Positions 1-64,000 of a DNA stretch of 64,000 bases are shown here, one piece after another. The DNA comes from Candidatus Auribacterota bacterium (GTDB lineage Bacteria > Auribacterota > JAFGBW01 > JAFGJP01): the NCBI GenBank assembly GCA_023144635.1, contig JAGLFH010000037.1, forward strand, positions 26,489 to 90,488. The letters are read 5' to 3'. The translations under genes were made by a program, and so were the position numbers. The notes under the pieces are model-generated. The model worked only from the letters and a program-made list of their open reading frames with translations. It ran no database searches and was not told the origin of the DNA. Within the stretch, counting starts at the first letter, position 1. The number at the start of each line of letters is the position of its first letter.

Positions 1-256
1 TATCACCGTTTTCAATTGCAGCTGCCTGTTTACTGATAAGAGGATCTGCAACTTCTCTTCCAGATTTTATTCCCATAAATATACCACCGGAAAGAAGTGC
101 AACGAAAAGGATTATTATTACTATACATCCGCACCCTCCAATAAGTATCCATTTAAGCGGACTCTTTTTTTTAGCTGGCGGCTGACTAGGTGTTTGAATA
201 GGCGCTCCATTAGACGGTTCACTTGCAGGAATGGATGGATTCATTTCATTATTCAT
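1..256 (-). CDS. hypothetical membrane protein (5' end complete, 3' end beyond window start)
   Basis: ATG at 256-254 with GGAG-type SD about 6 nt upstream; at least 85 codons open to position 1; one predicted TM helix (WILIGGCGCIVIIILFVALLSGGIF). Absent from ORF track because truncated by the window edge. Confidence 0.4.
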   Translation of the reverse strand, partial: MNNEMNPSIPASEPSNGAPIQTPSQPPAKKKSPLKWILIGGCGCIVIIILFVALLSGGIFMGIKSGREVADPLISKQAAAIENGD

Positions 257-273
257 AAGACATCTCCTTTTTA

Positions 274-1371
274 TTAATTGTTAACTTTATGAAACTTCTT
301 TTGTGAACTTTTTTCTCTTTTTCCCCATGTGAGAAACTTTCTTTTAACCTGAAAGCCATTACTCTTGAGAAATTTCACCATACCAGTCTTTGTCACAAGA
401 TGCCCAAAGCCTATTGCAATAAAAGCATTTCCTTTATTAAGATAAGGTAAAACCGCTCTGTTCATACGGTGATTTCTTTCAGTATATATTTTTTCATATA
501 GTTCTTTAGTCTCATTTTTTGAAATGCTTTCGATTAAAACATCTTCGATCTTTTTTACGTTCCCGCTAACATAAAGGTTCTTTAACTGAACCAGTTCCTT
601 TTTAGTTTTAGGATCAACAGATTCTTCAAGAAAAGTTTCTTGAATTTTTGGAGAAAGCTCCTCAAAATAAGATACCTGATCATCTACAGTTTCAAGCCCG
701 ACAGTTTTTATTTTATTTTTCTGAGCCAGTTGTATTACATAAAGATCCATTGGCAGATCCAGTAAATTAATAAATTCCTGACTCTGGAACTGTTGTGCAA
801 GCATACCAAGGTACCATGGCTTACATTTATTAGTAAACTGGCGAGGTAATCCAAACTTTGAAAAGAACCTCATTACTTTTGAATATAATTGCTGTGAGAT
901 AGATGTTTTTAATGTCTTATTGCCTTTAAACTGACCTGCAACACTTATTTTATTAAGTGCTTCAGAAAAATCATTTATTTCTACGATTATGACATCACTT
1001 GATATTATTTTTTTTCTTAAATTCCTAAGATATGAACCCGGAAGAATGTGCATAGTTCCAAAAAGAATGCTTTTTTTTCCATTTTTTACTGCTTCCCAAT
1101 AACAGATCTTTTGTTCGTTTTGAGGAGAAGCTGACGAAAAATTAACAGGAAAAAAGAAAACAGATATTAAAAAGATAAACAAAAATACAATACGTGAAAT
1201 AAAAAAATGAACAAACTTGCGTTTACCCGCCTCCGCAACGGATATGCTTCGGCGAGATTTCACAGAGTAGATGCGTGAAGTGCCATGGGTGACTGCCTTA
1301 AACTTTGTCGAAGGGTTAGCTTGTGAGGTTTCATTATTATGTTGATTATTTAGCATCTTTAATTGATTCAT
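274..1371 (-). CDS. TraB/GumN family protein
   Basis: 365-aa ORF; motifs LFGTMHILPGSY and AIGFGHLVTKTGMVKFLKSNGFQV resemble the TraB/GumN family; N-terminal hydrophobic segment. Start may be a downstream Met (overlaps the upstream PilZ gene by 26 nt). Confidence 0.6.
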   Translation of the reverse strand: MNQLKMLNNQHNNETSQANPSTKFKAVTHGTSRIYSVKSRRSISVAEAGKRKFVHFFISRIVFLFIFLISVFFFPVNFSSASPQNEQKICYWEAVKNGKKSILFGTMHILPGSYLRNLRKKIISSDVIIVEINDFSEALNKISVAGQFKGNKTLKTSISQQLYSKVMRFFSKFGLPRQFTNKCKPWYLGMLAQQFQSQEFINLLDLPMDLYVIQLAQKNKIKTVGLETVDDQVSYFEELSPKIQETFLEESVDPKTKKELVQLKNLYVSGNVKKIEDVLIESISKNETKELYEKIYTERNHRMNRAVLPYLNKGNAFIAIGFGHLVTKTGMVKFLKSNGFQVKRKFLTWGKREKSSQKKFHKVNN

Positions 1372-1753
1372 GAATAAATTCTTCTAAAGTTATTTTATCT
1401 ATATCATCTATGTTTAAAAACTGAATTCCAATAGCATATTTTTTTTCTATTTCGTCAAGGCGCGACCAGACTACCTGTCCTAGAACATTTATGATCTTAC
1501 AGTCAGAATATATAGGTAAAGTTAATTTCATTTTTATATATTTTCCAGCCTTGATCCTTAAGGGAAGCTTTAGCTGAACACCGCCAGCACTTATATTGTT
1601 CGTATATGCATACTGCGAAAGGCCTTCTTCTTTAAGATTGTCTTTATCATATCCACATTCTTTAAAGCGTACAGGGAAAGAAAAAGGAATACGCGTGTAT
1701 TGCCTGCGTTCATTAATTGAATATGAATCATTCTTCTCGAGATTTTTATCCAT
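1346..1753 (-). CDS. PilZ domain protein (putative c-di-GMP binding)
   Basis: 135 aa; RRQYTRIPF ... NISAGGVQL ... GIQF matches the PilZ RxxxR / DxSxGG pattern. Confidence 0.65.
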   Translation of the reverse strand: MDKNLEKNDSYSINERRQYTRIPFSFPVRFKECGYDKDNLKEEGLSQYAYTNNISAGGVQLKLPLRIKAGKYIKMKLTLPIYSDCKIINVLGQVVWSRLDEIEKKYAIGIQFLNIDDIDKITLEEFIHESIKDAK

Positions 1754-1900
1754 TTCGACCCTTTTTATAATATAATGATACTATCTTTATTAAGATTATA
1801 TAGTCAACGAGAAATTTTTTGAATACTTTAATTTTTATTGTTTCAAAATACTCCTCATATTTATATAATCATATATATAAACACGCAACAGGAGCTTTTT

Positions 1901-2341
1901 ATGGATTCAAATATCAAAGTAATGATCGTTGATGACTCTCTTCCATTCAGGAGCATACTTTCATCTTTACTCTCAGAGCATCCCGATATAACTGTTGTCG
2001 GAACTGCTTACAGCGGCAAGATGGTCTTAAACAGAATTGAAGAAGAGGGAGCACCTGATATAGTTGTTCTGGATTATGAGATGCCGGAGATGGATGGATT
2101 TCAAACCCTAAAAGTAATAAAATCTAAATATCCACAGGTAAGCGTTATAATGCTGACTGCATATGCACAGCAACAAGACGGCCATTTTGTAAAAAGAGCT
2201 AAAGAGCTTAAAGCTGACGATATTCTTTATAAAGTACGTGATGGAAAATCCAGAGAAGAAAATATAGCTTATATTAAAAAAGAACTTATAAATAAAATTC
2301 TTGAATGTTATAAGGCTAAGTGGACACCAAAAAGGAAATAA
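1901..2341 (+). CDS. response regulator, stand-alone receiver domain (CheB-type receiver)
   Basis: ORF track starts at 1838; ATG at 1901 has GGAG SD 6 nt upstream and yields MDSNIKVMIVDDS...DIVVLDYEMPEMDG...VIMLTA, a typical receiver domain with no output domain. Confidence 0.75.
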   Translation: MDSNIKVMIVDDSLPFRSILSSLLSEHPDITVVGTAYSGKMVLNRIEEEGAPDIVVLDYEMPEMDGFQTLKVIKSKYPQVSVIMLTAYAQQQDGHFVKRAKELKADDILYKVRDGKSREENIAYIKKELINKILECYKAKWTPKRK

Positions 2342-2347
2342 TATTTT

Positions 2348-2479
2348 ATAAACAAAGCTTAATTATGGCTATAATCTCTTTAAAGAAATCAATAAAGTAG
2401 AATCAGATAATTACAAAGTCAGAGACTCCCTCGCATCTTTCTTATAATGAAATAGATCATTTTTTTTAAGCTTTGTTTA
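2348..2479. repeat. inverted-repeat-flanked element (15-bp arms ATAAACAAAGCTTAA / TTAAGCTTTGTTTAc)
   Basis: Arms at 2348-2362 and 2466-2479 enclose about 100 bp that includes a unit repeated again at 2839-2880. Confidence 0.4.
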
Positions 2480-2689
2480 CCTAAAGGCAAGCCCTCTGCA
2501 CTACATCTGCTTTGTTATCAAACATTTCCAGTATAAGAATACAGCACAATGTTTGATGCCTCACATCTGCAGCGCATTTGACTTGTAAAATACTATTTCC
2601 TTTAAATATTTCTTTCATAAATAAAGCTGAATAAGAAACATAAACTCTTTAATCTAAGTCAATTGTCGATAGTCCATAGACCATAGCCA

Positions 2690-2760
2690 GAAATCAGAGG
2701 TCAGAGAACAGAAGAAAAGAAAAAACAAGATACAAAATAAAAAAACATCAAACCAAATTT
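2690..2760. repeat. T-depleted purine-rich low-complexity tract
   Basis: cagaaatcagaggtcagagaacagaagaaaagaaaaaacaagatacaaaataaaaaaac; similar tracts at 25366-25660, 37290-37350, 50485-50625. Confidence 0.45.
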
Positions 2761-3156
2761 AAAATCTCAAACAAATACTATTTCCTTTAAATATCTTCTA
2801 CATAAACAAAGCTGAATTAGAAATCTAACCCTTTTGAGCAAATCAATAAAGTAAACCCAGACAATTACAAAGTCAGCCTTGCAGCACATAAAATTAAATT
2901 CCAATAATCAAAAAAACAAATAACAAAACAAAATCCTAAAAGCCGTCATTCGGGTTTCGTGAATGGAACGCAAGGGTAAAGCACCAAGAACACAGATACA
3001 AAATTTATTATTTATTCATAGGCGAAGGCGGGTGCTAACAATTTAAATAAATAAAAAAAAGAGGCAGAACTTGAATATCTGATAGGTGGAAGAAGAAGGG
3101 TCATCAATTCAAAAGTCCTGCCTCACACGGCCGCCATCCTTGGCCGCAAATCTATA

Positions 3157-3333
3157 TTAAACTATTAGTTGTTTGGCATTTTCATTTTTTTCAAATAAGG
3201 TCTGGGCTTTTGCCTCCTCTGATATATAAGTTAAAATAGATCCCATAAAAGCAATTAATGATATAAAAAAGCCTATATAAAGCAGCAGCTTATTAATAGA
3301 TATATTGATTTTTTTTTCAGCTATGTCCAGCAT
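3157..3333 (-). CDS. small hypothetical membrane peptide (58 aa)
   Basis: ATG at 3333-3331 with GGTGG-like SD; translation MLDIAEKKINISINKLLLYIGFFISLIAFMGSILTYISEEAKAQTLFEKNENAKQLIV has one TM helix; lies inside the 1.3-kb intergenic region; below the ORF-track size cutoff. Confidence 0.15.
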   Translation of the reverse strand: MLDIAEKKINISINKLLLYIGFFISLIAFMGSILTYISEEAKAQTLFEKNENAKQLIV

Positions 3334-3645
3334 ATATCCCCACCATTAATTAATTAACACTTTTATATATTAGTATTATACCATACTTTTCATAAAAAAT
3401 CAATTAAACCAGTAATTTTCATTGTTATGCCTTGCAATATAACCACTTATAGCTACTTTAAAATTATCTAGATATATTATATTATTTTACAAATAGTCAT
3501 ATTGTTGATTATTTTGCTTAACAATTAGTTTTTTAAGAGAAGCAGGCCCTAAACCTATTCTATTTTGCTTATTATAACGTGTTTTTTAAGCTATATAATG
3601 TTTGATAGCTTGAATTAAACAGGAAAATACTCTATATTATTTAGA

Positions 3646-4422
3646 ATGGCTTCTTTTTATTTTACTAATAGTATTAAATTCAAAATATGCTGTTTTTTTA
3701 TTGTAGCTTTAGTCTTGTTTACCGCACCTTTTACCTCCACTGCCAACAACACATTTCCTGTTAAGACCATTGTTATTGATCCTGGACACGGCGGAAAGGA
3801 CCAAGGAGCATCAGGCCCCAGCGGAATAGCTGAAAAAGAGGTAACTCTTGATATTTCCCTAAAACTTAAAAAAGAGCTGGAAAAAACTAAAAAATTCAAG
3901 GTTTTTATGACAAGGACTACCGACAAGTTTGTTTCTTTAAAGAAAAGGAAAAAAATTGCAAAGCGATATAAACCAGATGTTTTAATAAGCATACACTGTG
4001 ATGGTAATAAGGACAGAGATATAAATGGTACAGCAGTTTATATTCTTTCAAAAAAAGGCGAAAATTTTACTATTAAACGATCCCTCACACAGGGTGATTA
4101 TGTTTTTAACGGAAACTACATGAATAACTCACTTGCAGACGCAAATCATACCATGGCAAAAACCATGAAGCAAAGCCGTAAATTGGCTGATATAACATTA
4201 AAATATCTTCTGGCACAATTAGGAACAAAAGATATGCATGTAAGAAAAGCCGGCTTCAAAGTATTAAAGATCCTAGATGTTCCTTCAATACTTATTGAAG
4301 TGGCTTTTATTACAAACTGGTGGGAAGAAAAACAGCTTAAGAAAGATAAATTCCGTCAAAAAGCTGCGGTAGGTATAAGAAAAGCACTTCTTGAGTTCTT
4401 TAAAAATAATCCACATAATTGA
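3646..4422 (+). CDS. N-acetylmuramoyl-L-alanine amidase (Amidase_3 family)
   Basis: 258 aa with signal peptide; VIDPGHGGKDQGASG ... VFMTRTTD ... DVLISIHCD are the Amidase_3 zinc-site motifs. Confidence 0.85.
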   Translation: MASFYFTNSIKFKICCFFIVALVLFTAPFTSTANNTFPVKTIVIDPGHGGKDQGASGPSGIAEKEVTLDISLKLKKELEKTKKFKVFMTRTTDKFVSLKKRKKIAKRYKPDVLISIHCDGNKDRDINGTAVYILSKKGENFTIKRSLTQGDYVFNGNYMNNSLADANHTMAKTMKQSRKLADITLKYLLAQLGTKDMHVRKAGFKVLKILDVPSILIEVAFITNWWEEKQLKKDKFRQKAAVGIRKALLEFFKNNPHN

Positions 4423-5513
4423 AATTGGAAAAACCAATACACATTATATACAGCCTTTCCGGTGAAGGAAGAGGGCATGCAACCGTTGCTCTTGCCATTC
4501 ACAAAGAGCTTACCACCCGACTCCCTCTCCTTAAAATCCATTATTTTTGCGGTGGAAAAGCTTTTTATTTTTTAAACGAATCAGGATTGGATGTAACTAA
4601 AATACCTCACTTAAGTTACTCTTATAAAAAAGGTGCAGTAAAGCCTTTTTCTACCTTTTTAAAAAATTTAAGGATCATGCTCAACAAGAAAAACTTCATT
4701 TCAATAAAGGAACAAATCATAAGTTTTTCACCGGTACTTTGTTTATGCGATTTTGAATATTTTGTCCCAAAAATTATAAAGAAGCTGAAAATACCCCTTA
4801 TAAATATAAACCATCAGGGCATTATTACAGAAACAAAATACCCTGTACCTTTAAAAGAAAGATTAAATCACCTTTCCGCTGTTTTAGGAATACATATGAT
4901 CTCATCTCGCGCTCTAATCAACATCATTACTTCCTTTTTTATACCTCCAGTTAAAAAAAATAAAAAAAATAATATCTTTGTCGGACCAATAATAAGAGAA
5001 AACATTGAAAACTCTAGAAAGACAAACTTAAAAAAGGACTTTGTACTTGTTTATGTCATGGATGAATCTTTTAGCTGGATAGAACCTCTTCTTAGTGAAA
5101 TAACAGAAGAAAATTTTATTATTTCAGGGTTCCCAGCAGCAGATGGTAAAAAACATAAAAACATAATACACAAAAAAATAGATCCTGATGTTTTTCTTGA
5201 AGATCTAAAAGATTGTAAATGCGTTATTGCCACATCAGGGCACACTTTGATTGCCGAAGCACTTGCTCTCCAAAAACCTGTTTTAGCACTTTATCAACCC
5301 AATCAGTTCGAGCAATTTTTAAATGCACACTTTCTGGAAAATATGGGTTACGGTAAATCAATAGAAGCTAAAGGAAATATACTGCCTTCCATTAAAAACT
5401 TTTTGAAAAATATTCCAAGATTTGAAAAAAATATTAAAAACTGTTTTTCTACAGGTAATGCAAAAACAATAGATATCATAATAGAAGAAATAAGAAACAG
5501 AAAAGGCTATTAG
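4419..5513 (+). CDS. glycosyltransferase (MurG/GT28-like fold)
   Basis: 364 aa; N-terminal SGEGRGHATVALAIHKEL glycine-rich loop typical of GT-B (MurG-like) enzymes; TTG start forced by an upstream in-frame stop; overlaps amidase stop by 4 nt. Confidence 0.5.
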   Translation: MKLEKPIHIIYSLSGEGRGHATVALAIHKELTTRLPLLKIHYFCGGKAFYFLNESGLDVTKIPHLSYSYKKGAVKPFSTFLKNLRIMLNKKNFISIKEQIISFSPVLCLCDFEYFVPKIIKKLKIPLININHQGIITETKYPVPLKERLNHLSAVLGIHMISSRALINIITSFFIPPVKKNKKNNIFVGPIIRENIENSRKTNLKKDFVLVYVMDESFSWIEPLLSEITEENFIISGFPAADGKKHKNIIHKKIDPDVFLEDLKDCKCVIATSGHTLIAEALALQKPVLALYQPNQFEQFLNAHFLENMGYGKSIEAKGNILPSIKNFLKNIPRFEKNIKNCFSTGNAKTIDIIIEEIRNRKGY

Positions 5514-5622
5514 CCACAGCCTGTCTCGCCATAATCTACCAAAGGTGGACGAAGGCGGGGGGGAGACACATGAAAGCGTAGTGCGTGTGATGCGTTGAGA
5601 GTGGTGCGTTCAAGGTGCTTCC

Positions 5623-5666
5623 TTTCACGTGACCACGTTGACACGTGGAACGTGACTCACGTGGCG
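5623..5666 (+). repeat. CACGTG-rich 41-nt repeat module (copy 1)
   Basis: ctttCACGTGaccACGTtgacACGTGgaACGTGactcACGTggc; 41/41 identical to 37382-37422. Confidence 0.7.
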
Positions 5667-5774
5667 GAAGCAAATATTAATATTTCACTACGGAAAAGCA
5701 CGAAAAAAACTAAATTTAAAAAAACCTTTTCCTAGATTCCTGCTTCCGCAGGAATGACGTACGTTTTATACTTC

Positions 5775-5806
5775 TACACGGGCACAGCACGCTGTGCCCC
5801 TACTAC
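5775..5806 (+). repeat. REP-like hairpin unit (GTAG-palindrome on complementary strand)
   Basis: tacacGGGCACAGCacGCTGTGCCCctactac; 9-bp arms. Confidence 0.65.
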
Positions 5807-5811
5807 TTTTA

Positions 5812-5850
5812 CAGTGGTACGGGCAGGCGCCCCCGCGTACCGCTGCTCAC
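5812..5850 (+). repeat. REP-like hairpin unit, degenerate
   Basis: cagtGGTACGGGCAGGCGCCCCCGCGTACCgctgctcac; imperfect palindrome. Confidence 0.45.
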
Positions 5851-5918
5851 TTTTTATATTTTTCTTTTCTTTTTTATTTTATTTTAATGTCGTCGAAGAC
5901 ACCATTATTTTTATTTTT

Positions 5919-5950
5919 TTTACATGGGCGAAAGATTTTTCGCCCCTTGT
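5919..5950 (+). repeat. REP-like hairpin unit
   Basis: tacatGGGCGAAAgattTTTCGCCCct; core identical to 55368-55395. Confidence 0.7.
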
Positions 5951-6023
5951 ATGTTTTCACAATTCAGGTAACATCAGAGAAAATATGGGACGCAGATCAA
6001 TAGGATTAAGAGCTTTATTATCT

Positions 6024-6060
6024 TTCACACGGACAGGGACAAGCCCTGTCCCTACATACT
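6024..6060 (+). repeat. REP-like hairpin unit
   Basis: cacacGGACAGGGacaagCCCTGTCCctacatac. Confidence 0.7.
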
Positions 6061-6147
6061 TTTACTTTCTATGGTTCATGACTCTGTGTTCTCTGTGAAC
6101 GTGCTAAAAGTCCGCCGGGGCGGGTGGTGTGAAAGGCTTTTGCTTTT

Positions 6148-7659
6148 TTATCCATAATTTTTATCAATAAGACGCATAATATAATGTTTCTCTATTGCTA
6201 CAATCAGAACAACATGAAAAAAGATATAATGCAATGTATTCGTATCTACAAAAGAATGCACAAATGATCCTACGAAAACACCCAGTAAAGCTACTGATAT
6301 TAATTTTTCATCTTTTTTTAGTTTTTCTTTTGAAATAAATAAAAACATCTTATATATAAGAACAATGTAAAATATTAGTGCTGTCAGTCCTGCAAAAACA
6401 CCCATTTCCACTGAAAGGTTTAGAAAAAGATTATGAGCATGAAAATTATGAAATTCTATCTCTTTAGTAGCATACTTGAGCTTGTCAAAGAACAGCATCA
6501 TATCAATAATATAGGCTGGACCAAACTGTTTATAAAACTCCTCTCCCATATTCAAAAACCCTACTCCAAACAACGGAGAACGCTCTATCATTCTTAAAGA
6601 ATAATCCCATATCTGCCCCCTTCCGCTAAGCCCTGATTTTAAACGCAGAAGAAATATGATCTTCTCCAGATAAATCATAATAACGGCTACGACTGATGAT
6701 ACACCTGCAAAGACCATCTTCCACAAATGTTTAGGACGGACATATAGAAGCACTATCCCGCACCCTATCATCATATTAAGAAGCCCTCCTCTGCTAGAAG
6801 CAATAAGCTGTGCAAAAGCTATGCAAGCAAACAAAAAACCATAAAAGATCTTTAATGAGCGCTTCTTATTCACAAAAAACAAAACAAGGGCTATCGGCGC
6901 AATGGATGCAAGTACAGCACCAAAAATATTCTGATGAAAAAAAACAGAACTGGCTTTAAACTGTTTTAAATCACTTGCCTGCCAGCCAATTTTTAAAGCT
7001 ATATTCTGCCAACCTATGGGAACTATATAATCCTGAAGAAAAAGAAATTTTTGTTTTCTGACAACTATCCACTGCAATATACCGAAAAGAGCCAGAAAAG
7101 TAACGACCAGACAAAGGTTCCTAATAAATACTGAAACTTTCCTTTTTTCATTAAAATAATCACTTAAAGCTAGCATAAACAAAGGAAGAAGAAGCATTCC
7201 TAGGCCGCGAATAAAAGTCTTTGAGGGATTTTCTGCATTAATTGTTGATAAGAGGAAAAAAGTAACCAGAAGAAAAAGAAATTTTTTCGTAAACCCAAAA
7301 TATTTAAGACGAATCTTTACTATAGGCTCTGCATTTCTCTTTAATGACCATATGATACAAAATATAATTATGATTATAGGAGTCATGACCGGTATTGCAA
7401 AAGATATTTCATCAACAGGTGAGTTCTGAAAATACATCATTAGAAATATCAGCGCAACCGCAATATCAGGCTTAAAAAAGATAAGAGCTATTAAAAAAAC
7501 ACCACCAATAATAGCAATTGTATACAGATAGTTATAATTTGAAAAAAAGCTTATGCACCATCCTGCAAAAAGGATTATAAAAAAAAAGATTAAAAGTTTT
7601 TCAGTTTGATCTTTCAGTAAAATTTCTTCTACCCCACGTAAACAAGTTAATAAAAACAT
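6148..7659 (-). CDS. O-antigen ligase / Wzy-like polytopic membrane protein
   Basis: 503 aa, about 10-12 predicted TM helices plus a periplasmic loop, typical of the O-antigen ligase family; directly downstream of the Wzz-like gene. Confidence 0.55.
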   Translation of the reverse strand: MFLLTCLRGVEEILLKDQTEKLLIFFFIILFAGWCISFFSNYNYLYTIAIIGGVFLIALIFFKPDIAVALIFLMMYFQNSPVDEISFAIPVMTPIIIIIFCIIWSLKRNAEPIVKIRLKYFGFTKKFLFLLVTFFLLSTINAENPSKTFIRGLGMLLLPLFMLALSDYFNEKRKVSVFIRNLCLVVTFLALFGILQWIVVRKQKFLFLQDYIVPIGWQNIALKIGWQASDLKQFKASSVFFHQNIFGAVLASIAPIALVLFFVNKKRSLKIFYGFLFACIAFAQLIASSRGGLLNMMIGCGIVLLYVRPKHLWKMVFAGVSSVVAVIMIYLEKIIFLLRLKSGLSGRGQIWDYSLRMIERSPLFGVGFLNMGEEFYKQFGPAYIIDMMLFFDKLKYATKEIEFHNFHAHNLFLNLSVEMGVFAGLTALIFYIVLIYKMFLFISKEKLKKDEKLISVALLGVFVGSFVHSFVDTNTLHYIFFHVVLIVAIEKHYIMRLIDKNYG

Positions 7660-7672
7660 TCATTATAAGGAG

Positions 7673-9832
7673 TTACCTCCAGATCTTGTCAATAAAAGGA
7701 AATACTGGAATATGTGAACTTTTCTTTGCAATAAAAACATGAACATTTCGACCATGAACCAGTTTTGATTTAAAGAAAGCCTCTACATCTTCTATAGAAG
7801 TTTTATCATACTGAGTAACAAGAAGTGTCATATCTGCATGAGGTATGACTGTCTGCCAGTCGTCAGACAAATGAGTCGGTGTATTTTCAATAAATATCAC
7901 TTTATAATGACGCCTAAGAATAGGAATAAAATCTTTTAAATGCGCAAGGAGATAATATTCAACAGGAGAGACCCCCTTACCGCCTGCATAGAAATAATCT
8001 ATACCGTCTTTTGTTTTTTTTGTCATTATCTTTTCTAATTTATCTTCATCCACATCCTCTGCCTGAAAAGAATCCTCTTCATTTGAAGTCACTTCTTCAA
8101 GATTTGGATACTGAGCACTTCCCGATGTATTAAGATTTATTATCACCGGCTTAAGACCAAGTTTATTCAGGAAAACTGCCCAGTGATGCAACAAAAACGA
8201 CTTCCCTTCTTTACCGTTTATGCTGATAACTTGCACAACAAGTGAACTTCCATTCGTGTTTGAATATAACGTCCTTGTAAAATCTCTGATATTTCTTTCT
8301 GCAAATACTTTATGCCCCATATGTACAGACGGGAACTTCGGTACAGTACGCATTGAAGATATACCTTTTTGAAATTCAGCAAGATCTTCTTTTGACCTTA
8401 TCCTTCGTTGAGGAAGATCTATAAAAATTATGATAAAGAGACATACTGCACATGCAGAGCCCAGACACAATGCCAGAATGATAAATTTCCCTGATGTCTT
8501 TACAGGAGGCAAAGCAGGAGAAATTATTTTAACGACTTGAAGCTGCTCCTTATTCATTATTATTCTGTTCTTCTGCTGCTCCTTAATAAGGAACTGGTAA
8601 ACTTTTTGAGCAGTCGTAAGATCCATTTTGAACCTTACCATCTCCATTTCCAAAGCCGGAAGATCTTTTAATTTTCTCTCATAGATATCAACTATATCTT
8701 TGAGCGCTTCTTTCTTTGAGATCAATGCATATTTTTCGGATTCATTTTCAATAATACCTTTTAAAATATCCTGAATAAAAGGCTCTGTTGGAAGATTGTC
8801 ATAATTATCATTTACCATTCGCCTTATCTTATCTTTCATCTGTTTTTTCAGTTCATTGATCTGCCTGCGTATTGATTCAGCAGCACCAGGTGTAGCATAT
8901 CTATTTCGCTGTACGTTAAAATACTCATGTTCTAAAGAGACAAGTGCATTACGCGATTCTATAATAGATGAAGAATCAAACATCTCATCTGATTTTTTTA
9001 AATTTGATGCATATTTAGTAAACTTCTCTTTTAAGTTTTTGATAATTGCTGTCTTTTCTTTGATAGAGATTGCTACAATATTAAGCTCTGAATTATAACG
9101 GCTTAACGTTTCAAGATCTATTTTTGCTTCCAATGCAAGAGAATCGCTAAGTGCTATATTATATTCTCTTTGAAACCTTTCCATCTGGTCCTGAATATCA
9201 TGAAACTCACGTCGGGATCTTTCTGCTTCAGCAAGAACAAAGTCATACTGCAATTTTGCTTCACTATGCATAATATCAAGAAGTTTTTTTGAATACTCTG
9301 ATATGAGAACAGATACTATTTTATCGACCTTATCCCGGTAAGAATACTCTGCTTTTATTTTTGATATAAAAGTAAAAGGCTCATTTTTTATCTTTAGTAT
9401 ATTCTTTTTTAAAACTTTTATTTTTTTTCTTATTTTTCGCTCTTTTTTATCTTTAAGGTCTTTTTCAGTAGCATATTTGTCCATTATATTATCAAGCAGC
9501 CTTCCAACAGTAAGTTGAAAATAATCATATTTTATATCATCAACAAGATTTAGCTGCTCCACTACTTCACGAAGCACAGCATCGCTTTTTAAAAGAGCCA
9601 CATTAGTTTTCATATAGACAAGCGCACCCTGAGCTTCCATTGCAGGAGTTTCAACTGATGTTAAAGAAAGATTAGGGCTGATCATTATTTCAGCTTCTGA
9701 GCGATATTTGGGAAGAAAAATTATTTTAAGGAAAAATAATCCTGTAAAAAAAATAAAAATTAATGTAAAAATAAAAAATCTTTTAAAAAAGATCTCTGTT
9801 AATCTGGTAACAATTTTTTTAAATTCTTTCAT
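7673..9832 (-). CDS. polysaccharide chain-length determinant (Wzz/GumC-like) with C-terminal degenerate P-loop domain
   Basis: 719 aa; N-terminal TM, long coiled-coil periplasmic region, second TM, then a C-terminal domain with a degenerate Walker-A-like segment (SINGKEGKS). Confidence 0.55.
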   Translation of the reverse strand: MKEFKKIVTRLTEIFFKRFFIFTLIFIFFTGLFFLKIIFLPKYRSEAEIMISPNLSLTSVETPAMEAQGALVYMKTNVALLKSDAVLREVVEQLNLVDDIKYDYFQLTVGRLLDNIMDKYATEKDLKDKKERKIRKKIKVLKKNILKIKNEPFTFISKIKAEYSYRDKVDKIVSVLISEYSKKLLDIMHSEAKLQYDFVLAEAERSRREFHDIQDQMERFQREYNIALSDSLALEAKIDLETLSRYNSELNIVAISIKEKTAIIKNLKEKFTKYASNLKKSDEMFDSSSIIESRNALVSLEHEYFNVQRNRYATPGAAESIRRQINELKKQMKDKIRRMVNDNYDNLPTEPFIQDILKGIIENESEKYALISKKEALKDIVDIYERKLKDLPALEMEMVRFKMDLTTAQKVYQFLIKEQQKNRIIMNKEQLQVVKIISPALPPVKTSGKFIILALCLGSACAVCLFIIIFIDLPQRRIRSKEDLAEFQKGISSMRTVPKFPSVHMGHKVFAERNIRDFTRTLYSNTNGSSLVVQVISINGKEGKSFLLHHWAVFLNKLGLKPVIINLNTSGSAQYPNLEEVTSNEEDSFQAEDVDEDKLEKIMTKKTKDGIDYFYAGGKGVSPVEYYLLAHLKDFIPILRRHYKVIFIENTPTHLSDDWQTVIPHADMTLLVTQYDKTSIEDVEAFFKSKLVHGRNVHVFIAKKSSHIPVFPFIDKIWR

Positions 9833-10048
9833 AGCCCGTTTTCTGTAATGTATTATTGTTATTTAAATATAGTTTAACATAATACATATAAAATGTCAAC
9901 TTCTAATTAATATTTAATATATACCTATCTCCCTGAGTTACAACATAATAACTATTATTTCATATATTGATCAAATAAACACTACTATGCATATTTTTGA
10001 TACTTACATGAATTTTTGAAGAAAATGAAAAAAAATCAAAAATACAAC

Positions 10049-10711
10049 TTATCTTGAACGGGATTTTTCTATGTTTTTTTTGATTACCGAAAAATTTGAT
10101 GTCGAAGAACCTACCATATGCCCTTTTTTATCATATACGCTGACACTGGGTATAGATGTTATCTTGTGCTGTTTTGCAACAGGACTACCCCAATTATCAA
10201 TGTTTATCTTTCTTAAGATAACATCATCATATTTTTTTATTAGATCTTCAAGCTTAGGGCCCAACACTTTACACGGACCGCACCAATCAGCATAAAAATC
10301 AAAGACAACAACGTACCCCCTTACTGTATTACTTTTAATGTTTACCTTGCTGCCCTTTGATATGGTTTTTATTCTTGCAACATTACCTAATAATTTCTTT
10401 CTTGGCTGTGGACTTTCTTTTAAGCCTGGATCAGCTTCTTTTGCTTTAGAACCAGTTTTTTTTGACTGTATATAGACTCTTTTTATTTCTGAAACATTGA
10501 CTTTTTCTGTTTTATTATCACTCATCTTTACAAGATATCTTTTACCGTTAAAATACAATAACTTTCCCTTAATGACCTGACTGTCCTTTTTTATTATCAT
10601 GACAATCTGCTCAAACCCTTTGTTTTCACTGAAATAAATATTCTCTGAAAAATAAGAGCCTATTATGATTATCAGCAATACTACCATAATGAAAATTAAG
10701 AAATTCTTCAT
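10049..10711 (-). CDS. thioredoxin-domain protein, membrane anchored
   Basis: 220 aa; N-terminal TM; C-terminal FDFYADWCGPCK thioredoxin active site (WCGPC); AGGAAA SD. Confidence 0.7.
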   Translation of the reverse strand: MKNFLIFIMVVLLIIIIGSYFSENIYFSENKGFEQIVMIIKKDSQVIKGKLLYFNGKRYLVKMSDNKTEKVNVSEIKRVYIQSKKTGSKAKEADPGLKESPQPRKKLLGNVARIKTISKGSKVNIKSNTVRGYVVVFDFYADWCGPCKVLGPKLEDLIKKYDDVILRKINIDNWGSPVAKQHKITSIPSVSVYDKKGHMVGSSTSNFSVIKKNIEKSRSR

Positions 10712-10775
10712 ATTTTTTCCTGTGTTTTATATTAAATATTTTACTATAAATAACTTTTAGATTAAAGCTAAAGGA

Positions 10776-11474
10776 TCAATTGTCATACAGAAATGATATC
10801 CTCTTCTTTTTTCTGAAAAACGACAGCAAAAAGACCCCCATAATAAATCCTCCTATGTGAGCCCACCAAGCAACGCCTCCTGATGATAATGAATCTTGCG
10901 AAGACAAAGCTGAAAATATCTGTATAAGTAACCATAACCCAAAATAAAAAAATGCAGGAACTTCTAAAAAATAAGGTATGAAAAAAACAGGAACAAGGAC
11001 AACTATTCTTGCCCTTGGAAATATTAGCATATAAGCCCCCATGACAGCTGCTATTGCCCCTGAAGCACCTATTATAGGAACAGCTGAATGAATATTAAAT
11101 AAAAAATGTGCCATATTTGCAATAACTCCACAAAGTATATAAAAAACCAGAAACCCAACATGACCTACATGATCTTCCACATTGTCTCCAAAAAGCCAAA
11201 GCGTCCACATGTTCACAAAAAAATGCATCCACCCACCATGAAGGAACATATTTGTAATAAACGGTAATGGATTATACTGCAGAAGAGCTCTTTCCATTGC
11301 CCAATTAAGATCAATATAGCGGGCAGGAACCATACCGTAAATCGCAAAAAACCTCTGTAAAGCATCCTTTGAGAGTGATTTTTCATACAGAAAAACTAGA
11401 GCACTTACAATTATGATAGCCCCTGTCATAAGAGGAGGTTTTTGATGAGGGTTTATATCATTAAGTGGTATCAT
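10776..11474 (-). CDS. rhomboid family intramembrane serine protease
   Basis: 232 aa polytopic; GASGAIAAVMGAY (catalytic Ser motif GxSG) and AHIGGFIMG (catalytic His). Confidence 0.85.
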   Translation of the reverse strand: MIPLNDINPHQKPPLMTGAIIIVSALVFLYEKSLSKDALQRFFAIYGMVPARYIDLNWAMERALLQYNPLPFITNMFLHGGWMHFFVNMWTLWLFGDNVEDHVGHVGFLVFYILCGVIANMAHFLFNIHSAVPIIGASGAIAAVMGAYMLIFPRARIVVLVPVFFIPYFLEVPAFFYFGLWLLIQIFSALSSQDSLSSGGVAWWAHIGGFIMGVFLLSFFRKKKRISFLYDN

Positions 11475-11595
11475 ATCTTTAATTTTCTCTTACATTTACT
11501 ATAAGCTAACATCTTTCTAAATCAAATAATAATTATTATTATTGACCAAAACGTTTTCAAACATAATAATTACTCTAAATTTAAAGGAGGGCTTA

Positions 11596-11700
11596 ATGAG
11601 GGTAATTGAAGATGATTTTGAAGATGACCTAGGGGATGATTTTGAAGATAATGAAACAGATGATGATGCTGAAGATGATGATAACTATGACTATGATTAA
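11596..11700 (+). CDS. small highly acidic peptide (34 aa)
   Basis: ATG 11596 preceded by GGAGG with 5-nt spacer; MRVIEDDFEDDLGDDFEDNETDDDAEDDDNYDYD; followed by a perfect 16-bp hairpin plus T5 at 11751-11791. Coding status unproven. Confidence 0.3.
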   Translation: MRVIEDDFEDDLGDDFEDNETDDDAEDDDNYDYD

Positions 11701-11750
11701 TCTTTTGAAGACGAAGATAATCAAGATTAATGAGTGAATTTAATAATATA

Positions 11751-11791
11751 CTACAAAGGACAGCATTCAAATGCTGTCCTTTGTAGTTTTT
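11751..11791 (+). terminator. intrinsic terminator-like hairpin (16-bp perfect stem, 4-nt loop, T5)
   Basis: ctacaaaggacagcat-tcaa-atgctgtcctttgtag followed by ttttt; ends 8 nt before the rlmN ATG. Confidence 0.6.
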
Positions 11792-11799
11792 AGGTCACC

Positions 11800-12837
11800 A
11801 TGGAAAAAAATGACATAAAACTTATTGATACTGAAAAGCTAAAAGCCATTATGACATCAAATGGTTTTAAGGCATATAGAGCCTCCCAGATACAACACGC
11901 AATATGGAAAGAAGGCGCAAATACCTTTGAGATGATGCCCATTCCTTTAAACCTTAAAGATTTTCTTAAAAAACATTTCTATATTTATACTTGTAAGGTC
12001 ATAAATAAAAGTTCCAGTAAGGATGGAACCATTAAATTTCTTTTAGAATTTTTGAATAAAACATATATAGAAACAGTTTTTATTCCGTCATCATCACACA
12101 ACACACAATGCATATCATCCCAATCAGGATGCAAAATGAGATGTCGTTTTTGCGCAACAGGTGAAAGTGGTTTTAAACGAGATCTTTCAGCCGGAGAAAT
12201 AATAGAACAGATCCTGATAATACAGAAATTAACCGGAGAAAGTATCGGAAATATTGTTGTTATGGGAATGGGAGAGCCTTTTGAAAATTATAACAATTTA
12301 ATGCAGGCGATCCGTATCATAAATTCAAAACATGCTCTTAACATAGGAGCAAGAAGAATCACTGTTTCAACTGTAGGGATCCCAGAAGCGATAAAACGCT
12401 TTGCTGATGAAAACATACAGGCACGGCTTTCGATATCACTTCATGCAAGCGAAAATTCACTTCGCTCTCAAATAGTACCCATAAACAAAAAATATCCAAT
12501 AGAAGATATATTAAAAGCCTGTCGTTATTATAATAAAAAAGCAAAAAAATATGTCAGCTTTGAATACATCCTTTTAAAAGGGATAAATGACTCTGAAAAA
12601 CATGCAATATCACTTTCAAAAAGACTAAAGGGCTGGAAATGCAGAGTAAATTTAATTCCTTACAACCCTGTAAATTCATCAGAATTTATGCGATCAGATA
12701 ATGGTCAAATAAAAACTTTCAGTAACATCCTTAAAAAGTTCGGCATCAATACCACCATAAGAAAAGAAAGAGGCGTGGACATAAAAGCAGCTTGCGGCCA
12801 GTTAAAAAGTTCTTTTTTGAAAAACAAAAATACTTAA
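11800..12837 (+). CDS. rlmN: 23S rRNA (adenine2503-C2)-methyltransferase RlmN, radical SAM
   Basis: 345 aa; FKAYRASQ N-terminal motif, CxxxCxxC radical-SAM cluster (CKMRCRFCATG), GMGEP motif. Confidence 0.9.
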   Translation: MEKNDIKLIDTEKLKAIMTSNGFKAYRASQIQHAIWKEGANTFEMMPIPLNLKDFLKKHFYIYTCKVINKSSSKDGTIKFLLEFLNKTYIETVFIPSSSHNTQCISSQSGCKMRCRFCATGESGFKRDLSAGEIIEQILIIQKLTGESIGNIVVMGMGEPFENYNNLMQAIRIINSKHALNIGARRITVSTVGIPEAIKRFADENIQARLSISLHASENSLRSQIVPINKKYPIEDILKACRYYNKKAKKYVSFEYILLKGINDSEKHAISLSKRLKGWKCRVNLIPYNPVNSSEFMRSDNGQIKTFSNILKKFGINTTIRKERGVDIKAACGQLKSSFLKNKNT

Positions 12838-12907
12838 CCAATATTTTGCCTGGTCTTAATTTTTATAAGACTTTATAATATGTTCAATTAAATAAAAGTA
12901 ATAAAAT

Positions 12908-13717
12908 ATGATAAAAAAACGTTTAAATGTTCATTTATTACAATTTTCAATTTCCTGGGAAAAAAGGGAAAAAAATTTTAAAAAAGTCTTATCGATTTTA
13001 AAGAAAAACCGCATTAAAAAAGGAAGCATTATCTGCCTTCCGGAATATTTCGCAACAGGGTTTACATTGAATTCGCGTAACCTTGCCGAAGATGAAAAAG
13101 GACCAACATCATCATTTTTATCCTTCCTTGCCAAAGAATATAGCTCTTTTGTAATAGGCTCATCAATAATAAAAACAAGTAATAAAAAAAGGCCAACCAA
13201 CAGTGCACTTGTCTTTTCTTCCAATGGGAAAAGAATTGTTCGTTATGACAAGTCTCATCTTTTTACACCAGGCAAAGAAAAAACATTTTATTCAAGAGGC
13301 AAAAATATTTCTACATTTAAGGTAAAAGGGAAATTGTTTGCAGTTGTTATCTGTTTTGACTTAAGATTTCCTGAACTATTCAGGATACTTTATGAGAAAA
13401 ATGTAACCGGTATATTTGTAATTGCAAACTGGCCGGAGACAAGACATCACCACTGGGAAACACTTCTTCGAGCAAGAGCAATTGAAAATCAGTGCTTTAT
13501 TTTTGGAGTAAATAGAAAAGGTTCCTCGCCTTACCAAAACTATAAAGGCGGTACTTCAATTATAGGCCCTTTTGGAAATATTATAGAAAGTTCAGGCAGG
13601 AAAAATATGATTTCTGCTGAAATAGATATTAACAATGCAGATAATGAGAAAAAAAGATTTTCAATAAAGAATGATAGGGCTTTTGATACTTATAAAAAAT
13701 ATAATCCATATAAGTGA
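12908..13717 (+). CDS. carbon-nitrogen hydrolase (nitrilase superfamily)
   Basis: 269 aa; catalytic Cys context ICFDLRFPE and overall Nit/omega-amidase-like layout. Confidence 0.8.
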   Translation: MIKKRLNVHLLQFSISWEKREKNFKKVLSILKKNRIKKGSIICLPEYFATGFTLNSRNLAEDEKGPTSSFLSFLAKEYSSFVIGSSIIKTSNKKRPTNSALVFSSNGKRIVRYDKSHLFTPGKEKTFYSRGKNISTFKVKGKLFAVVICFDLRFPELFRILYEKNVTGIFVIANWPETRHHHWETLLRARAIENQCFIFGVNRKGSSPYQNYKGGTSIIGPFGNIIESSGRKNMISAEIDINNADNEKKRFSIKNDRAFDTYKKYNPYK

Positions 13718-13733
13718 GGACAGAGGGAAGAAC

Positions 13734-13790
13734 AGTTAATTGGTTTACTTGTTAAATAGTTAACTGGTTCAAGGAGCACTGAAGCGCGAT
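13734..13790 (+). repeat. intergenic repeat module (CAGTTAATTGGTT...GTTAACTGGTTCAAGGAGCACT)
   Basis: About 55-nt module also at 50633-50690 (+) and 46503-46557 (-). Confidence 0.6.
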
Positions 13791-13846
13791 AATTATAAAA
13801 AAAAAGATAACTGTGTAAGGAAAAATTACAATTTACATTTTGCGTG

Positions 13847-13885
13847 GATCCCGCGGTTAAACACGCGGGATGACATACGTTTTGG
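13847..13885 (+). repeat. hairpin repeat module (GATCCCGCG...CGCGGGATGACATACGTTTT)
   Basis: 8-bp stem atcccgcg/cgcgggat; second copy at 43281-43316 has the same stem and a different loop. Confidence 0.55.
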
Positions 13886-13982
13886 TTTCGAATTTTAAAC
13901 CTTTTACGGGGGTTGCTTCGTCGCAATAAATCACAATGATTTACTGCTTCTCGCAATGATAACGTTTTCTTTTTTATTACTT

Positions 13983-14020
13983 TTTATACGGGCGTATTGC
14001 AATACGCCCCTACATACTTT
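13983..14020 (+). repeat. REP-like hairpin unit
   Basis: tacGGGCGTATTGCAATACGCCCctacatac; perfect 20-nt palindrome, identical to 48090-48109. Confidence 0.75.
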
Positions 14021-14134
14021 TATGTTTTTCTCTTCGTGGTTTTTGTGGTTAATTAAAATAATGCGTCGCAGACACCATAATTTTAAGTACTTTAGCTCAC
14101 TTTAGGCATTTAAAACTTTATATATCTGTCTTAC

Positions 14135-14509
14135 CTAGGCGGGATTTAAAACTTCTGAAATTTTACTGATCACATCTTCAAATTTGAAAGGTTTTACTAT
14201 ATATCCTGCTGCTCCTACCTGCAACGCCTCTTTTAATTCCTCGACAAGAGATCTACCGGAAATCATTAGAACAGGAATATCCTTTGTTAAATCATCTCTT
14301 TTTAATTTTCTGCATGTTTCAACTCCGTCTATCCCGGGCATTTTTCTATCAAGCAATATTATATCAGGCCTACTTGTTCTCGCTTTTTCTATACCCTCTT
14401 CACCACTGCCTGCCTGAATAACTTCATACCCATTTTTCTGGAGGTCAAACTTAAGAATAAACCTTAAATCCTCTTGATCATCAATAACTAAAACCAGTTT
14501 CTTATCCAT
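14135..14509 (-). CDS. response regulator, stand-alone receiver domain (CheY-like)
   Basis: 124 aa; VIDDQEDLRF ... ILLDRKMPGIDG ... KDIPVLMISG ... KPF receiver motifs. Confidence 0.85.
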   Translation of the reverse strand: MDKKLVLVIDDQEDLRFILKFDLQKNGYEVIQAGSGEEGIEKARTSRPDIILLDRKMPGIDGVETCRKLKRDDLTKDIPVLMISGRSLVEELKEALQVGAAGYIVKPFKFEDVISKISEVLNPA

Positions 14510-14606
14510 AGTACAAAAACTCTTTTTTTTATTAAAATTTTATTTGTAGCTCAATCATAAAATAACAGTTTCTAAAAATTTTATCAATAAAACTATTATT
14601 TTATCG

Positions 14607-15914
14607 TTAGAATCCATATACAAGCGGATCATAATTTAAGATACTTAATATAGCCTGTGCCGCTCCTATCACACTTAAATTACCTTTTTTAGGAGTATTA
14701 AAACCATGACCTTTCGGCACATCCGGTAAAGTTGCATAAGGATAACAAAAAGTCCCATTATCATCTATTGCAAGCTCCATCATGCTTTTCAATAGTTCAA
14801 GCCTTTTTTTGGAGTATCTATTTGATCTTTCATTTTTACCTAACCTTTCAAAATCACTTGATAATCTTTGATATGCATTTATTAGCTGAAATGTCCACTC
14901 GGGTGATACAAGCACTTCTCTATTTAACTTTTTGGCTGTTTTTTTATCAATAAAATCAGCACCTTTTACGAAAACTTCTTTCCCGTCAGGCTTTATAAAA
15001 CTTACAATGGATACACAATTATTTTCTACAAACTCAATAATATTTATCGCAAGTCCGGCCTCTATAGTATCCAGCACTTCCACACCAAGAGCTGAAATAC
15101 CCCAAGTTTGAACATCTGTAGCAACATTTTCATCAGGTTCCTTTCTGCAACCTCTATTAAATCGTTGCTGGGTTTTATTAAAACCCGCTTTTTTTATCCA
15201 AATTAAAATATTTTTATTAGCAGAATTGTATTTTTCATTTTTTGTTTCCTGATAAAGCAAATTAAACAAAGCATATGCATCTATGTTATGCTCGGTTGCA
15301 AAGATTTCCGTAAAGCTATAATCCGGCATTTTTTCAAAAATATCTGAAGTTACGATTGCCTGATCCTTTGGATATATAGGGTCTCCCTTTGGCCCCAAAG
15401 GGATGCCACCGTAATTAATATCTGTTTTATCCTTATTCTGTAAAGATAAATTAAAATCAGCTAGCTTAATGGCAAAACTTAAGTATTTCTTCTCACCCGT
15501 TGCTTTATAAAGATGAAAAGATGCAATTCCCATCCAAAGGTTCTCACCAGACCATACAAGCCAGCTTACTCCTGCATTAGGTTCATACGCAAAAACCCCA
15601 CCTATAAGCCCTCCTAGTCTCCATACATTTTCTTTTGACATATAAAGATCTATTATTTTTTTTGCCTTATCAATGTTACCCGATGCAGTATAAGCTAAAG
15701 CTACCACTGCCGCATCATAAGTAATACACCATTTTTCAAACCTTTTATCACCAACATGGCTATATGGAAGACCGGTATCAGGATCAGAGTTCTTTGTTAT
15801 CCATTTTAAAAAACCATCAATATTGTTCTTATATAAATCTGCATGGATCTCTTTAAAACAAAAAGTAATTGCAAATAAAATGATAAATAAAATAAGTTTA
15901 TAATTAGGTTTCAT
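14607..15914 (-). CDS. hypothetical secreted protein
   Basis: 435 aa with N-terminal signal peptide (MKPNYKLILFIILFAITFCF); no family recognised by eye. Confidence 0.5.
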   Translation of the reverse strand: MKPNYKLILFIILFAITFCFKEIHADLYKNNIDGFLKWITKNSDPDTGLPYSHVGDKRFEKWCITYDAAVVALAYTASGNIDKAKKIIDLYMSKENVWRLGGLIGGVFAYEPNAGVSWLVWSGENLWMGIASFHLYKATGEKKYLSFAIKLADFNLSLQNKDKTDINYGGIPLGPKGDPIYPKDQAIVTSDIFEKMPDYSFTEIFATEHNIDAYALFNLLYQETKNEKYNSANKNILIWIKKAGFNKTQQRFNRGCRKEPDENVATDVQTWGISALGVEVLDTIEAGLAINIIEFVENNCVSIVSFIKPDGKEVFVKGADFIDKKTAKKLNREVLVSPEWTFQLINAYQRLSSDFERLGKNERSNRYSKKRLELLKSMMELAIDDNGTFCYPYATLPDVPKGHGFNTPKKGNLSVIGAAQAILSILNYDPLVYGF

Positions 15915-15943
15915 ATTAGAAATTGATTGAAGAGATTAATTTA

Positions 15944-16195
15944 TCAGATAGAACTGTCATCTAATATTAAAACAGGTTCAACTAACTCAGATTCTATCCA
16001 TATTTTGTGATTATTTCCGAGATTTGGTATTCTTCCGAGTTTGACTTCAATATGCCCATCAGGGCTTACGTTTGTAACTTTTAGAGCTTTGCCTACATTG
16101 TTTTCAAGATATGATACTATTTCTTTTGATAACTTATAGACTTCTTCCGGCACTTTCAGCATTTTAACAAAACCGCCTACTTTTAATTTGCTCAT
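15944..16195 (-). CDS. hypothetical protein (83 aa)
   Basis: ORF co-directional with neighbours and tightly spaced; no recognisable motif. Confidence 0.4.
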   Translation of the reverse strand: MSKLKVGGFVKMLKVPEEVYKLSKEIVSYLENNVGKALKVTNVSPDGHIEVKLGRIPNLGNNHKIWIESELVEPVLILDDSSI

Positions 16196-16343
16196 TTTTA
16201 TTACCTTTTCTAATTAAATATTATGTTTAAGAAAATCGTGTCCAGAGTGGACTTTCAAGTTTTAATAATACAATTTTTGGTTTAAAATCCAAAGAAATAA
16301 TTAAAACACTAATTCTCCATTAGTTTTTTCATTTTCATCCTTT

Positions 16344-17069
16344 TTAAATTTTCTTTTGTTCTTTATTATACCAGAGTAAAGAACAAACCGATTTAAAGCA
16401 TATTCCAAAAGGAAATAGAATAAGAACAAAAACCATTAAAAAAGCACGTATTGGATTTTCTATTCTTCTATTTGATGTAGTTACAGGATGATCGGTAATT
16501 ATATCAAATGACATTTTTCTTTTTTTACCCCAAACAAACATATTTCTTGAAAACCATATTTCCTCACTTGCATAAACTTTCTCGCTAAATCCTCCGATAT
16601 CATCAAACGCTTGCCTAAGGCAAAAAACAAAACACCCTGCAGCTAAAGAAAATTTTACTGATGCAAAAGTCCATAGACTCATAAGAGTTCCTGCAAAAAA
16701 ACCTATTGGTTTATCCATTGTTACGATTACTCCGCCGCCACAACAAGTTCCTGTTGATAATTTTTTTAAAGCATCTTGTAAAAGATCTTTTGATAAGACA
16801 GTATCTGCATCTAAAAAAACAAGATATTTACCCTTTGCTATATTTCCACCTTTATTCCTGGCACGTGATATCTGGTTTACTGGTTCAAAAACTACCTTTG
16901 CACCATACTCTTTCGCTACTTTAGAAGTTTTATCAGAAGAATTGTTATCAACAACAATGACCTCACCCAAAAAATCTATTTTTTTCATAGCTTCATTTAA
17001 TGCTTTTAAAGACTTTGGAAGCCAAGTCTCTTCATTAAAGCTGGGAATAATAACAGAATAATCGATCAT
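16344..17069 (-). CDS. glycosyltransferase family 2
   Basis: 241 aa; YSVIIPSFNEE ... VVDNNSSD ... FLDADTV (GT2 DxD region) plus C-terminal TM. Confidence 0.8.
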   Translation of the reverse strand: MIDYSVIIPSFNEETWLPKSLKALNEAMKKIDFLGEVIVVDNNSSDKTSKVAKEYGAKVVFEPVNQISRARNKGGNIAKGKYLVFLDADTVLSKDLLQDALKKLSTGTCCGGGVIVTMDKPIGFFAGTLMSLWTFASVKFSLAAGCFVFCLRQAFDDIGGFSEKVYASEEIWFSRNMFVWGKKRKMSFDIITDHPVTTSNRRIENPIRAFLMVFVLILFPFGICFKSVCSLLWYNKEQKKI

Positions 17070-17452
17070 TTTGAGATTAATAGATCCAGGATAACAGCCA
17101 GTATCGACATAAAGAAAATAAAAAAGTAGTTAATACCTTCTTTTGTTTTAACAAGAGATGATAATATGTATGAAATAAGATACCTGTCTTCAACAGAAAT
17201 CTCCTTTTCACATTCTATTTTTGCAATAAGATCATTTTTTCTGATTATTCTTTTTCTTTTTTTAGATATATAACCTCTATATGCAAAAAAATAGATATAA
17301 CCAATAACAGCAAAATACCATACAGGCCTTACAAGGTGGGGATAAAGCTTATCTATAACAGTAAGTGAGCGGAAACAAGCCGCACAAATAATACCTATAA
17401 TAAAGGTGAAAATTATAACCAGTCTCGAAGCTGTTTCAGGTTTTTTATTCAT
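17066..17452 (-). CDS. small integral membrane protein
   Basis: 128 aa, hydrophobic N- and C-terminal segments; stop overlaps the GT2 start (ATGA), suggesting co-translation. Confidence 0.5.
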   Translation of the reverse strand: MNKKPETASRLVIIFTFIIGIICAACFRSLTVIDKLYPHLVRPVWYFAVIGYIYFFAYRGYISKKRKRIIRKNDLIAKIECEKEISVEDRYLISYILSSLVKTKEGINYFFIFFMSILAVILDLLISK

Positions 17453-17533
17453 TTTTTAAATTTTAGACTTATTTTAGAATACTTGCAATGATTAGAAATA
17501 AAGAGAAAACAATTTATGAAGGATAGAAATGAA

Positions 17534-18010
17534 TTATCTTTCTTCTATAATGTACGTATAACGTCCGTTATCAGTTAGCCGGAATGTGCCTGTAGATAAG
17601 TCACCATCATCAAGTAAAGAATCAAGTGCTTCAAGCTCATCTGTAGTAGCTTTTGTTTCAAAAAGAGCTATACCTGCATAATCATAACCGCCGCCTTCAC
17701 CCCATGAAGGCCCCTCCCAGTTATAACTACCTCCTAAAGCATCTGAATTCCAGCTATTTTCAGTTATATACCCCTGCATACTGGCCGGATATATAAGGTG
17801 AGTATCAAGAGGATATTTCCCTTCTTCCATACAGTACATCTGGAAAGCATCAGCAAAAACCTTTATATTTTTAGCTACGCGAGCTACTCTGGCATTTTTT
17901 CTGGCCCTTAAAAAAGATGGCATTCCAATGGCAACAAGAAGGCCTATTATCGCTACGACTATCATGATTTCTACTAAAGTAAAACCTGATCTTTCGTATA
18001 TTTTTTTCAT
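17534..18010 (-). CDS. prepilin-type pseudopilin (type II secretion / type IV pilin-like)
   Basis: 158 aa; N-terminus MKKIYERSGFTLVEIMIVVAIIGLLVAIGMP is a prepilin cleavage/methylation signal (G-FTLVE). Confidence 0.8.
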   Translation of the reverse strand: MKKIYERSGFTLVEIMIVVAIIGLLVAIGMPSFLRARKNARVARVAKNIKVFADAFQMYCMEEGKYPLDTHLIYPASMQGYITENSWNSDALGGSYNWEGPSWGEGGGYDYAGIALFETKATTDELEALDSLLDDGDLSTGTFRLTDNGRYTYIIEER

Positions 18011-18179
18011 ATTTTATCCCAGCTTCTATTTTTATTCGTAAAACACTAGTACAACAGCATTAACAACTTTACATAAAATTTGAAAAATATATATTTATTC
18101 TTATAATATTATACAATTAAATACATTAAAAAGGAAGTCTTTGACTGCTTTTTTGAGTGTTTTTTTGTAAAAAAACAGC

Positions 18180-19256
18180 TCAATTTTCATACTCAAGATA
18201 TCTGTAGGTATGCTCTTTTAACATATAAACATATTCATCTGAAATAACAGTATTTTTTTCGGACATTTTATCTATAGTCCATGCAAACTGAGACATAAAA
18301 GGAACAGCAAGATTATACTCATTTTTGAGCCACTTTTTGCTGCCGATGTTCATAACCTGCAAATCTTTTAGTTGATCATTTTTTAAAACCTGTGCAAGCT
18401 CCTTAACTGAAAGCCAGTTACTTTCTTTATCTTTTACTATCGCTCCATAATCAGTATCTATCATAAGCCATCTTTTTGAAGATGTTGATAACACTTCACT
18501 GACAACATGGCCCACTTCACCTTTTTCAGGTTTTAAATAAATCTCTTTTGTTTTATAGCCACTTTTTGACATCAAAAAGTTTAAGAATTTCGTTATATTA
18601 CCGCAATGTAAGCAAAGAGGCTGATCACTTGCAAAAAATTTTCTAAGCAAATTTTGAGGCACACATGAAGTTGCACCATGCTTTTTCATCATTTCAATTG
18701 AAGCATCGGATTTTGAATGAACAGAGTTTTTTGCAACAAAGGAAGCTATTGATAAAATTTCTTTTTCTACTTCCATTTCATCTTCAAGGATCAATATTTT
18801 AAAGTTACCCATTGTAGTCCTTAAATAGTAATCACCTTCTTCAGGAAAAGTTATTTGTTTTCTATCAAAAATGATCTTACTTATATCAGTACCTTTATAA
18901 TTTCCGGGTACAGGAAATGTCCCGACTATTTCAGGAGGACTCTTTTCAAGAAAAGGCTTAAAGACTTTATCTATATTTGTAGCTATTTCTGACCATTGTA
19001 CTTTTTTCTTTTTAAAGATAAGAAACAGATCATCCGTTACAGGCTCTACAGCTATTTTATCCCAACCGTACCTTACCCCCTTTGAAAATCCTTCCTTTTT
19101 CCCTTCAATAAATCCTGAAGACTTTCCTCGCAAAAAACCTGAATAATATGAAAATATCAGAATTGCGATAATAAATAAAAAGCTTAGAGCAATTGTTCTT
19201 TTTTTTATTTTATTAATTGTTCCCTCCACATTTACAGTGATAACAAGAAGATGCAT
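18180..19256 (-). CDS. hypothetical membrane-anchored protein (start uncertain)
   Basis: 358-aa ORF; the annotated ATG overlaps the upstream gene by 44 nt; an in-frame ATT at 19217 behind GGAGG would give MNKIKKRTIALSFLFIIAILIF. Confidence 0.5.
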   Translation of the reverse strand: MHLLVITVNVEGTINKIKKRTIALSFLFIIAILIFSYYSGFLRGKSSGFIEGKKEGFSKGVRYGWDKIAVEPVTDDLFLIFKKKKVQWSEIATNIDKVFKPFLEKSPPEIVGTFPVPGNYKGTDISKIIFDRKQITFPEEGDYYLRTTMGNFKILILEDEMEVEKEILSIASFVAKNSVHSKSDASIEMMKKHGATSCVPQNLLRKFFASDQPLCLHCGNITKFLNFLMSKSGYKTKEIYLKPEKGEVGHVVSEVLSTSSKRWLMIDTDYGAIVKDKESNWLSVKELAQVLKNDQLKDLQVMNIGSKKWLKNEYNLAVPFMSQFAWTIDKMSEKNTVISDEYVYMLKEHTYRYLEYEN

Positions 19257-19518
19257 AAAAAGCTCTTATTGGTATTCCGTAAAAATGTTTCCCGCATTTC
19301 GGGCATTTTGAACTTATGGAATATGTAGCTACAAATACACCTGACATTACAAATGGCATTATAAGTAGCGGATTAAATCTTATATTTTTAATTTCTGTAA
19401 CTACAGCTACAACTATTATTGCTAATAACATCAAGCCAAAGAAGCCAAGTCCTAAAGTTCTTTTTCTATTAAGTTTTTTTATCTCAAGAGAAAAATCTTT
19501 TTCTATTTCTTCTGTCAA
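19213..19518 (-). CDS. small membrane protein with C-terminal zinc-ribbon
   Basis: 101 aa; TM segment then CPKCGKHFYG...CYHCKCGG. Confidence 0.45.
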   Translation of the reverse strand: MTEEIEKDFSLEIKKLNRKRTLGLGFFGLMLLAIIVVAVVTEIKNIRFNPLLIMPFVMSGVFVATYSISSKCPKCGKHFYGIPIRAFYASSCYHCKCGGNN

Positions 19519-19533
19519 AACTAACCTCCTTTT

Positions 19534-19935
19534 TTATACTTCTTTTGGAAATTCATTTTCTACTACATCAATCAATTCAAAAGATTCAACTTCTAAAGAA
19601 TAGTAAATAAAACTGCTTGTATACCCTTGCTCATATTTGGAAACCGGTTTCACTTTTTTAATAGAAAGAACACCAATAATACGTACCAATTTACCTTCCG
19701 TATGTTTCTTTAAATATTCTTTTCCTGAAAGATATATCTTATCACCAGATGATAGAACAACTCTTTCACCAAGCCCTTTAGCAAAAGCACCCCATGCTAT
19801 ACCATCTATCTGAATACGTTTTCCAACAAGTGGTTTAATAATATGGTCAACATCTGATATCCTTTCATCAGCAAAACAAACAGTACTGATAAAAAGTAGA
19901 AATATTATAATAGTTGCTTTCATTCCCCTCTCCAA
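19534..19935 (-). CDS. hypothetical secreted protein
   Basis: 133 aa with signal peptide (MKATIIIFLLFISTVCFA). Confidence 0.5.
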   Translation of the reverse strand: MERGMKATIIIFLLFISTVCFADERISDVDHIIKPLVGKRIQIDGIAWGAFAKGLGERVVLSSGDKIYLSGKEYLKKHTEGKLVRIIGVLSIKKVKPVSKYEQGYTSSFIYYSLEVESFELIDVVENEFPKEV

Positions 19936-20341
19936 TAAATTTAAATTAACTGAGTTGTTAATTCTTTAATTTTAATAAAAGTTCCTCCAAACTATTATTC
20001 ACAATCTAAGTGTGCTGTATATGCAAGGCATCACATAAAAAGATAAACTTATTTAACTTTGTCTGTTGTCTGTAGCTTTTAAGAACTTAGTGTGTTTTAA
20101 ATGTGAGGCTTGCGAGTGAATATGACGCAAGCGTATTTTTTCCATACGCTGAGGAATCTTTAGCGAGTATAACGAAACAGTTGAAATTCAATAAGTTCTT
20201 AAAAGCTATAGACAGACTCCGTCCCTCTAACTTACATTAAAACACACTAAAATATTATATCATAATGTACTTAATATTATTTAAAAAAACAGGAGTGAAA
20301 CAGAAATTTAAAAAGCATTTAAGAACTTCGTAAGCCAGGTT

Positions 20342-20719
20342 TTATTCGCCAATAAGCTTTATGACTTTATCGGACATAATATTCGGGGTGGTGCTTAACT
20401 TTACACAAAAATCATCAGCACCTAATTGACGGCCTTTTACTACTTCTTCACCACTTGATTTTCCGGTTAAAATAATAACAGGAATATCTTTTGTTATATC
20501 ATTTTGCTTCAGTTCCTGTAATACTTCAAAGCCATTTTTGTCAGGAAGCATAATATCAAGAAGAATAAGATTGGGCTTTTGTTCAAAAGCAGATTTCAGA
20601 CCAGCCTCTGCTGTCTGCTCATACATGATCAGGAATCCTTTCGCTTCTAATGAAGAACCCATTACCATGCGGACAGTCGGACTGTCGTCTATCAATAAGA
20701 TCTTTTTTATTTCAACCAT
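20342..20719 (-). CDS. response regulator, stand-alone receiver domain (CheY-like)
   Basis: 125 aa; LLIDDSPTVRM ... ILLDIMLPDKNG ... KDIPVIILTG ... DDF. Confidence 0.85.
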   Translation of the reverse strand: MVEIKKILLIDDSPTVRMVMGSSLEAKGFLIMYEQTAEAGLKSAFEQKPNLILLDIMLPDKNGFEVLQELKQNDITKDIPVIILTGKSSGEEVVKGRQLGADDFCVKLSTTPNIMSDKVIKLIGE

Positions 20720-20781
20720 TAAAATTAATATAAATAAATTATAAAAAGAAGTAAAGGTTAAAGTAATTTGTTAGTTTGTAT

Positions 20782-22092
20782 TTACTTCAAATTTTCAATC
20801 ACAATAACATCTTTTTTTCCGCATTTATCACATTTACTAACATTAAGGCGTTTTTTAAATAAAGCAGGCCTTAATGATTCACGCGTCTTTTGCTGTACAT
20901 TTCCACATGTTGTACATTTCCCCTTAAAGAACACCTTACCATTTAAAGCATCATCTTTTACAAGTAATGCACCATGAAGATTAACAGATCCTTTTTTTGC
21001 GATTTTTTTGACTTGCTTATCTTTAACTTGATTGGACTCTTCCACAGCAGGTACTGAAGATACAACTTTTGGACTCTTCTTTGAAAAAAGTGCAAAAAGA
21101 ATAACAGCAATAATAAAAACAAAGAATACACCGGAGAGAACATAAAACATCTTTTTAATTGAAGGAGAAGATGCTTCCTTACTCTTTTCTGGTGCAGAAG
21201 CTTCCTTCTTTTTCTGGGGCAAAACAGTAATAATTGTTCCAAGATCAGTATCTGCTTTCTTTTTCTGATTTGGACTTATACGTAACAGATTTTTATCTAA
21301 CTCCTTAACAACATCCTTAAAAGACTGAAAACGGTCTTCAGGTTTTACTTTTGTCATTTTGAAATAAATACGCCTTAAGAAATCAGGAGTGTCAGGATTT
21401 AAATCTTTAGGATCCGGACGTGAAGTATTTAAATGCTGTTGAATAACCGTATAAAGGTCACCCTTAAACGGTTTCTTTTTTGTAAGCATAAAATAAAGAA
21501 TAACACCTGTTGAGTAAATATCGCTGCGACTATCCACATCTGCACCATTTATCTGTTCAGGGCTCATGTAATAAGGTGTCCCTAAAAGCTTTCCTGTTCC
21601 GGTAAGTGTTGAATGTGTATCAATTGCCTTTGCAAGACCAAAATCCATGACCTTCAATACTCCTGCGGAAGTTACCATTATATTTGAAGGTTTCATATCT
21701 CTGTGAACGATCTTTCGTTTTTCAGCCTGAAAAAGTGCTTCAGCAATACTTTTCATTATCAATGCCATTTCCTTTGGCGAGATCAATGGATTATCAAGGA
21801 TCTTTTTCTGAAGAGTTTCTCCATCAACGTACTCCATTACAAGATAAAGGTTATTATCTTCCTTACCGGTATTATAAATTTGAACAACATTGGAGTGGTT
21901 TATTCGTGCAGCAGATCTTGCTTCTCTTATAAAACGCTCTTCATAATCTCTTTCTTTCACAAACTGAGAAGATAAAAGTTTTAGAGCTACTTTCCTGCCA
22001 AGGGATAACTGCTCGGCCTCATAAACAATGCCCATACCCCCTTCACCGATTTTCCGAATTATCCTGCATCCGCCTATTACTTTATCTTTCAT
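20782..22092 (-). CDS. serine/threonine protein kinase with TM segment and C-terminal zinc-ribbon
   Basis: ORF track extends to 22137; Met at 22092 gives MKDKVIGGCRIIRKIGEGGMGIVYEA. HRDMKPSNIM, DFGLAK, SPEQ Hanks-kinase motifs; TM near residue 330; C-terminal CTTCGN...CDKCGKK. Confidence 0.85.
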   Translation of the reverse strand: MKDKVIGGCRIIRKIGEGGMGIVYEAEQLSLGRKVALKLLSSQFVKERDYEERFIREARSAARINHSNVVQIYNTGKEDNNLYLVMEYVDGETLQKKILDNPLISPKEMALIMKSIAEALFQAEKRKIVHRDMKPSNIMVTSAGVLKVMDFGLAKAIDTHSTLTGTGKLLGTPYYMSPEQINGADVDSRSDIYSTGVILYFMLTKKKPFKGDLYTVIQQHLNTSRPDPKDLNPDTPDFLRRIYFKMTKVKPEDRFQSFKDVVKELDKNLLRISPNQKKKADTDLGTIITVLPQKKKEASAPEKSKEASSPSIKKMFYVLSGVFFVFIIAVILFALFSKKSPKVVSSVPAVEESNQVKDKQVKKIAKKGSVNLHGALLVKDDALNGKVFFKGKCTTCGNVQQKTRESLRPALFKKRLNVSKCDKCGKKDVIVIENLK

Positions 22093-22251
22093 AGAGTACC
22101 TTTTATAAATTTTAATACAGAAAAGCATGTAAAGCAAATGATTTGTGGGACTTATAAAAAATAAAAAAACCTCTAATATCGAAAAACAGAGTCGTATATA
22201 TAATTTTTTTAGTGCGAATTAATCTTTTATCTTATAATATTAAATATAATC

Positions 22252-25200
22252 ATGAATACATCAATACGAATACAATTTCGTTTTCTTTATATTATTTTTT
22301 TTATATGCCTTTTCCTTTTTATCCCAAACAAAGATGTACTAACAGATACCAATGCTGATAAATATTATGAACAGGGTAATTTATTTTTTGAAGAAGAAGA
22401 ATTTGGTAAAGCTCTTTACGAATACGAAAAAGCTATTATATTGGAACCAAATCATGTTTTTGCTCTCCTTGGAATCGGAAATGTTCATTTTAAGTTAAAT
22501 GATATTGATAAAGCATATGAAAAGTTTATTCTTGTTATTAAGCTAAAGCCAAAATGTTTTGATGCCCACCTTAAATTAGGAATAATTTTTAAAGAAAAAA
22601 ACAAAAGAAAGGATGCTCTAAATTCTTTAAAAAAAGCCATAAAATTAAACTCCCATTCTGCTGAAGCATATTTTTATCAGGGGCTTATATATTTGGATCT
22701 TAAACGATACATTGATTCAAACAACTCATTTCTTGAAGCAACAAATGAAGAACCTGTTTACATGTTAGCACACTACTATCGAGGCATTGTCCTTGTTAAG
22801 CTTGATAAATTTGAAAATGCAGTTGAATCATTTAATAAAGCAATAACGATAGACCCGACTTATCCTGATTCACACTTCCAAATGGGAATCAGCTATATAA
22901 ATAAAGAACAGTATAAAGAAGCACTCCCCCATCTTCAAAAAGCAGTGAATATTATAATACCTAAAAAGGAAAAACCCGATTACACAGGAAAGCTCTATTT
23001 TTATATTGGAGAAGCGTTCCTCAATCTTAAAGAGTACCCAAAAGCAATAACAGCTTACAGCGAAGCTTTAAATTCAAATGAAGAAAGTGCTGGCCTATAT
23101 CTTCATCTTGGGAAAAGTTTTTTAAATATTGATAGGTTACAAGATTCTATAAAAGTATTTGAAAAAGCTGTAAAAAAATATCCGGATAATAGCTCTATCA
23201 GAATATGCCTTGCGAGATCTTATGAAGGCATAGGATTTCACAGTTCTGCTCTGCCTCATTATGAAAAAGCTCTTTTGTTAGATCCTGAAAACCCCGACAT
23301 CTATTATTATCTTGGGCTAGCTTATAAAAAATCAAAAAAATATGAAGATGCCGTTAACTCTCTTAATAAAGCGATTGAACTGAAAAAGGATCATGCTGAT
23401 GCATATTTTCACCTTGGAATAAGCTATCAAAACTTAAAAGAATATGATAAAAGCCAAAATGCATTTAAAAACACCATAAAGCTTAATAAAGGACACACTG
23501 GAGCTTATAAAAATCTTGGAAATATTTTGTTTCAAAAAGGAGATTATTTAAAAGCTGTAAACCTTTACAAAAAAGCAATTAAAATAAGTAAAAATGACCC
23601 TGAATTATTCTTTTATCTTGGAACATCATTTCGCATCTTGAATAAAATGCCCAAAGCAGAAAATGCTTTTAAAAAAGCTATAGAAATCAATCCTGACTAT
23701 TTGGAAGCAAGAATACGCCTTGCACAAGTCTATTATGATCAAAATAATTTCCCAAAAGCAATCAATACATATAAAGAGATCATTGATCTCGATAAAAATA
23801 ATACCTCTGCCCATCTTTATATCGGTCATTCCTATTTTAAACAAAAAAAACACCTGTTAGCAGCAGGTGCTTTTTCTAAAGTAGTTTTGATCGAGCCAAA
23901 AAACATTGAAGCCTACAAAAATCTCGGATTATGTTTTTATGAGTTAAAACAATTTGATAAAGCAGCAATTGCATTTAGTAATGCACTAAAATTTAAAAAA
24001 GATGATGCCCACATTCTTTTCCTTCTGGGAGATTCTTATTTTAATATTAAAAAATTTAAAGAAGCTCAAGATAAATTTAAAAAAGCTGTAGAACTTGCCC
24101 CAAGAGATGGAAAGGCACTAAAAAGACTCGGAATTTCGGAATTTAAACTTAATAATTTCACACAATCTGCTAACGCATTTGAAAAAGCAATAAAAAGAAA
24201 GCAAAGATCTCCAGAAGTTTATTCTTATTTAGGAATTTCCTACTCTGAACTTAATAAAAAAGATAAAGCTATTGAAGCTTGTCAGGAAGCTGTTTATCTT
24301 AGCAATAACAACGTAGAATATATACGAAATCTTGCAAAAGTATATTATAAGTTCGGTGAATATGAAGATGCCATAATATCTCTAGACGAAATTATCCAAA
24401 CAGTTCCTGACGACATTGATTCTTATTTGATGCTCGGAAATATCTATTTAAATATTGATAAACCTCTTGAAGCAGAAAAAAATTTCCATGAAGTTTTAAG
24501 TCTTAATAACGATAACTTAGAGGCAGAGACACAGCTTGGGCTTATTTACTACCAAAAAGGCCTTTATTCTGATGCAATTAACTGTCTCAAAAAATCCCTT
24601 ACAAAAGAACCTGACAATGCTGACGGACATAGAATAATAGGTAAAGCCTATACTTCTATTAATAATTATGATGAAGCAATCCTATCTTTAAAAAAAGCAC
24701 TCCGCCTGATTCCAGAAAGAATCGATGTAATAAATGATCTTTGCAATGCAATTGCGGTTACAGGAGAATTTGAAGAAGCAGAAGAGATCTATAATAAAGC
24801 TCTTTCAAAATATCCCGAGAACGCTTTTCTTCGTTCCAACCTTGGAATATTCTATAGTAAAACAGGTAAAAAAGAGCAAGCTGAAAAAGAATGTATTGCT
24901 GCAATTAAAATGAAACCTGATTCGGTTAAATTACATCATAATCTTGGGCTTGCTTACTATTACTTAGACAATAAAGAAAAAGCATCAGAGATATTTAATA
25001 AAACTATTCTTCTTGATAATAATTACACAGATGCATACATAATGCTCGGCTTTATATCTGAAGAGAAAAAAGATTTTGAAAAAGCATTGTTCTATTATAA
25101 TGAGGCAATACGCACTGATGATAAGAATATTGAACCTTATTACTATAAAGGCGTAGTACATGCTAAATTAAATAATTATGAAAAAGCAAAAAAGAATTTT

Positions 25201-25365
25201 AAGAAAGTTATACTGCACAAACCAAATCATATTGATGCTATCTATAATTTAGGTGTCATTTATACTCTTCTTGGTAATACTGGAAAAGCACACAAGCAAC
25301 ATAAAATTTTAATCAGGCTTCACAAAGGATCTGCAGACGAACTTATGGGAATAATCCTGTACTGA
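22252..25365 (+). CDS. tetratricopeptide (TPR) repeat protein, 1037 aa
   Basis: N-terminal signal/TM then more than 25 tandem 34-residue TPR units (recurring W-LG-Y...A...F..A..L.P.N pattern). Confidence 0.85.
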   Translation: MNTSIRIQFRFLYIIFFICLFLFIPNKDVLTDTNADKYYEQGNLFFEEEEFGKALYEYEKAIILEPNHVFALLGIGNVHFKLNDIDKAYEKFILVIKLKPKCFDAHLKLGIIFKEKNKRKDALNSLKKAIKLNSHSAEAYFYQGLIYLDLKRYIDSNNSFLEATNEEPVYMLAHYYRGIVLVKLDKFENAVESFNKAITIDPTYPDSHFQMGISYINKEQYKEALPHLQKAVNIIIPKKEKPDYTGKLYFYIGEAFLNLKEYPKAITAYSEALNSNEESAGLYLHLGKSFLNIDRLQDSIKVFEKAVKKYPDNSSIRICLARSYEGIGFHSSALPHYEKALLLDPENPDIYYYLGLAYKKSKKYEDAVNSLNKAIELKKDHADAYFHLGISYQNLKEYDKSQNAFKNTIKLNKGHTGAYKNLGNILFQKGDYLKAVNLYKKAIKISKNDPELFFYLGTSFRILNKMPKAENAFKKAIEINPDYLEARIRLAQVYYDQNNFPKAINTYKEIIDLDKNNTSAHLYIGHSYFKQKKHLLAAGAFSKVVLIEPKNIEAYKNLGLCFYELKQFDKAAIAFSNALKFKKDDAHILFLLGDSYFNIKKFKEAQDKFKKAVELAPRDGKALKRLGISEFKLNNFTQSANAFEKAIKRKQRSPEVYSYLGISYSELNKKDKAIEACQEAVYLSNNNVEYIRNLAKVYYKFGEYEDAIISLDEIIQTVPDDIDSYLMLGNIYLNIDKPLEAEKNFHEVLSLNNDNLEAETQLGLIYYQKGLYSDAINCLKKSLTKEPDNADGHRIIGKAYTSINNYDEAILSLKKALRLIPERIDVINDLCNAIAVTGEFEEAEEIYNKALSKYPENAFLRSNLGIFYSKTGKKEQAEKECIAAIKMKPDSVKLHHNLGLAYYYLDNKEKASEIFNKTILLDNNYTDAYIMLGFISEEKKDFEKALFYYNEAIRTDDKNIEPYYYKGVVHAKLNNYEKAKKNFKKVILHKPNHIDAIYNLGVIYTLLGNTGKAHKQHKILIRLHKGSADELMGIILY

Positions 25366-25499
25366 TACAGACACAAGACTCAAGCAAAACCTCAGAATCC
25401 AAAGACCTAAAACAAAGAAGAAATAACAAAAGGCACAAGACTCAAAAGCGTTGTTCGTCGTTCGTGATTCGGGGTTCGTGAATTGAGCGCTCCGCGATA

Positions 25500-25660
25500 T
25501 AAAATAAAAAGCAGAGAACAGAAAAAAATCGAGGGATGAAGGACGAGGGACAAAAAAACAGAAGATGCACGATACAAGATACACGATAAATAAAAGCAAA
25601 AGACTTTAGACTCAAGGGGAAAAGCACAAGATAGAAAAGAATAATAAAGAATAAATGTCC
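25500..25660. repeat. T-depleted purine-rich low-complexity tract
   Basis: agcagagaacagaaaaaaatcgagggatgaaggacgagggacaaaaaaacagaagatgcacgatacaagatac...; several GGA motifs. Confidence 0.45.
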
Positions 25661-25723
25661 ATGGACCGTGGTCAATAGACCATAGTCAGAAAAAAACAAA
25701 AGAAAAATTAAAAATAAATAAAT

Positions 25724-25767
25724 CACCCCGCAGGAGTAACCAAGTAACACCTACGGGGTGGTTTTTT
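25724..25767 (+). terminator. terminator-like hairpin repeat (CCACCCCGCAGG...CCTACGGGGTGG plus T6)
   Basis: caccccgcagg-agtaaccaagtaaca-cctacggggtgg-tttttt; second copy 47979-48027. Confidence 0.45.
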
Positions 25768-25776
25768 ATACTACGC

Positions 25777-25810
25777 TTTACAGCGGGCGCAGGCTAGCGG
25801 CGCCCCTACT
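25777..25810 (+). repeat. REP-like hairpin unit
   Basis: cagcGGGCGCaggctagcgGCGCCCctactcac. Confidence 0.6.
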
Positions 25811-25872
25811 CACATTCTACTTTTTATGTTTTACAAGGGCGGTTCGCTTATTTTACACCAAATCCTTGCCCT

Positions 25873-25919
25873 CATGAACCACGTGGGGTTCATGACCGTA
25901 AACCCTACGTGGTTTACGG
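25873..25919 (+). repeat. double-hairpin repeat module (CATGAACC...GGTTCATG / CCGTAAACC...GGTTTACGG)
   Basis: Related copies with the same stems and different loops at 33927-33961 and 46408-46431. Confidence 0.5.
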
Positions 25920-25967
25920 CTATCGCAGATCCGCCAGCGCTTTGAGGAGGACTCACTTTTTATTTTG
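25920..25967 (+). repeat. intergenic repeat module (CTATCGCAGATYCGCCAGCRCTTTGRGGAGGACT)
   Basis: Three copies in window (25920, 28432, 41733 inverted), each preceded by a GC hairpin and containing GGAGGACT followed by a T-run. Confidence 0.6.
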
Positions 25968-26169
25968 TTGTTTTTCACTTGAAACCTCGAATCCTTGAAC
26001 TCTTTTTTTCTACTTTCTACAATTACAATTGACAAATAAAATACTGATTGTTAACATAAAAATTCAACTGATTTATTAGTATTTATTTTTACGTAAAAAA
26101 ATTTATAATTTACTGCTGTCAAATAAGTTATTTCAACTTCTAGTAAATTTATTCTCGGAGGGAAACATA

Positions 26170-27186
26170 GTGAGTCTTCAACGCGCATTCATTAAAAATA
26201 TTATTGAAAAAGCAAAAAAAGATCCTAAACATATCGTGTTTCCGGAAGGAGAGGATACGCGTATCCTTGAAGCAGCGCACGTAATTACAAAAGAAAAAAT
26301 TGCAAAGATAACTATTCTTGGCGATGAAGATAAGATATCTAATTTTTATGATGAAAAAGGATATTCGAAAGAAAACATCTCTATAGTTGATCCTACTAAA
26401 TCACATGACATCCCTCATTTTGTAGAACTCTTTTATATTTTAAGAAAACATAAAGGAATTTCTATTGAACAGGCAAAGGAATTTGTAAAACAGAACAATT
26501 ATTTTGGTACTCTTTTAGTATACGATAAAATGGCTGATGCTCTTATATCAGGAGCATCACATTCAACTGCTGATACAGTAAGACCTGCTTTGCAAATAAT
26601 AAAAGCTTCAAGAAAGACATCTATTGTATCCAGCATGTTCTTCATGTGTTTTGATGAAAAAACACTGATATTTGCAGATTGCGGGCTTGTTGAAGATCCT
26701 AATGATAAACAACTTGCTGATATGGCAATACAAAGTGCACTAACCGCTCTTCAATTTGATATTGAACCTGCTGTTGCGCTTCTGTCATATTCCACCAAAG
26801 GATCAGCAGAGAGCCAGATGACAAATAAAATAGTCAGAGCAACAAAAATAGCTCAGGAAAAAATAGCCCAGCTATATCCTGATCTGCCAATAAAGATAGA
26901 CGGCGAGCTTCAGGGAGATGCTGCAATAGTCCCAAGTGTTGCGATCAAAAAATGTCCCGGAAGTATTTTGCAGGGAAATGCAAAGGTTCTTGTATTTCCT
27001 GATCTGAATGCTGGAAACATTGCTTATAAGCTTGTACAAAGATTATGCGGAGCATCTGCTTTTGGTCCAATATTACAGGGGCTTAAAAGACCTGTAAATG
27101 ATCTTTCTAGAGGATGCAGCATAGATGATATTGTCGGAGTAACAGCAATAACGGTAGTTCAATGCCAACAAAAAGAAAATGAATAA
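26170..27186 (+). CDS. pta: phosphate acetyltransferase (Pta; could be a butyryltransferase)
   Basis: 338 aa, GTG start with GGAGG SD; phosphate acyltransferase family; immediately upstream of ackA. Confidence 0.85.
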   Translation: MSLQRAFIKNIIEKAKKDPKHIVFPEGEDTRILEAAHVITKEKIAKITILGDEDKISNFYDEKGYSKENISIVDPTKSHDIPHFVELFYILRKHKGISIEQAKEFVKQNNYFGTLLVYDKMADALISGASHSTADTVRPALQIIKASRKTSIVSSMFFMCFDEKTLIFADCGLVEDPNDKQLADMAIQSALTALQFDIEPAVALLSYSTKGSAESQMTNKIVRATKIAQEKIAQLYPDLPIKIDGELQGDAAIVPSVAIKKCPGSILQGNAKVLVFPDLNAGNIAYKLVQRLCGASAFGPILQGLKRPVNDLSRGCSIDDIVGVTAITVVQCQQKENE

Positions 27187-27205
27187 GAAGGGTTAAAAGT
27201 TAAAC

Positions 27206-28408
27206 ATGAAAATTCTAGTAATCAATTCAGGATCCTCATCTATAAAATATGAATTATTTAACGTTCACACTCATGATGAATATACTGTTCTTGCAAAAGG
27301 AGTAGCAGACAGAATAGGAATAAGCGGAGCATATATACAGCATAAAAAAAATGATGAGGAGGAAGCTATTATTGATATGGATCTTCCAAATCATACAACA
27401 GCAATAGATGCGATTCATAAACTACTTGTCGACCATCAGCATGGCGTTATTGAAAACATCAGCGAAGTAGAAGGTGTCGGGCATAGAGTTGTACACGGAG
27501 GTGAAGATTTTACAGGCTCTGTTCTTGTTGGCAAACAGGTGATAGAAGCTATTAAAAAAAACTCTGAACTTGCCCCCCTTCACAACCCGCCTAACCTCCT
27601 TGGAATAGAAGCAACAAGTAAAACTCTCCCCTCTGTTCCACAGGTAGCAGTTTTTGATACTGCTATTCATCAGACAATGCCGCCAAAAGCATATTTATAC
27701 GGCTTATCTATTGAACAATATAAAAAATATGCTATTAGAAGATACGGGTTTCATGGAACATCGCACGGATATGTTTCAAAAAAAGCAGCAGAAACAGTCG
27801 GTAAATCACTAAAGGAACTAAAAATTATAACATGTCATCTTGGTAACGGTGGATCTATTACAGCATTTTTAGATGGTAAATCAGTTGATACTTCAATGGG
27901 ATTTACTCCTTTAGAAGGAATAATTATGGGAACACGCTGCGGTGATCTTGACCCATTCATACCAATTTATATTATGGAAACACAAGACATGACGCATGAG
28001 GAAGTCAATATCCTTATGAATAAAAAGGGCGGGCTATTAGCATTAACCGGAAAAAGAGATATGAGAGATGTCCTTCAAGAAGCTAAACAAGGCAGCATCG
28101 ATGCAATAAACGGAATAGAGATGTATGTATATAGAATACAAAAATATATAGGTGCCTATGCTGCTGCTATGAATGGGGTAGATGTTATTGTGTTTACTGC
28201 CGGAATAGGAGAAAACAGCTTTTATATCAGAGAAAAAATACTTAAAAACTTTAGTTACCTTGGCCTGATCTTAGATACTGAAGCAAATAATAATAATGAA
28301 ATTATAATATCCACAGAAGATTCCAGCATTTATGCAATGGCCATCAAAACAAATGAAGAACTAGTAATAGCAACAGAGACATTTGATATCATCTCTAAAA
28401 AATCGTGA
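27206..28408 (+). CDS. ackA: acetate kinase
   Basis: 400 aa; MKILVINSGSSSIKYELF N-terminus, VGHRVVHGG, GFHGTSH acetate/propionate kinase signatures. Confidence 0.92.
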   Translation: MKILVINSGSSSIKYELFNVHTHDEYTVLAKGVADRIGISGAYIQHKKNDEEEAIIDMDLPNHTTAIDAIHKLLVDHQHGVIENISEVEGVGHRVVHGGEDFTGSVLVGKQVIEAIKKNSELAPLHNPPNLLGIEATSKTLPSVPQVAVFDTAIHQTMPPKAYLYGLSIEQYKKYAIRRYGFHGTSHGYVSKKAAETVGKSLKELKIITCHLGNGGSITAFLDGKSVDTSMGFTPLEGIIMGTRCGDLDPFIPIYIMETQDMTHEEVNILMNKKGGLLALTGKRDMRDVLQEAKQGSIDAINGIEMYVYRIQKYIGAYAAAMNGVDVIVFTAGIGENSFYIREKILKNFSYLGLILDTEANNNNEIIISTEDSSIYAMAIKTNEELVIATETFDIISKKS

Positions 28409-28431
28409 TTCGTAATTGGCGGATTTATAAT

Positions 28432-28480
28432 TCGCCCCTATCGCAGATTCGCCAGCACTTTGTGGAGGACTAACTTTTTT
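28432..28480 (+). repeat. intergenic repeat module (CTATCGCAGATTCGCCAGCACTTTGTGGAGGACT)
   Basis: cgcccctatcgcagattcgccagcactttgtggaggactaactttttt. Confidence 0.6.
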
Positions 28481-28483
28481 ACC

Positions 28484-28520
28484 GTTTTACAAGGGCGGAT
28501 TTAGAATCCGCCCCTACATA
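28484..28520 (+). repeat. REP-like hairpin unit
   Basis: acaaGGGCGGATTtagAATCCGCCCctacata; identical core at 55528-55548. Confidence 0.75.
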
Positions 28521-28597
28521 CCTTTTATGTTTTTTGCTTTTATTTTTTTCTGTCTTCTGGTTTTTCCAATCTGTGTGGTCTGTGCAACTTTTATTTA

Positions 28598-29269
28598 TTA
28601 TTGTGTTACAGGTGCACCAGCAGGAACTTTAGCCATTCCTTTTGCTATTGCATCTTTTATGAGCTGTCCTATATCTGCCTTATATTCCTTGTTAGGAATA
28701 CCTGCATTATCTGCAAGTGATTTAATCTTTTTTAAAGCTGTTTTAAGCTCTTCATCTGTTACTACTTTTTTGAAATTCTTATTGGTGTTACCACCTGAAG
28801 TTTGAGATGTAACCATTATTGATTCCATTGCAGATTCTAGCTGATTACCATTAATGTTTTCTTTTACCATACCATGCATAGCGCGAGAAAGAGTTATCCG
28901 GGCTGCTGTTTTTTCTTCTGCTGTCAATTTTGATTTCTCTATATAGCCTGCTTCAAAACCACGTACCATAATAGCACCCACAAGAGATTCCTGAGCAAGT
29001 GCTTCCATTATAGCTGCTCCCTGCTGAGCACTTATTTTTCCATCACGTATATCTTGAGTAAAAGAACTTATAGCACTTTTAGCTTTTTTAAATTCTTCTT
29101 CAGGAAGACCCAGTTCCTTTAACATTGCATCTGAAGCTTTTTCTATACCTATAGCTGCCAGTTTAGGAAGATTCTTAAAAGCAAGATATCCGCCTATTCC
29201 ACCTAATAAAACAACCACGACACAACCTATTGCAAATAGCTTCCAGCAACCGCCCTTTTTTTCTGACAT
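28598..29269 (-). CDS. hypothetical membrane-anchored protein
   Basis: ORF track starts at 29368, but that N-terminal extension overlaps repeat hairpins; ATG at 29269 has AAGGAGA SD 6 nt upstream and gives MSEKKGGCWKLFAIGCVVVVLLGG (TM anchor). Confidence 0.55.
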   Translation of the reverse strand: MSEKKGGCWKLFAIGCVVVVLLGGIGGYLAFKNLPKLAAIGIEKASDAMLKELGLPEEEFKKAKSAISSFTQDIRDGKISAQQGAAIMEALAQESLVGAIMVRGFEAGYIEKSKLTAEEKTAARITLSRAMHGMVKENINGNQLESAMESIMVTSQTSGGNTNKNFKKVVTDEELKTALKKIKSLADNAGIPNKEYKADIGQLIKDAIAKGMAKVPAGAPVTQ

Positions 29270-29421
29270 ACTATTTCTCCTTTTTATTATTATGTTTATA
29301 AATACAGTAATCCAGTTACATAAAAAAATCAAAGGATTTCCGAATATTGGATAAAACAAAAGAAGCATGTTTCATAAGTTATTCGCTTATAAAACATGCT
29401 TCTGATAAAATTTAAATTGAA

Positions 29422-30636
29422 TTACATATTTTCGATTATTTTTTCTGCAAATTCTGAACACTTAAGAAGTGTTGCACCTTCTATCTGTCTGTGCAGATCA
29501 TATGTAACTGTTTTTTTGTGGATCGCACCGCTAATACCAACAAATATTAGATGAGCTGCTTCCTTCCATCCCATATATTCAAGCATAAGTTTTGCAGAAA
29601 GTATGAGTGAGCCCGGATTGACTTTATCCTCGCCAGCATATTTCGGAGCTGTTCCGTGTGTAGCTTCAAAAACAGCTATGCCATCTCCTATATTAGCACC
29701 GGGAGCAAGACCAAGTCCTCCTACCTGAGCTGCAAGCGCATCTGACATATAATCACCATTAAGATTAGGCATTGCAAGTACGCTGTACTCCAAAGGACGA
29801 AGCAATATCTGCTGGAACATAGCATCAGCTATTCTGTCCTTTATGAGAATTTTACCCGCAGGCATTTTCCCATCATGCTCTTTCCATAACTCTTCTTCTG
29901 ATATCGTTTTATCACCAAAATTCTCTTTTGCTTCCATGTATCCCCAATCACGGAACGCCCCTTCTGTAAATTTCATAATATTACCTTTATGAACTAAAGT
30001 CACGGAGTCACGGCCATTATCAATTGCATATTGTATTGCTTTATGGACAAGACGTCTTGTTCCTTCAGGAGATATAGGTTTTATTCCAATACCAGATGAA
30101 GTACGTATATTACACCCCATCTCTTTATTTAAAAAGCTTAATACTTTTTCTGCTTCATCACTTTTACTGCTCCATTCAATACCAGCATAAACATCTTCAG
30201 TATTTTCACGAAAAATTATCATATCAACTTTCTCTGGCGCTTTAACAGGACTTGGTACTCCAGGAATATACTGAACAGGACGCACACAAGCATAAAGTTC
30301 CAACTTTTGCCTAATAGCAACATTAAGGCTTCTTATTCCTCCACCAACAGGAGTTGTTAAAGGCCCTTTGATTGCCACACGATATTTTTTTATTTCTTCC
30401 AAAGTCTCATCAGGCAAATAATCACCCATTTTTTCATTGGCCTTTTCACCTGCATAGATCTGTTTCCATTCGATCTCTTTCTTTCCGTTATAGGCTTTCT
30501 TTATAGAAGCATCAATAACAGATCTTGTGGCTCTCCATATATCCGGCCCAATGCCATCACCTTCAATATAAGGTATTACCGGTTTATCAGGCACAACAAG
30601 AGTACCATCGTCTTTTAACTCTATAATAGACATCAA
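29422..30636 (-). CDS. icd: isocitrate dehydrogenase (NADP-dependent)
   Basis: 404 aa; long identical stretches to the canonical prokaryotic Icd as remembered ([56 protein letters not shown]). Confidence 0.95.
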
Positions 30637-30651
30637 TTTCTCCTTCCTTTT

Positions 30652-31818
30652 TTACTTGCTCAACTCTTTAGCAAACTCTTCAATACGATCAAGTCCGCGC
30701 TTTATTGTCTCTTCATCAGATGCATAAGAAAGCCTTATATTTTCATCTACTCCAAATGCTTTACCCGGTACTACTGCAACATTTTTTTCTTTAAGTATTT
30801 TCTCTGCAAATTCAAATGATCCCAGTCCAAGTTCTTTTATATTTGGGAAAACATAAAAAGCTCCTTCAGGAATATTACAGGTTATACCCGGTATGTCTCC
30901 AAGACGGTTTACAATATAATCGCGCCTTTTTTCAAAAGCCTGTCTCATCTTATTTATCTCGTCATCCACCCAAAAAGAATTTTCTAATCCCCGCATTATA
31001 ATAGACACTGGATTTGAAGTACTGTGGCTCTGAAGCTTTGATATACCTTTTACTACCTCAACAGGTCCTGCAATATAGCCTATTCGAAGACCTGTCATTG
31101 AATATGATTTTGAACATCCGTTTACAACGATTGTCTGCTTAAATATATCTTCGTTAAGAGAAGCAATCGATACATGTGTTGCAGGAGAATATATGATCTT
31201 TTCATAGATCTCATCAGATATTACAATAATATTTTTCTTAACGCAAAGTTCAGCGATTTTCTCAAGATCTTCTTTTTTATAAACAGCCCCGGTAGGATTA
31301 CACGGACTATTGATTATAAGAAGCTTTGTGCGGGATGTTATTTTGCAAGATATCTCTTCTGCAGTAAGCCTGAAGCCGTTTTCTTCATGGCACTTTACTG
31401 AAATCGGTTTTCCTCCTGCAAGCTTTACCATCTCAGGATAACTTACCCAGTATGGATCAGGTATAAGTACTTCATCATCCGAATCTATAAGAGTAAGTAT
31501 TATATTAAATATAGAATGCTTAGCTCCACATGATATAACTACATTTTCCGGCAAATAATCAAGCCCGTTATCTTTTTTAAATTTTTCACACACAAGCTCT
31601 TTTAATCTTAATGTTCCGGTTGCCGGAGTATATTTTGTAAAACCTTCATCTAATGCTTTTTTGATACTTTCCTTAACAAGAGAAGGTGTATCAAAATCCG
31701 GCTCCCCTGCACCAAAACTTATTACATCAAGCCCCTCGCTTTTCATTTTTTTTGCTTTGCTTGTTATAGCAAGTGTAGGAGAAGCCTCTATACGCGATAT
31801 TCTTTTTGAAATCTTCAT
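30652..31818 (-). CDS. aspartate / aromatic aminotransferase (class I PLP-dependent)
   Basis: 388 aa; GAGEPDF, NSPCNPTG and PLP-lysine region GCSKSYSMTGLRIGY. Confidence 0.85.
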   Translation of the reverse strand: MKISKRISRIEASPTLAITSKAKKMKSEGLDVISFGAGEPDFDTPSLVKESIKKALDEGFTKYTPATGTLRLKELVCEKFKKDNGLDYLPENVVISCGAKHSIFNIILTLIDSDDEVLIPDPYWVSYPEMVKLAGGKPISVKCHEENGFRLTAEEISCKITSRTKLLIINSPCNPTGAVYKKEDLEKIAELCVKKNIIVISDEIYEKIIYSPATHVSIASLNEDIFKQTIVVNGCSKSYSMTGLRIGYIAGPVEVVKGISKLQSHSTSNPVSIIMRGLENSFWVDDEINKMRQAFEKRRDYIVNRLGDIPGITCNIPEGAFYVFPNIKELGLGSFEFAEKILKEKNVAVVPGKAFGVDENIRLSYASDEETIKRGLDRIEEFAKELSK

Positions 31819-32987
31819 TATAAATACTCCTTTATTACTTTTTTAAAATAATTCTCTTTAATTCCTATTATTTTCATTTCACGCAAAGCATTTTTCGGAG
31901 AATCAGAAGCATGAGCAGTGTTTTCCATAACATTCTGACCAAATTCTTTTCTGACCGTAGAAACTGCAGCTTTTGAAGGATCTGTAGAACCAAGCTGATC
32001 ACGTATTTTTTCAATAGCATTATATCCCTGATAACAAAGAGCAAGACATTTTACTTTACCACGTGCTTTTTTTTCTTTTGCAGATATCGACTTTGTCAGA
32101 TCATATCCTGTCATAAAATTAACGATTTGATTAAAACTCGTTTCAGCATTTAATCCCTTTAACTTCTCTGTGATAGAATCTACTAGTTTTGAAGGAATAT
32201 CAAAAGGGAATGCATCATTCAAAGAATTCTCTACTTTATTTCTTACCATAAATTTCAATTTTTCCCTCAAAACTTCTTTTACAGGCCCGTAAAACTCTTC
32301 TGCCTGAGAAACACTCATCTGAAGGACTTTTGCACCTATTATAAAAAGACCTGTCCTTGAAAAAGAATCTATAATATTACCGGGACGGCCTGAAGGAAAT
32401 CTAAAATTATCGGGCTTTATAAGTACAAGCGTTTTCTGAACCTTTTCCATTTTACGATAGCTTACTACATCTTCAAGAAGACCACCTTCTTTATCACTAT
32501 ACTTTGCAAGTATTTCTAATTGTTTTTTTGTCTCACTAATTGAAACACCGGTTACTACTGCAGGCTCAAAATATTTTATATTTCCATCCACATCCTGAAT
32601 ATAATCACCATAAGTCTCACGTATAGTCTCACCGCCGCTATCTGTTGATACAGCCCCAACAACGTTTTTTAATTTTTCAACTGCCTCGTCACCTTTAAAA
32701 AGAAGACACATCACACGCTTTCTTTCTCCGGTGACTTTATCAGGCGCATAGTTTTCGTACAAGTATTTAACAAATAACTCTCTTACCTTTGCCTTATGTT
32801 TTTTATCTGTTATAACTTCTCTTATTGCCTCAACATATTCATCTATCATTTTTTTTGAAGGAGCAAACATCCTTGCACCTATAAGCTCAAGTTGCGTTCT
32901 TGCAAGAAGCCGGCTTATAATACCACCTGTGCGGGATTTTCTTAGGGAATACGGATTAATGAAAACATATCCTATCTCTTTTGCCAT
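31818..32987 (-). CDS. tandem nucleoside-diphosphate-kinase-like domain protein
   Basis: 389 aa. C-terminal half has NDK motifs (KTLVLIKPDNF...GNIIDSF...EEFYG...NTAHASDS with putative catalytic His); N-terminal half is a degenerate NDK-like repeat (GYVFINPYSL...GGIISRLL) lacking the His motif. Confidence 0.6.
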   Translation of the reverse strand: MAKEIGYVFINPYSLRKSRTGGIISRLLARTQLELIGARMFAPSKKMIDEYVEAIREVITDKKHKAKVRELFVKYLYENYAPDKVTGERKRVMCLLFKGDEAVEKLKNVVGAVSTDSGGETIRETYGDYIQDVDGNIKYFEPAVVTGVSISETKKQLEILAKYSDKEGGLLEDVVSYRKMEKVQKTLVLIKPDNFRFPSGRPGNIIDSFSRTGLFIIGAKVLQMSVSQAEEFYGPVKEVLREKLKFMVRNKVENSLNDAFPFDIPSKLVDSITEKLKGLNAETSFNQIVNFMTGYDLTKSISAKEKKARGKVKCLALCYQGYNAIEKIRDQLGSTDPSKAAVSTVRKEFGQNVMENTAHASDSPKNALREMKIIGIKENYFKKVIKEYL

Positions 32988-33277
32988 ATAAATACCTCTC
33001 TTTTACTTTTAATTAACCCGTCTACGACGGGGACTTTTTTTAGCCACTAAGGGACACTAAGAATTACTAAGAGGCAGCAAAGCTGCCTTTTTTTGATACA
33101 CACTTCCTCTTTTTTTCCCTTCGTGCCTTCTTCGTGAACTTCGCGGTTAATTCACTTTTTTTAAAAAAGGAAATTCTTATATGTTTTAATTATAAAAAAC
33201 TTTGCTTTTTAAAAGTTTGAATAGTATATATTATTATCATCATTTTTAAAAATATTTTTTTAATTTGGAGTACTATA

Positions 33278-33715
33278 ATGAAGATTGTTGCCCAGCGTGT
33301 TAAAAAAGCTTCTGTGTTTGTTGATGGAAAAGAAATCGCTAGCATGAATAAAGGTACTCTCATATATTTTGCTGCTGCTAAAGAAGATAATAAAAAAAAT
33401 GCTGACTGGCTTGCAGATAAAATCTTAAGCCTCAGGATATTTGAAGATGAATTTGGGAAAATGAACAGGTCTTTAATCGATGTAAAGGGAAGCTTAATGG
33501 TAGTTCCACAATTTACTCTTTACGGAAATTGCAGAAAAGGCAAAAGACCGGGTTTTGATGAAAGTGCCTCTCCTGAAACAGCTAATGAACTATTCAAATA
33601 CTTCGTAAATAAGCTAAAAGAATCTTCTATTCCGGTATATACAGGTAAATTCCGATCCCACATGGAAGTTACAAGCATAAATGACGGCCCTGTTACTTTT
33701 ATAATCGAAAAATAA
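33278..33715 (+). CDS. dtd: D-aminoacyl-tRNA deacylase
   Basis: 145 aa; MKIVAQRVKKASV N-terminus and C-terminal NDGPVT (SQFTL / GPVT motifs); GGAG SD. Confidence 0.9.
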   Translation: MKIVAQRVKKASVFVDGKEIASMNKGTLIYFAAAKEDNKKNADWLADKILSLRIFEDEFGKMNRSLIDVKGSLMVVPQFTLYGNCRKGKRPGFDESASPETANELFKYFVNKLKESSIPVYTGKFRSHMEVTSINDGPVTFIIEK

Positions 33716-33990
33716 GACTCAATAAAACGTGGTGCGTGATGCGTTGTGAGTTATGCGTTCAAGGAGCACTGCGTAATAAAAAACGTCATTCGTCGTTCGG
33801 GATTCGTGGTTCGTTCAAGGAGCGCTTCCGCCTTCGTTAAAACTATGGCGAGACAGGAAAGCGAGATAAAAAAACATTAAAAGCGTGATTCGGGGTTCGT
33901 AGTTCGTAAATGGAGAGAACACAGAGTCATGAACCACGTCCTAAACCACATAGGGTTCAGGATAAACAGAAAAAGTAAAAGGTAAAATGT

Positions 33991-34025
33991 GAGTAGGGTT
34001 CTGGCCTGCCTGAACCGTGTAAAAG
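33991..34025 (-). repeat. REP-like hairpin unit (inverted orientation)
   Basis: Plus strand gaGTAGGGTTCtggcctgcctGAACCgtgtaaaag; identical core at 43158-43187. Confidence 0.6.
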
Positions 34026-34231
34026 ATAAAATGTGAAAGTAAGAAAGGGTTACAGCGTTCAAGGTTATTCGATGGAGTTTATTCTGAGCGGAGTCTAAGA
34101 TCCATTCACGAAGAACACGAAAGACAAATTACGAATACCCCTATTTTCTCCCCCTCTGTCCTCTGCTTTCCGGGCTTTTTCTTCAGTCTTGAGTCTGGTG
34201 TCTTGAGTCTTGAGTCTTACATAAAAATCCC

Positions 34232-34260
34232 TTGTTTATTATATATAAAATGTATATAAT
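34232..34260 (+). promoter_or_regulatory. candidate sigma70-type promoter upstream of purQ
   Basis: TTGTTT (34232-34237), 17-nt spacer, TATAAT (34255-34260), about 38 nt before the purQ ATG. Confidence 0.35.
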
Positions 34261-34297
34261 GCCATTCCCTGAAACCTGAAAAATAAAGGAATCTAAT

Positions 34298-34993
34298 ATG
34301 AAGTTCGGAGTTGTTGTTTTTCCCGGTTCTAATTGTAATGAAGACTGTTACTGGGCTCTTAAAAATGATATTGGCGTTGATGTCAGATATATATGGCACA
34401 AATCAACTGAAATCGATGATCTGGACGCAATCGTCCTTCCGGGCGGATTCAGTTACGGAGATTATTTAAGAGTAGGGTCCATTGCGCGATTTTCACCTGT
34501 TATGAATTCAGTTATCGACTTTGCTAAAAAGGGAAAACTTGTGATCGGGATATGTAATGGCTTTCAAATCCTTTTGGAAGCAGGACTGCTTCCCGGAGCT
34601 ATGCTTAAGAACAAACATTTAAGTTTTATATGCAAATACGTATCTCTAAAAGTAGAGAATTCATCTACACCTTTTACTATAGAAACTAAAGATCATAATA
34701 CATTAAACATTCCTATCGCTCACGGAGAAGGAAATTATTATATAGATAATAACGGACTTGATGAGTTAAAAAAGAATAACCAAATAGTATTTAAGTATTC
34801 TAATAAAGATGGAAAAACTGATGATAATACAAATCCCAATGGTTCAGTTGAAAATATAGCCGGTATCTGCAACAAAGAGAAAAATGTTCTCGGAATGATG
34901 CCGCATCCTGAAAGGTGCTGCAACGCTAATTTAGGTTCCGTGGACGGACAATCTATATTTTTATCCATGAAAAATTTTATTAAGCAGAATTAG
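34298..34993 (+). CDS. purQ: phosphoribosylformylglycinamidine synthase subunit PurQ (glutaminase)
   Basis: 231 aa; [26 protein letters not shown], catalytic GICNGFQ and HPER triad. Confidence 0.92.
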
Positions 34994-35002
34994 GAGCTAT
35001 TT

Positions 35003-37240
35003 ATGTATAAAGATCAACCCGTAACTGACAAACTTGTAGAAGAACACGGTATTTCTCCTGAAGAACATGTAAATATAAAAAAGATGCTCGGAAATAGAGA
35101 AATGAATTTTACCGAGCTTGGACTTTTTTCGGTAATGTGGTCAGAACACTGTAGTTATAAGAACAGCAAACCTCTTTTAAAAACATTACCAAACACCGGA
35201 GATAACATACTTGTCGGAGCCGGAGAAGAAAATGCCGGTGTTATAGATATTGGCGACGGCTGGGCAATATCCTTTAAAATAGAATCTCACAACCACCCTT
35301 CTGCTATTGAACCTTTTCAGGGAGCAGCTACAGGTGTAGGCGGTATAATACGTGATATTTTTACTATGGGAGCAAAACCGATCGCTGTAATGGATTCATT
35401 AAGATTCGGTGATCCATCAAAGCCACGTACAAAATGGTTAGCAAATGGAGTAGTTGCAGGTATTGCTCATTATGGAAACTGCATTGGACTTCCCACAATA
35501 GCAGGGGAGACTTTTTTCGATTCGTCCTATGAAACAAATCCTCTTGTTAACGCCTTTTGCCTTGGAATATTAAGACATGAACATCTTGCAAAAGGAGCGG
35601 CTACAGGTGTAGGTAATCCTGTGTTTTATGTAGGAGCGGCTACAGGACGTGATGGAATTCATGGAGCAACGTTTGCATCAGAAGACCTTGATGATTCTTC
35701 TGAAGAAAGACGCTCTGCTGTTCAAGTAGGAGATCCTTTTATGGAAAAGCTTCTTATGGAAGCATGCCTTGAACTCTTAAAGACCGGTGCTGTTGTTGGT
35801 ATTCAGGATATGGGTGCAGCAGGCCTTGCATGTTCCTGTTCTGAGACGGCAAGTAGAGGTAACGCAGGAACTGATGTAGACCTTTCCCTCGTGCCACAGC
35901 GTGAAGAAGGAATGATACCTTACGAGATCCTGTGTTCAGAATCACAGGAACGTATGCTTGTTATCGTCAAAAAAGGAAGAGAAAAAGAAGTTAATGATAT
36001 ATTTGAAAAATGGGATCTTCATGCTGTTCAAATAGGAACAGTTATTGACGGAGAAAAAATGATCGTCCGCAACAACGGTGAAATCGTTGCTGATGTAAAA
36101 GCAAAAGACCTTACGGACAATGTTCCTGAATATACAAGAAAAGTTATTGAGGCAGATTATTTCAGCAAACTCAAAGAGCAAAATGATAAAGATATTGAAA
36201 AAGCACTTGCTAAAAATAATTTAGATCATAATAATTCTCTATCAAAACTTCTCTCATCACCAAATATTGCAAGTAAACATGAAATATACGAGCAGTATGA
36301 TCATATGGTAAAAACAAATTCTACTGTTCTTCCGGGTTCTGATGCTGCAGTACTTTTAGTAAAAGAAGCAGACAAGATCCTTGCCATGACTACTGATTGT
36401 AATGGACGTTACTGCTACGGAGATCCATTTACAGGAGCAAAAATAGCTGTTAGCGAAGCAGCAAGAAATCTTACATGCAGCGGAGCAACACCAATTGCCG
36501 TTACTAACTGCCTTAATTTTGGTAATCCATATAATAGTGATGTTTACTGGCAGTTCAATCTGGCCATAAAAGGCATGAGTGAGGCCTGCATTAAATTTGA
36601 CACACCTGTAACAGGAGGAAATGTCAGCTTCTATAACCAAAATCCTGATGGTGCTGTCTTCCCCACTCCTGTAATAGGAATGGTGGGATTAATAGAAAAA
36701 AAAGAACACATAACTTCTCAATTTTTTAAGGAAGCAGGTGATATGATAGTACTCCTTGGGCCTGTAGGAGAAGAATTAGGTGCCTCTGAATACATGAACG
36801 TAATAGAAGGTGTCTCAATTGGAACACCCCCAGCATGCGACCTTGAAATGGAATACAATATTCAGAGCTTTTGTAGAGAATCTATTAAAAGCGGATTTGT
36901 TAGTTCTGCTCATGACATTTCAGAAGGCGGACTTGCGGTATCTTTAGCAGAATGCTGTTTTTCTTCCCTTGGACATCTTGGAGCTGCAATAGAACTTCCA
37001 TATGAAATAGTAAATAATACAAGTGCTCTTTTTGGAGAGACACAATCACGTATAATACTTTCCATTAAAAAAGATAAAATTAAAGATTTCATGAATTTTA
37101 GTGCAAATTATCGCGTTCCATTCTGTGAAATCGGCAAAGTTACTGAAGAAAAAGATCTTATTATTTCAGCTAAAGGAAAAAAATTAATAGAAAGATCTAT
37201 TAATGATCTTTTTGATTCCTGGATGATAGGAGTGCTTTAA
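35003..37240 (+). CDS. purL: phosphoribosylformylglycinamidine synthase subunit PurL
   Basis: 745 aa; FSVMWSEHCSYK, ESHNHPS, two AIR-synthase-related domains. Confidence 0.95.
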   Translation: MYKDQPVTDKLVEEHGISPEEHVNIKKMLGNREMNFTELGLFSVMWSEHCSYKNSKPLLKTLPNTGDNILVGAGEENAGVIDIGDGWAISFKIESHNHPSAIEPFQGAATGVGGIIRDIFTMGAKPIAVMDSLRFGDPSKPRTKWLANGVVAGIAHYGNCIGLPTIAGETFFDSSYETNPLVNAFCLGILRHEHLAKGAATGVGNPVFYVGAATGRDGIHGATFASEDLDDSSEERRSAVQVGDPFMEKLLMEACLELLKTGAVVGIQDMGAAGLACSCSETASRGNAGTDVDLSLVPQREEGMIPYEILCSESQERMLVIVKKGREKEVNDIFEKWDLHAVQIGTVIDGEKMIVRNNGEIVADVKAKDLTDNVPEYTRKVIEADYFSKLKEQNDKDIEKALAKNNLDHNNSLSKLLSSPNIASKHEIYEQYDHMVKTNSTVLPGSDAAVLLVKEADKILAMTTDCNGRYCYGDPFTGAKIAVSEAARNLTCSGATPIAVTNCLNFGNPYNSDVYWQFNLAIKGMSEACIKFDTPVTGGNVSFYNQNPDGAVFPTPVIGMVGLIEKKEHITSQFFKEAGDMIVLLGPVGEELGASEYMNVIEGVSIGTPPACDLEMEYNIQSFCRESIKSGFVSSAHDISEGGLAVSLAECCFSSLGHLGAAIELPYEIVNNTSALFGETQSRIILSIKKDKIKDFMNFSANYRVPFCEIGKVTEEKDLIISAKGKKLIERSINDLFDSWMIGVL

Positions 37241-37381
37241 AAAAGTGTTGAGTGTTAAGTTTTGAGTGATGAGTTGAAGGAGCACTTCGTGCGAAGATAG
37301 ATACAAGATACAGGATAAAAACAAGAACAGAAGACAGAGGACAGAAAGAATAGAATTACATTTAACAAATTATTGAGGTTG

Positions 37382-37424
37382 CTTTCACGTGACCACGTTG
37401 ACACGTGGAACGTGACTCACGTAG
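37382..37424 (+). repeat. CACGTG-rich 41-nt repeat module (copy 2)
   Basis: Identical to 5623-5663; lies between purL and purF. Confidence 0.7.
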
Positions 37425-37547
37425 CACCCTACTGCTTAGCTTTGCAAGCAAAACTAAGCAAAAATCAGAGTTCGCAATAACGAAATTTTACTTTTATATT
37501 TAACTAACAACTAACTTGAAAAACAATTTCTACTAAAAGCTAAAATT

Positions 37548-38975
37548 ATGAAAAATTACACCGACAGACCAAAAGATGAATGCGGTATCTTCGGCATCTA
37601 TGGAAAAGAAGATGCAAGTGAACTTACTTACCTAGGTCTTTTTGCCCTTCAGCACAGGGGACAGGAAAGTGCCGGAATAATTTCAGGAAGCAAAGACGAA
37701 TTAAAAATATATAAGAACATGGGGCTTGTCGGTAAGATCTTTAAAAAGAGATTTCTTGACAGCCTTACAGGCAATTATGCTCTGGGGCACGTAAGATATT
37801 CTACAACAGGTTCATCAATGCAGAAAAATGCTCAACCTCTTCTTATTAGTTATGCAGGAGGAGAACTTGGAATATCACATAACGGAAATCTTGTAAATGC
37901 AGGAAAATTAAGAAATGAGCTTGAAGCAGAAGGCTCTATCTTTCAAACAACAGTCGACAGTGAAATTATTCTTCACTTGATCGCAAGAGATAAAGCAAAA
38001 GACTTTAAAGATAAATTAAAAAATGCACTTTCACAAATACAAGGAGCTTATTCTTTAGGGCTTATAAGAAAAGGACTCCTTATTGGTGTTCGTGATCCAA
38101 ACGGATTCAGACCTCTTTGTATTGGAAAACTCGGATATTCACACATACTTTCTTCTGAAACATGTGCGCTTGATCTTATAGGTGCTGAATTTATAAGAGA
38201 TGTTGAACCCGGAGAAATAGTGTATATCTCAGATAACGGTATTATCTCTGACAGGATACCCGGGGAAAAACAAAAAAAATCATTCTGTATCTTTGAACAT
38301 ATTTACTTTGCCCGTCCTGACAGCATAATCGATGGCAAAAGCGTACACGTTATGAGAAAAAATATGGGGAGACAACTTGCAAAAGAACATCCGGTAGAAG
38401 CAGATATGGTCATACCTGTTCCTGACTCTGGAAACTCTGCGGCCCTTGGTTATGCAGAAGAATCAGGAATTCCGTTTGAGATGGGCATAATAAGAAATCA
38501 TTATATAGGAAGAACCTTTATTCAACCTTCACAAAATGTAAGAGATTTTGCCGTTAAAATAAAACTGAATCCTGTTAAAAATATTATTAAAGGTAAACGC
38601 ATTGTTGTTATTGATGATTCTATTGTTAGAGGCACTACAAGCAGAAGCCGTGTAAGGAGCCTAAGGGAAGCAGGAGCAAAAGAAATACATATGCGAATTT
38701 CCTGTCCGCCACACCGTCATAGATGTGTATACGGAATTGATTTCCCGTCTGAAAGTGAGCTTCTGGCTGCAAATAATGACATGCAAGCTATAAAAGGATT
38801 TCTTAATGTTGATTCTATAGATTATTTAAGTCAACCGGGCCTTTTAAAAGCATTAGAAGGTGATCAAGATGAGTTTTGCTGTGCCTGTTTTGACGGAAAC
38901 TATCCTGTAAAATTTGATAAAAGTACAACAAAATTCATTCATGAAAAAGGAACATTGATCACTGAGATCCAGTAG
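37548..38975 (+). CDS. purF: amidophosphoribosyltransferase
   Basis: 475 aa; N-terminal CGIFGIYG nucleophile, PRTase loop VVIDDSIVRGTT, C-terminal Cys cluster. Confidence 0.95.
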   Translation: MKNYTDRPKDECGIFGIYGKEDASELTYLGLFALQHRGQESAGIISGSKDELKIYKNMGLVGKIFKKRFLDSLTGNYALGHVRYSTTGSSMQKNAQPLLISYAGGELGISHNGNLVNAGKLRNELEAEGSIFQTTVDSEIILHLIARDKAKDFKDKLKNALSQIQGAYSLGLIRKGLLIGVRDPNGFRPLCIGKLGYSHILSSETCALDLIGAEFIRDVEPGEIVYISDNGIISDRIPGEKQKKSFCIFEHIYFARPDSIIDGKSVHVMRKNMGRQLAKEHPVEADMVIPVPDSGNSAALGYAEESGIPFEMGIIRNHYIGRTFIQPSQNVRDFAVKIKLNPVKNIIKGKRIVVIDDSIVRGTTSRSRVRSLREAGAKEIHMRISCPPHRHRCVYGIDFPSESELLAANNDMQAIKGFLNVDSIDYLSQPGLLKALEGDQDEFCCACFDGNYPVKFDKSTTKFIHEKGTLITEIQ

Positions 38976-39040
38976 ACGCAAATATGTTAGACGCGAATTG
39001 AAAAACTAATTAACGCAAATAAAAAATAGATGGTGGTAAT

Positions 39041-40090
39041 ATGAACCAAGAAAATGAAAAGAAAAATATTTCTTACTCTGATACAGGGGTTGATATCTCG
39101 ATGGGTAAAAAATTTGTAGAAAGCATTAAAAACCATGCAAAAAAAACTTTCAATAATAATGTATTAACAAATATTGGACAGTTTGGAGGACTTTTTGATA
39201 TATCCTCACTTCCCTTTAAGGAACCTGTACTTGTTTCCAGCACTGATGGGGTCGGAACAAAAATAAAAGTCGCTGTTGCTGCAAACTTACATAAAAATAT
39301 CGGCATCGATATTGTATCTCATTGTGTAAACGACATTATGGTGCAAGGTGCACACCCGCTTTTTTTTCTTGATTATATTGGCTGTGGAAAATTATCTCAC
39401 CAGATCATGCTTCAATTAGTAGAAGGAATGAAGGATGCCTGCATTGAGTCAGGATGCGCTCTTATTGGCGGAGAGACTGCAGAAATGCCCGATGTTTATA
39501 AAGAAGGCGAATATGATCTTGTGGGAACTATTGTAGGGATCGTTGACAAAAAAAACATCATAGACGGAAGCAAAATAACTTGCGATAACGTTTTAATAGG
39601 ACTGCCTTCAAATGGTCTTCATACTAACGGATACACTCTTGCCCGTAAAATAATATTTGATATTAAAAAATTTGCCCCAAATACAAAAATAGATGAACTT
39701 GAAAATACAATAGCAATTGAGCTTTTAAAGCCTCATCGTTCATACTGCAAGGTATTAAAAGAACTTTTTGATAAAACTCAAATAAATGGTATCGCCCATA
39801 TAACCGGAGGCGGAGTTATAGAAAACATTCCTAGAATACTTCCATTAAATTGCAGTGCTGAAATAAATAAAGACACAATGCCTGTACCCCAAATATTTGA
39901 TCTTATGAAAACTTGGGGACCCGTAGATGAATCTGAGATGTACAGAGTCTTTAATATGGGTATAGGTCTTGTAATTGTTGCTGAAAAAAATGACTCGGAA
40001 GCAATACTTAAAATAGCAAAAGAATTTTACCCCGAAGCATCTGTAATTGGAAAGATAATAACTGGTAACCAAAAAACTGTTTTAAACTAG
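39041..40090 (+). CDS. purM: phosphoribosylformylglycinamidine cyclo-ligase (AIR synthase)
   Basis: 349 aa; YSDTGVDI, DGVGTK, IGLPSNGLHTNGY motifs. Confidence 0.95.
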   Translation: MNQENEKKNISYSDTGVDISMGKKFVESIKNHAKKTFNNNVLTNIGQFGGLFDISSLPFKEPVLVSSTDGVGTKIKVAVAANLHKNIGIDIVSHCVNDIMVQGAHPLFFLDYIGCGKLSHQIMLQLVEGMKDACIESGCALIGGETAEMPDVYKEGEYDLVGTIVGIVDKKNIIDGSKITCDNVLIGLPSNGLHTNGYTLARKIIFDIKKFAPNTKIDELENTIAIELLKPHRSYCKVLKELFDKTQINGIAHITGGGVIENIPRILPLNCSAEINKDTMPVPQIFDLMKTWGPVDESEMYRVFNMGIGLVIVAEKNDSEAILKIAKEFYPEASVIGKIITGNQKTVLN

Positions 40091-40116
40091 AGAATATTTA
40101 ACCAAAGAGGAAGTTC

Positions 40117-41691
40117 ATGGCAGAGATCAAAAGAGCACTTGTCAGTGTATCTGACAAAACAGGAGTTGTTGATTTTACACGTTTTCTAACAGAAAAAGGC
40201 ATAGAACTTATTTCTACCGGAGGAACATATAAATTGCTTAAATCCGAAGGCCTTAAAGTCACGGAAATAAGCGAGTATACAGGTTTTCCAGAAATGATGG
40301 ACGGCAGAGTAAAAACGCTTCATCCTAAAGTACATGGCGGATTACTTGCATTAAGGAATAACGATAAACACCTTACCCAGATGAAAGACAATAATATTCT
40401 TCCTATTGATATGGTAGTAGTCAACCTGTATCCTTTTAAAAAGGTTTCAAAAGACACAAGTAAATCTTTTATGGAAGTTATTGAAAACATAGATATCGGC
40501 GGACCTTCTATGCTTAGAAGCGGTGCAAAGAATTTTGAAAGTGTTGTTCTGGTATCTTCCCCATCCCAATATGAAAATATACAAAATGAAATGGAAACTA
40601 ATGGGGATGTATCCCTTGATACACGTAAAAAACTGGCACGAGATGTTTTTAGGCTGACTTCATCATATGATGCTGCTATCAATTCTTTTCTCTCCCGAGA
40701 TATGGAAGATGAAAGTATGCCGGATGAAATAGTTCTTTCAGGAGACAAGATCCAAGACCTCCGCTACGGTGAAAATCCACACCAAAAAGCAGCATATTAT
40801 TCTGACGGATCAAAATGGACCAGTGAACAACCAATAACGAATGCTAAACAGCTTCATGGAAAAGAACTTTCTTTTAATAACATAATAGATTTTGACGGAG
40901 CTCTTGACCTAGTTAAGGAATTCTCCAAACCTGCTGTTGTTGTTGTCAAACATACAAACCCTTGCGGATGTGCTGAAGGTGAGGAAGAGTTATCAGAAGT
41001 ATTTAAAAAAGCCTGGGCAACAGACCCTACATCAGCTTTTGGAAGCGTTATAGCAATAAACACTACAGTAGATGAAAAAACTTCCCAAGAAATATCTAAC
41101 TATTTTGTAGAAGGTGTAATTGCACCTGCTTTCCACGAAAAAGCAATTGAAATACTTACAAAGAAAAAAAACTTACGTCTTCTTACGCTTCCCGGACTTG
41201 ATGAGTGGTGCAAAAACAAAAAGAAGCGCGCTGCTTCAATAGATGTTAAAAAAGTAAGCGGCGGAATACTTGTGCAGGAAAGAAATATTTCTATAGGAGA
41301 TGCAGAAAATTATGAAGTTGCTACAAAAAGAGCTCCTACAGATGAAGAGAAGGAAGCACTTGAATTTGGATGGAAGGTTGTAAAACACGTAAAATCAAAT
41401 GCAATCGTATATGTAAAAAAAGGTGAAACTGTAGGTATTGGCGCAGGACAGATGAGCCGTGTTGATTCTTCAAAAATCGCAATAATGAAAGCACAAAAAG
41501 AAGTTAAAGGTTCTGTTCTTGCATCTGATGCTTTTTTTCCATTTAGAGACGGAGTAGATGCTGCAGCAGAAGCTGGAGTAACTGCAATAATACAACCCGG
41601 TGGATCAATAAGAGATGAAGAAGTAATAAAGGCTTGCGATGAACATAACATAGCTATGGTCTTTACAAAAATGCGTCACTTTAGACACTAG
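40117..41691 (+). CDS. purH: bifunctional AICAR transformylase / IMP cyclohydrolase
   Basis: 524 aa; ALVSVSDKTG MGS-like N-terminus, KTLHPKVHGG, C-terminal SDAFFPFRD. Confidence 0.95.
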   Translation: MAEIKRALVSVSDKTGVVDFTRFLTEKGIELISTGGTYKLLKSEGLKVTEISEYTGFPEMMDGRVKTLHPKVHGGLLALRNNDKHLTQMKDNNILPIDMVVVNLYPFKKVSKDTSKSFMEVIENIDIGGPSMLRSGAKNFESVVLVSSPSQYENIQNEMETNGDVSLDTRKKLARDVFRLTSSYDAAINSFLSRDMEDESMPDEIVLSGDKIQDLRYGENPHQKAAYYSDGSKWTSEQPITNAKQLHGKELSFNNIIDFDGALDLVKEFSKPAVVVVKHTNPCGCAEGEEELSEVFKKAWATDPTSAFGSVIAINTTVDEKTSQEISNYFVEGVIAPAFHEKAIEILTKKKNLRLLTLPGLDEWCKNKKKRAASIDVKKVSGGILVQERNISIGDAENYEVATKRAPTDEEKEALEFGWKVVKHVKSNAIVYVKKGETVGIGAGQMSRVDSSKIAIMKAQKEVKGSVLASDAFFPFRDGVDAAAEAGVTAIIQPGGSIRDEEVIKACDEHNIAMVFTKMRHFRH

Positions 41692-41732
41692 AAGAAGCAG
41701 AAGCTATTTAGACACGAAGAAAAAAAGATATA

Positions 41733-41795
41733 AAAGGTAGTCCTCCACAAAGCGCTGGCGGATCTGCGATAGGGGCGATTCATGAATCGCCCAAT
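41733..41795 (-). repeat. intergenic repeat module (same family, inverted) with perfect 20-nt palindrome gggcgattcatgaatcgccc
   Basis: Plus strand aaaaggtagtcctccacaaagcgctggcggatctgcgataggggcgattcatgaatcgccc; lies between purH and purD. Confidence 0.6.
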
Positions 41796-41818
41796 AAAAA
41801 AAATAAAAGGAAAATATC

Positions 41819-43084
41819 ATGAAAGTACTTATCATCGGTAGCGGAGGACGAGAATCTACTCTTGCTTGGAAAATTTCACAAAGTGATAAGGTGAAAAAAA
41901 TATTTATGGCTCCCGGAAATGCCGGTAATGATCACATAGCGGAAAGGGTAAACATAGGCGCAACTAATATTGAAAAACTTAAAGAATTTGCAAAAGAACA
42001 AAAAATAGATATTACTATTGTTGGACCTGAAGCCCCACTTGTACTAGGAATAACTGATGTTTTTGAAAAAGAAGGTTTACCAGTTTTCGGACCATCACAA
42101 AAAGCAGCTCAGCTTGAAGGAAGCAAAGCCTTTTCTAAAAAAATACTTCTCGATAACGGAATACCTACAGCAGATGGTGCAATATTTGATAATTATGAAA
42201 ATGCTCTTGCCCATATTCATACAATTAGAAGGCCTGTAGTTATAAAAGCTGACGGCCTTGCAGCAGGAAAGGGAGTTATTCTGGCTGATACGGAAAGAGA
42301 AGCTATTGAGGCTCTCAAAAGAATAATGGAACAAAAAGAATTTGGTGATGCAGGAAACACCGTAATCATTGAAGAACAACTTAAAGGTTATGAAGTATCT
42401 ATTCTTGCTATCTGCTCAGGAACTGACTTTAAACTTCTTGTACCTTCTCAAGATCACAAACCAATTTTTGATGGAAATAAAGGCCCGAATACAGGCGGCA
42501 TGGGAGCTTATTCTCCGGTTTCAATGTTTCCCGATGAAGATATGGAAGATGTGATAAAAATAATTAAAAAAACTCTTACATCATTAAAAACACAAGGAAT
42601 CACATATAAAGGAATTCTTTACGTAGGATTAATGATAACTGAAACGGGTCCTAAAGTGCTTGAGTTTAATGTAAGGTTCGGAGACCCTGAAACACAGGCA
42701 GTATTACCACGCATGACATCAGACCTTATTGACCCTATTGAAGCTGTGGCAAAAGGAGAAGGACTTAAGGATGTTCATATAGAATGGACAGATAAAGCTT
42801 GCGTTGCAGTTGTTGCTGCATCAGCAGGATATCCAGGATCATATAAAAAAGGATATACAATAAACGGAATAGATGAAGCAAGAAAGGATGATGATTGCTT
42901 TTGCTTCACTGCCGGATGTGAAAAGCTTGATAATGATATAGTCACATCAGGAGGCAGAGTTCTTGCCGTATCTTCACTTGGAGCTAATTTTGATATTGCT
43001 AGAGAAAAAGCATATAATGCTCTCACAAAAATTAAGTTTACTGATATTTATTATAGAAAAGATATCGGTATTGTTTATAAGTAA
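41819..43084 (+). CDS. purD: phosphoribosylamine-glycine ligase
   Basis: 421 aa; MKVLIIGSGGRE, ATP-grasp motifs, GPNTGGMGAYSP. Confidence 0.95.
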   Translation: MKVLIIGSGGRESTLAWKISQSDKVKKIFMAPGNAGNDHIAERVNIGATNIEKLKEFAKEQKIDITIVGPEAPLVLGITDVFEKEGLPVFGPSQKAAQLEGSKAFSKKILLDNGIPTADGAIFDNYENALAHIHTIRRPVVIKADGLAAGKGVILADTEREAIEALKRIMEQKEFGDAGNTVIIEEQLKGYEVSILAICSGTDFKLLVPSQDHKPIFDGNKGPNTGGMGAYSPVSMFPDEDMEDVIKIIKKTLTSLKTQGITYKGILYVGLMITETGPKVLEFNVRFGDPETQAVLPRMTSDLIDPIEAVAKGEGLKDVHIEWTDKACVAVVAASAGYPGSYKKGYTINGIDEARKDDDCFCFTAGCEKLDNDIVTSGGRVLAVSSLGANFDIAREKAYNALTKIKFTDIYYRKDIGIVYK

Positions 43085-43154
43085 GATAAAAAAAGCAAGA
43101 AAGTCGTGAGTCAAAAGTCCATAGTCAATGGTTAGAGGATAAAAGGTAAAATAT

Positions 43155-43190
43155 ATGTAGGGTTCTGGCCTGCCTGAACCGTGTAAGATA
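43155..43190 (-). repeat. REP-like hairpin unit (inverted orientation)
   Basis: atGTAGGGTTCtggcctgcctGAACCgtgtaag. Confidence 0.6.
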
Positions 43191-43200
43191 GTGAAAAAGT

Positions 43201-43235
43201 AAGTAGGGGCGCTGCTTGACTGCGCCCGTGTAAAA
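43201..43235 (-). repeat. REP-like hairpin unit (inverted orientation)
   Basis: aaGTAGGGGCGCtgcttgactGCGCCCgtgtaaaa; same GGGCGC/GCGCCC stem as 25785-25805 in opposite orientation. Confidence 0.65.
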
Positions 43236-43280
43236 ATAGCTGCCTGAACCGTTGTTAAACTGTAAAAATAAATTTATCTA

Positions 43281-43316
43281 GATCCCGCGATCAAGTCGCG
43301 GGATGACAACGTTTTA
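43281..43316 (+). repeat. hairpin repeat module (GATCCCGCGA...TCGCGGGATGACAACGTTTT)
   Basis: 9-bp stem; upstream of purE. Confidence 0.55.
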
Positions 43317-43427
43317 TTTTTTGTTCTTTTACTATATTGTGCTGTAAAGCACACCAATAACTTTAAGTACTTTAAACTTTAGTGCACTTTAGGCACTTTT
43401 ATATGTTTGAAAAAAGGAGGATTTAAT

Positions 43428-43934
43428 ATGGCTACACCTATCGTTTCTATAATAATGGGAAGTAAAAGTGATTTTAATACTATGAAAAAAGCAGCTGATG
43501 TCCTTGATTCTTTTGATCTTGGTTATGAAATGGAAATAATGTCAGCTCACAGAACTCCTGAAAAAGTAGCTGAATATGCAAAAACAGCTGCAAAAAGAGG
43601 ATTAAAAATAATTATATGCGGTGCAGGTATGTCAGCTCATCTTGCAGGTGTAGTTGCTGCTCATACAGATCTACCTGTAATAGGAATTCCTTTAAGCTCA
43701 GCACAGGGACTTGGTGGTATGGATGCTCTTTTATCTACTGCTCAGATGCCTAAAGGTGTACCTGTTGCTGCAGTAGCAATAAATGGTTCAGTAAATGCCG
43801 CCCTTCTGGCAATAAAAATACTTGCTCTTTCAGATAATACACTGACTGATAAGTTCAAAGCATATAAAGAAAACATGCGAAAAGAAATAGAAGAAGCATC
43901 ACAAAAGATGAAAAAGGGAGAATCTCCTTTGTGA
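43428..43934 (+). CDS. purE: N5-carboxyaminoimidazole ribonucleotide mutase
   Basis: ORF track uses TTG at 43407; ATG at 43428 follows AGGAGG with 7-nt spacer and gives MATPIVSIIMGSKSD...SAHRTP...GAGMSAHLAG (PurE signatures). Confidence 0.9.
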   Translation: MATPIVSIIMGSKSDFNTMKKAADVLDSFDLGYEMEIMSAHRTPEKVAEYAKTAAKRGLKIIICGAGMSAHLAGVVAAHTDLPVIGIPLSSAQGLGGMDALLSTAQMPKGVPVAAVAINGSVNAALLAIKILALSDNTLTDKFKAYKENMRKEIEEASQKMKKGESPL

Positions 43935-44539
43935 AAGTTTTTTATCTTGATGCTAAAAACCCAGATTTAGCCACAATTGACAAAGCTGCTAAAATTGTAA
44001 GGGAAGGTGGACTTGTAGCTTTTCCAACTGAAACTGTCTACGGAATTGCAGTATCTGCCAAAAAACCTGAAACCATACAAAAGTTATACGAGCTTAAAAA
44101 GCGTGCTGTTGATAAACCTTATTCTTATCACTTTGGTTCACTGGAACAATTTTTTTTATTTTCAGGCAATATAAACGACAAATTAAAAAGTTTTTTCAAT
44201 CATTTTTGTCCCGGACCAATAACAGTTGTCTATTATGATGATATAAAGAAGAAAAAACTCGGTATAAGGATACCTAACCATAAAACCGCCAGTCTTTTTC
44301 TTGAAAAATGCGATTGTCCTGTTTTTGCTCCAAGCGCAAATCCATCATCAAAAAAAAGCCCAACGACTTCACAGGAAGTAATATCCTATTTTGAGAATAA
44401 AATAGATGCTGTGCTAGATGCAGGTCCTTGTGACTTTGGAAAAGATTCTACTGTTGTTGAAACAGATGGAAATAAATATAAAATACTACGTCACGGAGCT
44501 GTTACCGAGGCTAAAATAAAAGAATTCCTTGATTCTTAA
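43931..44539 (+). CDS. tsaC: L-threonylcarbamoyladenylate synthase (YrdC/Sua5 family)
   Basis: 202 aa; GTG start overlapping purE stop; VAFPTETVYGIA YrdC motif. Confidence 0.8.
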   Translation: MKVFYLDAKNPDLATIDKAAKIVREGGLVAFPTETVYGIAVSAKKPETIQKLYELKKRAVDKPYSYHFGSLEQFFLFSGNINDKLKSFFNHFCPGPITVVYYDDIKKKKLGIRIPNHKTASLFLEKCDCPVFAPSANPSSKKSPTTSQEVISYFENKIDAVLDAGPCDFGKDSTVVETDGNKYKILRHGAVTEAKIKEFLDS

Positions 44540-44584
44540 AAAAAGGTTCATCTCTAAAGCTATAACTTAATTATTACCTTATTT

Positions 44585-44911
44585 TTACTTCAAACGGGCA
44601 ATCTTAATAGTTGTCTGGGTACCATTCCCCCAAGGCCAAAACATTGCTATAACCGTACCCTCATCAAGAGATTTCGAATATAAGGTCTGGTTTCTTGAAA
44701 CACCACCGAAATCATCAGTTAATTTAAGAACCTCTTTACTGGGTGAAGTTCCTGCAGGTTTTGCAGCATCACCAAGAAGTGAAGCACATGCTTCGTGCCA
44801 CTTGTCTATTTCAGTATTTGCAACAACTACTTCTATATATTCATCAGAATTAGCTCTTTCTTCATGTATTTTTAACCCACTGCACTTTTCAAGGATCTCT
44901 TTAATATTCAC
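44585..44911 (-). CDS. hypothetical protein (108 aa)
   Basis: Well-spaced ORF between tsaC and cspA; no recognisable motif. Confidence 0.45.
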   Translation of the reverse strand: MNIKEILEKCSGLKIHEERANSDEYIEVVVANTEIDKWHEACASLLGDAAKPAGTSPSKEVLKLTDDFGGVSRNQTLYSKSLDEGTVIAMFWPWGNGTQTTIKIARLK

Positions 44912-44990
44912 ATTAAGTCTCTCTTATTGAAGTTTTATGTTTTAGATAAATCACTATTTGAAAAAAAGTATAAACAAGTTTGTTTACTAA

Positions 44991-45019
44991 AAAAGCCCGA
45001 CTAATTAGCCGGGCTTTTT
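44991..45019. terminator. bidirectional intrinsic terminator downstream of cspA
   Basis: aaaaagcccgactaattagccgggcttttt: GC stem flanked by an A-run and a T-run. Confidence 0.6.
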
Positions 45020-45032
45020 ATTTATTTTTTGC

Positions 45033-45233
45033 TTATAATTTTACTACGTTTTTGGCTTGTTCTCCTTTGGGGCCCTCTTCAACATCAAATTCAACATCCT
45101 GACCCTCTTCCAAAGATTTATAGTCATCACCCTGAACAGCAGAAAAATGTACGAATACATCGTTTCCTTCTTCAGGAGTAATAAATCCATAACCCTTTTT
45201 GTTGTTGAACCATTTTACCTTACCCTTTGCCAT
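45033..45233 (-). CDS. cspA: cold-shock protein (CspA family)
   Basis: ORF track starts at 45263; ATG at 45233 follows AGGAGG (8-nt spacer) and gives [18 protein letters not shown]...DVFVHFSA (RNP1/RNP2 motifs); bidirectional terminator hairpin at 44991-45019. Confidence 0.9.
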
Positions 45234-45371
45234 TACAACTACCTCCTTTTTACTATTTACCACACAGAGTATAAGAATAAAAAAGCGGTATATAATCTTT
45301 ACTCTATTTAATACTAATAATATAGTGCAAAATATTTATGCTTTTTGTCAATAAAATAAATCAAGAAAACA

Positions 45372-46214
45372 TTATTCTAAAAAAACTTTTACCTGTGATC
45401 CTCTACCGTGAGCAAATGAAAAAACAACATCACTTGCACCTTGAGGAATTGGTACATTAAAAATATTTTTTCCCTGAGATAAACGTCCATTCTGAGCATA
45501 GGGATGCCATGCGCCATTATAATAAACTTTAATCGTATTTATTATTATTGCATGCTTTTCAGTAATATTGACATCTACAATTATCTTTGAAAAACTTCTG
45601 CCACCCGTATAAGCACTTACATTATACTTTCCAACTTTTTTATCATAATTAGCCTTAGTAAAAGAAGCGATCAAAACCTGCGAACTATGTTTTTTTACAA
45701 TAGGATTGTGACTTGATTTCTGACGTGTACAACCGGGACAACTGCTATTATTTGAACCATACCATCTTTTGCAATGAGTACAACGTATACTGGGGTTTGA
45801 AGAATGAGAAAGACTTACATCAAAACCTTGTCTGCAATGCGGGCAATTAACAAAAAATTGATCAGTGTTCAGTTTTCTTCCGCAATTAACACAAAAAGAA
45901 CTATTAGACTTATTACGCGCTCCACAATTCTGGCAAAGAGCAATCGTATTACTTGTGTTTAAACCAAAATTTCTGTGACAATGCGGACAATATACATTTT
46001 GAGAATATGATGAATTTGTTGATGATGTTAGTTTTGCACCACACCCCGCACAATAATTAGCATTAGATTTATTCTGGTAACGGCAGCTCGGGCATTCATA
46101 ACCCGATCGGTTACTTTGTGATCCTTGATTAAATATATCCAGCCATGAATTGTCTGCAACAACAACAGGCACTATTAAAAAACAAATTAATAAAGTAAAA
46201 ATTATTTTTTTCAT
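45372..46214 (-). CDS. secreted protein with four to five tandem zinc-ribbon (CxxC...CxxC) modules and C-terminal beta-rich domain
   Basis: ORF track starts at 46295 inside a repeat region; ATG at 46214 follows GGAAGGA SD and gives signal peptide MKKIIFTLLICFLIVPVVVA; repeated CPSCRY...CAGCG, CPHCHR...CQNCG, CVNCG, CPHCRQ...CTHCKR...CPGC. Confidence 0.55.
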   Translation of the reverse strand: MKKIIFTLLICFLIVPVVVADNSWLDIFNQGSQSNRSGYECPSCRYQNKSNANYCAGCGAKLTSSTNSSYSQNVYCPHCHRNFGLNTSNTIALCQNCGARNKSNSSFCVNCGRKLNTDQFFVNCPHCRQGFDVSLSHSSNPSIRCTHCKRWYGSNNSSCPGCTRQKSSHNPIVKKHSSQVLIASFTKANYDKKVGKYNVSAYTGGRSFSKIIVDVNITEKHAIIINTIKVYYNGAWHPYAQNGRLSQGKNIFNVPIPQGASDVVFSFAHGRGSQVKVFLE

Positions 46215-46275
46215 ATCAAATCCTTCCTTCGGGGTTTGCCGCGTCGCATCTCCTCGCAATGACAACATTTTACGT

Positions 46276-46312
46276 TTTATAGCGGGAGGAGGCAAGCACC
46301 TCCCCTACATAC
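46276..46312 (+). repeat. REP-like hairpin unit
   Basis: tagcGGGAGGaggcaagcaCCTCCCctacatac. Confidence 0.55.
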
Positions 46313-46360
46313 ATTTATTTTTTCTCTTTTCTATTCGCCGTTAATTCGTGGTTCCTTATT

Positions 46361-46395
46361 TTTTACACGGTACGGGCAAGCCCGCACCCTACTCA
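46361..46395 (+). repeat. REP-like hairpin unit
   Basis: ttttacacGGTACGGGCaaGCCCGCACCctactcac. Confidence 0.6.
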
Positions 46396-46502
46396 CATTT
46401 TACTTTCATCATGAACCCTATGTGGTTCATGCCCCTTTTGTGTCCTTCCCTTTGATTTACTTTATTCACTCAGGACAGGATGGCGGTGAATTTTATAATA
46501 AT

Positions 46503-46557
46503 CGCACGAAGTGCTCCTTGAACCAATTAACTTTTTAACCAGCTAACTAATTAACTG
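46503..46557 (-). repeat. intergenic repeat module (CAGTTAATTGGTT... family, inverted)
   Basis: Reverse complement reads cagttaattagttagctggttaaaaagttaattggttcaaggagcacttcgtgcg. Confidence 0.6.
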
Positions 46558-46683
46558 TTTCCATCTATGTCCGTGCTGAATTTTCATTCTTTTTAAACTT
46601 CTTATACATAGATATAGACGATCAAAACACATAAATATTTCATAAAACAACAGAAATTCGCTGGCAAGGTCAAAGATTAAGAA

Positions 46684-47427
46684 CTAGTATGAACTTCCAG
46701 GATTTTCCTCTCTTTTTTCTAAATATGTAATGTATTTAAAAACTTCTTCCAGCGCTTCAGAATATTCCTTTGAAAACTCCATACCATTCTGATACAACTG
46801 GCCATCCATTACTTTTCTGGAATGCCTTATAATTCCTTCAAGTTTGATAGGATTAGGAAAACTTGTAGGTACTATCATTTTCATCCTTATTTGACAGCCT
46901 TCCTTTATTTCTATATCACTGTTAAATAATAATCCACCTGATGATATATCAACTATCTGAGATGTTTTTATACTGCCTGAGCCAAGTTCAATATATTGAA
47001 TAATAACCTGAGATTTTAAACGTTTATAACGGCGGTTTTCATGATTCAAGAAAGAAGCTTTTTCAGCATTCTCTTCTGCATCACCCTTATCGGCACCTAA
47101 ATAATCAAGATAATCATTTATTTCTTCAGTTATCTCCGGAGTATTCTCAGTAAATTTGATTCCAGTATTATACAACATATCCTTCATTTTTTCGCGAGAA
47201 TGAAGAACAATTCCTTTTATATTAAGCTTATCAGGATAGCTTGTAGGTACAAGTACATTGATCTCGATTGGAGTGTTTGGGGGATAATCTTTTGCTGTTG
47301 TAAACTGCATTCCGCTTCTACTTATATCAAGAAGCTGGGAAGAGTTAAATTTCTCATCATATAAGCCCTTATAAAAAAGCACTATATGAGTTTCTATGCG
47401 CTCATGTTTTCTGCTAAAATTGCTCAT
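46684..47427 (-). CDS. tandem PilZ domain protein
   Basis: 247 aa; two PilZ-like units (RKHERIETH...DISRSGMQF and RRYKRLKSQ...DISSGGLLF). Confidence 0.65.
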   Translation of the reverse strand: MSNFSRKHERIETHIVLFYKGLYDEKFNSSQLLDISRSGMQFTTAKDYPPNTPIEINVLVPTSYPDKLNIKGIVLHSREKMKDMLYNTGIKFTENTPEITEEINDYLDYLGADKGDAEENAEKASFLNHENRRYKRLKSQVIIQYIELGSGSIKTSQIVDISSGGLLFNSDIEIKEGCQIRMKMIVPTSFPNPIKLEGIIRHSRKVMDGQLYQNGMEFSKEYSEALEEVFKYITYLEKREENPGSSY

Positions 47428-47891
47428 TTTTCCTTTTTACTTTGATTTAAAAGCAACTGCAGTTCACTCATAAACTGATTTATATCCTTAAACTGTCTAT
47501 AGACAGAAGCAAAGCGGACATATGCTACTTCATCTATTTTCTGAAGTTTTTTTATTACCATTTCACCAATAACATCAGACTGGATTTCCTTTAATGCGTT
47601 CCTGTTAATATACTTTTCAATTTCTGTAACTATCTCCTCTATTTGTTCTGTGCTGACCGGTCTTTTTTCACAAGCTCTAGAAATACCACCAAACAATTTT
47701 ACACGGTCAAAATTTTCACGGCTTTTATCTTTTTTTATAACTTTTACAGGAACTTCTTCGGTTTTTTCATAAGTAGTAAACCGACTATCACATTTAATAC
47801 ATTCACGCCTACGCCTTATTTTATCCCCTTCAGGAGAAAGCCGTGAATCTATTACTCTGTCATTGAGATGTCCGCAAAAAGGGCATTTCAT
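47424..47891 (-). CDS. nrdR: transcriptional repressor NrdR
   Basis: 155 aa; MKCPFCGH...RVIDSR zinc ribbon plus ATP-cone (VIKKDKSRENFDRVKL). Confidence 0.92.
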   Translation of the reverse strand: MKCPFCGHLNDRVIDSRLSPEGDKIRRRRECIKCDSRFTTYEKTEEVPVKVIKKDKSRENFDRVKLFGGISRACEKRPVSTEQIEEIVTEIEKYINRNALKEIQSDVIGEMVIKKLQKIDEVAYVRFASVYRQFKDINQFMSELQLLLNQSKKEK

Positions 47892-47978
47892 AATATGTCT
47901 TCCTTTATAACTGATTTATATTATTGATGCAATAAATAAAAAGATCAAAAAAAGTGACTAAAATACGTTAAAGTTTCT

Positions 47979-48027
47979 CCACCCCGCAGGAGTAAACAAA
48001 TTACACCTACGGGGTGGTGGTCTTTTT
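47979..48027 (+). repeat. terminator-like hairpin repeat (second copy, plus orientation inside a minus-strand operon gap)
   Basis: ccaccccgcaggagtaaacaaattacacctacggggtggtggtcttttt; between nrdR and glyA. Confidence 0.45.
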
Positions 48028-48082
48028 CAAATTACACAAGTAAAAAACAAATTCTAAATATCAAATTAGATTCAAGACATAT

Positions 48083-48120
48083 CATACACGGGCGTATTGC
48101 AATACGCCCCTACTAACTTT
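48083..48120 (+). repeat. REP-like hairpin unit
   Basis: cacGGGCGTATTGCAATACGCCCctactaac; identical to 13990-14009. Confidence 0.75.
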
Positions 48121-48155
48121 TTACTTTTCCATTTGTGGCTAATTGCCTTTTGTTC

Positions 48156-48195
48156 TTTCACACGGACAGGCACAGAGACCTGTCCCTACATATAT
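48156..48195 (+). repeat. REP-like hairpin unit
   Basis: cacacGGACAGGcacagagaCCTGTCCctacata; identical core at 55483-55504. Confidence 0.7.
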
Positions 48196-48261
48196 TTTAT
48201 TTTTTATTTTAATGTCGTCGAAGGCTCCTTTCACGAACACCAAACGACGAACCACGAGTTT

Positions 48262-49506
48262 TTATATTCCTTCATAAAGAGGAAATTTTTTGCAAAGTGC
48301 ATGAACAGAATCTTTTACTTTCTGAATTTCAGCATCTCTACCACCTGATTTCAAAGTTTGCGAAATAAACTGTGCTATAAGTTTCATTTCTTCCACGCCC
48401 ATACCGCGCGTAGTAACAGCAGGTGTACCTACCCTTATACCACTTGTTACAAAAGGAGACTGAGGATCAAAAGGAATAAGATTTTTATTTACAGTTATCT
48501 CTGACTTATACAGTAAATTTGCAGCATCTTTTCCTGTCATGTTTATACTTCTAAGGTCAACAAGCATGAGATGATTATCAGTACCACCTGAGACTATCCT
48601 TAAGCCTAGCTCCTCTAAAGAAGAAGCAAGTTGTTTTGCATTTTCTATTATTCTCTTCTGATAAAGTTTAAATTCATCTGTTAATGCTTCTTTAAGTGCA
48701 ACTGCTTTTGCAGCTATAACATGCATAAGCGGGCCACCCTGTATGCCCGGGAAAACGTGCATGTTTATATCCTTAGCATATTTTTCTTTAGCAAGAATAA
48801 GCCCCCCTCGTGGGCCACGAAGTGTTTTGTGAGTTGTTGTTGTTACAATATCACAGTATTCACAAGGATTAGGATGAAGTCCGGCTGCAACAAGGCCTGC
48901 AATATGTGCCATATCTACAACAAGAAAAGCATTTATTTTATCTGCAATTTCACGCAATCTTTTAAAATCAATTATTCTAGGATACGCAGAAGCACCGGCA
49001 AGTATCATTTGAGGTTTTTCATCTACAGCCATTTTTTCTAATTCATCATAATCGATCATTTCTGTTTCTTTTGAAACACCATAAGCAATGATCTGAAATA
49101 ATCTTCCTGAAAAATTCATTTTATGACCATGAGTCAAATGTCCTCCGTGATCAAGACTCATTGCAAGTATCTTGTCTCCTGGTTTAATGATAGCAAAATA
49201 TGCAGCCATATTAGCCTGAGATCCTGAATGAGGCTGAACATTAGCATACTCTGCTTTAAAAAGTTCTTTAGCCCTTTCTATAGCAAGAGATTCAACTACA
49301 TCCATATATTCACATCCGTTATACCATCTTTTTCCCGGATATCCTTCTGCATACTTATTAGTAAGGACAGAACCCTGTGCTTCAAAAACAGCACGTGATG
49401 TAAAATTTTCCGATGCTATAAGCTCAAGACCATTTTGCTGGCGTTTAATTTCATTTCTAACAGCCTGAAACACTTCCGGATCAGTTCTCTCAAGATATTC
49501 CATCAT
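48262..49506 (-). CDS. glyA: serine hydroxymethyltransferase
   Basis: 414 aa; [22 protein letters not shown]-lysine region [14 protein letters not shown]. Confidence 0.95.
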
Positions 49507-49948
49507 TATTGCTCCTCTCGATATCAGTTATCTTATCCACACGTCTTCCATGCCTTCCGCCCTCAAATTCTGTATTAAGCCAGATATCCAATATTTCAAC
49601 TGCTGTTTTATCCTCTACAAAAGCACCTCCAAGAGCAAGCACGTTAGCATCATTGTGCTTCCTGCTCATTTCTGCCGCTTTTGGAGTTCTACAAAGTGCA
49701 GCTCTTATTCCACGTACCTTATTAGCAACCATAGACATTCCAATACCTGTTGTACAAATAACTATTCCTTTATCTGCCTTTTTATCTGCTACTGCACGCG
49801 CTGCCTTTATACCAAAATCAGGGTAATCTACAGAATCTTTATTGGGACATCCAAAATCATCAACTTCATATTCTTTTTTTAGAAGATATTCTTTTACAAA
49901 TTCTTTTAACTCAAATCCTCCATGATCACTGGCAATTGCTATTTTCAT
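49490..49948 (-). CDS. rpiB: ribose-5-phosphate isomerase B
   Basis: 152 aa; [25 protein letters not shown] motifs. Confidence 0.9.
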
Positions 49949-50412
49949 ATAATATCAGCCACCTTTTCTATTGCTGGTTTCATTAATTCAAAACAATTTT
50001 CATAAGCATGCATTGGAAGACCTATTGGATCAAAAACATCAGGATCTTTAGGATTATGATTTTCCTCAAATTCTCTTAAAAGATAAATCTTTTTTTTACT
50101 TTCAGGAAACCTTTCTTCAAGTTCCCTTACATGTGACCATGTCATTCCAAGTATAATATCTGATGCTTCCACAAGTGCACCTGTTACAGGCTTTGCTTTA
50201 TTTCCACTTATATCAAGAGCAACGTCTGATAAAACCTGGATTGCATGAGCACTTGGAGAAGACCCTTCATACGCGGCAAGTCCTGCAGAATATACTATAA
50301 CATCCATTTTATTTATATTTTTAAGTACTTCTTTCATATATCCTTCTGCCATCTGAGAACGGCAAGAATTTCCTGTACAAACAAAAAGTACTGCTTTTTC
50401 GCGTTTATCCAT
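49945..50412 (-). CDS. low-molecular-weight protein-tyrosine phosphatase / ArsC-like
   Basis: 155 aa; VLFVCTGNSCRSQMAEG is the LMW-PTP P-loop (CxGNxCRS). Confidence 0.85.
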   Translation of the reverse strand: MDKREKAVLFVCTGNSCRSQMAEGYMKEVLKNINKMDVIVYSAGLAAYEGSSPSAHAIQVLSDVALDISGNKAKPVTGALVEASDIILGMTWSHVRELEERFPESKKKIYLLREFEENHNPKDPDVFDPIGLPMHAYENCFELMKPAIEKVADII

Positions 50413-50484
50413 AATTCCCCTTATAATGTTGTTACATATTAAAGAAATAGTATATTACTATGAATATATTATATTTGCAAATAG

Positions 50485-50625
50485 TGATATAAAAATCAGA
50501 TGACAGAAGACAGAGGGCAGATAACAGAAAACCACATGATTCGTCTTTGGCGAAAACGTGGCTTCGCAGAGGATAGAAGATAGAAAAAGCAAGAGAAAAA
50601 CACAAGATTAAGGCAAAACAGAAGA
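50485..50625. repeat. T-depleted purine-rich low-complexity tract
   Basis: gatgacagaagacagagggcagataacagaaaacc...ggatagaagatagaaaaagcaagagaaaaacacaagattaaggcaaaacagaagaaaaag. Confidence 0.45.
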
Positions 50626-50632
50626 AAAAGAT

Positions 50633-50690
50633 CAGTTAATTGGTTAACTCATTAAAAAGTTAACTGGTTAAAGGAACGCTCCGCTGATTA
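50633..50690 (+). repeat. intergenic repeat module (CAGTTAATTGGTT... family)
   Basis: cagttaattggttaactcattaaaaagttaactggttaaaggaacgct. Confidence 0.6.
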
Positions 50691-50953
50691 TTATAATAAT
50701 GACCAAGGAAAAACACGAGAGGAAAAGTAATTCGTGGTTAATTAATATTATATCGCCGAAAGCTCATTAATTTCACATTTTCTGGTTTTTTTACCTGGCT
50801 TCCGCGGTCTCTCCCAACAAGATGGCGGACAAGTAAACTACGTGATGACAACATTATACGTTTTACTTTTATCTTTTAACCATTTACTATGGACTATTGT
50901 CTATCGACTATTTTTGTTTTTTCTATTATCTGCTATCTGCCTTCTGATTTCTG

Positions 50954-51925
50954 TCACTCATATCCAAGCTGTTTAAAAAGTTTATCGGTAGATTTTAAAT
51001 ATATATCTTTATTTATTTCTTCTAGCCAGTGTTCTTTTATATATTCATTTGCCTGGACACGTGCATCTCCCCAACCCTGCCCCACCCACATAGGCTGGTC
51101 TTCCCAATTGCTGTTTATATAACTAATAGCTTTAATATTATGCTTTTTTACAAACTTGAAAAATAATTTATACCATGCTTCCCAGCCTGTTTTATCAAGA
51201 GATGTACTCATTCCCTTCGGCGTAGCTTCTCCTATCATCACAGGTTTATTATATTTTTTTGCAAACGCTATGACAGGTTCCATCATATCTTCAGGCTGGC
51301 TGAAATAGGAAAGACCTATCCAATCAACATAAGCATCTCCCGGATACCATTTGATAAGGTCAGGTTCTACCTGATGACCGTGTGCATGCCACACATAAGC
51401 TGTATTATTTACTCCTGCATCTTTTAGCTTATCTACAAGATAACAATAAGCTTTTTTATATTCTTCAGGATCATGATGATTGTGCGGGCCATTGAATTCA
51501 TACCCTATACGAAGATATACGGGTACTTTAACCTTTTTAAGCCAGCCTGCTAATAAAACTATATTGTCATCATACAGGCCTTCATAAGTCTTTGATAAAG
51601 CATCTACCATGTAAAGCCCTATCTGGATAACAGTAAACGGATACTTATTCAAAAGCTCATCAGCATAGAATGTACCTGACCCATAATCCTTTGAAATATA
51701 ATTTAGTCCATCCATATCCTGAATCGAAGTATATATCATGAAACCGCCGGGGATGTTTCCTGTATCATCAATATATGTTTCTATGGTCTTATTATCCTGA
51801 CCGATTATTAGAAGGACCTTATCTTGTGGGGGTTCGAGTTTTGATAAAACATTTTCTGCAAAAGAAGTATGACAAAAAAAGATAAAAAATAATTGCAACA
51901 TGAAAAGTGAAATAATAAATCTCAT
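50954..51925 (-). CDS. secreted glycoside hydrolase, clan GH-A-like (GH26/GH5-like)
   Basis: 323 aa with signal peptide; candidate catalytic glutamates in RIGYEFNGPHN and MIGEATPKG; family assignment by eye only. Confidence 0.45.
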   Translation of the reverse strand: MRFIISLFMLQLFFIFFCHTSFAENVLSKLEPPQDKVLLIIGQDNKTIETYIDDTGNIPGGFMIYTSIQDMDGLNYISKDYGSGTFYADELLNKYPFTVIQIGLYMVDALSKTYEGLYDDNIVLLAGWLKKVKVPVYLRIGYEFNGPHNHHDPEEYKKAYCYLVDKLKDAGVNNTAYVWHAHGHQVEPDLIKWYPGDAYVDWIGLSYFSQPEDMMEPVIAFAKKYNKPVMIGEATPKGMSTSLDKTGWEAWYKLFFKFVKKHNIKAISYINSNWEDQPMWVGQGWGDARVQANEYIKEHWLEEINKDIYLKSTDKLFKQLGYE

Positions 51926-51971
51926 AATAATTCCTTTCTATTATTAATTTATAAAAAATATTTGAGTAATC

Positions 51972-52697
51972 TTAGTAATTACCATGGAAATCTGCATCAT
52001 AATCAAATATCGGCTCCTTAGATAGATCAATTACTCTATGATAACCTGCTGTGTTTCTCTTTCTTGTAGTAGATCCGGCATCATAGCAACGTTTAATCCC
52101 CCATTTACCATGCCTTTTTTTGCCTAAATGATTATGACCGTAAAGCAGAGCATCAATGTTTCCATTTTCCATTAAAACATTTCCAAGTTCTTTTGAATCC
52201 TTAAGTTCATGGAAAGGAAGCGGATCAAAAGGATGGTGATGCATATATACAACTATATATTTACTATTCTTTACCTCTTTAAGTGTAAGTACTTTGCTAA
52301 GACGATCCAGCTGATTTGTTCCGATTTGACCTTCAGCAAAAAGCCTGTTATACCAATGGATCTCCTCTGCCATAGAATCAATACCTATAAATGCTATATT
52401 ATCTATAATATCGAGCTTTGGATATTGTACATTTGAATTTTCTAAGATCTTTTCTTTAAAAAGCGAAACAAATTTTTTAGAGCTTTTGGAAGCTGTTCCG
52501 TAATCATGATTTCCGGGAACTACAAGCACAGTAAAACCTGCTGATTCAAGTTTTCTTATATACATCCTTGCTTCAAGATAATTAGAAGGGTCTATTGCGT
52601 TTTCGACCAGATCACCAGTTATTACTATCACATAATCCTTAGCAGGTTCTTTTAAAAAAATAATACTTTCTAATATACACTTGAATCTTTCTCCCAT
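51972..52697 (-). CDS. metallophosphoesterase (calcineurin-like); true N-terminus probably 16 codons upstream at an ATA codon (52745)
   Basis: GDLVENA (motif II), GNHD (III), HHHP, GHNH present; motif I (IIHLSDIHVGF) lies in-frame upstream of the first ATG, with no ATG/GTG/TTG available and GGAGG 6 nt before an ATA. Confidence 0.8.
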   Translation of the reverse strand: MGERFKCILESIIFLKEPAKDYVIVITGDLVENAIDPSNYLEARMYIRKLESAGFTVLVVPGNHDYGTASKSSKKFVSLFKEKILENSNVQYPKLDIIDNIAFIGIDSMAEEIHWYNRLFAEGQIGTNQLDRLSKVLTLKEVKNSKYIVVYMHHHPFDPLPFHELKDSKELGNVLMENGNIDALLYGHNHLGKKRHGKWGIKRCYDAGSTTRKRNTAGYHRVIDLSKEPIFDYDADFHGNY

Positions 52698-52805
52698 ATT
52701 CTCAAAACCAACATGTATATCACTTAAATGTATTATCTTTTTTATTTCAGACCTCCATAAGGTTTTACTAAATTATATCATAAAAAATAGTAGGGCAGAT
52801 ACTTT

Positions 52806-54659
52806 TCAGAACATCTGTTCTTCCTCTTCAAATTCCTTAATTTTTTCCTCATATACTTCTGTTGTTTTTCCAAGTTCTTCATAACCAGTATCTATTAGAC
52901 CCTGTAATTCCTGAACGAACCTTGATAGTTCGGATATAGCACTTATATTTGAAGAGTTAGAAGCATCTATAAGAGCTTCCATCTTTTCTTTTAAAACTTT
53001 TTCTCTTTCCTCAATCTCTTTTTCCAGTAATGGGATTTTGTTTTTATATGGAGTCAATACTCTTGAACGCCTATTTATAAATTCTGCCCGAGCTTTCTTT
53101 TTCTGTTTTATTGATACTGATTTATTAATTCCATTTTTATCCTCAGACTTTTCCTTTGTAAGGTCACCGTTAGTATCTCCCCAACCTACTTCATCAAGAA
53201 AATCTTCATAACCTCCATGATAAATAAATAATCCGTTATCGTGAAAAACGATCAGCTTTTTTGCAACCCTATATAAAAACTCTTCATTATGAGTAACGAT
53301 CACTGATGCACCGTCAAAATTATCTACTGCATCTATTATTCCCTCACATGATTCCATATCAAGATGATGGGTAGGTTCATCAAGTAAAAGTACATTTGCC
53401 GGTGTTACAAGCATTTTACCAAGGAGGACACGGCATCTTTCTCCTCCTGATAAAACACTTATTTTTTTAAGAGCATTATCTCCGGAAAACATCATTAAGC
53501 CGCAGATATCCCTGCTTCTTTTGTTATCACTTCCAGATCGGCAGGATAAAATTTCTTCTTCAACACTCAAATCATCTCTTAAGTTTGCAGTGTCACCCTG
53601 CTCAAAATAAGCTTTTTTAGTTTGAGGGTGGTAACGAACCTGACCATTCTTAGGGTTGAGTCTTTCTGCGAGCAGCTTTAAAAGCGTTGTCTTACCTTTA
53701 CCATTTTTTCCGATAATGCAAATTCTATCATTTTTTGCCACAGCAAGATTAAAATTATCTATTAGTTTTGGAGAATCATCGGAATAAGAAAAACTGAGAT
53801 CAGCAATATCCATTACATATTTTGCCGGAAAAGAGGCAAAATTAAAAGAGAACGAAAGAGTTGATATTTTATCCAGTTTTTCCAGCTCCTGCTCTTTTCT
53901 AATTCGCTTTACACGAGATTGTACCAATGATGCCCTTCTCGCTTTGGCTCTAAATTTATTTATAAACTCATTTGTCTTCTTGTGTTTCTTTTCAATATTG
54001 ATACGCTGTTTTTCATAAACCTCTTCTTCTTTTGAGACCCTTTCATAATAATTACCGGTTAAGCCAGTACATTTTTTAACATTTTTTCTATGAATACCCA
54101 CTATATGAGTTACAACGCTGTCCATAAAACATCTGTCGTGACTGACTATTACACATTCACCGCGCCAAGAATTTAAAAAACGTTCCAGCCACCTTATAGA
54201 AACAATATCAAGAAAGTTAGTAGGTTCATCAAGCAATAACAAATTAGGATTTGATACAAGCACTTTTGCAAGATTAAGACGTATTTTATAACCACCGGAA
54301 AATTCCAGAGGATCACGTAAAAAATCCTCTTCAAGAAAACCAAGTCCAGCAAGGACTTTCTTTACTTTCCACTCGTTTAAGTTTTCATGCTTAGGAAGCC
54401 CAAGACAACCTTCTTCAAGAACAGTTTTAGCACTAAAACTTATATGCTGGCTCAAATAACCTATACGGTAGTCTTTTGGAAGACTGATGGTGCCTTTATC
54501 ACAAGGCTCTTTCCCTGTAATCAAGTTAAAGAGTGTAGTCTTGCCGTGCCCATTTCTGCCTACAAGACCAACACGTTCACGGGGATTGATGCAAAAAGAA
54601 ACATCATCAAAAATAACCTGGTCCCCATATTGTTTGCTGATTTTCTGTATTAAGATCAT
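52806..54659 (-). CDS. ABC-F family ATPase (two ABC domains, no TM domain)
   Basis: 617 aa; two Walker A (GRNGHGKTT, GKNGKGKTT), two signatures (FSGGYKIRL, LSGGERCRV), linker with coiled-coil. Confidence 0.9.
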   Translation of the reverse strand: MILIQKISKQYGDQVIFDDVSFCINPRERVGLVGRNGHGKTTLFNLITGKEPCDKGTISLPKDYRIGYLSQHISFSAKTVLEEGCLGLPKHENLNEWKVKKVLAGLGFLEEDFLRDPLEFSGGYKIRLNLAKVLVSNPNLLLLDEPTNFLDIVSIRWLERFLNSWRGECVIVSHDRCFMDSVVTHIVGIHRKNVKKCTGLTGNYYERVSKEEEVYEKQRINIEKKHKKTNEFINKFRAKARRASLVQSRVKRIRKEQELEKLDKISTLSFSFNFASFPAKYVMDIADLSFSYSDDSPKLIDNFNLAVAKNDRICIIGKNGKGKTTLLKLLAERLNPKNGQVRYHPQTKKAYFEQGDTANLRDDLSVEEEILSCRSGSDNKRSRDICGLMMFSGDNALKKISVLSGGERCRVLLGKMLVTPANVLLLDEPTHHLDMESCEGIIDAVDNFDGASVIVTHNEEFLYRVAKKLIVFHDNGLFIYHGGYEDFLDEVGWGDTNGDLTKEKSEDKNGINKSVSIKQKKKARAEFINRRSRVLTPYKNKIPLLEKEIEEREKVLKEKMEALIDASNSSNISAISELSRFVQELQGLIDTGYEELGKTTEVYEEKIKEFEEEEQMF

Positions 54660-54727
54660 AGGTCAGTATTGTATCAATTCTTTTAAAAATCAAAAAGAAA
54701 TTAAAGGGAAACGGGTTAGATAATTGA

Positions 54728-55174
54728 TTATTCTGTTTTTGGGATATTGGTAAATACTTTTTGGCGGTCAAGAGAATATATCAACTTTGTTTGATCAACA
54801 ATAATTATCATTTTTAGTTTATCTTTTGATTCAAAAGAAAATTCAAAAGTCTCATTTACATTGTTTTCAAAATCAATAGTAAGTGTATTTTTCAACAAAG
54901 AATAAACACCCATTATTTCTTCAGCATATCCATCAAAAATATTTTTTTTCCTGCATTTACCATCTTCCGTAAAAGCATAGGTAGTTACCATATCCAAATC
55001 GCTACCCATTGCATTTGTTTCTACTATTTTCCACGTACCGATAATACTTGCATCTACATTAATTATGCGGGGAGTATCTTTCTTTACTGCAGTTGAAGTG
55101 GAATCGCATCCTTCAAGACAAAAAACAGCAAAAACCATACAAAAAAATACACTTATTATTGTTTTTGGATTCAT
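54728..55174 (-). CDS. putative lipoprotein
   Basis: 148 aa; signal peptide with lipobox-like LEGC. Confidence 0.55.
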   Translation of the reverse strand: MNPKTIISVFFCMVFAVFCLEGCDSTSTAVKKDTPRIINVDASIIGTWKIVETNAMGSDLDMVTTYAFTEDGKCRKKNIFDGYAEEIMGVYSLLKNTLTIDFENNVNETFEFSFESKDKLKMIIIVDQTKLIYSLDRQKVFTNIPKTE

Positions 55175-55365
55175 AACATCCCCTTGAATACTTTATAACT
55201 CTATATGAAATGTATTTTAAACCTTAATTTATATTTTTGAAAGGAAAAACTACTTCACCACGAAGGGCACGCCCGCTTTCGCTAAAGCTTTAGCGAGGCC
55301 TCATTGTCTCGTCGTAGCCTTGGCGTAGAACGGGAAGGAACACGAAGAAAAGCTTTTCTTTTTAC

Positions 55366-55400
55366 ATTACATGGGCGAAAGATTTTTCGCCCCTACTACT
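55366..55400 (+). repeat. REP-like hairpin unit
   Basis: tacatGGGCGAAAgattTTTCGCCCctactac; identical to 5926-5945. Confidence 0.7.
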
Positions 55401-55476
55401 TTTTACCTAGATTCCTGCCTAGCGGCAAGGTCGCTGGCATTCGCAGGAATGACATACGTAATAGTATTTTGTGCTT

Positions 55477-55515
55477 TTACACGGACAGGCACAGAGACCT
55501 GTCCCTACATGCGTT
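55477..55515 (+). repeat. REP-like hairpin unit
   Basis: ttttacacGGACAGGcacagagaCCTGTCCctacatgcg. Confidence 0.7.
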
Positions 55516-55517
55516 TA

Positions 55518-55555
55518 CATTTTACAAGGGCGGATTTAGAATCCGCCCCTACACA
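55518..55555 (+). repeat. REP-like hairpin unit
   Basis: ttttacaaGGGCGGATTtagAATCCGCCCctacacac; directly abuts the previous unit. Confidence 0.75.
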
Positions 55556-55670
55556 CTTTTTACTTCTTACTTTTTTCCTCTGATTCTTTTTTATCCTGTA
55601 AATCCTGTCTAAATTTATAATCATCAGCGAAGGCGGAAGACTCCTTGACCTATCACCTATAACCCATTAC

Positions 55671-56951
55671 CTATGACCTGTTTAACTTTTTTATCAATTT
55701 TCTCCAGATCCTAAATTCTTCAGACAACAAAACTATAGCACCAATTAAATAAAATGATGAAAGTATCCAGAAACTTCCCGGACCATTTCCTTTGTAAGAA
55801 GTCTTTTTTTCTGCCATTACAGGACGTGTCATGCAAAAAAGCATGGCTATTTCACCAAGGCATGATGAATCTGCAGCTTTACTTCCCATCAGGCTTGGGA
55901 TAAGACATCCAAAAGGTGTTGGCCATGAAAAAACTGACGCTTCAAGCATTATTGGAACACTTCTATCAAAACGCCCCATTGTACGTGCTGCACCTACTCC
56001 AAATGCCGATGCAACTGTTCCATAACCAAAAAGAACAGGCCCTGAATCTACATCCTCATATAAACCATTATGTTTAATACTGGCCTCACGATAGCCAGCA
56101 AAAAACCGATCTTCCTGCCAGAAATATTTGTCATGCATCTTAAACCACTTATCAGCCGAGATCATATCAAGTTCTGGTACAAACATAAGTATGCCTGAGT
56201 TACCGCACCCTCTAGCAATGCCAAGAGGACGCGCAGTCTTTTCATCTACTATAAAACCTGGGAGACCTTCATTTGTTAGTGAATATTTCTTTAGGACATC
56301 TATTAATTTACTTTTTAAAGCCGAATGGTCTGTTCCTAATAATTTATCTGCTCTAATAATAGATGCAACAGCCCAAACAACATCATTCGGATAGCATTCA
56401 CCCGGATAATCATCAAGCAAATGAGACGGTGCGTTTAAAAGTTCACGACCAAGAGACGTTGTCTGATCATAAAGCATTTTCCGGTAACGCTTATTACCCG
56501 TTACTTTTTCATAGCTTGATAATCCCATTATTAAAAGCATTCTATAAAAAAGATTTTTTTTAGTTAAATATGAGGATCCCCATTTTTCTTTTACCCAATT
56601 TCCTGTTTTAGGATCAGTGATGACATCTGCTGCAATATCTGCTGTTTTTTGTATTAAAAGAGTTATTTCTTTTATCTGACAAGAATCCTTATCTTTTATA
56701 TGGCTTTGTATTTCTTCTGCAGTTAAAAGATAAAAAACAGATCCGAATATAGGCCATTCTGTTCCTGCCACATCTTCAGAATCAACAGATGAAGCAAATC
56801 CTGTTTCCATATATTTTTTTGCCCATTTTTGATAACGATGCGATGTATTTTTAAACCATGGCAAAGTTATTTTTGGAAACTCACCATTCCTGACATTTTT
56901 ATCAAAATATATTTTAAAAGATATTATTGCAGGATATAGAAGCAAAAACAC
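55671..56951 (-). CDS. hypothetical membrane-anchored protein (start uncertain; possible ATT start at 57044)
   Basis: 426-aa ORF from GTG without SD; the frame stays open upstream to the GH17 stop, with AAGGAG 7 nt before an in-frame ATT that would give MKNIFRNLLKQVGVFKLYSQIIFTFFIIFVAV (classic n-region plus TM). Confidence 0.5.
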   Translation of the reverse strand: MFLLLYPAIISFKIYFDKNVRNGEFPKITLPWFKNTSHRYQKWAKKYMETGFASSVDSEDVAGTEWPIFGSVFYLLTAEEIQSHIKDKDSCQIKEITLLIQKTADIAADVITDPKTGNWVKEKWGSSYLTKKNLFYRMLLIMGLSSYEKVTGNKRYRKMLYDQTTSLGRELLNAPSHLLDDYPGECYPNDVVWAVASIIRADKLLGTDHSALKSKLIDVLKKYSLTNEGLPGFIVDEKTARPLGIARGCGNSGILMFVPELDMISADKWFKMHDKYFWQEDRFFAGYREASIKHNGLYEDVDSGPVLFGYGTVASAFGVGAARTMGRFDRSVPIMLEASVFSWPTPFGCLIPSLMGSKAADSSCLGEIAMLFCMTRPVMAEKKTSYKGNGPGSFWILSSFYLIGAIVLLSEEFRIWRKLIKKLNRS

Positions 56952-57047
56952 AGCTACAAAAATTATGAAAAAAGTAAATATGATTTGAGAATATAATTTA
57001 AAAACACCAACTTGTTTTAAAAGGTTTCGAAATATGTTTTTAATTTT

Positions 57048-58091
57048 TTATCTCCTTCCTCGAATCTTTTGATCTTGATTAATGGAAATTATCGGCATTA
57101 TCTCAGGAAAACTATCCGTTTTATCTTTAAGAGTATCTATATAATGCTTCTTCGTGCCATCTGCAAAATATATCCCCCAGTGAGGGCCTACTCGATTTGG
57201 TTCTTTTACTTTATATTCTTCATCAAAAGCAGAAAAAAAGAAGAAATCTATTTTTTCTTTTTTTGCTAATTCTAAAAAACCTTCTAAAAACTTTTTTTGA
57301 TTTTCTATACTTGCTACAGAAGCACCATTTGCATCACCATCACTCGGCCATCCCGTTTCACTGATGATAATTTTTTTAAACTTATACTTGTTTTTGATTT
57401 CCATGAATTTATTAAACGTGTGGTCAATTGCTTTATCAATATCTATTTCTTCCCAATATGGATGAATGTTTAAAAAGATAAAATCTACAGCATGTACAAG
57501 ATCAGGATTATCTCTCCAAATACTCCACGGCTCAGACGTTGTTACAGGACAATCAACCTGCTGCTTAATTCTCTTTATATGTTCTATTACAACTCCCTTC
57601 GCATAACCTTCGGGCCACCCTTTACCAAATCTGAATATACCCTCATTACCAACAACAATAAATGGTATGTTGTTATAAGTATTTGCAATGCGTACAAGGT
57701 TTTCAATTTGCTCATGGTTATTTTTTTCATTATGAGTAAGCCATGCACCTGTAACGACTTCAATGCCAGCATCTGCAGCACATTTTAAAATCTCTTCATG
57801 TCCATGATCTACAGAATAGATCCTTATTATATCTGCAACATGTTTAAGAATCTCCATGTCTTCACAAAGCTGCAAGGAAGAGGGAAAGACTCCCTTGGAA
57901 GGATCCTGACCTTTTCTAAAAGGACCATAATCAATACCAATAATCCTTTTTTCATTATCAGATGCAAAAGAAAAGTTACTATTTGTTAAAAAAAGACCGG
58001 TTGCTAAAATAAAAAAGAAAATAAGGCCGGTCTTTATGCCTTTTAACTTTGAAAAAGACAACTTATTGTTTTTATATATGATAAAATCCAT
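57048..58091 (-). CDS. glycoside hydrolase family 17-like (beta-1,3-glucanase / glucanosyltransferase)
   Basis: 347 aa, signal peptide; IVVGNEG and IIISETGWPSDGD are hallmark GH17 catalytic-Glu motifs. Confidence 0.75.
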   Translation of the reverse strand: MDFIIYKNNKLSFSKLKGIKTGLIFFFILATGLFLTNSNFSFASDNEKRIIGIDYGPFRKGQDPSKGVFPSSLQLCEDMEILKHVADIIRIYSVDHGHEEILKCAADAGIEVVTGAWLTHNEKNNHEQIENLVRIANTYNNIPFIVVGNEGIFRFGKGWPEGYAKGVVIEHIKRIKQQVDCPVTTSEPWSIWRDNPDLVHAVDFIFLNIHPYWEEIDIDKAIDHTFNKFMEIKNKYKFKKIIISETGWPSDGDANGASVASIENQKKFLEGFLELAKKEKIDFFFFSAFDEEYKVKEPNRVGPHWGIYFADGTKKHYIDTLKDKTDSFPEIMPIISINQDQKIRGRR

Positions 58092-58262
58092 TAATTTCCT
58101 CCGGATAATATAATTAAACTATTTTTGTATAATTTATAAATTTTTTTTCCTCTTGGCGAGAAATATTTTACCATTAAAATAAAATAGCTGTTAATAAAAT
58201 AACATATATTGATAAAATACTACAATCAAGGCAGTTACAATACAACTTAAGGCCGGTTGCAT

Positions 58263-58291
58263 TTGACTTTTTTTAAAAAATAGGTTATAAT
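58263..58291 (+). promoter_or_regulatory. candidate sigma70-type promoter upstream of ORF 58314
   Basis: TTGACT (58263-58268), 17-nt spacer, TATAAT (58286-58291). Confidence 0.4.
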
Positions 58292-58313
58292 AGTTTGGAG
58301 TGATAGCAAAAAA

Positions 58314-58667
58314 ATGCCAAAAGTAAGCCTTTCAAAAGAGATAACAGATAATATAGTATGGCCTTTAAAATTACGTTCATACCTGCAAGGCATGGAAGAT
58401 ATTCCTGAAAGTAATATACTCTCAGAAAAATGCTGTTGTTATTTAGGGAAATGGCTTTCAAAAGAAGGTTTAACACACTTTGGGGATATTCAAGAGGTAA
58501 AGGAACTTGAAAAGATACATCTAGAGTTTCACGAATCTCTCAGCAGACTTGTCCATATGAAAAACGAGGGAACAATCTCACTTGCAAAGCAAGAACTTAA
58601 GATAATTGACCCTATAAGCAAAAGAATCATCCACTTGCTTACTACGGTAGAAAGAAAGATCTACTGA
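58314..58667 (+). CDS. hypothetical protein (117 aa)
   Basis: ORF preceded by a consensus-like TTGACT-17-TATAAT promoter and GGAG; no recognisable domain. Confidence 0.4.
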   Translation: MPKVSLSKEITDNIVWPLKLRSYLQGMEDIPESNILSEKCCCYLGKWLSKEGLTHFGDIQEVKELEKIHLEFHESLSRLVHMKNEGTISLAKQELKIIDPISKRIIHLLTTVERKIY

Positions 58668-58812
58668 ATATTTCGCAGCGCAACGAACTACTTAAGTAAT
58701 TTTGTAACCACATCAGGTAAAACAAATTAAAAACTAATTGAGGAAATTGAATATTTCATAAAAATATCCGAAATAATTTTTATTAATTCTTAGTAAATAA
58801 AGACAAAAAAGC

Positions 58813-59928
58813 CTATTTAAATATCAACATAGTCGCAGTTTGATTAATATGGCCTATAAACTCTTCCCCATAAGTACTGAACCCTATTGTAGGGATATCT
58901 GTAAAAAGTTCCCCATAGGCACCAGTAAGATCTTTCTGTTCCAGCTCAAGAGTCCTTAAAATACAGTTAAAATTTATAATACCGCTTATGTTTCCTAATT
59001 CATTTTTTTTATTATCTACAGCTTCTTTTGTATCTTTAATAATATCTGTTGCTTCAAGCAAAGCAAGTTCCATTCCCTCACCAACAGCACAATAGAAAAC
59101 CATACTATTTTCTTTTATCTGCTGAGGACTACGCACAAATATATCATCACCAACAAGAAGGCCGACAGGATTATGCATAAATTTATCACTTACTTTATCA
59201 ACTGTTGTCCCAAGAACTTCAGAATAAACCTCTGCTGCAGGCTTTTCGTTAAACTCAAGTATCTCACGGCTTGCTTCATTTACTTTTGTTGCTTTAAGTA
59301 TTATATCTTTCATGGGGCAAAAACTTTGAGTTTTAATATAATCAAAACCATTGCTTGGTTTTAACAAGACAAGTACTGCTGAATTTGGATATGATTTTCC
59401 ATTTGCATAGACAAATGTTTTTTCAAACTTACAGTCATCGCCTGCAGAACCACCTATAAACATTATGTTTGTACGAACGCCTATTTTATCCATTACCTTT
59501 TCTTCTACTACGCTAAGTCCGTCTATAAGAATAATTCCAACGTATTCCTTGGGCGAAAGATCACTCATCTTTGAGCCCAATTTATTTTCAAAAGAATTAA
59601 AAGCATCTTCTACACTTTTCTCTGCATCTTCGCTGATATTCTCAAGAACCTCGATTTTAACATCACTTATAACTTCTTTATCAAGAGACATTGCAACAAT
59701 ACTGTTTTTTAGCATTTTACCGGATACTATTTCCCCGGCAGTAGAACATCCAAACATATCGGTGTCAGAAAAACTATTTTTCATCTCTTTACTTAAAAGT
59801 TCACCTTCAAATGAAGATGAAGCAAAATACACGATAAGCTTAGGATCAACATTTGAAAAAGTATTTTTGATATCATTTACGGCTTCAGTAACAGACTGCT
59901 TATTAGAATAAGCTGTAATAATACCCAT
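58813..59928 (-). CDS. FIST-domain sensory protein
   Basis: 371 aa; N-terminal LIVYFASSSF...FGCSTAGEI and C-terminal GFSTYGEEFIGHINQTATMLIF resemble FIST_N / FIST_C; AGGAGG SD. Confidence 0.55.
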   Translation of the reverse strand: MGIITAYSNKQSVTEAVNDIKNTFSNVDPKLIVYFASSSFEGELLSKEMKNSFSDTDMFGCSTAGEIVSGKMLKNSIVAMSLDKEVISDVKIEVLENISEDAEKSVEDAFNSFENKLGSKMSDLSPKEYVGIILIDGLSVVEEKVMDKIGVRTNIMFIGGSAGDDCKFEKTFVYANGKSYPNSAVLVLLKPSNGFDYIKTQSFCPMKDIILKATKVNEASREILEFNEKPAAEVYSEVLGTTVDKVSDKFMHNPVGLLVGDDIFVRSPQQIKENSMVFYCAVGEGMELALLEATDIIKDTKEAVDNKKNELGNISGIINFNCILRTLELEQKDLTGAYGELFTDIPTIGFSTYGEEFIGHINQTATMLIFK

Positions 59929-59952
59929 GTGGTGCCTCCTTAATAAGAAAAT

Positions 59953-60162
59953 CTAGTTAAAATCAACTTCTACATCAAAATCCTGAGCAACACTTTTCAG
60001 TTTTTCTAAAACAGCAGGATCATCTGAAGATACTTCAGAATATTTATCAGGATCTATTCCTTTAAGTACAAATTTAGTCTTTAATGTAAGTTTTATAAGA
60101 TCACTTCCGTTTGATTTTTTATCAAGTATCTGATTTATTATTTGTTTGATCCTTCCCGACAT
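59953..60162 (-). CDS. small hypothetical protein (69 aa)
   Basis: ORF track starts at 60189; Met at 60162 follows AGGAGG with 8-nt spacer. Confidence 0.45.
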   Translation of the reverse strand: MSGRIKQIINQILDKKSNGSDLIKLTLKTKFVLKGIDPDKYSEVSSDDPAVLEKLKSVAQDFDVEVDFN

Positions 60163-60269
60163 CCTAATAACCTCCTTAACATTGAACAAACTATGAGCAA
60201 ACTATATATTATCATAAATATCTAAATATTTTTAACTAATTTAATATTTATTTAATTAAACAACTACTA

Positions 60270-60794
60270 CTAATTATTTTTAGCATATTTTTGAGCTAAA
60301 TTATGTTCGGGATAAAATAGTAAACAGAGCTTTAGGTATGTTTTATAGCCTTGCTCATCTTTTAAGGTTTTGGCCATATCTGCCAGATGAAAGTAAGCTC
60401 CGCCTTTCATTTTCCGCATGTATGTTTTATTTAAACATAGATCAATTGATTTAAGATATTGCTTCGCTGCTTCTTCTAATTTACCTTCCTTTTTTAAATT
60501 GGAAGCTTGTTTGTATATATCAGCAGCTCTATTTAATTTTTCTCTATCAATACTTAAAGATGTTGATGCTTTCATTAATAATAAAAAAGCATCATCAATT
60601 GTTACTTTGTTTGTACGGGCAATACCGGCTAGAATATTTTTGATCTCTTCATTGGTTTGTAATTTATAAAGTTCTCCTTCTTTGAATATTTCTAAAGCAT
60701 TTTTAAATTTAGGATCTAAAGCTATTGTAGAAAAATATTTAGAAAAATCTTCTTCTGTTAGATAAATGAAGGATTCTTGATTTATTTTACCCAT
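60270..60794 (-). CDS. hypothetical helical (TPR-like) protein
   Basis: 174-aa ORF; alpha-helical composition; no strong motif. Confidence 0.45.
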   Translation of the reverse strand: MGKINQESFIYLTEEDFSKYFSTIALDPKFKNALEIFKEGELYKLQTNEEIKNILAGIARTNKVTIDDAFLLLMKASTSLSIDREKLNRAADIYKQASNLKKEGKLEEAAKQYLKSIDLCLNKTYMRKMKGGAYFHLADMAKTLKDEQGYKTYLKLCLLFYPEHNLAQKYAKNN

Positions 60795-61104
60795 GAGCTC
60801 TACTATAAAATAAGATCAGTTTTTAGTCAAATACCTATAATAATAATAAACGTATAGGAGTCAAGGGAAGGACACAGAGGGGTTGAGGGAAGAAAAAGAT
60901 AAAAGAAGTGTTGAGTGTTGAGTTAAGGTGCGCAGACGCGCGATATTGTAAAAAAAGAAAAAACAATTTAGCCACGAAGTGGTTCGACTACGCTCACCAT
61001 CCTGAGCAACCTGCAGTGAGCGCAGTCGAACTGAATGAAATGAGTCGAATGGAGACACGAAGAAAAGCAAAAAATAAAATTTGACGGAAAAGGAAAACGT
61101 AAAT

Positions 61105-61557
61105 TCAAGCCTCTAAATCATTTAGCTTTTTCTCTATTTCAATTCTCTCCTGCGTAGATTGAACTAAGGCATCTCCATAAGCCTCAATTGTCGGATTACC
61201 TTTTAAATAAACAGCTATTTTAAAAAGTTCATCTTTATCCATCCATAGACCATTACAAGCATCACATTTATCTAAAATAATGTTGGAATCATAGCCATAA
61301 TTGAAAGTTGTTAATTTACAATTGCATACAGGACAAGATCTCTTAGGGTGATCAACTTGTCTTATAGTTATAGGTTTTTTATGTAATTCTACTTTAGCAA
61401 CAGGAATGTTATTATTTTCCAGTAATAAATATACTATGTATTCTTTTAATCTACGACTATCATCAACCCAAGAGCCATGACAAATTGGACACGTATTAAT
61501 AAAAACACCATTTTTATTATATCTTTTTAATTCAGATTGGCATGATGGGCATTTCAT
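61105..61557 (-). CDS. zinc-ribbon domain protein
   Basis: 150 aa; two CxxC...CxxC units (CPSCQS...CPICHG and CPVCNC...CDACNG). Confidence 0.55.
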   Translation of the reverse strand: MKCPSCQSELKRYNKNGVFINTCPICHGSWVDDSRRLKEYIVYLLLENNNIPVAKVELHKKPITIRQVDHPKRSCPVCNCKLTTFNYGYDSNIILDKCDACNGLWMDKDELFKIAVYLKGNPTIEAYGDALVQSTQERIEIEKKLNDLEA

Positions 61558-61584
61558 ATGATCTTCTTATTTTTTATTCTTTTA

Positions 61585-61833
61585 TTAAATAACAAATTTA
61601 ACGGTAGGAATATCTTTTAAAACATTGAAGATATCAATACGTTCATTTTCACTATTAACGTATGCTTCAATCTTAAACGAAACATACGTTCCTTGGCTAC
61701 TTTGGTTGCTTAGATTTATTTCAAATTTTATATGTTTTAGTTTATTTAAAATTTCTTCTGCTAAAAAAGCTTGATCTGAACCAATAACTTTATATGACCA
61801 TTTACAGGGATAATTTATAATTGGCTTTTTCAT
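61585..61833 (-). CDS. YbeD/UPF0250 (DUF493) family protein
   Basis: 82 aa; YPCKWSYKVIG ... SSQGTYVSFKI ... VKFVI matches the YbeD pattern as remembered. Confidence 0.65.
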   Translation of the reverse strand: MKKPIINYPCKWSYKVIGSDQAFLAEEILNKLKHIKFEINLSNQSSQGTYVSFKIEAYVNSENERIDIFNVLKDIPTVKFVI

Positions 61834-61871
61834 TTTTAATATTATAACTATATAAAAAGGAATAAATTAAT

Positions 61872-62303
61872 CTAGATATTATCGATTAAGGTAAATAATT
61901 CGTATTCTTCTTTTTCTATTAGTCCTGAAAGGCACTTAAAAAATATTTTACTTTCTTTTAAAAAAGAGCTGATATCTTTTTTTATAGCATCAAGATTTTT
62001 CCATCTATTCCTATAATTATTAAACATCTCTCTCATGTTTTCCATTTCATTGTTCAATTTTTTTGCTGCTGATTGTACATCTACATTTTCATGCCCAAGA
62101 GCATCAGAATATATTGTTTTATCTTCTATAATAATATGTGCTGTTATCCTTCCTATTAAAACTAAAACTGCGTTGCTGTTTATAAAAATATCTTTATTAA
62201 ATTCTTCTTCCCTTAATAAAGGTTTTATTTTTGTCATATGAGATAAAATATCGGAATGCTGTTTTCTGAAGATCTCTGTCCTTCTCATGTTACACCTTCC
62301 CAA
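61872..62303 (-). CDS. hypothetical protein (possibly hemerythrin-like)
   Basis: 143 aa; spaced His/Glu residues (QHSDIL, AHIIIED, EKEEYE) suggest a hemerythrin-like bundle; weak. Confidence 0.35.
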   Translation of the reverse strand: MGRCNMRRTEIFRKQHSDILSHMTKIKPLLREEEFNKDIFINSNAVLVLIGRITAHIIIEDKTIYSDALGHENVDVQSAAKKLNNEMENMREMFNNYRNRWKNLDAIKKDISSFLKESKIFFKCLSGLIEKEEYELFTLIDNI

Positions 62304-62528
62304 AGTTGGATGTAAAAAATAGACTTTAAGTAGACCTCATTTACACCTATCTACTAAATCAACACTTAATATTTTACGTCATTCTACATTCAATGTCAAA
62401 CATGATATTGAATAGTTTTAGATTTTAAGCTGAAAAAATACTTAGAAGATTGACTGATGTAATTTGGCAGGACAAATTGCGTTTTGGCTGGTTCAGCCAC
62501 AGGCGGACAACAATTTGTTATCTGGTTT

Positions 62529-63941
62529 TTATACTTTTCTATAAAAAAATCTGCATAACTTTTGCATTAAAAAACTATTCATTTTTTTCATCATCCACAT
62601 TTCCGCAACGCGTTTGCTCAAAAAACCCATAGTAGGAAATGAATGTGCTAAAAATAAAATACTATGTAATCTAATCTTTTTTTGAATTATAAGGGCCCAT
62701 TCATTTATCATTTCTCCTGAACCATCACCAATAATGCTTACGCCAAAAACTTTACCAAAAGAATTTGTGAATACCTTAACAAAACCAACGCCGACATTTT
62801 CCGCAATTGCAGCACCATAATCCTCATATTTTGCAATATGTGTCTCATAGTTAATTCCTTTTCCCTTAATCTCTTCTTCTGTCATTCCAACAGATGAAAC
62901 TTGAGGTTCTGTAAAAACTGTCCATGGAATAACATAATTTTTATATTGGAACAATGCAAAAGGACTTACAGCATTCATAATTGCAAACATGCCTTGATGC
63001 ATTGCAGCGTGAGAAAGCATGACACCACCATTACAATCTCCCACAGCATAAATATGTTTGACGGATGTTCTGTATTTTGCATCAACCTCTATGGCACGCT
63101 TATTGTATTTTACACCTGCATTGTTAAGTTTTAATGCATCAAGATCAACTTTCCTTCCTGCAGCCAGCAGCATTTTCTCAGATTTAAGACAAATGCCATC
63201 CTCTGTGTACAGACATATTTCGTTACCCTCTTTTTTTACGTTTATTATTTTTTTTGAATTATAAACTTCAATACCCTCTTTTTTAAAAACATCTTCGAGT
63301 AAATCGCCTGCTTCTTTGTCACCAAGAGGAATAAGAAAATCATCCATATGTACAATGATGCACTTAGTACCAAGCCTGGTGAACGCCTGAGCCATTTCAC
63401 AACCGATGGCACCACCACCAATTATTGTCATACTTTTAGGGATTTCTGTTAAATCGAATATATTTTTATTAGTAAGAATATCTATATTTGAAAGGCCGTC
63501 AATCGGAGGAACCATAGGTTCAGTGCCCGTTGCAATAAATATCCTTTGGGCAGTAATAGATCTCTCGCCAACCTTAATTGTATGTGAATCTACAAAACTT
63601 GCGGATCCCTCACCCATAATAAGATCCACTTTTTTAAACATCTTCAATGTTTTTTTGTTGGAAATATAGTCTAAATAATCAGCTATTTTTGAGAAAGGAG
63701 ATTTGATGTTTGGTATTTCTCCATTCATCAAGTCCATTTCTTTGAGCTTTGATGATGAGTGTCTGAATTTAGAAATTCTAAGCAGAGATTTGCTGGGTAT
63801 ACACCCTACATTCATACATTCTCCACCAATTTTATCTTTTTCAATTGCACAGACTTTCAGGCCCATTTCCGTCCCCATTATAGAGACAGCCATTCCTGCA
63901 GGACCTAGCCCGATACAAATTAAATCAAAGTCATATTTCAT
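62529..63941 (-). CDS. FAD-dependent pyridine nucleotide-disulfide oxidoreductase (dihydrolipoyl dehydrogenase family)
   Basis: 470 aa; FAD motif ICIGLGPAG, redox-active disulfide GGECMNVGCIPSK, NAD motif IIGGGAIGCE; AAGGAG SD. Confidence 0.8.
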   Translation of the reverse strand: MKYDFDLICIGLGPAGMAVSIMGTEMGLKVCAIEKDKIGGECMNVGCIPSKSLLRISKFRHSSSKLKEMDLMNGEIPNIKSPFSKIADYLDYISNKKTLKMFKKVDLIMGEGSASFVDSHTIKVGERSITAQRIFIATGTEPMVPPIDGLSNIDILTNKNIFDLTEIPKSMTIIGGGAIGCEMAQAFTRLGTKCIIVHMDDFLIPLGDKEAGDLLEDVFKKEGIEVYNSKKIINVKKEGNEICLYTEDGICLKSEKMLLAAGRKVDLDALKLNNAGVKYNKRAIEVDAKYRTSVKHIYAVGDCNGGVMLSHAAMHQGMFAIMNAVSPFALFQYKNYVIPWTVFTEPQVSSVGMTEEEIKGKGINYETHIAKYEDYGAAIAENVGVGFVKVFTNSFGKVFGVSIIGDGSGEMINEWALIIQKKIRLHSILFLAHSFPTMGFLSKRVAEMWMMKKMNSFLMQKLCRFFYRKV

Positions 63942-64000
63942 ATATTTTTACTCCTTGAATTTTGTCTAAGGGCAGAGTTTTCGCGTCCGCTGCAAACATT

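Follow-up and report, generated by a model that had tools for sequence, protein, structure and literature searches.

The window, i.e., the whole 64-kb stretch of Candidatus Auribacterota DNA that was analyzed, contains a real family of short intergenic hairpin repeats, and the architecture of its units matches that of the GTAG-tagged REP superfamily, of which they would be a new example in the Auribacterota. The preliminary count of 17 copies was borne out: besides 16 canonical units, the family has one longer variant and two truncated members, which gives 16-17 copies in the 64 kb, spread over 9 intergenic gaps. With a covariance model built from the units themselves (R1), 16 full copies were recovered, all at E <= 2.4e-4, and the next match in the window was found at E = 0.45. 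With a loose regular expression (AYA-N1-2-GG-N14-20-CCCT[AT][CG]) 17 matches were obtained in the window, namely the 16 units and one chance match within a gene (at 17793), whereas first-order Markov simulations of the window gave a mean of 1.06 and a maximum of 5 matches, and simulated unit-bearing intergenic DNA gave 0.09, far below the number observed. In addition, CCCCTAC occurs 9 times in the window, compared with 2.1 expected. The view that GC-rich palindromes merely cluster by chance in AT-rich DNA, with no true family behind them, is almost inconceivable and has already been refuted: its sole support is the random match inside the gene at 17793, and against it stand the gap between the R1 matches and the background, the excess of regular expression matches, and a stem covariation that lies above all 500 shuffles. 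The GC content of the window, taken earlier to be roughly 30 percent, was measured as 34%. The whole window gave no match to Rfam at the gathering threshold. No units were found in 14 kb of extra flank outside the window, which weakens the claim of a genome-wide abundance.

When folded as ssDNA, 16/16 units and the longer variant formed the proposed hairpin, with z-scores of -1.8 to -6.8 for the 16. Each unit is about 50 nt long and has a core of 20-22 nt with a GC-rich stem of 6-9 bp. Over a 7-bp stem, 94.6% of the positions were paired vs 68% in the shuffles, compensatory changes (both sides altered) were present in 5 of the 7 stem pairs, and pairing fell to 33-58% when the 3′ partner was slid out of register. 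Since no G-T pairs occur among the 112 stem cells, the stem pairing is symmetric at the DNA level. The cores are thus variable yet self-complementary, as had been proposed. The compensatory variation, which had been thought unusual, is ordinary for REPs: most GTAG families comprise sub-families that differ by matching residue changes in the two arms of the stem (Di Nocera et al. 2013, PMC3733652), and many cores per genome were also seen elsewhere. We distinguished 11 cores, five of them present twice. Identical 20-22-nt cores recur together with their flanks at loci 7-50 kb apart, and the similarity between such copies stops 8-25 nt beyond the stem. In about half of the cores the stem is bulged and contains a GGC/GCC element on its inner side (e.g., GGTTC-A-GGC-AG-GCC-A-GAACC), which resembles the bulged GTAG-3 design and is a point in common with the E. 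coli REPs.

The consensus of the units is TTTTACAY-GG[5 variable bp]-loop-[5 bp]CC-C-TAC-WYAC-nTTT(T)AC. Read on the opposite strand, it consists of GTAAAA(A)GT-RW-GTAG, a 6-9 bp hairpin that always opens with GG and closes with CC, and RTGTAAAA. The form TTTTACAYGGG…CCCCTACWYAC given in the preliminary description is right in outline but too strict, with CCCCTAC present in 9 units only. CTAC, i.e., GTAG on the other strand, stands directly 3′ of the stem in 15/16 units and is replaced by CTTG in the remaining one; because the base opposite the last G of the tag is C, T or A, the GTAG tag is unpaired. The conservation profile runs from -8 to about +19 around the stem. The 5′ flank varies among units (TTTCACAC, TTTTATAC, CTTTACAG and others). 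One strand has a T-run that begins 8-9 nt past the stem, and the opposite strand lacks such a run and reads GTGTAAAA. The flanks contain almost no C when read along the GTAG strand, and the distance between the stem and the closest C[TA] is not fixed (1-44 nt). A metagenome scan with the flanks of the window (TTTTACAY and WYAC-TTTT) gave 4 chance-like matches, none of them convincing, and these flanks appear to be specific to the lineage of the window.

The first cluster, on the + strand, begins with a unit at 5764..5815 (stem 5780-5799; core GGGCACAGCACGCTGTGCCC; R1 51.8 bits), which forms an 8 bp ssDNA hairpin (z = -4.1). The longer variant follows at 5806..5852 (+) and reads TTTTACAG-[hairpin 5812-5845]-CTCAC-TTTTT (-11 kcal/mol, z = -2.6), so that it has the flanks of the family and a longer stem. 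The unit with the degenerate CTTG tag is located at 5910..5961 (+; stem 5926-5945; R1 43.5 bits; z = -6.6), its core being identical to that of the unit with stem 55373 (repeat family D17), and a further one at 6015..6067 (+; stem 6031-6051; core GGACAGGGACAAGCCCTGTCC; R1 59.2 bits; z = -5.9). The unit at 13974..14025 (+; stem 13990-14009; R1 52.5 bits) carries the core GGGCGTATTGCAATACGCCC, found identically at 48090 (repeat family D2). At 25769..25821 (+; stem 25785-25805; R1 43.4 bits) lies a unit with a bulged core, the only one in sense to the genes of its same-direction gap, directly preceded by a canonical terminator hairpin (25724-25768); a truncated 5′ half (TTTTACAAGGGCGGTTCGC), read from the sequence, is found at 25829..25847 (+). 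The unit 3′ of ackA (28477..28529; +; stem 28493-28513; R1 54.1 bits) has the core GGGCGGATTTAGAATCCGCCC, identical at 55528. On the - strand there are three units: 33981..34032 (stem 33997-34016; R1 54.7 bits), whose bulged core GGTTCAGGCAGGCCAGAACC is identical at 43161 (repeat family D10), 43145..43198 (stem 43161-43180; R1 37.7 bits) and 43191..43243 (stem 43207-43227; core GGGCGCAGTCAAGCAGCGCCC; R1 50.2 bits), the latter next to a truncated copy of the GGTTCAGGCAG core at 43239..43252 (-), likewise read from the sequence. The + strand units at 46268..46320 (stem 46284-46304; R1 48.8 bits) and 46353..46404 (stem 46368-46387; R1 58 bits) have the bulged cores GGGAGGAGGCAAGCACCTCCC and GGTACGGGCAAGCCCGCACC, respectively. 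They are followed by units at 48074..48125 (+; stem 48090-48109; R1 46.2 bits) and 48148..48201 (+; stem 48164-48185; R1 55.8 bits); the core of the latter, GGACAGGCACAGAGACCTGTCC, is identical at 55483 (repeat family D11), and here the similarity reaches about 25 nt upstream. The last three units are 55357..55408 (+; stem 55373-55392; R1 47.8 bits), 55467..55520 (+; stem 55483-55504; R1 34.1 bits) and 55512..55564 (+; stem 55528-55548; R1 55.7 bits). The last two abut head-to-tail; the back-to-back pair noticed before is thus adjacent indeed, with its coordinates corrected from 55477-55555 to 55467-55564.

The units are scattered over 50 kb among housekeeping genes (pur genes, ackA-pta, SHMT). 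Every unit is intergenic, as had been claimed, and no called ORF is present in any of the 9 unit-bearing gaps once one start codon is moved: ORF 45372-46295 overlaps a unit only through a TTG start (46295) called inside the repeat, and its true start is likely the signal-peptide Met at 46214. Units occupy 3/6 convergent, 6/40 same-direction and 0/6 divergent gaps, a REP-like distribution that argues for a GTAG-REP nature, because REPs have been reported mainly between convergent or same-direction ORFs (PMC3733652). R1 placed 13 of the 16 units on the + strand and 3 on the - strand (33981, 43145 and 43191), in agreement with the three inverted units described before. The BIME-like clustering did not hold, since 8/8 adjacent pairs are head-to-tail and none is alternating or inverted. 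A second hairpin family, tagged with CGTC/TGTC, co-occurs with the GTAG-type units in mosaic intergenic regions.

The arrangement of the units was compared among related contigs. Contigs of the same strain from other samples (L001, L002, L130-L138) are 99.97-100% identical and have no insertion polymorphism; the sole apparent difference is a 100-N gap that replaces 55487-55566 in one scaffold, i.e., most of the unit 55467-55520 and all of 55512..55564. Relatives with 74-79% AckA identity are represented by contigs of 1.8-3.9 kb. Two of them (76% and 79% AckA identity), too divergent and too short for an empty-site analysis, have no unit at the matching position on the 3′ side of ackA, which is consistent with a lineage-specific gain.

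Several known kinds of element were considered and rejected. In intrinsic terminators the U-run should start 0-2 nt after the hairpin, whereas here it starts after 8-9 nt on one strand, and a scan of positions 40000-59999, which covers 10/16 units, lists no unit among the terminator-like sites. A promoter-like match (TTTACA…TAGAAT, at 55514) is a single instance. Integron attC sites, considered for their conserved ends and variable palindromic core, are 57-141 nt long, with R″/R′ core sites (GTTRRRY) that bound gene cassettes beside an integrase; the units are about 50 nt long with a 20-nt core, lack GTTRRRY, and lie between housekeeping genes, and the Pfam lists contain no integrase. A CRISPR reading was ruled out on anatomy.

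The GTAG-tagged REP superfamily comprises 24 families (Di Nocera, De Gregorio & Rocco 2013, PMC3733652), whose units are palindromes of 20-40 bp with a stem of 6-13 bp and an unpaired GTAG or a mild variant of it, present in many copies across the genome; HH or TT dimers are typical of the superfamily but do not strictly define it, and in some families single units predominate (PMC3733652). The closest published members are the families with perfect palindromes, e.g., the SMAGs of Stenotrophomonas maltophilia (GTAG-6 to 9). As in this superfamily, an unpaired GTAG abuts a GC-rich stem of 6-9 bp with a short loop, the units lie outside genes, in convergent or same-direction gaps, several core types are present per genome, and sub-families are separated by complementary stem changes. 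The REP architecture suggested earlier, with a GTAG that abuts a GC-rich hairpin on the opposite strand in intergenic, clustered and repeated units, was therefore borne out (cf. PMC3733652). Three differences were found. The conserved unpaired flanks are longer here (8 nt on the tail side and ~15-19 nt past the tag), the units are head-to-tail only, whereas HH and TT dimers dominate the published families, and the host is an AT-rich candidate phylum (34% GC) that is off the published list. The REPINs of Pseudomonas fluorescens, described by Bertels and Rainey in 2011, are reportedly inverted REP doublets that form a long hairpin, are non-autonomous and are tied to a RAYT. Short GC-rich REP hairpins are amplified within one genome there as here, but no inverted doublet exists among the 16 units. 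In Escherichia coli (PMC3479197, PMC8266576) the REP ends with GGCCTAC, and here the units end with …CC-CTAC; E. coli BIMEs alternate in REP orientation, whereas it is uniform within each cluster here. Furthermore, the E. coli system has a group 2 RAYT (TnpA-REP), and none was found in ~78 kb here, and no CT/CA that would correspond to its cleavage dinucleotide recurs at a constant distance along the GTAG strand. The cleavages mapped for the studied RAYTs are at CT or CA dinucleotides, at positions that vary among systems (PMC8266576).

A search with RAYT and IS200 probes (tblastn) against the window and its 14 kb flank (~78 kb) gave nothing at E <= 1, and the Pfam lists of the called genes of the same region contain no Y1_Tnp (PF01797), so that the reported absence of a RAYT from the window extends to the flank. 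The same tblastn probe did recover RAYT-like genes in other loci. A genome-collection scan with the pattern TTACANGGGCG-N8-14-CGCCCCTAC revealed, among the matches listed, GGGCG…CGCCCC-TAC hairpins in many phyla, with numerous cores within single genomes of Ruminococcus, other Clostridia, Chloroflexi and others. Some of these hairpins flank Pfam Y1_Tnp ORFs (61.9 bits in L019, 24.9 bits in L085), and in L041 the ORF beside them reached 21.2 bits, just under the 23-bit cutoff. The loci of Bacillota, Clostridia, Ruminococcus and Chloroflexi (L019, L041, L048, L061, L085, L113 and others) share their stem base and tag, C-GGGCG…CGCCC-CTAC, with the units of the window. In the Y1_Tnp-adjacent loci only ~1 nt 5′ of the stem and CTAC are conserved outside it, in contrast to the long flanks here, and the hairpins stand in both orientations around RAYT-like ORFs, whereas the orientation is uniform per cluster here.

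Taken as a whole, the most probable reading, although a far from certain one, is that the units are lineage-specific GTAG-tagged REPs that are amplified as ssDNA hairpins via a putative RAYT-type enzyme. A few master sequences (~15 core types) would have multiplied, with entire units being copied and pasted. Each unit would serve as an ssDNA hairpin that a putative RAYT-type Y1 HUH enzyme, with its gene elsewhere in the genome, recognizes by the GTAG tag and the stem base. Since recognition would depend on tag and structure, the inner stem would be free for paired substitutions, and this would explain why the flanks are constant while the cores vary and still pair. Strand-specific ssDNA processing at replication forks may account for the uniform orientation (13:3, head-to-tail), or alternatively selection on the transcribed strand may do so. 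Units at gene 3′ ends probably form stable stem-loops in transcripts as well, without being canonical terminators. The REP reading is weakened by the lack of a RAYT or Y1_Tnp gene in the window and 14 kb, by the absence of inverted pairs in REPIN or BIME style, and by the lack of a fixed-distance CT/CA on the GTAG strand.

The missing RAYT in 78 kb would also fit orphan structural hairpins, REP-like but no longer or never mobilized by a RAYT, which spread solely by local duplication and recombination and are kept as stem-loops at gene 3′ ends for transcript stabilization, attenuation of read-through or binding of a host protein. We consider this doubtful, although several observations point to it. 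REPtrons are reported to be missing in some REP-bearing species (PMC3733652), and every unit-bearing gap includes the 3′ end of a gene. In 4/5 same-direction gaps they are antisense to the + reading, so that transcripts would carry GTAG, the hairpin and GUGUAAAA in one fixed orientation. Moreover, a radical-SAM gene with orthologs in 4 Atribacterota species has a related hairpin (GGGCGTATGCAATACGCCCCTAC and then a T-run) immediately past its stop codon in each of them, which speaks for positional conservation and not for mobility. However, identical cores and flanks 7-50 kb apart imply recent whole-unit copying, no unit is present at the orthologous ackA site of relatives, the units are not terminator-like (none was called in the 40000-59999 scan), and with zero G-U pairs nothing points specifically to pairing at the RNA level.

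The head-to-tail arrays, together with TTTTAC on both sides, would be accounted for by another miniature mobile element that inserts at TTTTAC and is moved by an enzyme other than a classical RAYT, with the target either duplicated, as in MITEs, or regenerated at the element's own 3′ end, as in IS608. This seems improbable. IS608, of the IS200/IS605 family, offers a precedent by inserting 3′ of TTAC, TTTTAC/TTTTAY brackets most units on both sides, the arrays are strictly head-to-tail with truncated copies at their edges, and in both units whose left motif is TTTTAT the right one is TTTAT (manual count, about p = 0.05). On the other hand, the motifs on the two sides of a unit are often unlike, degenerate TTTTAC-like motifs are abundant in the surrounding intergenic DNA, so that the bracketing motifs may be background or belong to the element itself, and no candidate transposase was seen in the window and 14 kb. 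As to MITE traits, the core itself is palindromic, and the TTTTAC/TTTTAY flanks are not always identical in a background rich in such motifs. A composite is also unlikely, in which the units are not classical RAYT substrates and orientation-locked hairpins that insert head-to-tail and target or regenerate TTTTAC, as IS608 would 3′ of TTAC, stand regularly beside the CGTC/TGTC family and are moved by a different or novel ssDNA enzyme, or serve as a strand-specific genome signal.

The finding leaves the present view of REPs as it is. The family is set apart by its long conserved flanks (8-19 nt on each side), its exclusively head-to-tail clusters, the 13:3 strand bias and the co-occurrence with CGTC/TGTC hairpins. 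For the organism, the repeats break metagenome assemblies and create spurious ORFs or wrong start codons, such as the TTG called at 46295. The GTAG-tagged REP class would be extended to Candidatus Aureabacteria/Auribacterota, a little-studied, uncultured and AT-rich lineage of the PVC group and, to our knowledge, a phylum without cultured members, and the mosaic intergenic regions seen there combine GTAG-type with CGTC-type hairpin repeats. The strict head-to-tail order and the long flanks could help to separate the parts recognized by the enzyme (tag, stem base and flanks) from the variable inner stem and loop.

In the window, a covariance model (R1) derived from an alignment of candidate units detected 16 full copies (E ≤ 2.4e-4), and the next match had an E value of only 0.45. 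The consensus obtained from the alignment was TTTTACAY-GG-[5 variable positions]-loop-[5 positions]-CC-C-TAC-WYAC-nTTT, with the GTAG tag read on the strand opposite CTAC. Thirteen copies lie on the + strand and three on the - strand (33981, 43145 and 43191), where the preliminary description had already placed three inverted units. In addition, a longer variant (5806-5852) and two truncated copies (25829-25847 and 43239-43252) were found. A loose regular expression matched the window 17 times, against a mean of 1.06 in first-order Markov simulations of the window and 0.09 when only the intergenic DNA that carries units (4.3 kb) was simulated. The REP-like hairpin family proposed earlier is therefore real and not a product of chance. 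All units are intergenic, as had been stated; the single apparent overlap with an ORF was traced to a database gene call (45372-46295, - strand) with a TTG start inside the repeat, so that repeat DNA was translated (…LSLRGDA…). The gene most likely starts at 46214 instead, with the signal-peptide Met of MKKIIFTLLICFLIVPVVVA. The ORFs at 5754-6098, 48097-48348 and 55304-55612 are mere translations of repeat clusters.

When folded as ssDNA, the long variant and each of the 16 units formed the proposed hairpin, with z-scores of -1.8 to -6.8 for the 16 units. Seven base pairs are common to all units: the two at the stem base (GG/CC) are invariant, and the other five have all changed on both sides. 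Stem cells were paired in 94.6% of cases, compared with 68% after shuffling and 33-58% after the partner column had been slid, and no G-T pairs were found in the 7 bp common to the 16 units; the self-complementarity of the cores thus held upon computation. The 16 units carry 11 distinct cores (20-22 nt), five of which were seen twice, and our own Chao1-type estimate suggests about 15 core types in the genome. Hence, the apparent covariation reflects differences between amplified sub-families rather than continuous drift in place. Two core designs were observed: in one, 7-9 bp form a perfect stem around a loop of 3-8 nt; in the other, which is reminiscent of enterobacterial REPs, the stem is bulged and contains an inner GGC/GCC-like element.

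Conservation extends from position -8 (TTTTACAY) across the stem to about +19 (C-TAC-WYAC-nTTT-(T)AC-TTTT). Beyond this span copies with identical cores diverge, except in one sub-family that has about 25 nt upstream in common, so that the copied unit measures about 50-65 nt and not the 35 nt first assigned to it. The flanks are almost C-free on the GTAG strand, and no CT or CA dinucleotide was found there at a fixed distance.

The units occupy nine intergenic gaps, i.e., three of the 6 convergent, 6 of the 40 same-direction and none of the 6 divergent gaps; published GTAG-tagged REPs also sit mostly between convergent and same-direction ORFs (PMC3733652). The nine gaps are all long (189-804 nt) and are mosaics with several other small repeat families. 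Adjacent units were head-to-tail in all eight pairs. The three minus-strand units all fall at 33-44 kb, within a block of + strand genes, so that within the window orientation tracks either gene direction or strand; the 13:3 split fits the former with one exception (the unit at 25785) and the latter with three. Canonical terminators were considered and rejected, since on one strand the T-run begins 8-9 nt past the stem and the other strand has no T-run, and a terminator scan of 40000-59999, which holds 10 of the 16 units, called none of them. Once inserted, the units probably have a second role, as stem-loops of 3' untranslated regions.

The window has a GC content of 34%, its acetate kinase is identical to an NCBI protein of a Candidatus Aureabacteria/Auribacterota MAG, and part of it is carried by contig DAOVST010000013.1 (GCA_030633405.1). 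Same-strain contigs from other samples were 99.97-100% identical to the window. In one of them, scaffold L134, a 100-N gap (10114-10213) stands in place of window 55487-55566, so that unit 55512-55564 is missing entirely and unit 55467-55520 for the most part. Another, L131, ends at window 28514, inside unit 28477-28529. The GTAG repeats break assemblies.

A second hairpin family was found at 5740-5772, 13848-13885, 43276-43318 and 55409-55462 (tag-first on the - strand at 5759, 13875, 43308 and 55454), with degenerate remnants at ~13950-13968 and ~46255-46276. Its - strand sequence is AAAACGT-W-(C/T)GTC, followed by an AT-initial stem (ATTCCTGC…GCAGGAAT or ATCCCGCG…CGCGGGAT) and a CTAG or CCAC tail, which fits the CGTC/TGTC-tagged REP class with its AT first stem pairs and CCA-like tail (Di Nocera 2013). 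Here too the flanks are constant and the stems differ. All four copies lie on one strand, even within the + gene block, and three of them lie upstream of a GTAG unit, at a distance of 20-100 nt.

Other small repeats were also observed. A 47-nt repeat (5619-5665 and 37379-37425, 96% identical) consists of overlapping CACGTG palindromes (TTTCACGTGACCACGTTGACACGTGGAACGTGACTCACGTGGC) and may represent an array of binding sites. A 39-nt repeat (CACCCCGCAGGAGTAAC…CCTACGGGGTGG; 25724-25762 and 47980-48018, 92% identical) is followed at its first copy by TTTTTT, which makes a canonical terminator-like hairpin just upstream of a GTAG unit. The intergenic gaps further contain a TTAACTGGTT / TTCAAGGAGC module (13728-13780, 50628-50680 and, inverted, ~46500-46560), GTGCGT / TTCGTG-rich strings ending in TTCAAGGWGC (5560-5615, 25445-25500, 33725-33830 and 33880-33910) and CATGAACC…GGTTCATG hairpins (25873-25894, 33928, 46410-46431 and, on the - strand, 6073-6080). 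Since modules recur in similar order across the long gaps, the organisation of these mosaics is BIME-like. Two pairs of 70-75-nt direct repeats (families D6 and D9, 79-80% identical) lie at 2348-2876, in an 815-nt convergent gap that has no GTAG unit.

GTAG-tagged REPs are palindromes of 20-40 bp, mostly with stems of 6-9 bp, that bear an unpaired GTAG at one end; they are known from more than 80 species in 8 phyla, including Planctomycetes, and listed for Opitutus terrae (Di Nocera et al. 2013, PMC3733652). The REP-like assignment agrees with this class, and varying stems with retained pairing, previously taken as unusual, are a documented general property of REPs (PMC3733652). A genome-collection scan with TTACANGGGCG…CGCCCCTAC gave matches that include Clostridia, Ruminococcus, Chloroflexi, Bacteroidota, Acidobacteria, cyanobacteria, Serratia, Moraxella and Atribacterota; among the matches listed there were many different cores, and only the frame C-GG…CC-CTAC was common to them. 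The JGI metagenome collection contained essentially no instance of the window-specific flanks, and the unit after ackA was absent in the two relatives examined (76% and 79% AckA identity).

No RAYT-like gene was found in the window, as previously noted, and a further 14 kb of flanking sequence yielded neither such a gene nor any more units. Among the scanned loci listed, a RAYT probe revealed ORFs that adjoin such hairpins or lie between them in L019, L085, L061, L048 and L041. Three of the four ORFs scanned with Pfam (L019, L085, L048 and L041) matched Y1_Tnp, at 61.9 bits (L019), 24.9 bits (L085) and, just below the cutoff of 23, 21.2 bits (L041), and the L048 ORF had no Pfam match; the link between this hairpin type and a RAYT-like gene thus holds elsewhere. 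We consider it reasonably probable that the family was amplified by the copying of whole units of about 50 nt. A putative RAYT-type HUH enzyme encoded elsewhere in the genome would recognise these units as ssDNA hairpins by their GTAG tag, flanks and GG/CC stem base, and the inner stem would be free to co-vary.

Alternatively, the units might be orphan structural hairpins without active mobilisation. This reading, which we regard as rather unlikely, draws on a related hairpin kept in place in four Atribacterota species: TTACAAGGGCGTATGCAATACGCCCCTAC plus a T-run (L046 6828-6878, L057 2010-2060, L103 2151-2201 and L122 ~11336), with a core almost identical to the window core GGGCGTATTGCAATACGCCC, directly follows the stop codon of an orthologous radical-SAM gene (46-53% identical to the window gene at 11800-12837). 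In these four genomes, TTAACCAG(G/C)TAACTAA strings resembling the TTAACTGGTT module follow the REP-like hairpin. A miniature element that targets TTTTAC and is moved by another enzyme would be consistent with the TTTTAC motif flanking both sides of most units and with the strictly head-to-tail arrays, and we give it little credence.

The window repeats, for which amplification by a RAYT-type enzyme is our preferred reading, are a new family of a known REP class in a new phylum. It stands out by its long flanks, by clusters that are exclusively head-to-tail, by its strand bias and by the CGTC-type hairpins that occur alongside it. These features do not take it outside the known kind, and they merit genome-wide follow-up.

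Follow-up and report, generated by a model that had tools for sequence, protein, structure and literature searches.

The GTAG REP superfamily is defined by a GTAG tag, stems of 6-13 bp and subfamilies that differ by complementary stem changes, and it includes the REP/BIME elements of E. coli, the Pseudomonas REPs and the SMAG elements of Stenotrophomonas (Di Nocera, De Gregorio & Rocco 2013, PMC3733652). Head-to-tail clusters are reported to be rare, and head-head or tail-tail dimers dominate most of the described families (PMC3733652). TnpA-Y1 subclass 2.4 is marked by REPs that have a foot of three consecutive G-C pairs, by REPs of the "double-foot" kind, and by a REP inserted in frame between HuH and Y (PMC6006769). 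The 16-mers flanking the group 4 RAYTs are of moderate abundance, with ~14 occurrences (Bertels et al. 2017).

The window, that is, the whole 64-kb stretch of DNA analysed here, from a Candidatus Auribacterota bacterium, contains 17 copies of one hairpin repeat family representing 12 sequence types. Its repeated GC-rich hairpins are ordinary REP elements, a type of short intergenic palindrome tied in other bacteria to a RAYT tyrosine transposase, and not a new kind of element.

Architecture and distribution of the units

The units located in the window, with window coordinates, are as follows.

5768..5815, plus strand: type c7, core 5780-5799 GGGCACAGCACGCTGTGCCC, tag CTAC; covariance model 45.6 bits, E 4.6e-8; hairpin -8.6 kcal/mol
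5914..5961, plus strand: type c2, core 5926-5945 GGGCGAAAGATTTTTCGCCC, degenerate tag CTTG; 41.9 bits; -9.1 kcal/mol
6019..6067, plus strand: type c8, core 6031-6051 GGACAGGGACAAGCCCTGTCC; 53.1 bits; -8.7 kcal/mol
13978..14025, plus strand: type c1, core 13990-14009 GGGCGTATTGCAATACGCCC; 48.0 bits; -8.0 kcal/mol
25772..25821, plus strand: type c6a, core 25785-25805 GGGCGCAGGCTAGCGGCGCCC; 43.8 bits
28418..28439, plus strand: degenerate REP-like hairpin GGCGGATTTATAATTCGCC with CCTAT, then a ATCGCAGAT tail; read in the sequence, not scored by the covariance model (below E = 1)
28481..28529, plus strand: type c4, core 28493-28513 GGGCGGATTTAGAATCCGCCC; 47.3 bits; -10.4 kcal/mol
33981..34028, minus strand: type c5, core 33997-34016 GGTTCAGGCAGGCCAGAACC (minus strand), plus-strand reading GTAGGGTTCTGG... 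at 33993; 51.5 bits
41757..41805, minus strand: type c9, core 41773-41792 GGGCGATTCATGAATCGCCC, tag CTAT, then the conserved tail ATCGCAGATCCGCCAGC...; 33.3 bits
43145..43190, minus strand: type c5, second copy, core 43161-43180; 39.0 bits
43191..43239, minus strand: type c6b, core 43207-43227 GGGCGCAGTCAAGCAGCGCCC (minus strand); 52.6 bits
46271..46320, plus strand: type c10, core 46284-46304 GGGAGGAGGCAAGCACCTCCC; 45.7 bits; 11 nt are shared between the unit and the beginning of ORF 45372-46295 as called from a TTG start
46357..46404, plus strand: type c11, core 46369-46388 GGTACGGGCAAGCCCGCACC; 54.4 bits
48078..48125, plus strand: type c1, second copy, core 48090-48109; 46.8 bits
48152..48201, plus strand: type c3, core 48164-48185 GGACAGGCACAGAGACCTGTCC; 48.8 bits; -6.4 kcal/mol
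55361..55408, plus strand: type c2, second copy, core 55373-55392; 45.3 bits
55471..55515, plus strand: type c3, second copy, core 55483-55504; 30.7 bits
55516..55564, plus strand: type c4, second copy, core 55528-55548; 54.8 bits

Five of these members (5780, 6031, 41773, 46284 and 46369) were absent from the preliminary description of this DNA, as were the shared conserved flanks. All the cores that it did report are variable stem-loops of the one family, each lying inside the same flanks. Its statement that five cores occur exactly twice was confirmed by exact matching: GGGCGTATTGCAATACGCCC at 13990 and 48090, GGGCGAAAGATTTTTCGCCC at 5926 and 55373, GGACAGGCACAGAGACCTGTCC at 48164 and 55483, GGGCGGATTTAGAATCCGCCC at 28493 and 55528, and GTAGGGTTCTGGCCTGCCTGAACC at 33993 and 43157, the last position having been given as 43158 and being the only one in need of correction. 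The sixth stem, GGGCGC/GCGCCC, is indeed present at 25785 and inverted at 43207; its 9-nt loops agree at just six of nine positions, so the two are related types and not identical copies.

The units share the frame TTTTACAN, a hairpin opening and closing GG...CC, CTAC, NNAC and TTTTTAC, in which the 5' flank TTTTACAN is A/T-rich and conserved; one element type in many stem-loop variants, as proposed earlier, is what the 17 members represent. The stem of 7-9 bp encloses a loop of 3-9 nt and opens GG...CC in every type, the foot being GGG/CCC in 8 of the 12 types and GGA or GGT, with two G-C pairs, in the other four. Unpaired CTAC stands right after the 3' arm in 15 of the 17 units (CTAT and CTTG in the remaining two), and none of the 17 is a double-foot unit. 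Read on the opposite strand, each unit consists of GTAG and a palindrome with a G-C foot, which places the family in the GTAG-tagged REP superfamily and makes the earlier label "REP-like" an apt one.

Across the 12 types the upper stem and the loop vary and the structure is kept. Folded as DNA, all 12 give a hairpin of 5-9 bp in one common register, with the flanks left unpaired, at -3.5 to -10.4 kcal/mol. In the covariation test 95% of stem cells are paired versus 68% in shuffles, five of the seven stem pairs show compensatory change on both sides, and the score of 0.69 falls to 0.16 in shuffles and does not exceed 0.26 when the register is slid. A covariance-model search recovered 17/17 units at E <= 2e-4 and nothing else below 0.4. 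Chance is excluded, since the frame-plus-stem pattern gives 5 matches versus 0.00 in 100 shuffles and only ~0.002 exact 20-mer repeats are expected in random 64 kb.

The 17 units are spread over 10 spacers of the window and are all intergenic, in agreement with the placement between ORFs noted before. They form five clusters, each head-to-tail in one orientation, and the remaining units are singletons; an inverted REPIN/BIME partner was found in the window for none of the 17. The motif TTTTAC recurs on both sides of units. Identical copies share runs of only 26-34 nt, bounded by ACAN and CTAC, and their outer flanks are merely similar; this identity, ending just outside the hairpin and tag, has the look of the copy-paste spread suggested previously.

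Occurrence in other genomes and the putative transposase

Two cores, c1 and c2, recur letter for letter in many unrelated genomes and hence are not private to this one; for c3, c4 and c5 the collections scanned gave no occurrence in any other organism. At least 120 metagenome contigs, of 31-71% GC and unrelated in their flanks, contain the 24-nt c1 string (c1+CTAC) unchanged, and most c1 copies elsewhere are double-foot (GTAG...CTAC). In 9 of these at least 120 loci the c1 sequence is part of the reading frame of a Y1 transposase gene and follows closely on the HUH motif, an arrangement that is already published for REPs. Four more c1 loci have a RAYT-like gene elsewhere in the locus, at 44 bp, at ~200 bp and, in two cases, at 0.3-2.4 kb, one of the last two genes being a weak match (E 5e-5). 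For the c1-bearing ORF, the NCBIfam model NF047646 (REP-associated tyrosine transposase) gives E 1.3e-16, below the family's curated cut-off, and the motifs NH[IFV]H, WQ and YIxNNP of this ORF are those of TnpA-Y1 subclass 2.4 (RAYT group 4). Hairpins close to two further types are also embedded in RAYT ORFs of other organisms: one (L138) differs from c7 by a single compensatory pair change, the other (L040) from c2 by a single nucleotide. The REP-RAYT association was thus found for core c1, in other organisms only. No RAYT-like ORF was detected by tblastn in the 64-kb window, and neither a Y1 transposase family among the called genes nor a REP was found in 14 kb of flanking contig, which gives a total span of 78 kb in which no RAYT was detected.

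With a probability of about three in four, the cores are variable stem-loops of one GTAG-tagged REP family in this uncultured Candidatus Auribacterota genome, spread by a subclass 2.4 RAYT encoded elsewhere, and their pairing comes from window sampling. The putative Y1/HUH REP-associated tyrosine transposase (TnpA-Y1 subclass 2.4, RAYT group 4) would recognise the GTAG tag, the G-C foot and the single-stranded hairpin, and would copy the REP units in trans, so that any new stem variant that still folds could be propagated as a "sequence type" of its own. The window would then sample some 15-50 types, each probably in many copies, and exact pairs would appear. In IS608, a Y1 enzyme reads a single-strand hairpin, and the insertion junction carries TTAC as a short invariant motif. 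By analogy, insertion of the units beside a TTAC-like target would fit both the TTTTAC on their two sides and the head-to-tail clusters.

A broader picture links three ideas: REP "species" that are pan-bacterial (c1 and c2) and travel as an in-frame seed, one RAYT amplifying a dozen or more types here, and a TTAC-like target which insertion next to it could regenerate, giving head-to-tail arrays. That all three hold jointly is doubtful. The identity of c1/c2-type units over 24-28 nt extends across genomes of ~31% to 73% GC, and the RAYT genes carrying the identical REPs share only ~50% protein identity; a copy embedded in the transposase gene could carry the cognate substrate along during gene transfer. 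As a control, two arbitrary palindromes were set in this frame, and one of them likewise turned up 17 times, so saturation of a small sequence space may explain much of the c1/c2 sharing.

Alternative explanations and the number of types

It is unlikely that the units are host-selected RNA hairpins that, for instance, stabilise the 3' ends of operon transcripts or attenuate them, and that recombination or slippage spread them with no dedicated transposase. Many REPs were argued to act as RNA by Di Nocera et al. (PMC3733652), and every unit here is intergenic, with compensatory change preserving the structure; the GTAG strand is also the coding strand in 6/7 co-directional spacers (11/12 units), but counted per spacer this orientation bias of 6/7 has P ~ 0.13. 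Neither orientation shows a T-run behind the stem, the tail being CTACATAC... or GTGTAAAA, and none of the terminator-like sites between 41 and 57 kb is a REP hairpin of the family. The mark of an intrinsic terminator, a G+C-rich hairpin with a T-run directly behind it, was not seen in any REP hairpin of this 41-57 kb stretch. Rfam 15 covariance models gave no match at gathering thresholds anywhere in the window. Identical units of 26-34 nt at unrelated sites, and inside RAYT genes elsewhere, point to mobility. An RNA role is compatible with transposase-driven spread.

Quite unlikely, too, is the earlier proposal of many private, low-copy alleles, with about two copies of each per genome, kept non-identical by selection, for example against recombination. 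No core is seen more than twice in 64 kb and cluster neighbours are always of different types, yet this lack of same-type neighbours is expected by chance (P ~ 0.4 under random assortment from the observed type frequencies), and selection for non-identical hairpins is not supported. Twelve types in 17 draws have P = 0.06 under 50 equally common types and P = 0.003 under 100, so that a pool of at least 100 types is rejected, and the Chao1 estimate is ~17. These sampling statistics of 17 draws imply a pool of roughly 15-50 types, and each type is therefore probably multi-copy genome-wide, a conclusion drawn from sampling rather than from counting. With two copies per allele in a genome assumed to be of a few Mb, of which the window is 2-3%, ~0.1 full pairs would be expected beside the 7 singletons, against the five seen. 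The members of a pair lie 7-49 kb apart with no local clustering, apparently at random within the window. The occurrence of c1 and c2 in other genomes likewise speaks against private alleles, and the "exact pairs" are most likely a consequence of the small number of copies that fall within a 64-kb window. In favour of the proposal, the group 4 RAYT-flanking 16-mers have only ~14 occurrences (Bertels et al. 2017), and per-type copy numbers may accordingly be modest.

An origin of the units as reduced forms of an IS200/IS605-type insertion sequence, mobilised by a classical TnpA-IS200, possibly with a TnpB partner, and not by a RAYT, is very improbable. The hairpin with a TTAC-like motif on both sides resembles the target and cleavage logic of IS608, but the GTAG tag directly at the G-C foot is the REP/RAYT signature, and where identical cores occur elsewhere, the genes at the locus carry motifs of the Y---NP type (YIxNNP) and not the IS200 Y---Q. 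The window contains no IS ends, tnpA or tnpB, and no Rfam IS605-associated RNA.

Mis-assembly or binning of metagenome data can be practically dismissed as the source of the hairpins: REP spacers are sites of breaks or N-gaps in some of the organism's assemblies, but independent assemblies from several samples reproduce these REP-bearing spacers at 99.96-100% identity, and the elements bear the biological signatures of covariation, tag and homologues elsewhere.

Comparison with related genomes and known systems

The REP repeats account for the breaks and N-gaps that other assemblies of the same organism show at certain spacers, and for the spurious ORFs listed over certain spacers. The purD-purE spacer is 322 bp long and filled with REP units in the window, versus 11 bp in the closest relative. 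The GTAG-type REPs, and probably also the RAYT subclass 2.4 system, are extended by this family to the candidate phylum Auribacterota, for which repeats were undescribed. With so many types for its number of copies, a very high ratio, and with clusters that are strictly head-to-tail, this genome offers a convenient natural experiment, which could show the parts of a REP that are read by a tyrosine transposase (tag, foot, structure) and those that are free to drift.

With the IS608/IS200-IS605 ends the Auribacterota units share a hairpin and a TTAC-like motif; they differ in being ~30-48 nt long and GTAG-tagged, with no transposase between ends. Like REPINs (Bertels & Rainey 2011), they are non-autonomous hairpin repeats, of a kind presumably copied by a RAYT that is itself single-copy, and form populations of variants within a genome, whereas a REPIN is an inverted REP pair forming a longer hairpin and none of the 17 units has an inverted partner. 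The REPs of subclass 2.4/RAYT group 4 (Quentin et al. 2018, PMC6006769; Bertels et al. 2017) resemble them in their G-C-foot hairpins and in their scattered, multi-phylum distribution, in contrast to the lack of a RAYT gene within 78 kb and of double-foot units here, and to the GGA/GGT foot in four types.

From the GTAG REP superfamily, in which inverted HH/TT arrangements and BIME/REPIN dimers are typical, if not strictly defining, the Auribacterota family departs in its clusters, all head-to-tail, in the additional conservation of ~8 nt (TTTTACAN) at the untagged end and of ~12 nt past the tag, in an unusually high type diversity (12 types/17 copies), and in a host from a candidate phylum outside the survey of PMC3733652. 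In common with that superfamily it has a palindromic extragenic unit of 20-40 nt with an unpaired GTAG at one stem end, stems of 6-9 bp and short loops, complementary stem changes between subfamilies, several types in one genome, and clusters in the spacers between co-directional or convergent genes.

Hairpins of one family in the intergenic spacers

Five stem-loop cores, c1 to c5, are each present in exactly two copies in the window, as the preliminary description had it, and exact matching bore out all of its coordinates but one, the second copy of the fifth core starting at 43157 and not at 43158. The sixth stem, GGGCGC/GCGCCC, does occur both at 25785 and, inverted, at 43207; since only 6 of the 9 loop positions agree, the two cores (c6a and c6b) are related rather than identical. 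Five further members of the family had been missed. All core copies are located in spacers between open reading frames. The window has a G+C content of 34%, and the pattern combining the common frame with the stem gives 5 matches in it versus 0.00 in shuffled sequences; exact 20–24-mers repeated within 64 kb are not due to chance. Nor are they an assembly artefact, since assemblies from several samples yielded this region at 99.96–100% identity.

Reading of the spacers, together with a scan for hairpins followed by CCTAC, placed every core in one common frame, tTTTACAN-[GG..stem-loop..CC]-CTAC-nnAC-TTTTTAC. In the window the family comprises 17 units of 12 sequence types, five of them doubletons and seven singletons; a covariance model built from the units recovers exactly these 17 at E ≤ 2e-4 and nothing else below E = 0.4. 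The stem is kept as structure rather than as sequence: 95% of the stem cells are paired (68% in shuffles), both-sided changes occur at 5 of the 7 stem pairs, and the covariation score is 0.69, compared with 0.16 in shuffles and at most 0.26 in slid registers. The register of folding is the same in all types, and their flanks are unpaired. The tag, CTAC in 15 of the 17 units, and the foot, i.e., the G-C pairs at the stem base, are conserved, while the upper stem and the loop covary freely. Identical copies share a stretch of just 26–34 nt (ACAN, core, and CTAC), their flanks being merely similar.

Read on the complementary strand, each unit is GTAG followed by a palindrome that has G-C pairs at its foot, which is how the GTAG-tagged REP superfamily is defined; the units therefore belong to it. 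Complementary changes in the stem distinguish its subfamilies, and a genome may contain several of its types (PMC3733652). The elements are ordinary GTAG-type REPs, found in a candidate phylum that lies outside the coverage of the published REP surveys consulted. The hairpins have no matches among tRNA and Rfam families. A function at the RNA level, which would be compatible with transposase-driven spread, may exist, as in six of seven co-directional spacers GTAG is carried by the coding strand; however, the stems are not followed by a T-run and not one unit in the stretch from 41 to 57 kb is terminator-like, and intrinsic terminators were rejected on the same grounds. GC skew merely tracks gene orientation and was discarded as a guide to the direction of replication.

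Copy number and history of the units

The preliminary description, whose interpretation as a whole is only partly supported, regarded the units as many low-copy alleles of one element type. The sampling statistics of the window speak against this: 12 types in 17 draws correspond to a Chao1 estimate of about 17, and the probability of this outcome is 0.06 with 50 equally common types and 0.003 with 100. With two copies per type in a genome assumed to be of a few Mb, one would expect about 0.1 complete pairs to accompany the seven singletons, versus the five seen. In view of these pairs and of the limited repertoire, each type is probably multi-copy genome-wide, "exactly twice" reflecting the size of the window. 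The members of the pairs are 7, 9, 27, 34, and 49 kb apart and thus not clustered locally. As an out-of-sample test of the repertoire estimate, the 14 kb of flanking contig were searched and contained no REPs. According to Bertels et al., 16-mers near group 4 RAYTs (REP-associated tyrosine transposases) are of only moderate abundance, about 14, which makes many types, each moderately abundant, plausible. Selection for non-identical hairpins, also proposed earlier, gains no support from the fact that no cluster repeats a type, as this is expected by chance with P of about 0.4.

The region is also contained within the 105.8-kb contig DAOVST010000013.1 of the metagenome-assembled genome GCA_030633405.1, annotated as Candidatus Aureabacteria/Auribacterota. 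Several of the assemblies of the region end, or hold an N-gap, exactly at REP-bearing spacers. Multi-copy repeats break short-read assemblies, and the ends and gaps fit this behaviour. At L001 1–94, L248 10114–10213, and the start of L003 (window 33988), the sequence in other assemblies of this organism stops at REP-bearing spacers, continues into another copy of a repeat module, or turns into a run of N; in L248 the N run covers window 55487–55566, the stretch with c3 and c4. No insertion polymorphism was found in the other samples, which represent the same population (99.96–100% identity), the sole apparent difference being an N-gap. The protein collection holds only one close relative, with a 75% identical PurD encoded on a 2.9-kb contig, the next PurD being 57% identical; the lineage is isolated. 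The purD–purE spacer has 11 bp in this nearest relative versus 322 bp in the window, where it holds two REPs and other modules; the spacers have therefore become filled after the two lineages diverged.

The cores in other organisms and the Y1/HUH transposase

When one genome per species was scanned with the pattern TACANGGGCGN{9,12}CGCCCCTAC, i.e., the frame plus a GGGCG stem, matches appeared in many phyla, usually one per genome among those listed. In almost every listed match the stem continues past the specified bases, which marks the matches as real hairpins. Exact c1 followed by CTAC was found in at least 120 metagenome stretches of 31–71% G+C with unrelated flanks, most of them the perfect 28-nt palindrome GTAG-c1-CTAC. 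None of the stretches listed is on a contig of the source lineage, and lineage-specific flanks or other modules accompany 0 of the 120 c1 loci listed. Some cores were also met in viral contigs.

Stretches in viral contigs with cores of the window or with control palindromes of the same frame
c1: 8 stretches
c2: 28 stretches, 35–73% G+C, unrelated flanks
c3, c4, c5: 0 each
control palindrome 1 (arbitrary inner sequence): 0
control palindrome 2: 17 stretches, all of one lineage

Some REP types are cosmopolitan. The sequence space of the frame is small and well populated, and sharing across phyla therefore need not mean recent transfer. Near relatives of the c3/c8, c4, and c10 stems are likewise present in other phyla.

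Clustering of the open reading frames near c1 matches yielded one recurrent non-housekeeping family, a Y1/HUH transposase. At nine of the at least 120 loci listed, c1 lies in frame within this gene, just past the HUH strand, and encodes VGAYCNTP or GVLQYAPT; at four more the gene is 44 and about 200 bp (two loci) or 0.3–2.4 kb (two loci, one of them a weak match only, E 5e-5) from c1. The protein has a match to the NCBIfam model "REP-associated tyrosine transposase" with E 1.3e-16, which falls short of the curated cut-off; its match to Pfam Y1_Tnp is weak, and it contains the motifs NH[IFV]H, WQ, and YIxNNP. TnpA-Y1 subclass 2.4 of Quentin et al. (PMC6006769), equivalent to RAYT group 4 of Bertels et al., has REPs with three G-C pairs at the foot, the "double-foot" (GTAG and CTAC on either side of the hairpin), and REPs inserted in frame between HuH and Y. 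The subclass is known from Cyanobacteria and Bacteroidetes as well as from scattered phyla, and there are signs of its horizontal transfer (PMC6006769). The c1-bearing Y1 genes with an in-frame REP are exactly this published arrangement. In addition, other RAYT reading frames of the loci examined embed a hairpin one compensatory pair away from c7 (L138) and one nucleotide away from c2 (L040).

Identical c1 occupies the same place in the RAYT genes of L142, L162, L173, L179, L197, L239, and L132, whose proteins are only about 47–60% identical; L179 and L132 have tandem arrays of repeat-encoded peptides in the variable region, and the genes of L192 and L220 are pseudogene-like. L061, an 8-kb locus of a Desulfuromonadaceae MAG selected for another hairpin, carries exact c2 and a partial RAYT-like reading frame.

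The window itself has no RAYT, and the gene calls of the 14 kb of flanks include no Y1 transposase family; the putative REP–RAYT membership of the units thus rests on sequence features and on associations in other organisms. A synthetic bait combining every open translation of the lineage-specific cores, directed at REP-bearing reading frames or a RAYT of the lineage, retrieved nothing at E ≤ 10. That the units are IS200-type miniature elements is argued against by their GTAG tag and by the Y---NP-type enzymes accompanying the same cores elsewhere. Most likely, a putative RAYT encoded elsewhere in the genome copies the units in trans, recognising them by tag, foot, and single-strand hairpin, and any variant still folding would found its own set of identical copies. 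IS608 inserts beside a TTAC-like target that is regenerated. By analogy, the units may insert beside such a target and regenerate it, which would fit the TTTTAC motif on both of their sides and their exclusively head-to-tail clusters.

Other repeats of the window and comparison with known systems

The window contains further repeats:
5736–5759, 13848–13875, 43282–43308, 55411–55454, all minus strand: second hairpin family, in the same spacers as the REPs
13728–13790, 25450–25510, 33725–33850, 37241–37300, 50628–50700, 60905–60950, and, minus strand, 46506–46570: composite module
5619–5665 and 37379–37425: 47-nt repeat, 96% identical, with overlapping CACGTG/ACGTG palindromes (TTTCACGTGACCACGTTGACACGTGGAACGTGACTCACGT)
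25724–25762 and 47980–48018: 39-nt hairpin CACCCCGCAGGAGTAA...CCTACGGGGTGG, two copies, 92% identical
25922–25953, 28440–28471, and, minus strand, 41739–41770: hairpin ending in CCTAT, then a conserved 32-nt tail ATCGCAGATYCGCCAGCRCTTTGWGGAGGACT

The three copies of the 32-nt tail each stand behind a different hairpin. A T-rich stretch follows both copies of the 39-nt hairpin, possibly a genuine terminator module. The mechanically listed reading frames 5754–6098 (+) and 55304–55612 (+), 114 and 102 aa long, result from reading through REP clusters (peptides such as GRKIFRPY and TDRHRDLSL) and have no gene calls in public records. In the 307-aa gene 45372–46295 (−), the TTG called as start falls inside REP c10, and the true start is therefore probably further downstream.

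In the second hairpin family the tag is CGTC or TGTC and the stem starts with AT (ATTCCTGC or ATCCCGCG); the loops vary, and the tail reads CTAG. These features agree with the CGTC-tagged REP superfamily described by Di Nocera et al. Hairpins of a similar kind, GGATTCC...GGAATCC, adjoin c1 in the unrelated metagenome contigs L125, L131, L139, L168, L193, and L221. The composite module consists of a tandem heptamer array, the heptamer varying from copy to copy (GTTAACT, GTGCGTT, TTCGTGR, AGTGTTG), followed by the conserved GTTCAAGGAGCRC and by GATAATTATAAAA, with a small hairpin between the two. Many further period-7 arrays were detected in REP-bearing spacers by TRF, and the closest relative has GAAAATC heptamers upstream of purD (L249 1–160). 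This module recalls the cyanobacterial STRR repeats. Compared with known GTAG-type REPs, the units of the window stand out by their unusually high diversity of types and by the head-to-tail arrangement of their clusters.

Follow-up and report, generated by a model that had tools for sequence, protein, structure and literature searches.

A conserved small acidic-protein gene and a terminator hairpin precede rlmN in an Aureabacteria-like clade and may form a two-gene unit with it

The window analysed here, a stretch of 64,000 nucleotides from a Candidatus Auribacterota bacterium, contains a 325-nt gap between a rhomboid protease gene and rlmN, and since the rhomboid gene on the left lies on the minus strand, this gap is a divergent intergenic region. 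It holds a small open reading frame (ORF) and a hairpin, both oriented in the same direction as rlmN, and the features of the region are as follows:

10776–11474, minus strand: rhomboid protease gene, the left neighbour, from the window gene call
11542–11570, plus strand: predicted sigma-70-type promoter of the small ORF (TTGACC at 11542–11547, a 17-nt spacer, AATAAT at 11565–11570)
11585–11591, plus strand: Shine-Dalgarno (SD) sequence AGGAGGG, with its GGAGG core at 11586–11590, 5 nt 5' of the small-ORF ATG
11596–11700, plus strand: small ORF of 34 sense codons (ATG at 11596–11598, TAA at 11698–11700), predicted product MRVIEDDFEDDLGDDFEDNETDDDAEDDDNYDYD
11701–11733, plus strand: in-frame acidic stretch past the small-ORF stop, read from the sequence as SFEDEDNQD followed by TAA TGA
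11750–11791, plus strand: intrinsic terminator made up of a perfect 17-bp stem closed by a 4-nt loop (11750–11787) and a T run at 11787–11791, the hairpin folding on its own at −26.6 kcal/mol
11800–12837, plus strand: rlmN, dual-specificity RNA methyltransferase (23S rRNA A2503 / tRNA A37 C2-methylase; TIGR00048)

Asp and Glu make up 20 of the 34 residues (59%) encoded by the small ORF, which contains a single basic residue, offers no internal tryptic site and carries a net charge of −19; it is the sole place in the six frames of the 64 kb where at least 14 of 25 residues are acidic. An earlier note on this DNA had described an ATG at 11596 with GGAGG 5 nt before it and a composition of about 60 percent Asp/Glu, and re-reading confirms that description. 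The SD sequence of the small ORF has the strongest predicted anti-SD pairing (−12.2 kcal/mol) among 46 scored ORFs, a set made up of the 45 window ORFs of at least 150 amino acids and the small ORF itself, and the predicted promoter upstream of it scores 10 out of 12. The acidic stretch that continues in frame beyond the stop codon is probably a relict or a duplicated segment, a status we infer from the sequence; the second stop, at its end, lies 19 nt 5' of the hairpin, and in relatives the distance from stop to hairpin is 15–23 nt.

The identity of the downstream gene is clear from its translation. Its product scores 397 bits against the TIGR00048 equivalog model (cut-off 290), falls under the cut-offs of the Cfr models, retains the CxxxCxxC motif (GCKMRCRFC) and both catalytic Cys contexts (QCISSQ and AACGQL) intact, corresponds in the NCBI annotation to the RlmN of a Candidatus Aureabacteria (Auribacterota) metagenome-assembled genome, and is 42–50% identical to the RlmN of many other phyla. 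Only AGG stands upstream of the rlmN start, with a predicted anti-SD pairing of −3.6 kcal/mol near the median of −4.75 kcal/mol for the 46 window ORFs. That rlmN lacks an SD, as had been remarked before, is thus correct and ordinary here, about half of the genes in the window being without a clear one.

The arrangement recurs in the closest relatives that we could find. The locus is present in six same-strain contigs; across 11475–11800 five show no difference, and the sixth (L003) differs by a single N19H change. Gene callers reported the 34-residue gene in all six. The nearest RlmN relatives (P0002–P0007, n = 6) share 53–59% identity with the window protein, and beyond them identity is at most 50%. 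All six have a small ORF called just 5' of rlmN on the same strand, with lengths of 40–55 residues and of 90 residues in the P0002 contig. The small ORF is absent at P0008 and P0010 (48–50% identity), where rlmN abuts an unrelated upstream gene. A scan of GTDB species genomes with the RlmN protein returned no close relative, only Lactovum at 41% identity, which indicates that the clade is not represented in GTDB genomes by the patterns used. A profile search with the peptides recovered three close variants (P0122, P0124 and P0123).

DNA was readable for four of the six relatives and for three closer variants, P0004 and P0006 being represented by gene calls (47 and 55 residues), and gave eight loci in five lineages (the window, L008, L009, L011/L138 and L014/L135/L137). 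Every readable locus presents the same order of promoter, AGGAGG, acidic ORF, spacer, terminator and rlmN. The promoter stands at the same position in L008, L009, L011 and L014 as TTGACA-17/18-(A/C)ATAAT, scoring 11 out of 12, and is invariant in the L011/L138 pair and within the L014/L135/L137 trio; the AGGAGG ribosome-binding site is found in all readable relatives. Syntenic acidic ORFs in L008, L009, L011/L138 and L014/L135/L137 encode 40–54 residues (products MLGDFEEYEDNYSNNADSDDNLDEDFDDSDDSDDDDYNYE, MGKRGLDDLDDDFKASIDEDDDIDEGSDEDEGDIDDEDTDADEDSDDEEYDYEE, MKSDYEDLDDDSPEELAVYDNDFEDGLFKDGFDFEKDDEFEYDDEEDDEF and MRANNFEKYDDDLLIDQESADMNSDENSNLEHNNDNYDDDDDYNYD), so that the readable loci, window included, span 34–54 residues and 37–59% Asp/Glu. 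Overall peptide identity between lineages is only 24–40%, and conservation gathers at the two ends. The N-terminal region shares a hydrophobic/aromatic-acidic motif resembling (F/Y/L)-E-x-(Y/F/L)-D-D-D, and four of the five lineages (window, L008, L009 and L014) end in a DDDY(N/D)Y(D/E)-like tip, the L011 lineage ending instead in DDEEDDEF. The other neighbours vary, with the rhomboid gene in the window and the L014 group, a nitroreductase gene in the L008, L009, P0004 and P0006 contigs, and thioredoxin and CN-hydrolase genes also found at these loci.

The hairpin is conserved along with the ORF. The earlier note had seen a 16-bp perfect stem beginning at 11751 and followed by T5; the perfect stem-loop and the T5 stand, and the start and length shift to a 17-bp stem at 11750–11787. 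The first T of the run at 11787–11791 doubles as the last base of the stem, so that four unpaired U follow it before AGG. The core of the hairpin (ACAGC...GCTGT) occurs once in the 64-kb window, and the surrounding 251-nt region folds with a z-score of −4.64 relative to shuffles. All readable relatives possess an orthologous hairpin of the form AAAAGACAGCGG-loop-CCGCTGTC followed by T8–9, with folding energies across loci of −18 to −27 kcal/mol; in an alignment of seven loci 89.7% of the cells are paired, and between the window and the other loci six of the 17 stem pairs are altered on both sides, a degree of change reached by just one of 500 shuffles and by no slid control. The stem of the window lineage has lengthened as the A- and T-tracts beside it were drawn into the pairing through compensated changes; the free U-tract is down to four, and we suggest that termination there may be leakier than in relatives. 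The small-ORF stop precedes the stem by 15–49 nt across loci, with an A/T-rich spacer of 15–23 nt in relatives. When metagenome DNA was searched with the terminator pattern CAGCGG-N3-8-CCGCTGTCTTTTTT, more than 120 unrelated contigs matched, mostly from gut and soil, none with a family-like acidic ORF upstream, which indicates that the stem is a generic strong-terminator form rather than a locus-specific element. The idea that the hairpin mimics a tRNA or rRNA substrate for RlmN autoregulation was rejected on inspection, the loops being 4–5 nt long and unconserved.

The position of the terminator bears directly on how rlmN could be transcribed. In the window the rlmN ATG follows the T run after eight nucleotides (11792–11799), exactly the spacing that had been reported beforehand, and in the window and the L014 group, where this distance is 8–9 nt, there is physically no room for an rlmN promoter. 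No promoter-like site was found between terminator and rlmN in any readable locus, and the weak promoter-like sites found within ORFs, which are ATGA/GATAAT codon strings, all lie 5' of the terminator and so do not change this conclusion. These observations weigh on the possibility that the small gene and rlmN are functionally unrelated neighbours, with rlmN having either a leaderless start or a promoter that escaped recognition, very weak or of a non-sigma-70 type, and with a linkage that is accidental within the clade. The T8–9 tracts of the relatives and a second hairpin plus T6 at L138 would leave very little read-through, as such independence predicts, and the spacer between terminator and rlmN varies from 8 to about 70 nt across loci and diverges fast. 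Adjacency and orientation have nonetheless been kept at about 53–60% RlmN identity while the flanks differ, and the gap is too short for a promoter in two lineages, so that we regard accidental linkage as quite unlikely.

Several lines of evidence identify the small ORF as a real gene under purifying selection as coding sequence. Its dN/dS is 0.23–0.53 in the L014/L135/L137 trio and the L011/L138 pair, synonymous change is fourfold non-synonymous when two independent pairs are pooled (Fisher p = 0.0014), and L137 carries a clean in-frame deletion of one codon (3 nt). In all eight loci the acidic frame runs without a stop, and no other frame does so. The His-rich minus-strand ORF at 11570–11770, which the earlier note had dismissed as an antisense shadow, does exist, and its frame is open in just two of the eight. 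The GC content of rlmN ranges from 33 to 63% across lineages, and the GC-rich lineage replaces the Asp codon GAT with GAC while retaining acidity, which places the signal at the amino-acid level and argues against an artefact of GAT repeats. The conservation of the reading frame, proposed earlier as a check, is thereby borne out in every readable clade relative, composition included, with the end motif in four of five lineages. One might still suppose that the ORF is no gene at all but a frame left open by chance in spacer DNA rich in GAT/GAA, beside a stray or bidirectional terminator; its shortness, its low complexity and the lack of a database family match would suit that view. The comparative data contradict it, since the frame is open in 8/8 loci with conserved start and SD, keeps its C-terminal motif in four of five lineages, shows dN/dS below 1 and persists over a 30-point GC range, and we consider it very improbable. 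Close comparisons show the centre of the ORF to be less conserved than the promoter, the 5'UTR and the terminator, which points to selection on the expression signals as well.

The peptide resembles nothing in the collections that we searched. It gave no match to Pfam, NCBIfam or PDB sequences at E up to 10 and none to PHROGs at E up to 1, and its profile retrieved only its own input sequences from 1.84 billion representatives; these negatives are weak, because the family's own small ORFs are often missing from protein collections, as the peptides of the window, L008 and L009 are from a collection of 15 billion proteins. AlphaFold2 predicted no secondary structure (pLDDT 60, pTM 0.12), which, given a shallow alignment, is weak evidence that the peptide is probably disordered. 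The libraries and literature that we searched contain no description of the family or of its fixed association with rlmN. Taken singly, an acidic disordered small protein, a terminator inside an operon and a leader ORF are all of known kinds.

A succession of small ORF, hairpin and radical-SAM gene is also the layout of sboA-albA, where a RiPP precursor and a partial terminator precede a radical-SAM maturase, and by layout only the present peptide might be taken for a RiPP precursor modified by the enzyme encoded downstream. The equivalog score and intact motifs of that enzyme, including all catalytic Cys, effectively refute this reading; furthermore, none of the eight peptides contains Cys or divides into leader and core, and no protease, transporter or SPASM domain is encoded nearby. 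We regard it as exceedingly improbable.

We searched the locus for the elements of a regulatory switch. Among seven loci the best alternatives to the terminator reach −4 to −16 kcal/mol, compared with −18 to −27 kcal/mol for the hairpin itself, and at three of the seven (L014, L135 and L138) neither terminator arm finds an upstream partner that pairs better than shuffled sequence does. Duplexes between the ORF region and the rlmN start (−18 to +12) do not beat shuffles at any of the seven loci, the fraction of shuffles that do as well or better being 0.08–1.0, and the rlmN ribosome-binding site and start are not sequestered by the leader at these loci, as an erm-type arrangement would have it. 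A 7-bp UGACCUA/UAGGUCA pairing in the minimum-energy fold of the window was discarded as unconserved and not above shuffles, and Rfam yielded no family at threshold, only sub-threshold hairpin look-alikes. Like a ribosome-mediated attenuator, the locus has a short ORF after a promoter, with translation predicted, and a terminator before a structural gene; it presents neither an antiterminator nor an ORF overlapping the terminator at the tested loci, and a ribosome terminating 15–49 nt 5' of the stem cannot cover it. With no competing pairing, a distant stop and no sequestration of the start, the defining element of a trp-, erm- or mgtL-type switch is absent. The earlier note had offered two alternatives, a small acidic protein or leader peptide on the one hand and a regulatory leader of rlmN working by termination and antitermination on the other. 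Conservation and dN/dS below 1 favour the first; of the second, the hairpin does lie in the only possible rlmN leader, but antitermination finds no competing pairing to act through.

A regulatory role in cis could nevertheless be imagined by another route. In E. coli, N-termini rich in Asp/Glu cause translation to abort, and such sequences are depleted at the N-termini of bacterial proteins (bioRxiv 10.1101/2021.02.02.429294), and the destabilising composition is present here: all eight peptides carry 4–6 Asp/Glu in residues 2–13 and reach 5–8 Asp, Glu or Pro per 10-residue window within the first 30 residues, where the criterion is more than 3. The small ORF might be a translation-sensing leader whose acidic nascent chain makes ribosomes pause or abort, as in intrinsic ribosome destabilisation. 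What becomes of such a ribosome would then decide how often polymerase continues past the terminator to rlmN; no antiterminator hairpin would be involved, the link being instead ribosome-polymerase coupling, mRNA decay or the access of Rho, and the peptide would be functionless. The terminator lies inside the obligatory rlmN leader, and the ORF is always beside rlmN though other neighbours change; acidic upstream ORFs are used likewise in mgtL and mgtQ, which serve as Mg2+ sensors (PMC8092293; Chadani 2017, as cited in bioRxiv 10.1101/2021.02.02.429294); and A2503, the RlmN target, helps to relay nascent-peptide signals to the peptidyl-transferase centre (Vazquez-Laslop 2010, as cited in PMC10336011). 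Set against this, the characterised leaders mgtL, mgtQ, trpL and ermCL all have an RNA structure tying translation of the ORF to the regulated step, and here no conserved structure connects it with either the terminator or the start of rlmN; stem-loops overlapping the ORF, the coupling element of destabilisation-type upstream ORFs, are in no case consistently above shuffles across loci. The stop codon stands well 5' of the stem, a length of 34–54 residues with conserved motifs at both ends is more like a binding peptide, and a sensor has no need of the window's strongest SD. We judge such a leader possible but unlikely. More specifically, the acidic ORF might serve as a test substrate of the ribosome, its completion or abortion depending on m2A2503, Mg2+ or polyamines and so tuning read-through of the terminator into rlmN, a proposal that we put forward as an improbable one.

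The reading that we prefer, to which we give about even credence, is that a strongly expressed acidic-protein gene, a terminator that ends most transcripts and an rlmN gene fed by read-through form one two-gene unit, and as judged from the genomes compared, the best reading is that the unit is specific to the Aureabacteria-like clade. The near-consensus promoter and the region's best ribosome-binding site would yield an abundant 34-residue polyanionic peptide, and most transcripts would end at the strong terminator as short mRNAs of about 215 nt that carry the hairpin as a cap. All rlmN mRNA would come from the minority reading through. Lacking its own promoter and preceded by a weak ribosome-binding site, rlmN would yield its protein in a low, constant proportion to the peptide. 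Most likely the peptide would act in trans as a polyanion or nucleic-acid mimic by means of its acidic-aromatic motifs at the N- and C-terminus, and a candidate partner would be a basic RNA-binding protein, with the clade's unusually basic RlmN or ribosomal components the most likely; function in trans and partner alike are guesses. RlmN proteins of the clade have net charges of +10 to +29, compared with a median of +11 for 113 other RlmNs, at most a hint that the basic RlmN could be an electrostatic partner of the peptide. The charge match between peptide and RlmN could also merely reflect the Lys-rich proteomes of AT-rich genomes.

Some side observations fit this two-gene reading less comfortably. 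The poor translation of Asp/Glu-rich N-termini in E. coli speaks against a protein made in bulk, and the ORF of a sensor would look just so; the peptide is never seen away from rlmN, as a leader acting in cis also predicts; and the expression signals flanking the ORF have diverged less than its central part.

Operon-internal intrinsic terminators, or attenuators, set expression ratios in rplL-rpoB and rpsU-dnaG-rpoD of E. coli. Our locus shares with these operons a single promoter, a highly expressed first cistron (predicted in our case), a hairpin with a U-tract and a promoterless gene for a low-abundance enzyme, and it differs in that the first cistron encodes a polyanionic peptide of 34–54 residues and that read-through is inferred from sequence. 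The leader of pyrBI offers a second likeness, with a 44-codon ORF that extends across the attenuator, so that a ribosome in close coupling prevents the hairpin from forming. Both loci place a leader ORF of similar length and an intrinsic terminator before the structural gene, with no amino-acid-specific control codons, whereas the ORF in our locus ends before the stem. In ermK, regulation is by transcriptional attenuation with terminators in the leader. The likeness to ermCL and ermBL (the latter mentioned in PMC10336011) is that of a translated leader, translation of our ORF being predicted, before the gene for a 23S rRNA methyltransferase acting near the peptidyl-transferase centre; the erm leaders, in contrast, are not acidic and depend on an antibiotic-stalled ribosome and on mutually exclusive hairpins that free the ribosome-binding site or prevent termination, of which none was found here. 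With mgtL and mgtQ the locus shares a short ORF 5' of a regulated gene and Asp/Glu right after the start codon. Those leaders, of a type in which early loss of peptidyl-tRNA from the ribosome depends on Mg2+ and bL31, have 8–17 codons and alternative stem-loops overlapping the ORF, whereas the present ORFs have 34–54 codons and no such stem-loops were found, and the gene downstream here is not a Mg2+ transporter.

As regards the peptide itself, eukaryotic DSS1/Sem1 and the acidic C-terminal tip of SSB are acidic and disordered in a similar way. SutA (bioRxiv 10.1101/423384), MsyB (bioRxiv 10.1101/2025.02.25.640118) and DMP12 (PMC3643605) are likewise very acidic, small and predicted to be disordered, and in them as in the present family, aromatic residues within acidic runs could dock on basic surfaces that bind nucleic acids. 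The present peptide has no sequence similarity to these proteins, in keeping with the lack of Pfam, NCBIfam and PDB matches, and is much shorter.

Our findings add a conserved and previously unannotated family of small proteins to an uncultivated phylum. The family is unusual in that a conserved ORF is 37–59% Asp/Glu from about codon 5, a kind of sequence that aborts translation in E. coli. This ORF nonetheless has the best translation signals of its region and stands always beside the gene whose product methylates A2503 at the entrance to the peptide tunnel, making the link of the small gene to ribosome function intriguing but unproven. Bulk synthesis of the peptide would mean that the ribosomes of these organisms cope with sequences regarded as hazardous; otherwise the ORF would be a leader of a new kind, placed before a gene for rRNA modification. 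Were the acidic ORF a test substrate of the ribosome, it would be a sensor based on the nascent chain that needs no antiterminator hairpin and exerts feedback on an enzyme modifying the peptidyl-transferase centre and tunnel. If, as we favour, rlmN is fed by read-through, its expression throughout the clade would have to pass a strong terminator.

Beyond its TAA stop, the frame of the 34-aa Asp/Glu-rich ORF (sORF) upstream of rlmN continues in acidic codons before a second stop.

Window 11701-11733, plus strand: post-stop acidic stretch in the sORF frame after TAA, nine acidic-type codons (SFEDEDNQD), then TAA TGA

This stretch resembles the DFEDNETD segment inside the window sORF, and the second stop, in the TAA TGA pair that closes it, lies 19 nt ahead of the terminator hairpin, alike in this to the stops of the relatives, which stand 15-23 nt ahead of theirs. 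SFEDEDNQD may be either a relict C-terminus of the sORF or a small duplication. Within the strain, one contig (L003) differs from the window across a 336-nt region (L003 2676-3011) solely by an AAT to CAT change in the sORF (N19H).

The promoter of the sORF overlaps a promoter-like site on the opposite strand (window 11532-11570), and the divergent sORF and rhomboid genes may have one compact control region in common.

Window 11560-11532, minus strand: promoter-like site TTGAAA-17-AATAAT, directed toward the rhomboid gene

The 5'UTR is longest in one sub-lineage of relatives, in which about 55 nt separate the -10 box from the SD (L014 562-615 and the equivalents in L135 and L137), as against roughly 10-25 nt in the remaining lineages. 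This leader is nearly invariant across the three strains and the middle of the sORF is variable there; the leader could represent a structured or bound element.

Downstream of the sORF, the relative's locus L138 carries a second hairpin that forms, together with the conserved terminator, a tandem terminator ahead of rlmN; in its sister locus L011 (602-680) the second hairpin is degenerate.

L138, 393-470 region: second hairpin GGTATTC...GAATACC followed by T6, downstream of the conserved terminator and before rlmN

The same kind of terminator also directly follows the end of a Glu-rich ORF (…EEPEVIEKGKKEEGEEEE…) in four unrelated contigs matched in the metagenome scan with the terminator pattern (L050, L061, L070 and L090). 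There the ORF end probably belongs to some larger, unrelated protein as its acidic C-terminal tail, and does not represent the acidic sORF family.

RlmN itself is unusually basic in the clade with the acidic sORF (window 11800-12837 and the six relatives P0002-P0007), with net charges of +10 to +29 and pI values of 9.2-9.8, compared with a median net charge of +11 among 113 other RlmNs. This basicity may stem either from the Lys-rich proteomes that go with AT-rich genomes or from a partner of matching charge.

Among neighboring genes, one encoding a thioredoxin-domain protein (about 220-228 aa) is found repeatedly in the vicinity of the sORF-rlmN unit, though on differing sides of it, and CN-hydrolase and response regulator genes likewise recur there in shuffled order.

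Window, 10049-11474 region: thioredoxin-domain gene, upstream of the sORF-rlmN unit, beyond the rhomboid gene
L009 (relative's locus), 3135-3821: thioredoxin-domain gene, downstream of rlmN
P0004 contig (RlmN relative): thioredoxin-domain gene, downstream of rlmN

Follow-up and report, generated by a model that had tools for sequence, protein, structure and literature searches.

A MITE is defined by terminal inverted repeats set round a short non-coding core of less than about 200-400 bp (PMC3184786). Among elements of this type ERIC, Correia (NEMIS) and RUP, whose features we use here as summarised in PMC3184786, are about 100-160 bp long and non-coding, and each consists of a long imperfect palindrome that would give a long RNA hairpin; they are found at the 3' ends of genes, differ between close strains and occur in regions of genome plasticity. 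BIMEs (REP clusters) and the pneumococcal BOX element are instead built of short modules, present in both orientations, which offer several competing pairings. Competing pairings are also the basis of attenuator and riboswitch platforms, in which a segment has alternative partners, while the arms of an H-type pseudoknot follow one another in the order a, b, a', b'. We describe here a bacterial intergenic spacer that has something in common with all of these systems. Taken at face value, its interleaved 20-bp helices would point to an unusual pseudoknot or a large RNA switch. We propose, with a probability of about one half, that the spacer is a recombination-scarred patchwork of partial copies of palindromic intergenic repeats, of the ERIC/BIME/MITE kind, lying at a strain-variable junction; should the helices come from repeat modules reused at a synteny breakpoint that varies between strains, the pseudoknot or switch reading would fall away.

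The window, by which we mean the whole 64-kb stretch of DNA analysed, belongs to a metagenome-assembled genome of Candidatus Aureabacteria (= Auribacterota). The interleaved repeats lie within a 406-nt spacer (19936-20341) flanked by two genes:

20342-20719, minus strand: response regulator, 125 aa
19534-19923, minus strand: hypothetical protein, 129 aa

The response regulator has a Ser/Thr kinase gene upstream, and the 129-aa gene has a downstream block that includes a pseudopilin-like gene and a glycosyltransferase. The spacer was found in identical form in nine contigs, which come from several samples and two assemblers, and it is therefore not an assembly artefact. Its only ORF of 45 aa or more (45 aa, 20103-20240) was considered as a small protein and rejected, there being no homologue among 1.84 billion representatives. 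The elements of the spacer, from left to right, are as follows:

20006-20029: Y0, a third Y-like box, 75%
20061-20089: X, outer left arm; core 20067-20089, with 20061-20066 lengthening the pairing with one indel
20087-20107: Y, inner left arm, also called the 'box' (TTAGTGTGTTTTAAATGTGAG); its minus-strand reading, GCCTCACAT...CACACTAAG, resembles the 3' arm of the M family, introduced below
20109-20133, plus strand: local hairpin GCTTGCG-11 nt-CGCAAGC, followed by GTATTTTTT
20132-20150: local hairpin GCGTAT-TTTTTCC-ATACGC, from direct reading and folding
20177-20191: Y'', weak partner of Y, nested and adjoining X' on its inner side; -9.1 (plus) and -2.4 (minus) kcal/mol as a duplex
20192-20220: X', outer right arm; core 20192-20214
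20231-20250: Y', inverted copy of the box, outside the palindrome; complementary to Y and, on the minus strand, also to Y0
20254-20262, minus strand: TGATATAAT, candidate extended -10 promoter-like element, picked out by eye as a consensus match only
20314-20331, direct orientation: X'', third copy of X (89%), polymorphic, just past the stop codon of the response regulator

The first-pass annotation had described two inverted repeats in the interleaved order X, Y ... X', Y', and direct reading of the sequence bears this out. X and X' form a 23-nt inverted repeat with one mismatch, whose pairing can be extended with an indel to 20061/20220, and Y and Y' form 20 pairs (19 Watson-Crick and one G-U/C-A position) with one bulged A; X and Y abut, with an overlap of 3 nt. 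In both repeats the single imperfect position is G-U on the plus strand and C-A on the minus strand. As a statistic for these repeats we used local alignment, RNAduplex of the whole spacer against itself being uninformative. The scores are 41 for X:X' and 30 for Y:Y', whereas 150 dinucleotide-shuffled versions of the spacer gave 20.7 +/- 2.8 (maximum 31) for their best inverted repeat and 18.0 +/- 1.6 (maximum 22) for the second best. Both inverted repeats are thus real and non-random, standing far above the shuffled spacers. The duplex energies are -34.4 (plus) and -29.1 (minus) kcal/mol for X:X' and -24.0 (plus) and -22.3 (minus) kcal/mol for Y:Y'. The earlier description was otherwise correct, but had placed the right-hand partner of Y a few bases too far to the left (20223-20246, the actual Y' being 20231-20250); the two local hairpins that it reported between the arms are both present, at 20109-20133 and 20132-20150.

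Once Y'' is taken into account, X and Y on the left and Y'' and X' on the right are the two arms of one imperfect palindrome of about 150 nt (20061-20220), the whole 38-nt arm being 84% complementary. This is the part of the spacer that shares length, lack of coding capacity and hairpin-forming structure with ERIC, Correia and RUP; like them it also follows the 3' end of a gene, in a plastic genomic region. The suggestion of a MITE-like insertion, which had been made for the locus, can be weighed against it. The ends are those of a MITE, with 23-nt repeats that carry one mismatch and enclose 102 bp of non-coding core. Moreover, the palindrome resembles a small family of long intergenic hairpins, and the spacer varies between strains. 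However, unlike ERIC, Correia and RUP, the element showed no target-site duplication, TA flanks or cognate transposase. No direct repeat is shared by the flanks of 20061/20220 or of 20067/20214. The segment 20034-20232 is bordered by similar decamers (TTTTAATGTA / TTTTTATGTG), and the other allele carries different DNA and no empty site. A scan of 36 window ORFs turned up neither a transposase nor a recombinase domain. Nor were many near-identical copies seen, either in the 64-kb window or, at the stringency searched, in public collections, and membership of the classic MITEs is not established. Of the two inferences drawn by the first-pass annotation, the MITE-like insertion nevertheless comes closer to what was observed than a dedicated leader.

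The family in question, which we call M, was newly defined in this analysis and consists of an intergenic, imperfect long hairpin of about 125 nt. Its copies, leaving aside the spacer itself, are the following:

2466-2591, plus strand: M1, complete M-family hairpin, the other full copy in the window
contig L009, 18-142: complete copy (M2) in a strain-variant contig, which carries a co-occurring strain's form of this spacer
contig L023, 875-1001, minus strand: copy in a Desulfobacterales-like contig
contig L054, 1612-1717, plus strand: copy in a Desulfobacterales-like contig, found with the covariance model

The family came to light because of a strain-variant contig: the private sequence of L009, together with the part shared with the window (20033-19990), is 68% identical to window 2449-2598 (E = 1e-13), and the differences between the two are compensatory changes in a hairpin. 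A pattern made from the conserved blocks led to the element in two JGI contigs (L023 and L024), which carry an endonuclease V gene closest to Desulfobacterales; in L054 the element lies 41-47 nt upstream of a small HNH (YajD-like) gene. The four M sequences have in common a long hairpin of 37 pairs, of which 17 change on both sides; 90% of the cells are paired, as compared with 28-40% when the partners are slid, and the covariation observed was reached in none of 500 shuffles. The conserved core is CATCTGCTTTGTTATCA ... TGATGCCT. Copies stand upstream of unrelated genes, namely those for the 129-aa protein, endonuclease V and the small HNH protein. Unlike ERIC, Correia and RUP, related copies of M occur in two distant phyla, and in the one orthologous comparison available (L023 against L056, whose orthologous spacer lacks M and has other DNA where M would stand) M looks like a replacement and not like a clean insertion. 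Rfam returned no match for M in the M1 region, L009, L023 or L054 (E <= 10 or 1), and blastn found none in plasmids and phages. A search of viral contigs with the M pattern gave one match, inside a coding region, which the covariance model did not confirm. The motif GCCTYRCAT was tried as a general promoter or operator box and set aside, since 4 matches against 1.3 expected are not significant alone; a further match, at 57770, is in coding sequence.

Two parts of the spacer can be related to this family:

20076-20210, minus strand: M3, the X/Y''...Y/X palindrome as matched by the M-family covariance model, 29.6 bits (R1) and 34.0 bits (R2)
19996-20033, minus strand: leftover 3' arm of a second M copy (M2), containing Y0; nhmmer E = 2.4e-6 (20033-19998)

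The palindrome 20061-20220 is probably a diverged copy of M. Its score rose as the model was improved and corresponds to an E-value of about 2e-5 over 258 kb, which is only roughly calibrated; the same hairpin on the plus strand scores just 8.2 bits. For comparison, the clear members score 79-137 bits and their reverse strands 20-41 bits, while the other long palindromes of the window have no score with the M models. Aligned to M, the palindrome has X' and Y'' in the place of the 5' arm, with CUGUUUCGUU kept against CUGCUUUGUU, and Y and X in the place of the 3' arm, with GCCUCACAU kept; the M blocks are partly preserved (GCCTCACAT in 9 of 9 positions, and TATAACGAAACAGTTG against TGATAACAAAGCAGATG in 12 of 17), and the interior measures 61 nt as against 41 nt in M. 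A sequence-only comparison of the palindrome with M by nhmmer gives E = 0.5, and the homology is thus carried by the one covariance-model match, which counts against the patchwork reading.

The identification of Y0 has the support of a co-occurring strain. Contig L009, from one sample, agrees with the window from the 129-aa gene as far as 20033; the identity ends at 20033/20034, and at the exact place of Y0 L009 has a full M2. From the other side, a contig of a variant strain (L022) reaches 20233 and carries Y', and the end of this contig and the start of L009 align across the junction to the continuous M1 locus. These sequences suggest a variant strain that lacks 20034-20232 and has an intact M2 instead.

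On this basis we propose that the interleaved repeats are a by-product of the patchwork. X and Y on one side and Y'' and X' on the other would be the two arms of M3, a diverged member of the M family; of M2, which the co-occurring strain keeps whole, only the 3' arm would be left here, as Y0; and Y' would be a further copy of the arm box, inverted and placed in the neighbouring flank. As there are three such boxes, Y' finds one complement in Y, in a pairing interleaved with X:X', and another in Y0, in a pairing nested outside X:X'. No other copy of M is flanked by a complement of its 3' arm as this one is (-26.9 kcal/mol here, -17.0 +/- 3.2 kcal/mol in shuffles). The interleaving is therefore peculiar to this locus, whether by accident or by innovation, and does not characterise the family. 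If the spacer is transcribed, either at the 3' end of the kinase/response-regulator operon or at the 5' end of the 129-aa operon, the long X:X' hairpin should be the dominant structure, and by analogy with ERIC, Correia and REP it might act as a barrier or processing site affecting mRNA ends.

The surroundings of the spacer are consistent with a junction of this kind. Orthologues of the response regulator in other Auribacterota contigs (67-75% identity) are followed by short, unrelated spacers and then by different genes, and homologues of the 129-aa gene (60-69% identity) have other neighbours and unrelated upstream DNA, with no synteny. The gene order in relatives is kinase, CN-hydrolase, response regulator, with Rhomboid and RlmN-like genes nearby. 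In the window these neighbour genes lie about 6.6 kb away, beyond a block of eight genes, and the spacer is therefore a synteny breakpoint. The window is also rich in other families of intergenic repeats, which are described at the end. Against the patchwork stand the failure to find a target-site duplication, a clean empty site or, in the window ORFs scanned, a transposase or recombinase, the small number of copies (at the level of M, one full copy and one remnant in the 64-kb window besides the palindrome), and two observations to which we return, namely a stretch of the spacer free of SNPs and minus-strand folds of nearly equal energy. The state of the Y arms is also awkward for it, as neutral decay of duplicates does not predict a near-perfect Y:Y' beside a decayed inner arm Y''; this combination is compatible with an event in the very recent past or with selection to keep Y and Y' paired.

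Several side observations concern the same region. Comparison of window 12908-22137 with contigs L018, L019 and L021 shows the order around the kinase and response regulator to be rearranged relative to other Auribacterota contigs, and between these genes and the neighbours found in relatives lie the eight-gene block and a second response regulator (14135-14509), which is only 34% identical. That a response-regulator gene and M had recently been duplicated as one segment was considered and rejected, the response regulators being only 29-34% identical. In the contig of one sample (L001 3158-4478, equivalent to window 20782-22137) the Ser/Thr kinase is called as two ORFs (231 and 191 aa), while L002 and L022 have it as one gene of 436 aa and the window has it as one ORF of 451 aa; the split kinase is possibly a strain-level disruption.

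A search for the same arrangement elsewhere had been suggested as a check, and such searches came back empty, both in the 64-kb window and in the genome, metagenome, viral, plasmid and phage collections searched. Within the window a 22-mer of X has two matches, against 0.00 expected, and only at this locus. A 20-mer of X gave 4 matches in a collection of genome contigs (from which the source genome is apparently absent), all of them chance matches in unrelated phyla with no extension; a 17-mer gave 28 in viral contigs, which are chance seeds only. The two-arm X pattern had 0 matches in JGI metagenomes, and blastn of the X/Y element against plasmids and phages had none. No similar sequence was found upstream of the 129-aa homologues or downstream of the response-regulator orthologues. 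Rfam gave no match at gathering scores when the whole window was searched, and over the spacer at E <= 10 it returned nothing but noise, in the form of snoRNA and miRNA models far below threshold; a scan for tRNA and tmRNA found none. A tRNA-like or attachment-site duplication was likewise rejected, there being neither a tRNA nor an integrase. The spacer may also be compared with BIME and BOX. Although it has X- and Y-type modules in both orientations and several competing pairings, and although REP-like, GTAG-headed hairpins are present elsewhere in the genome, its modules are, unlike theirs, of unrelated sequence, AT-rich and longer (about 20 nt), and only one such mosaic was seen.

In the order of its arms the spacer is topologically identical to an H-type pseudoknot, and the pseudoknot that had been inferred from this order is untenable as a compact structure. 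X and Y are joined by a linker of 0 nt and X' and Y' by one of 10-16 nt, while the helices measure 23 and 20 bp; because loops of 0 or at most 16 nt cannot span a helix of 20-23 bp, X:X' and Y:Y' should be mutually exclusive, and in this the spacer is unlike H-type pseudoknots, whose helices coexist. This exclusion is drawn from A-form geometry and not from computation. The companion suggestion of mutually exclusive folds fares better, though only in part. When 20040-20262 is folded under constraint, the plus strand favours the X:X' state (-62.9 kcal/mol, against -53.0 kcal/mol for Y:Y'), whereas the two states of the minus strand are nearly isoenergetic (-47.9 kcal/mol for X:X', or -45.8 kcal/mol with Y' unpaired, against -44.5 kcal/mol for Y:Y'), so that alternative folds are possible there. 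However, in the minimum-energy fold of a longer minus-strand RNA everything is nested, with the Y':Y0 helix enclosing the X':X hairpin.

These folds are the starting point for a first alternative to the patchwork, a two-state cis-regulatory leader on the minus strand, in which the choice of fold would set the fate of the mRNA of the 129-aa operon; we regard it as unlikely. The transcript would start near TGATATAAT, at about 20247 and thus at about Y', would form Y':Y co-transcriptionally, and would then either stay in that state or pass to X':X with Y':Y0. The extended -10-like element just upstream of Y' on the minus strand would agree with this, as would the near-equal energies of the minus-strand conformers, the near-perfection of Y:Y' in spite of its position outside the palindrome, and the presence of a flank complementary to the 3' arm in this copy of M alone. 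Variation between strains may be read in the same direction, since the palindrome is free of SNPs and the adjacent spacer is not: in contig L005 all 3 SNPs fall within 20283-20320, and there are 0 in the 204 nt with X', Y' and the hairpins. (Between-strain SNPs in L005 and L022 cluster in 60 nt by the stop codon of the response regulator, with three in X''.) Against a leader, there is neither an Rfam family nor conservation in related loci, and neither state is linked to an intrinsic terminator or an SD-sequestering helix: on the minus strand the search for a terminator coupled to the alternative folds found only a weak stem of 6 pairs at 20224-20210, and the predicted leader fold pairs the SD with the coding region and not with the X/Y segments. 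Helices of 20-23 bp would probably behave as kinetic traps and not as reversible switches, the single mismatches of X:X' and Y:Y' are both C-A on the strand in question, and the co-occurring strain apparently lacks the segment, yet has the same gene and proximal promoter region. The comparison with attenuators and riboswitches runs along the same lines. Y' has alternative partners, Y or Y0, and Y:Y' excludes X:X', as on such platforms; unlike them, however, the spacer has helices far longer than those of known switches and shows no aptamer, leader peptide or phylogenetic conservation. The dedicated regulatory leader put forward by the first-pass annotation is thus left unsupported.

A somewhat more doubtful possibility starts not from the spacer but from the family, namely that M is a previously undescribed structured RNA, either a cis leader or a small RNA, shared by Auribacterota and Desulfobacterales, and that the present locus is a derivative which has gained a competing 5' strand (Y') and so become a two-state RNA controlling the 129-aa/pseudopilin operon. 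M, with its covarying stems, its lack of an Rfam match and its occurrence in Auribacterota and in Desulfobacterales-like contigs, may be a by-product worth more than the interleaved repeats themselves. Were it a functional RNA or a cross-phylum mobile repeat, M would join the few elements of this sort catalogued outside model bacteria, and it would also mark rearrangement hot spots in these genomes.

An independent small RNA on the plus strand, starting upstream of X and antisense to both flanking genes, is a little less probable again. It would end at the internal hairpin and U-run (about 20145), or else span the whole of the long hairpin. The region folds much better on the plus strand (-64.9 kcal/mol, z = -5.75) than on the minus strand (-53.6 kcal/mol, z = -3.47), all M copies likewise fold better on the corresponding strand, and both single mismatches are G-U on the plus strand. 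Moreover, the hairpin GCTTGCG...CGCAAGC followed by GTATTTTTT looks, from its sequence, like an intrinsic terminator for plus-strand transcripts; the terminator scan passed over it (20109-20133) as the loop limit of the scan is 8 nt. However, no promoter-like site on the plus strand was found upstream of 20061, and two wobble positions are weak evidence, having a chance probability that we would put at about 0.1. The pairs of the M model show no clear strand bias either (9 G-U cells and 6 A-C cells), the pairing Y':Y0 is more stable on the other strand (minus -18.2 kcal/mol, plus -10.4 kcal/mol), and here too there is no Rfam match and no conservation. The strand signals therefore conflict, with X:X' and Y:Y' stronger on the plus strand and Y':Y0 stronger on the minus strand, which is what repeats at the level of DNA with random transitions would give.

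Finally, an inverton, in which a site-specific recombinase flips the 102-bp X-X' segment or the Y-Y' segment and so re-orients an internal promoter or terminator, is very improbable: although a short segment with a directional terminator-like hairpin lies between two pairs of near-perfect inverted repeats of 20-23 bp, and the assemblies of one sample break inside the spacer, all nine contigs that cover the segment are identical and in a single orientation, neither the neighbouring genes nor the 36 scanned ORFs of the window yielded a recombinase, and the strain difference is a replacement and not an inversion.

The patchwork reading sets the spacer among the other repeats of the window, and some of these deserve mention in their own right. 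Window 2342-3645 is a 1.3-kb stretch with no ORF of at least 60 aa, downstream of a response-regulator gene, in which Rfam finds nothing; it contains M1, followed by about three copies of a repeat of roughly 185 nt (2588-2764 and 2773-2941 are 68% identical, and 2348-2422 and 2802-2876 are 79% identical), and there are GC-rich hairpins near 3060-3160. At least four further families of intergenic repeats, 50-90 nt in length and 75-96% identical, are distributed among housekeeping genes (purine biosynthesis, SHMT, acetate kinase):

41722-41795, 28415-28488 and 25920-25973: intergenic repeat family
46491-46566, 13722-13800 and 50609-50704: intergenic repeat family
43140-43209, 33976-34049 and 46356-46427: intergenic repeat family
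37379-37425 and 5619-5665: intergenic repeat family

Many REP-like, GC-rich hairpins are also present, for example at 5780-6070, 48085-48200 and 55370-55570. They have the form ACAYGG-stem-loop-stem-CCCTAC, which on the other strand is a GTAG-headed palindrome, and this suggests a REP/RAYT-type system, although the window showed no RAYT gene. Another Auribacterota contig (L011) has hairpins like these around 4800-4880. Lastly, two near-perfect palindromes of 38-43 nt, at 11750-11787 and 29361-29403 (95% and 84%), may be bidirectional terminators.
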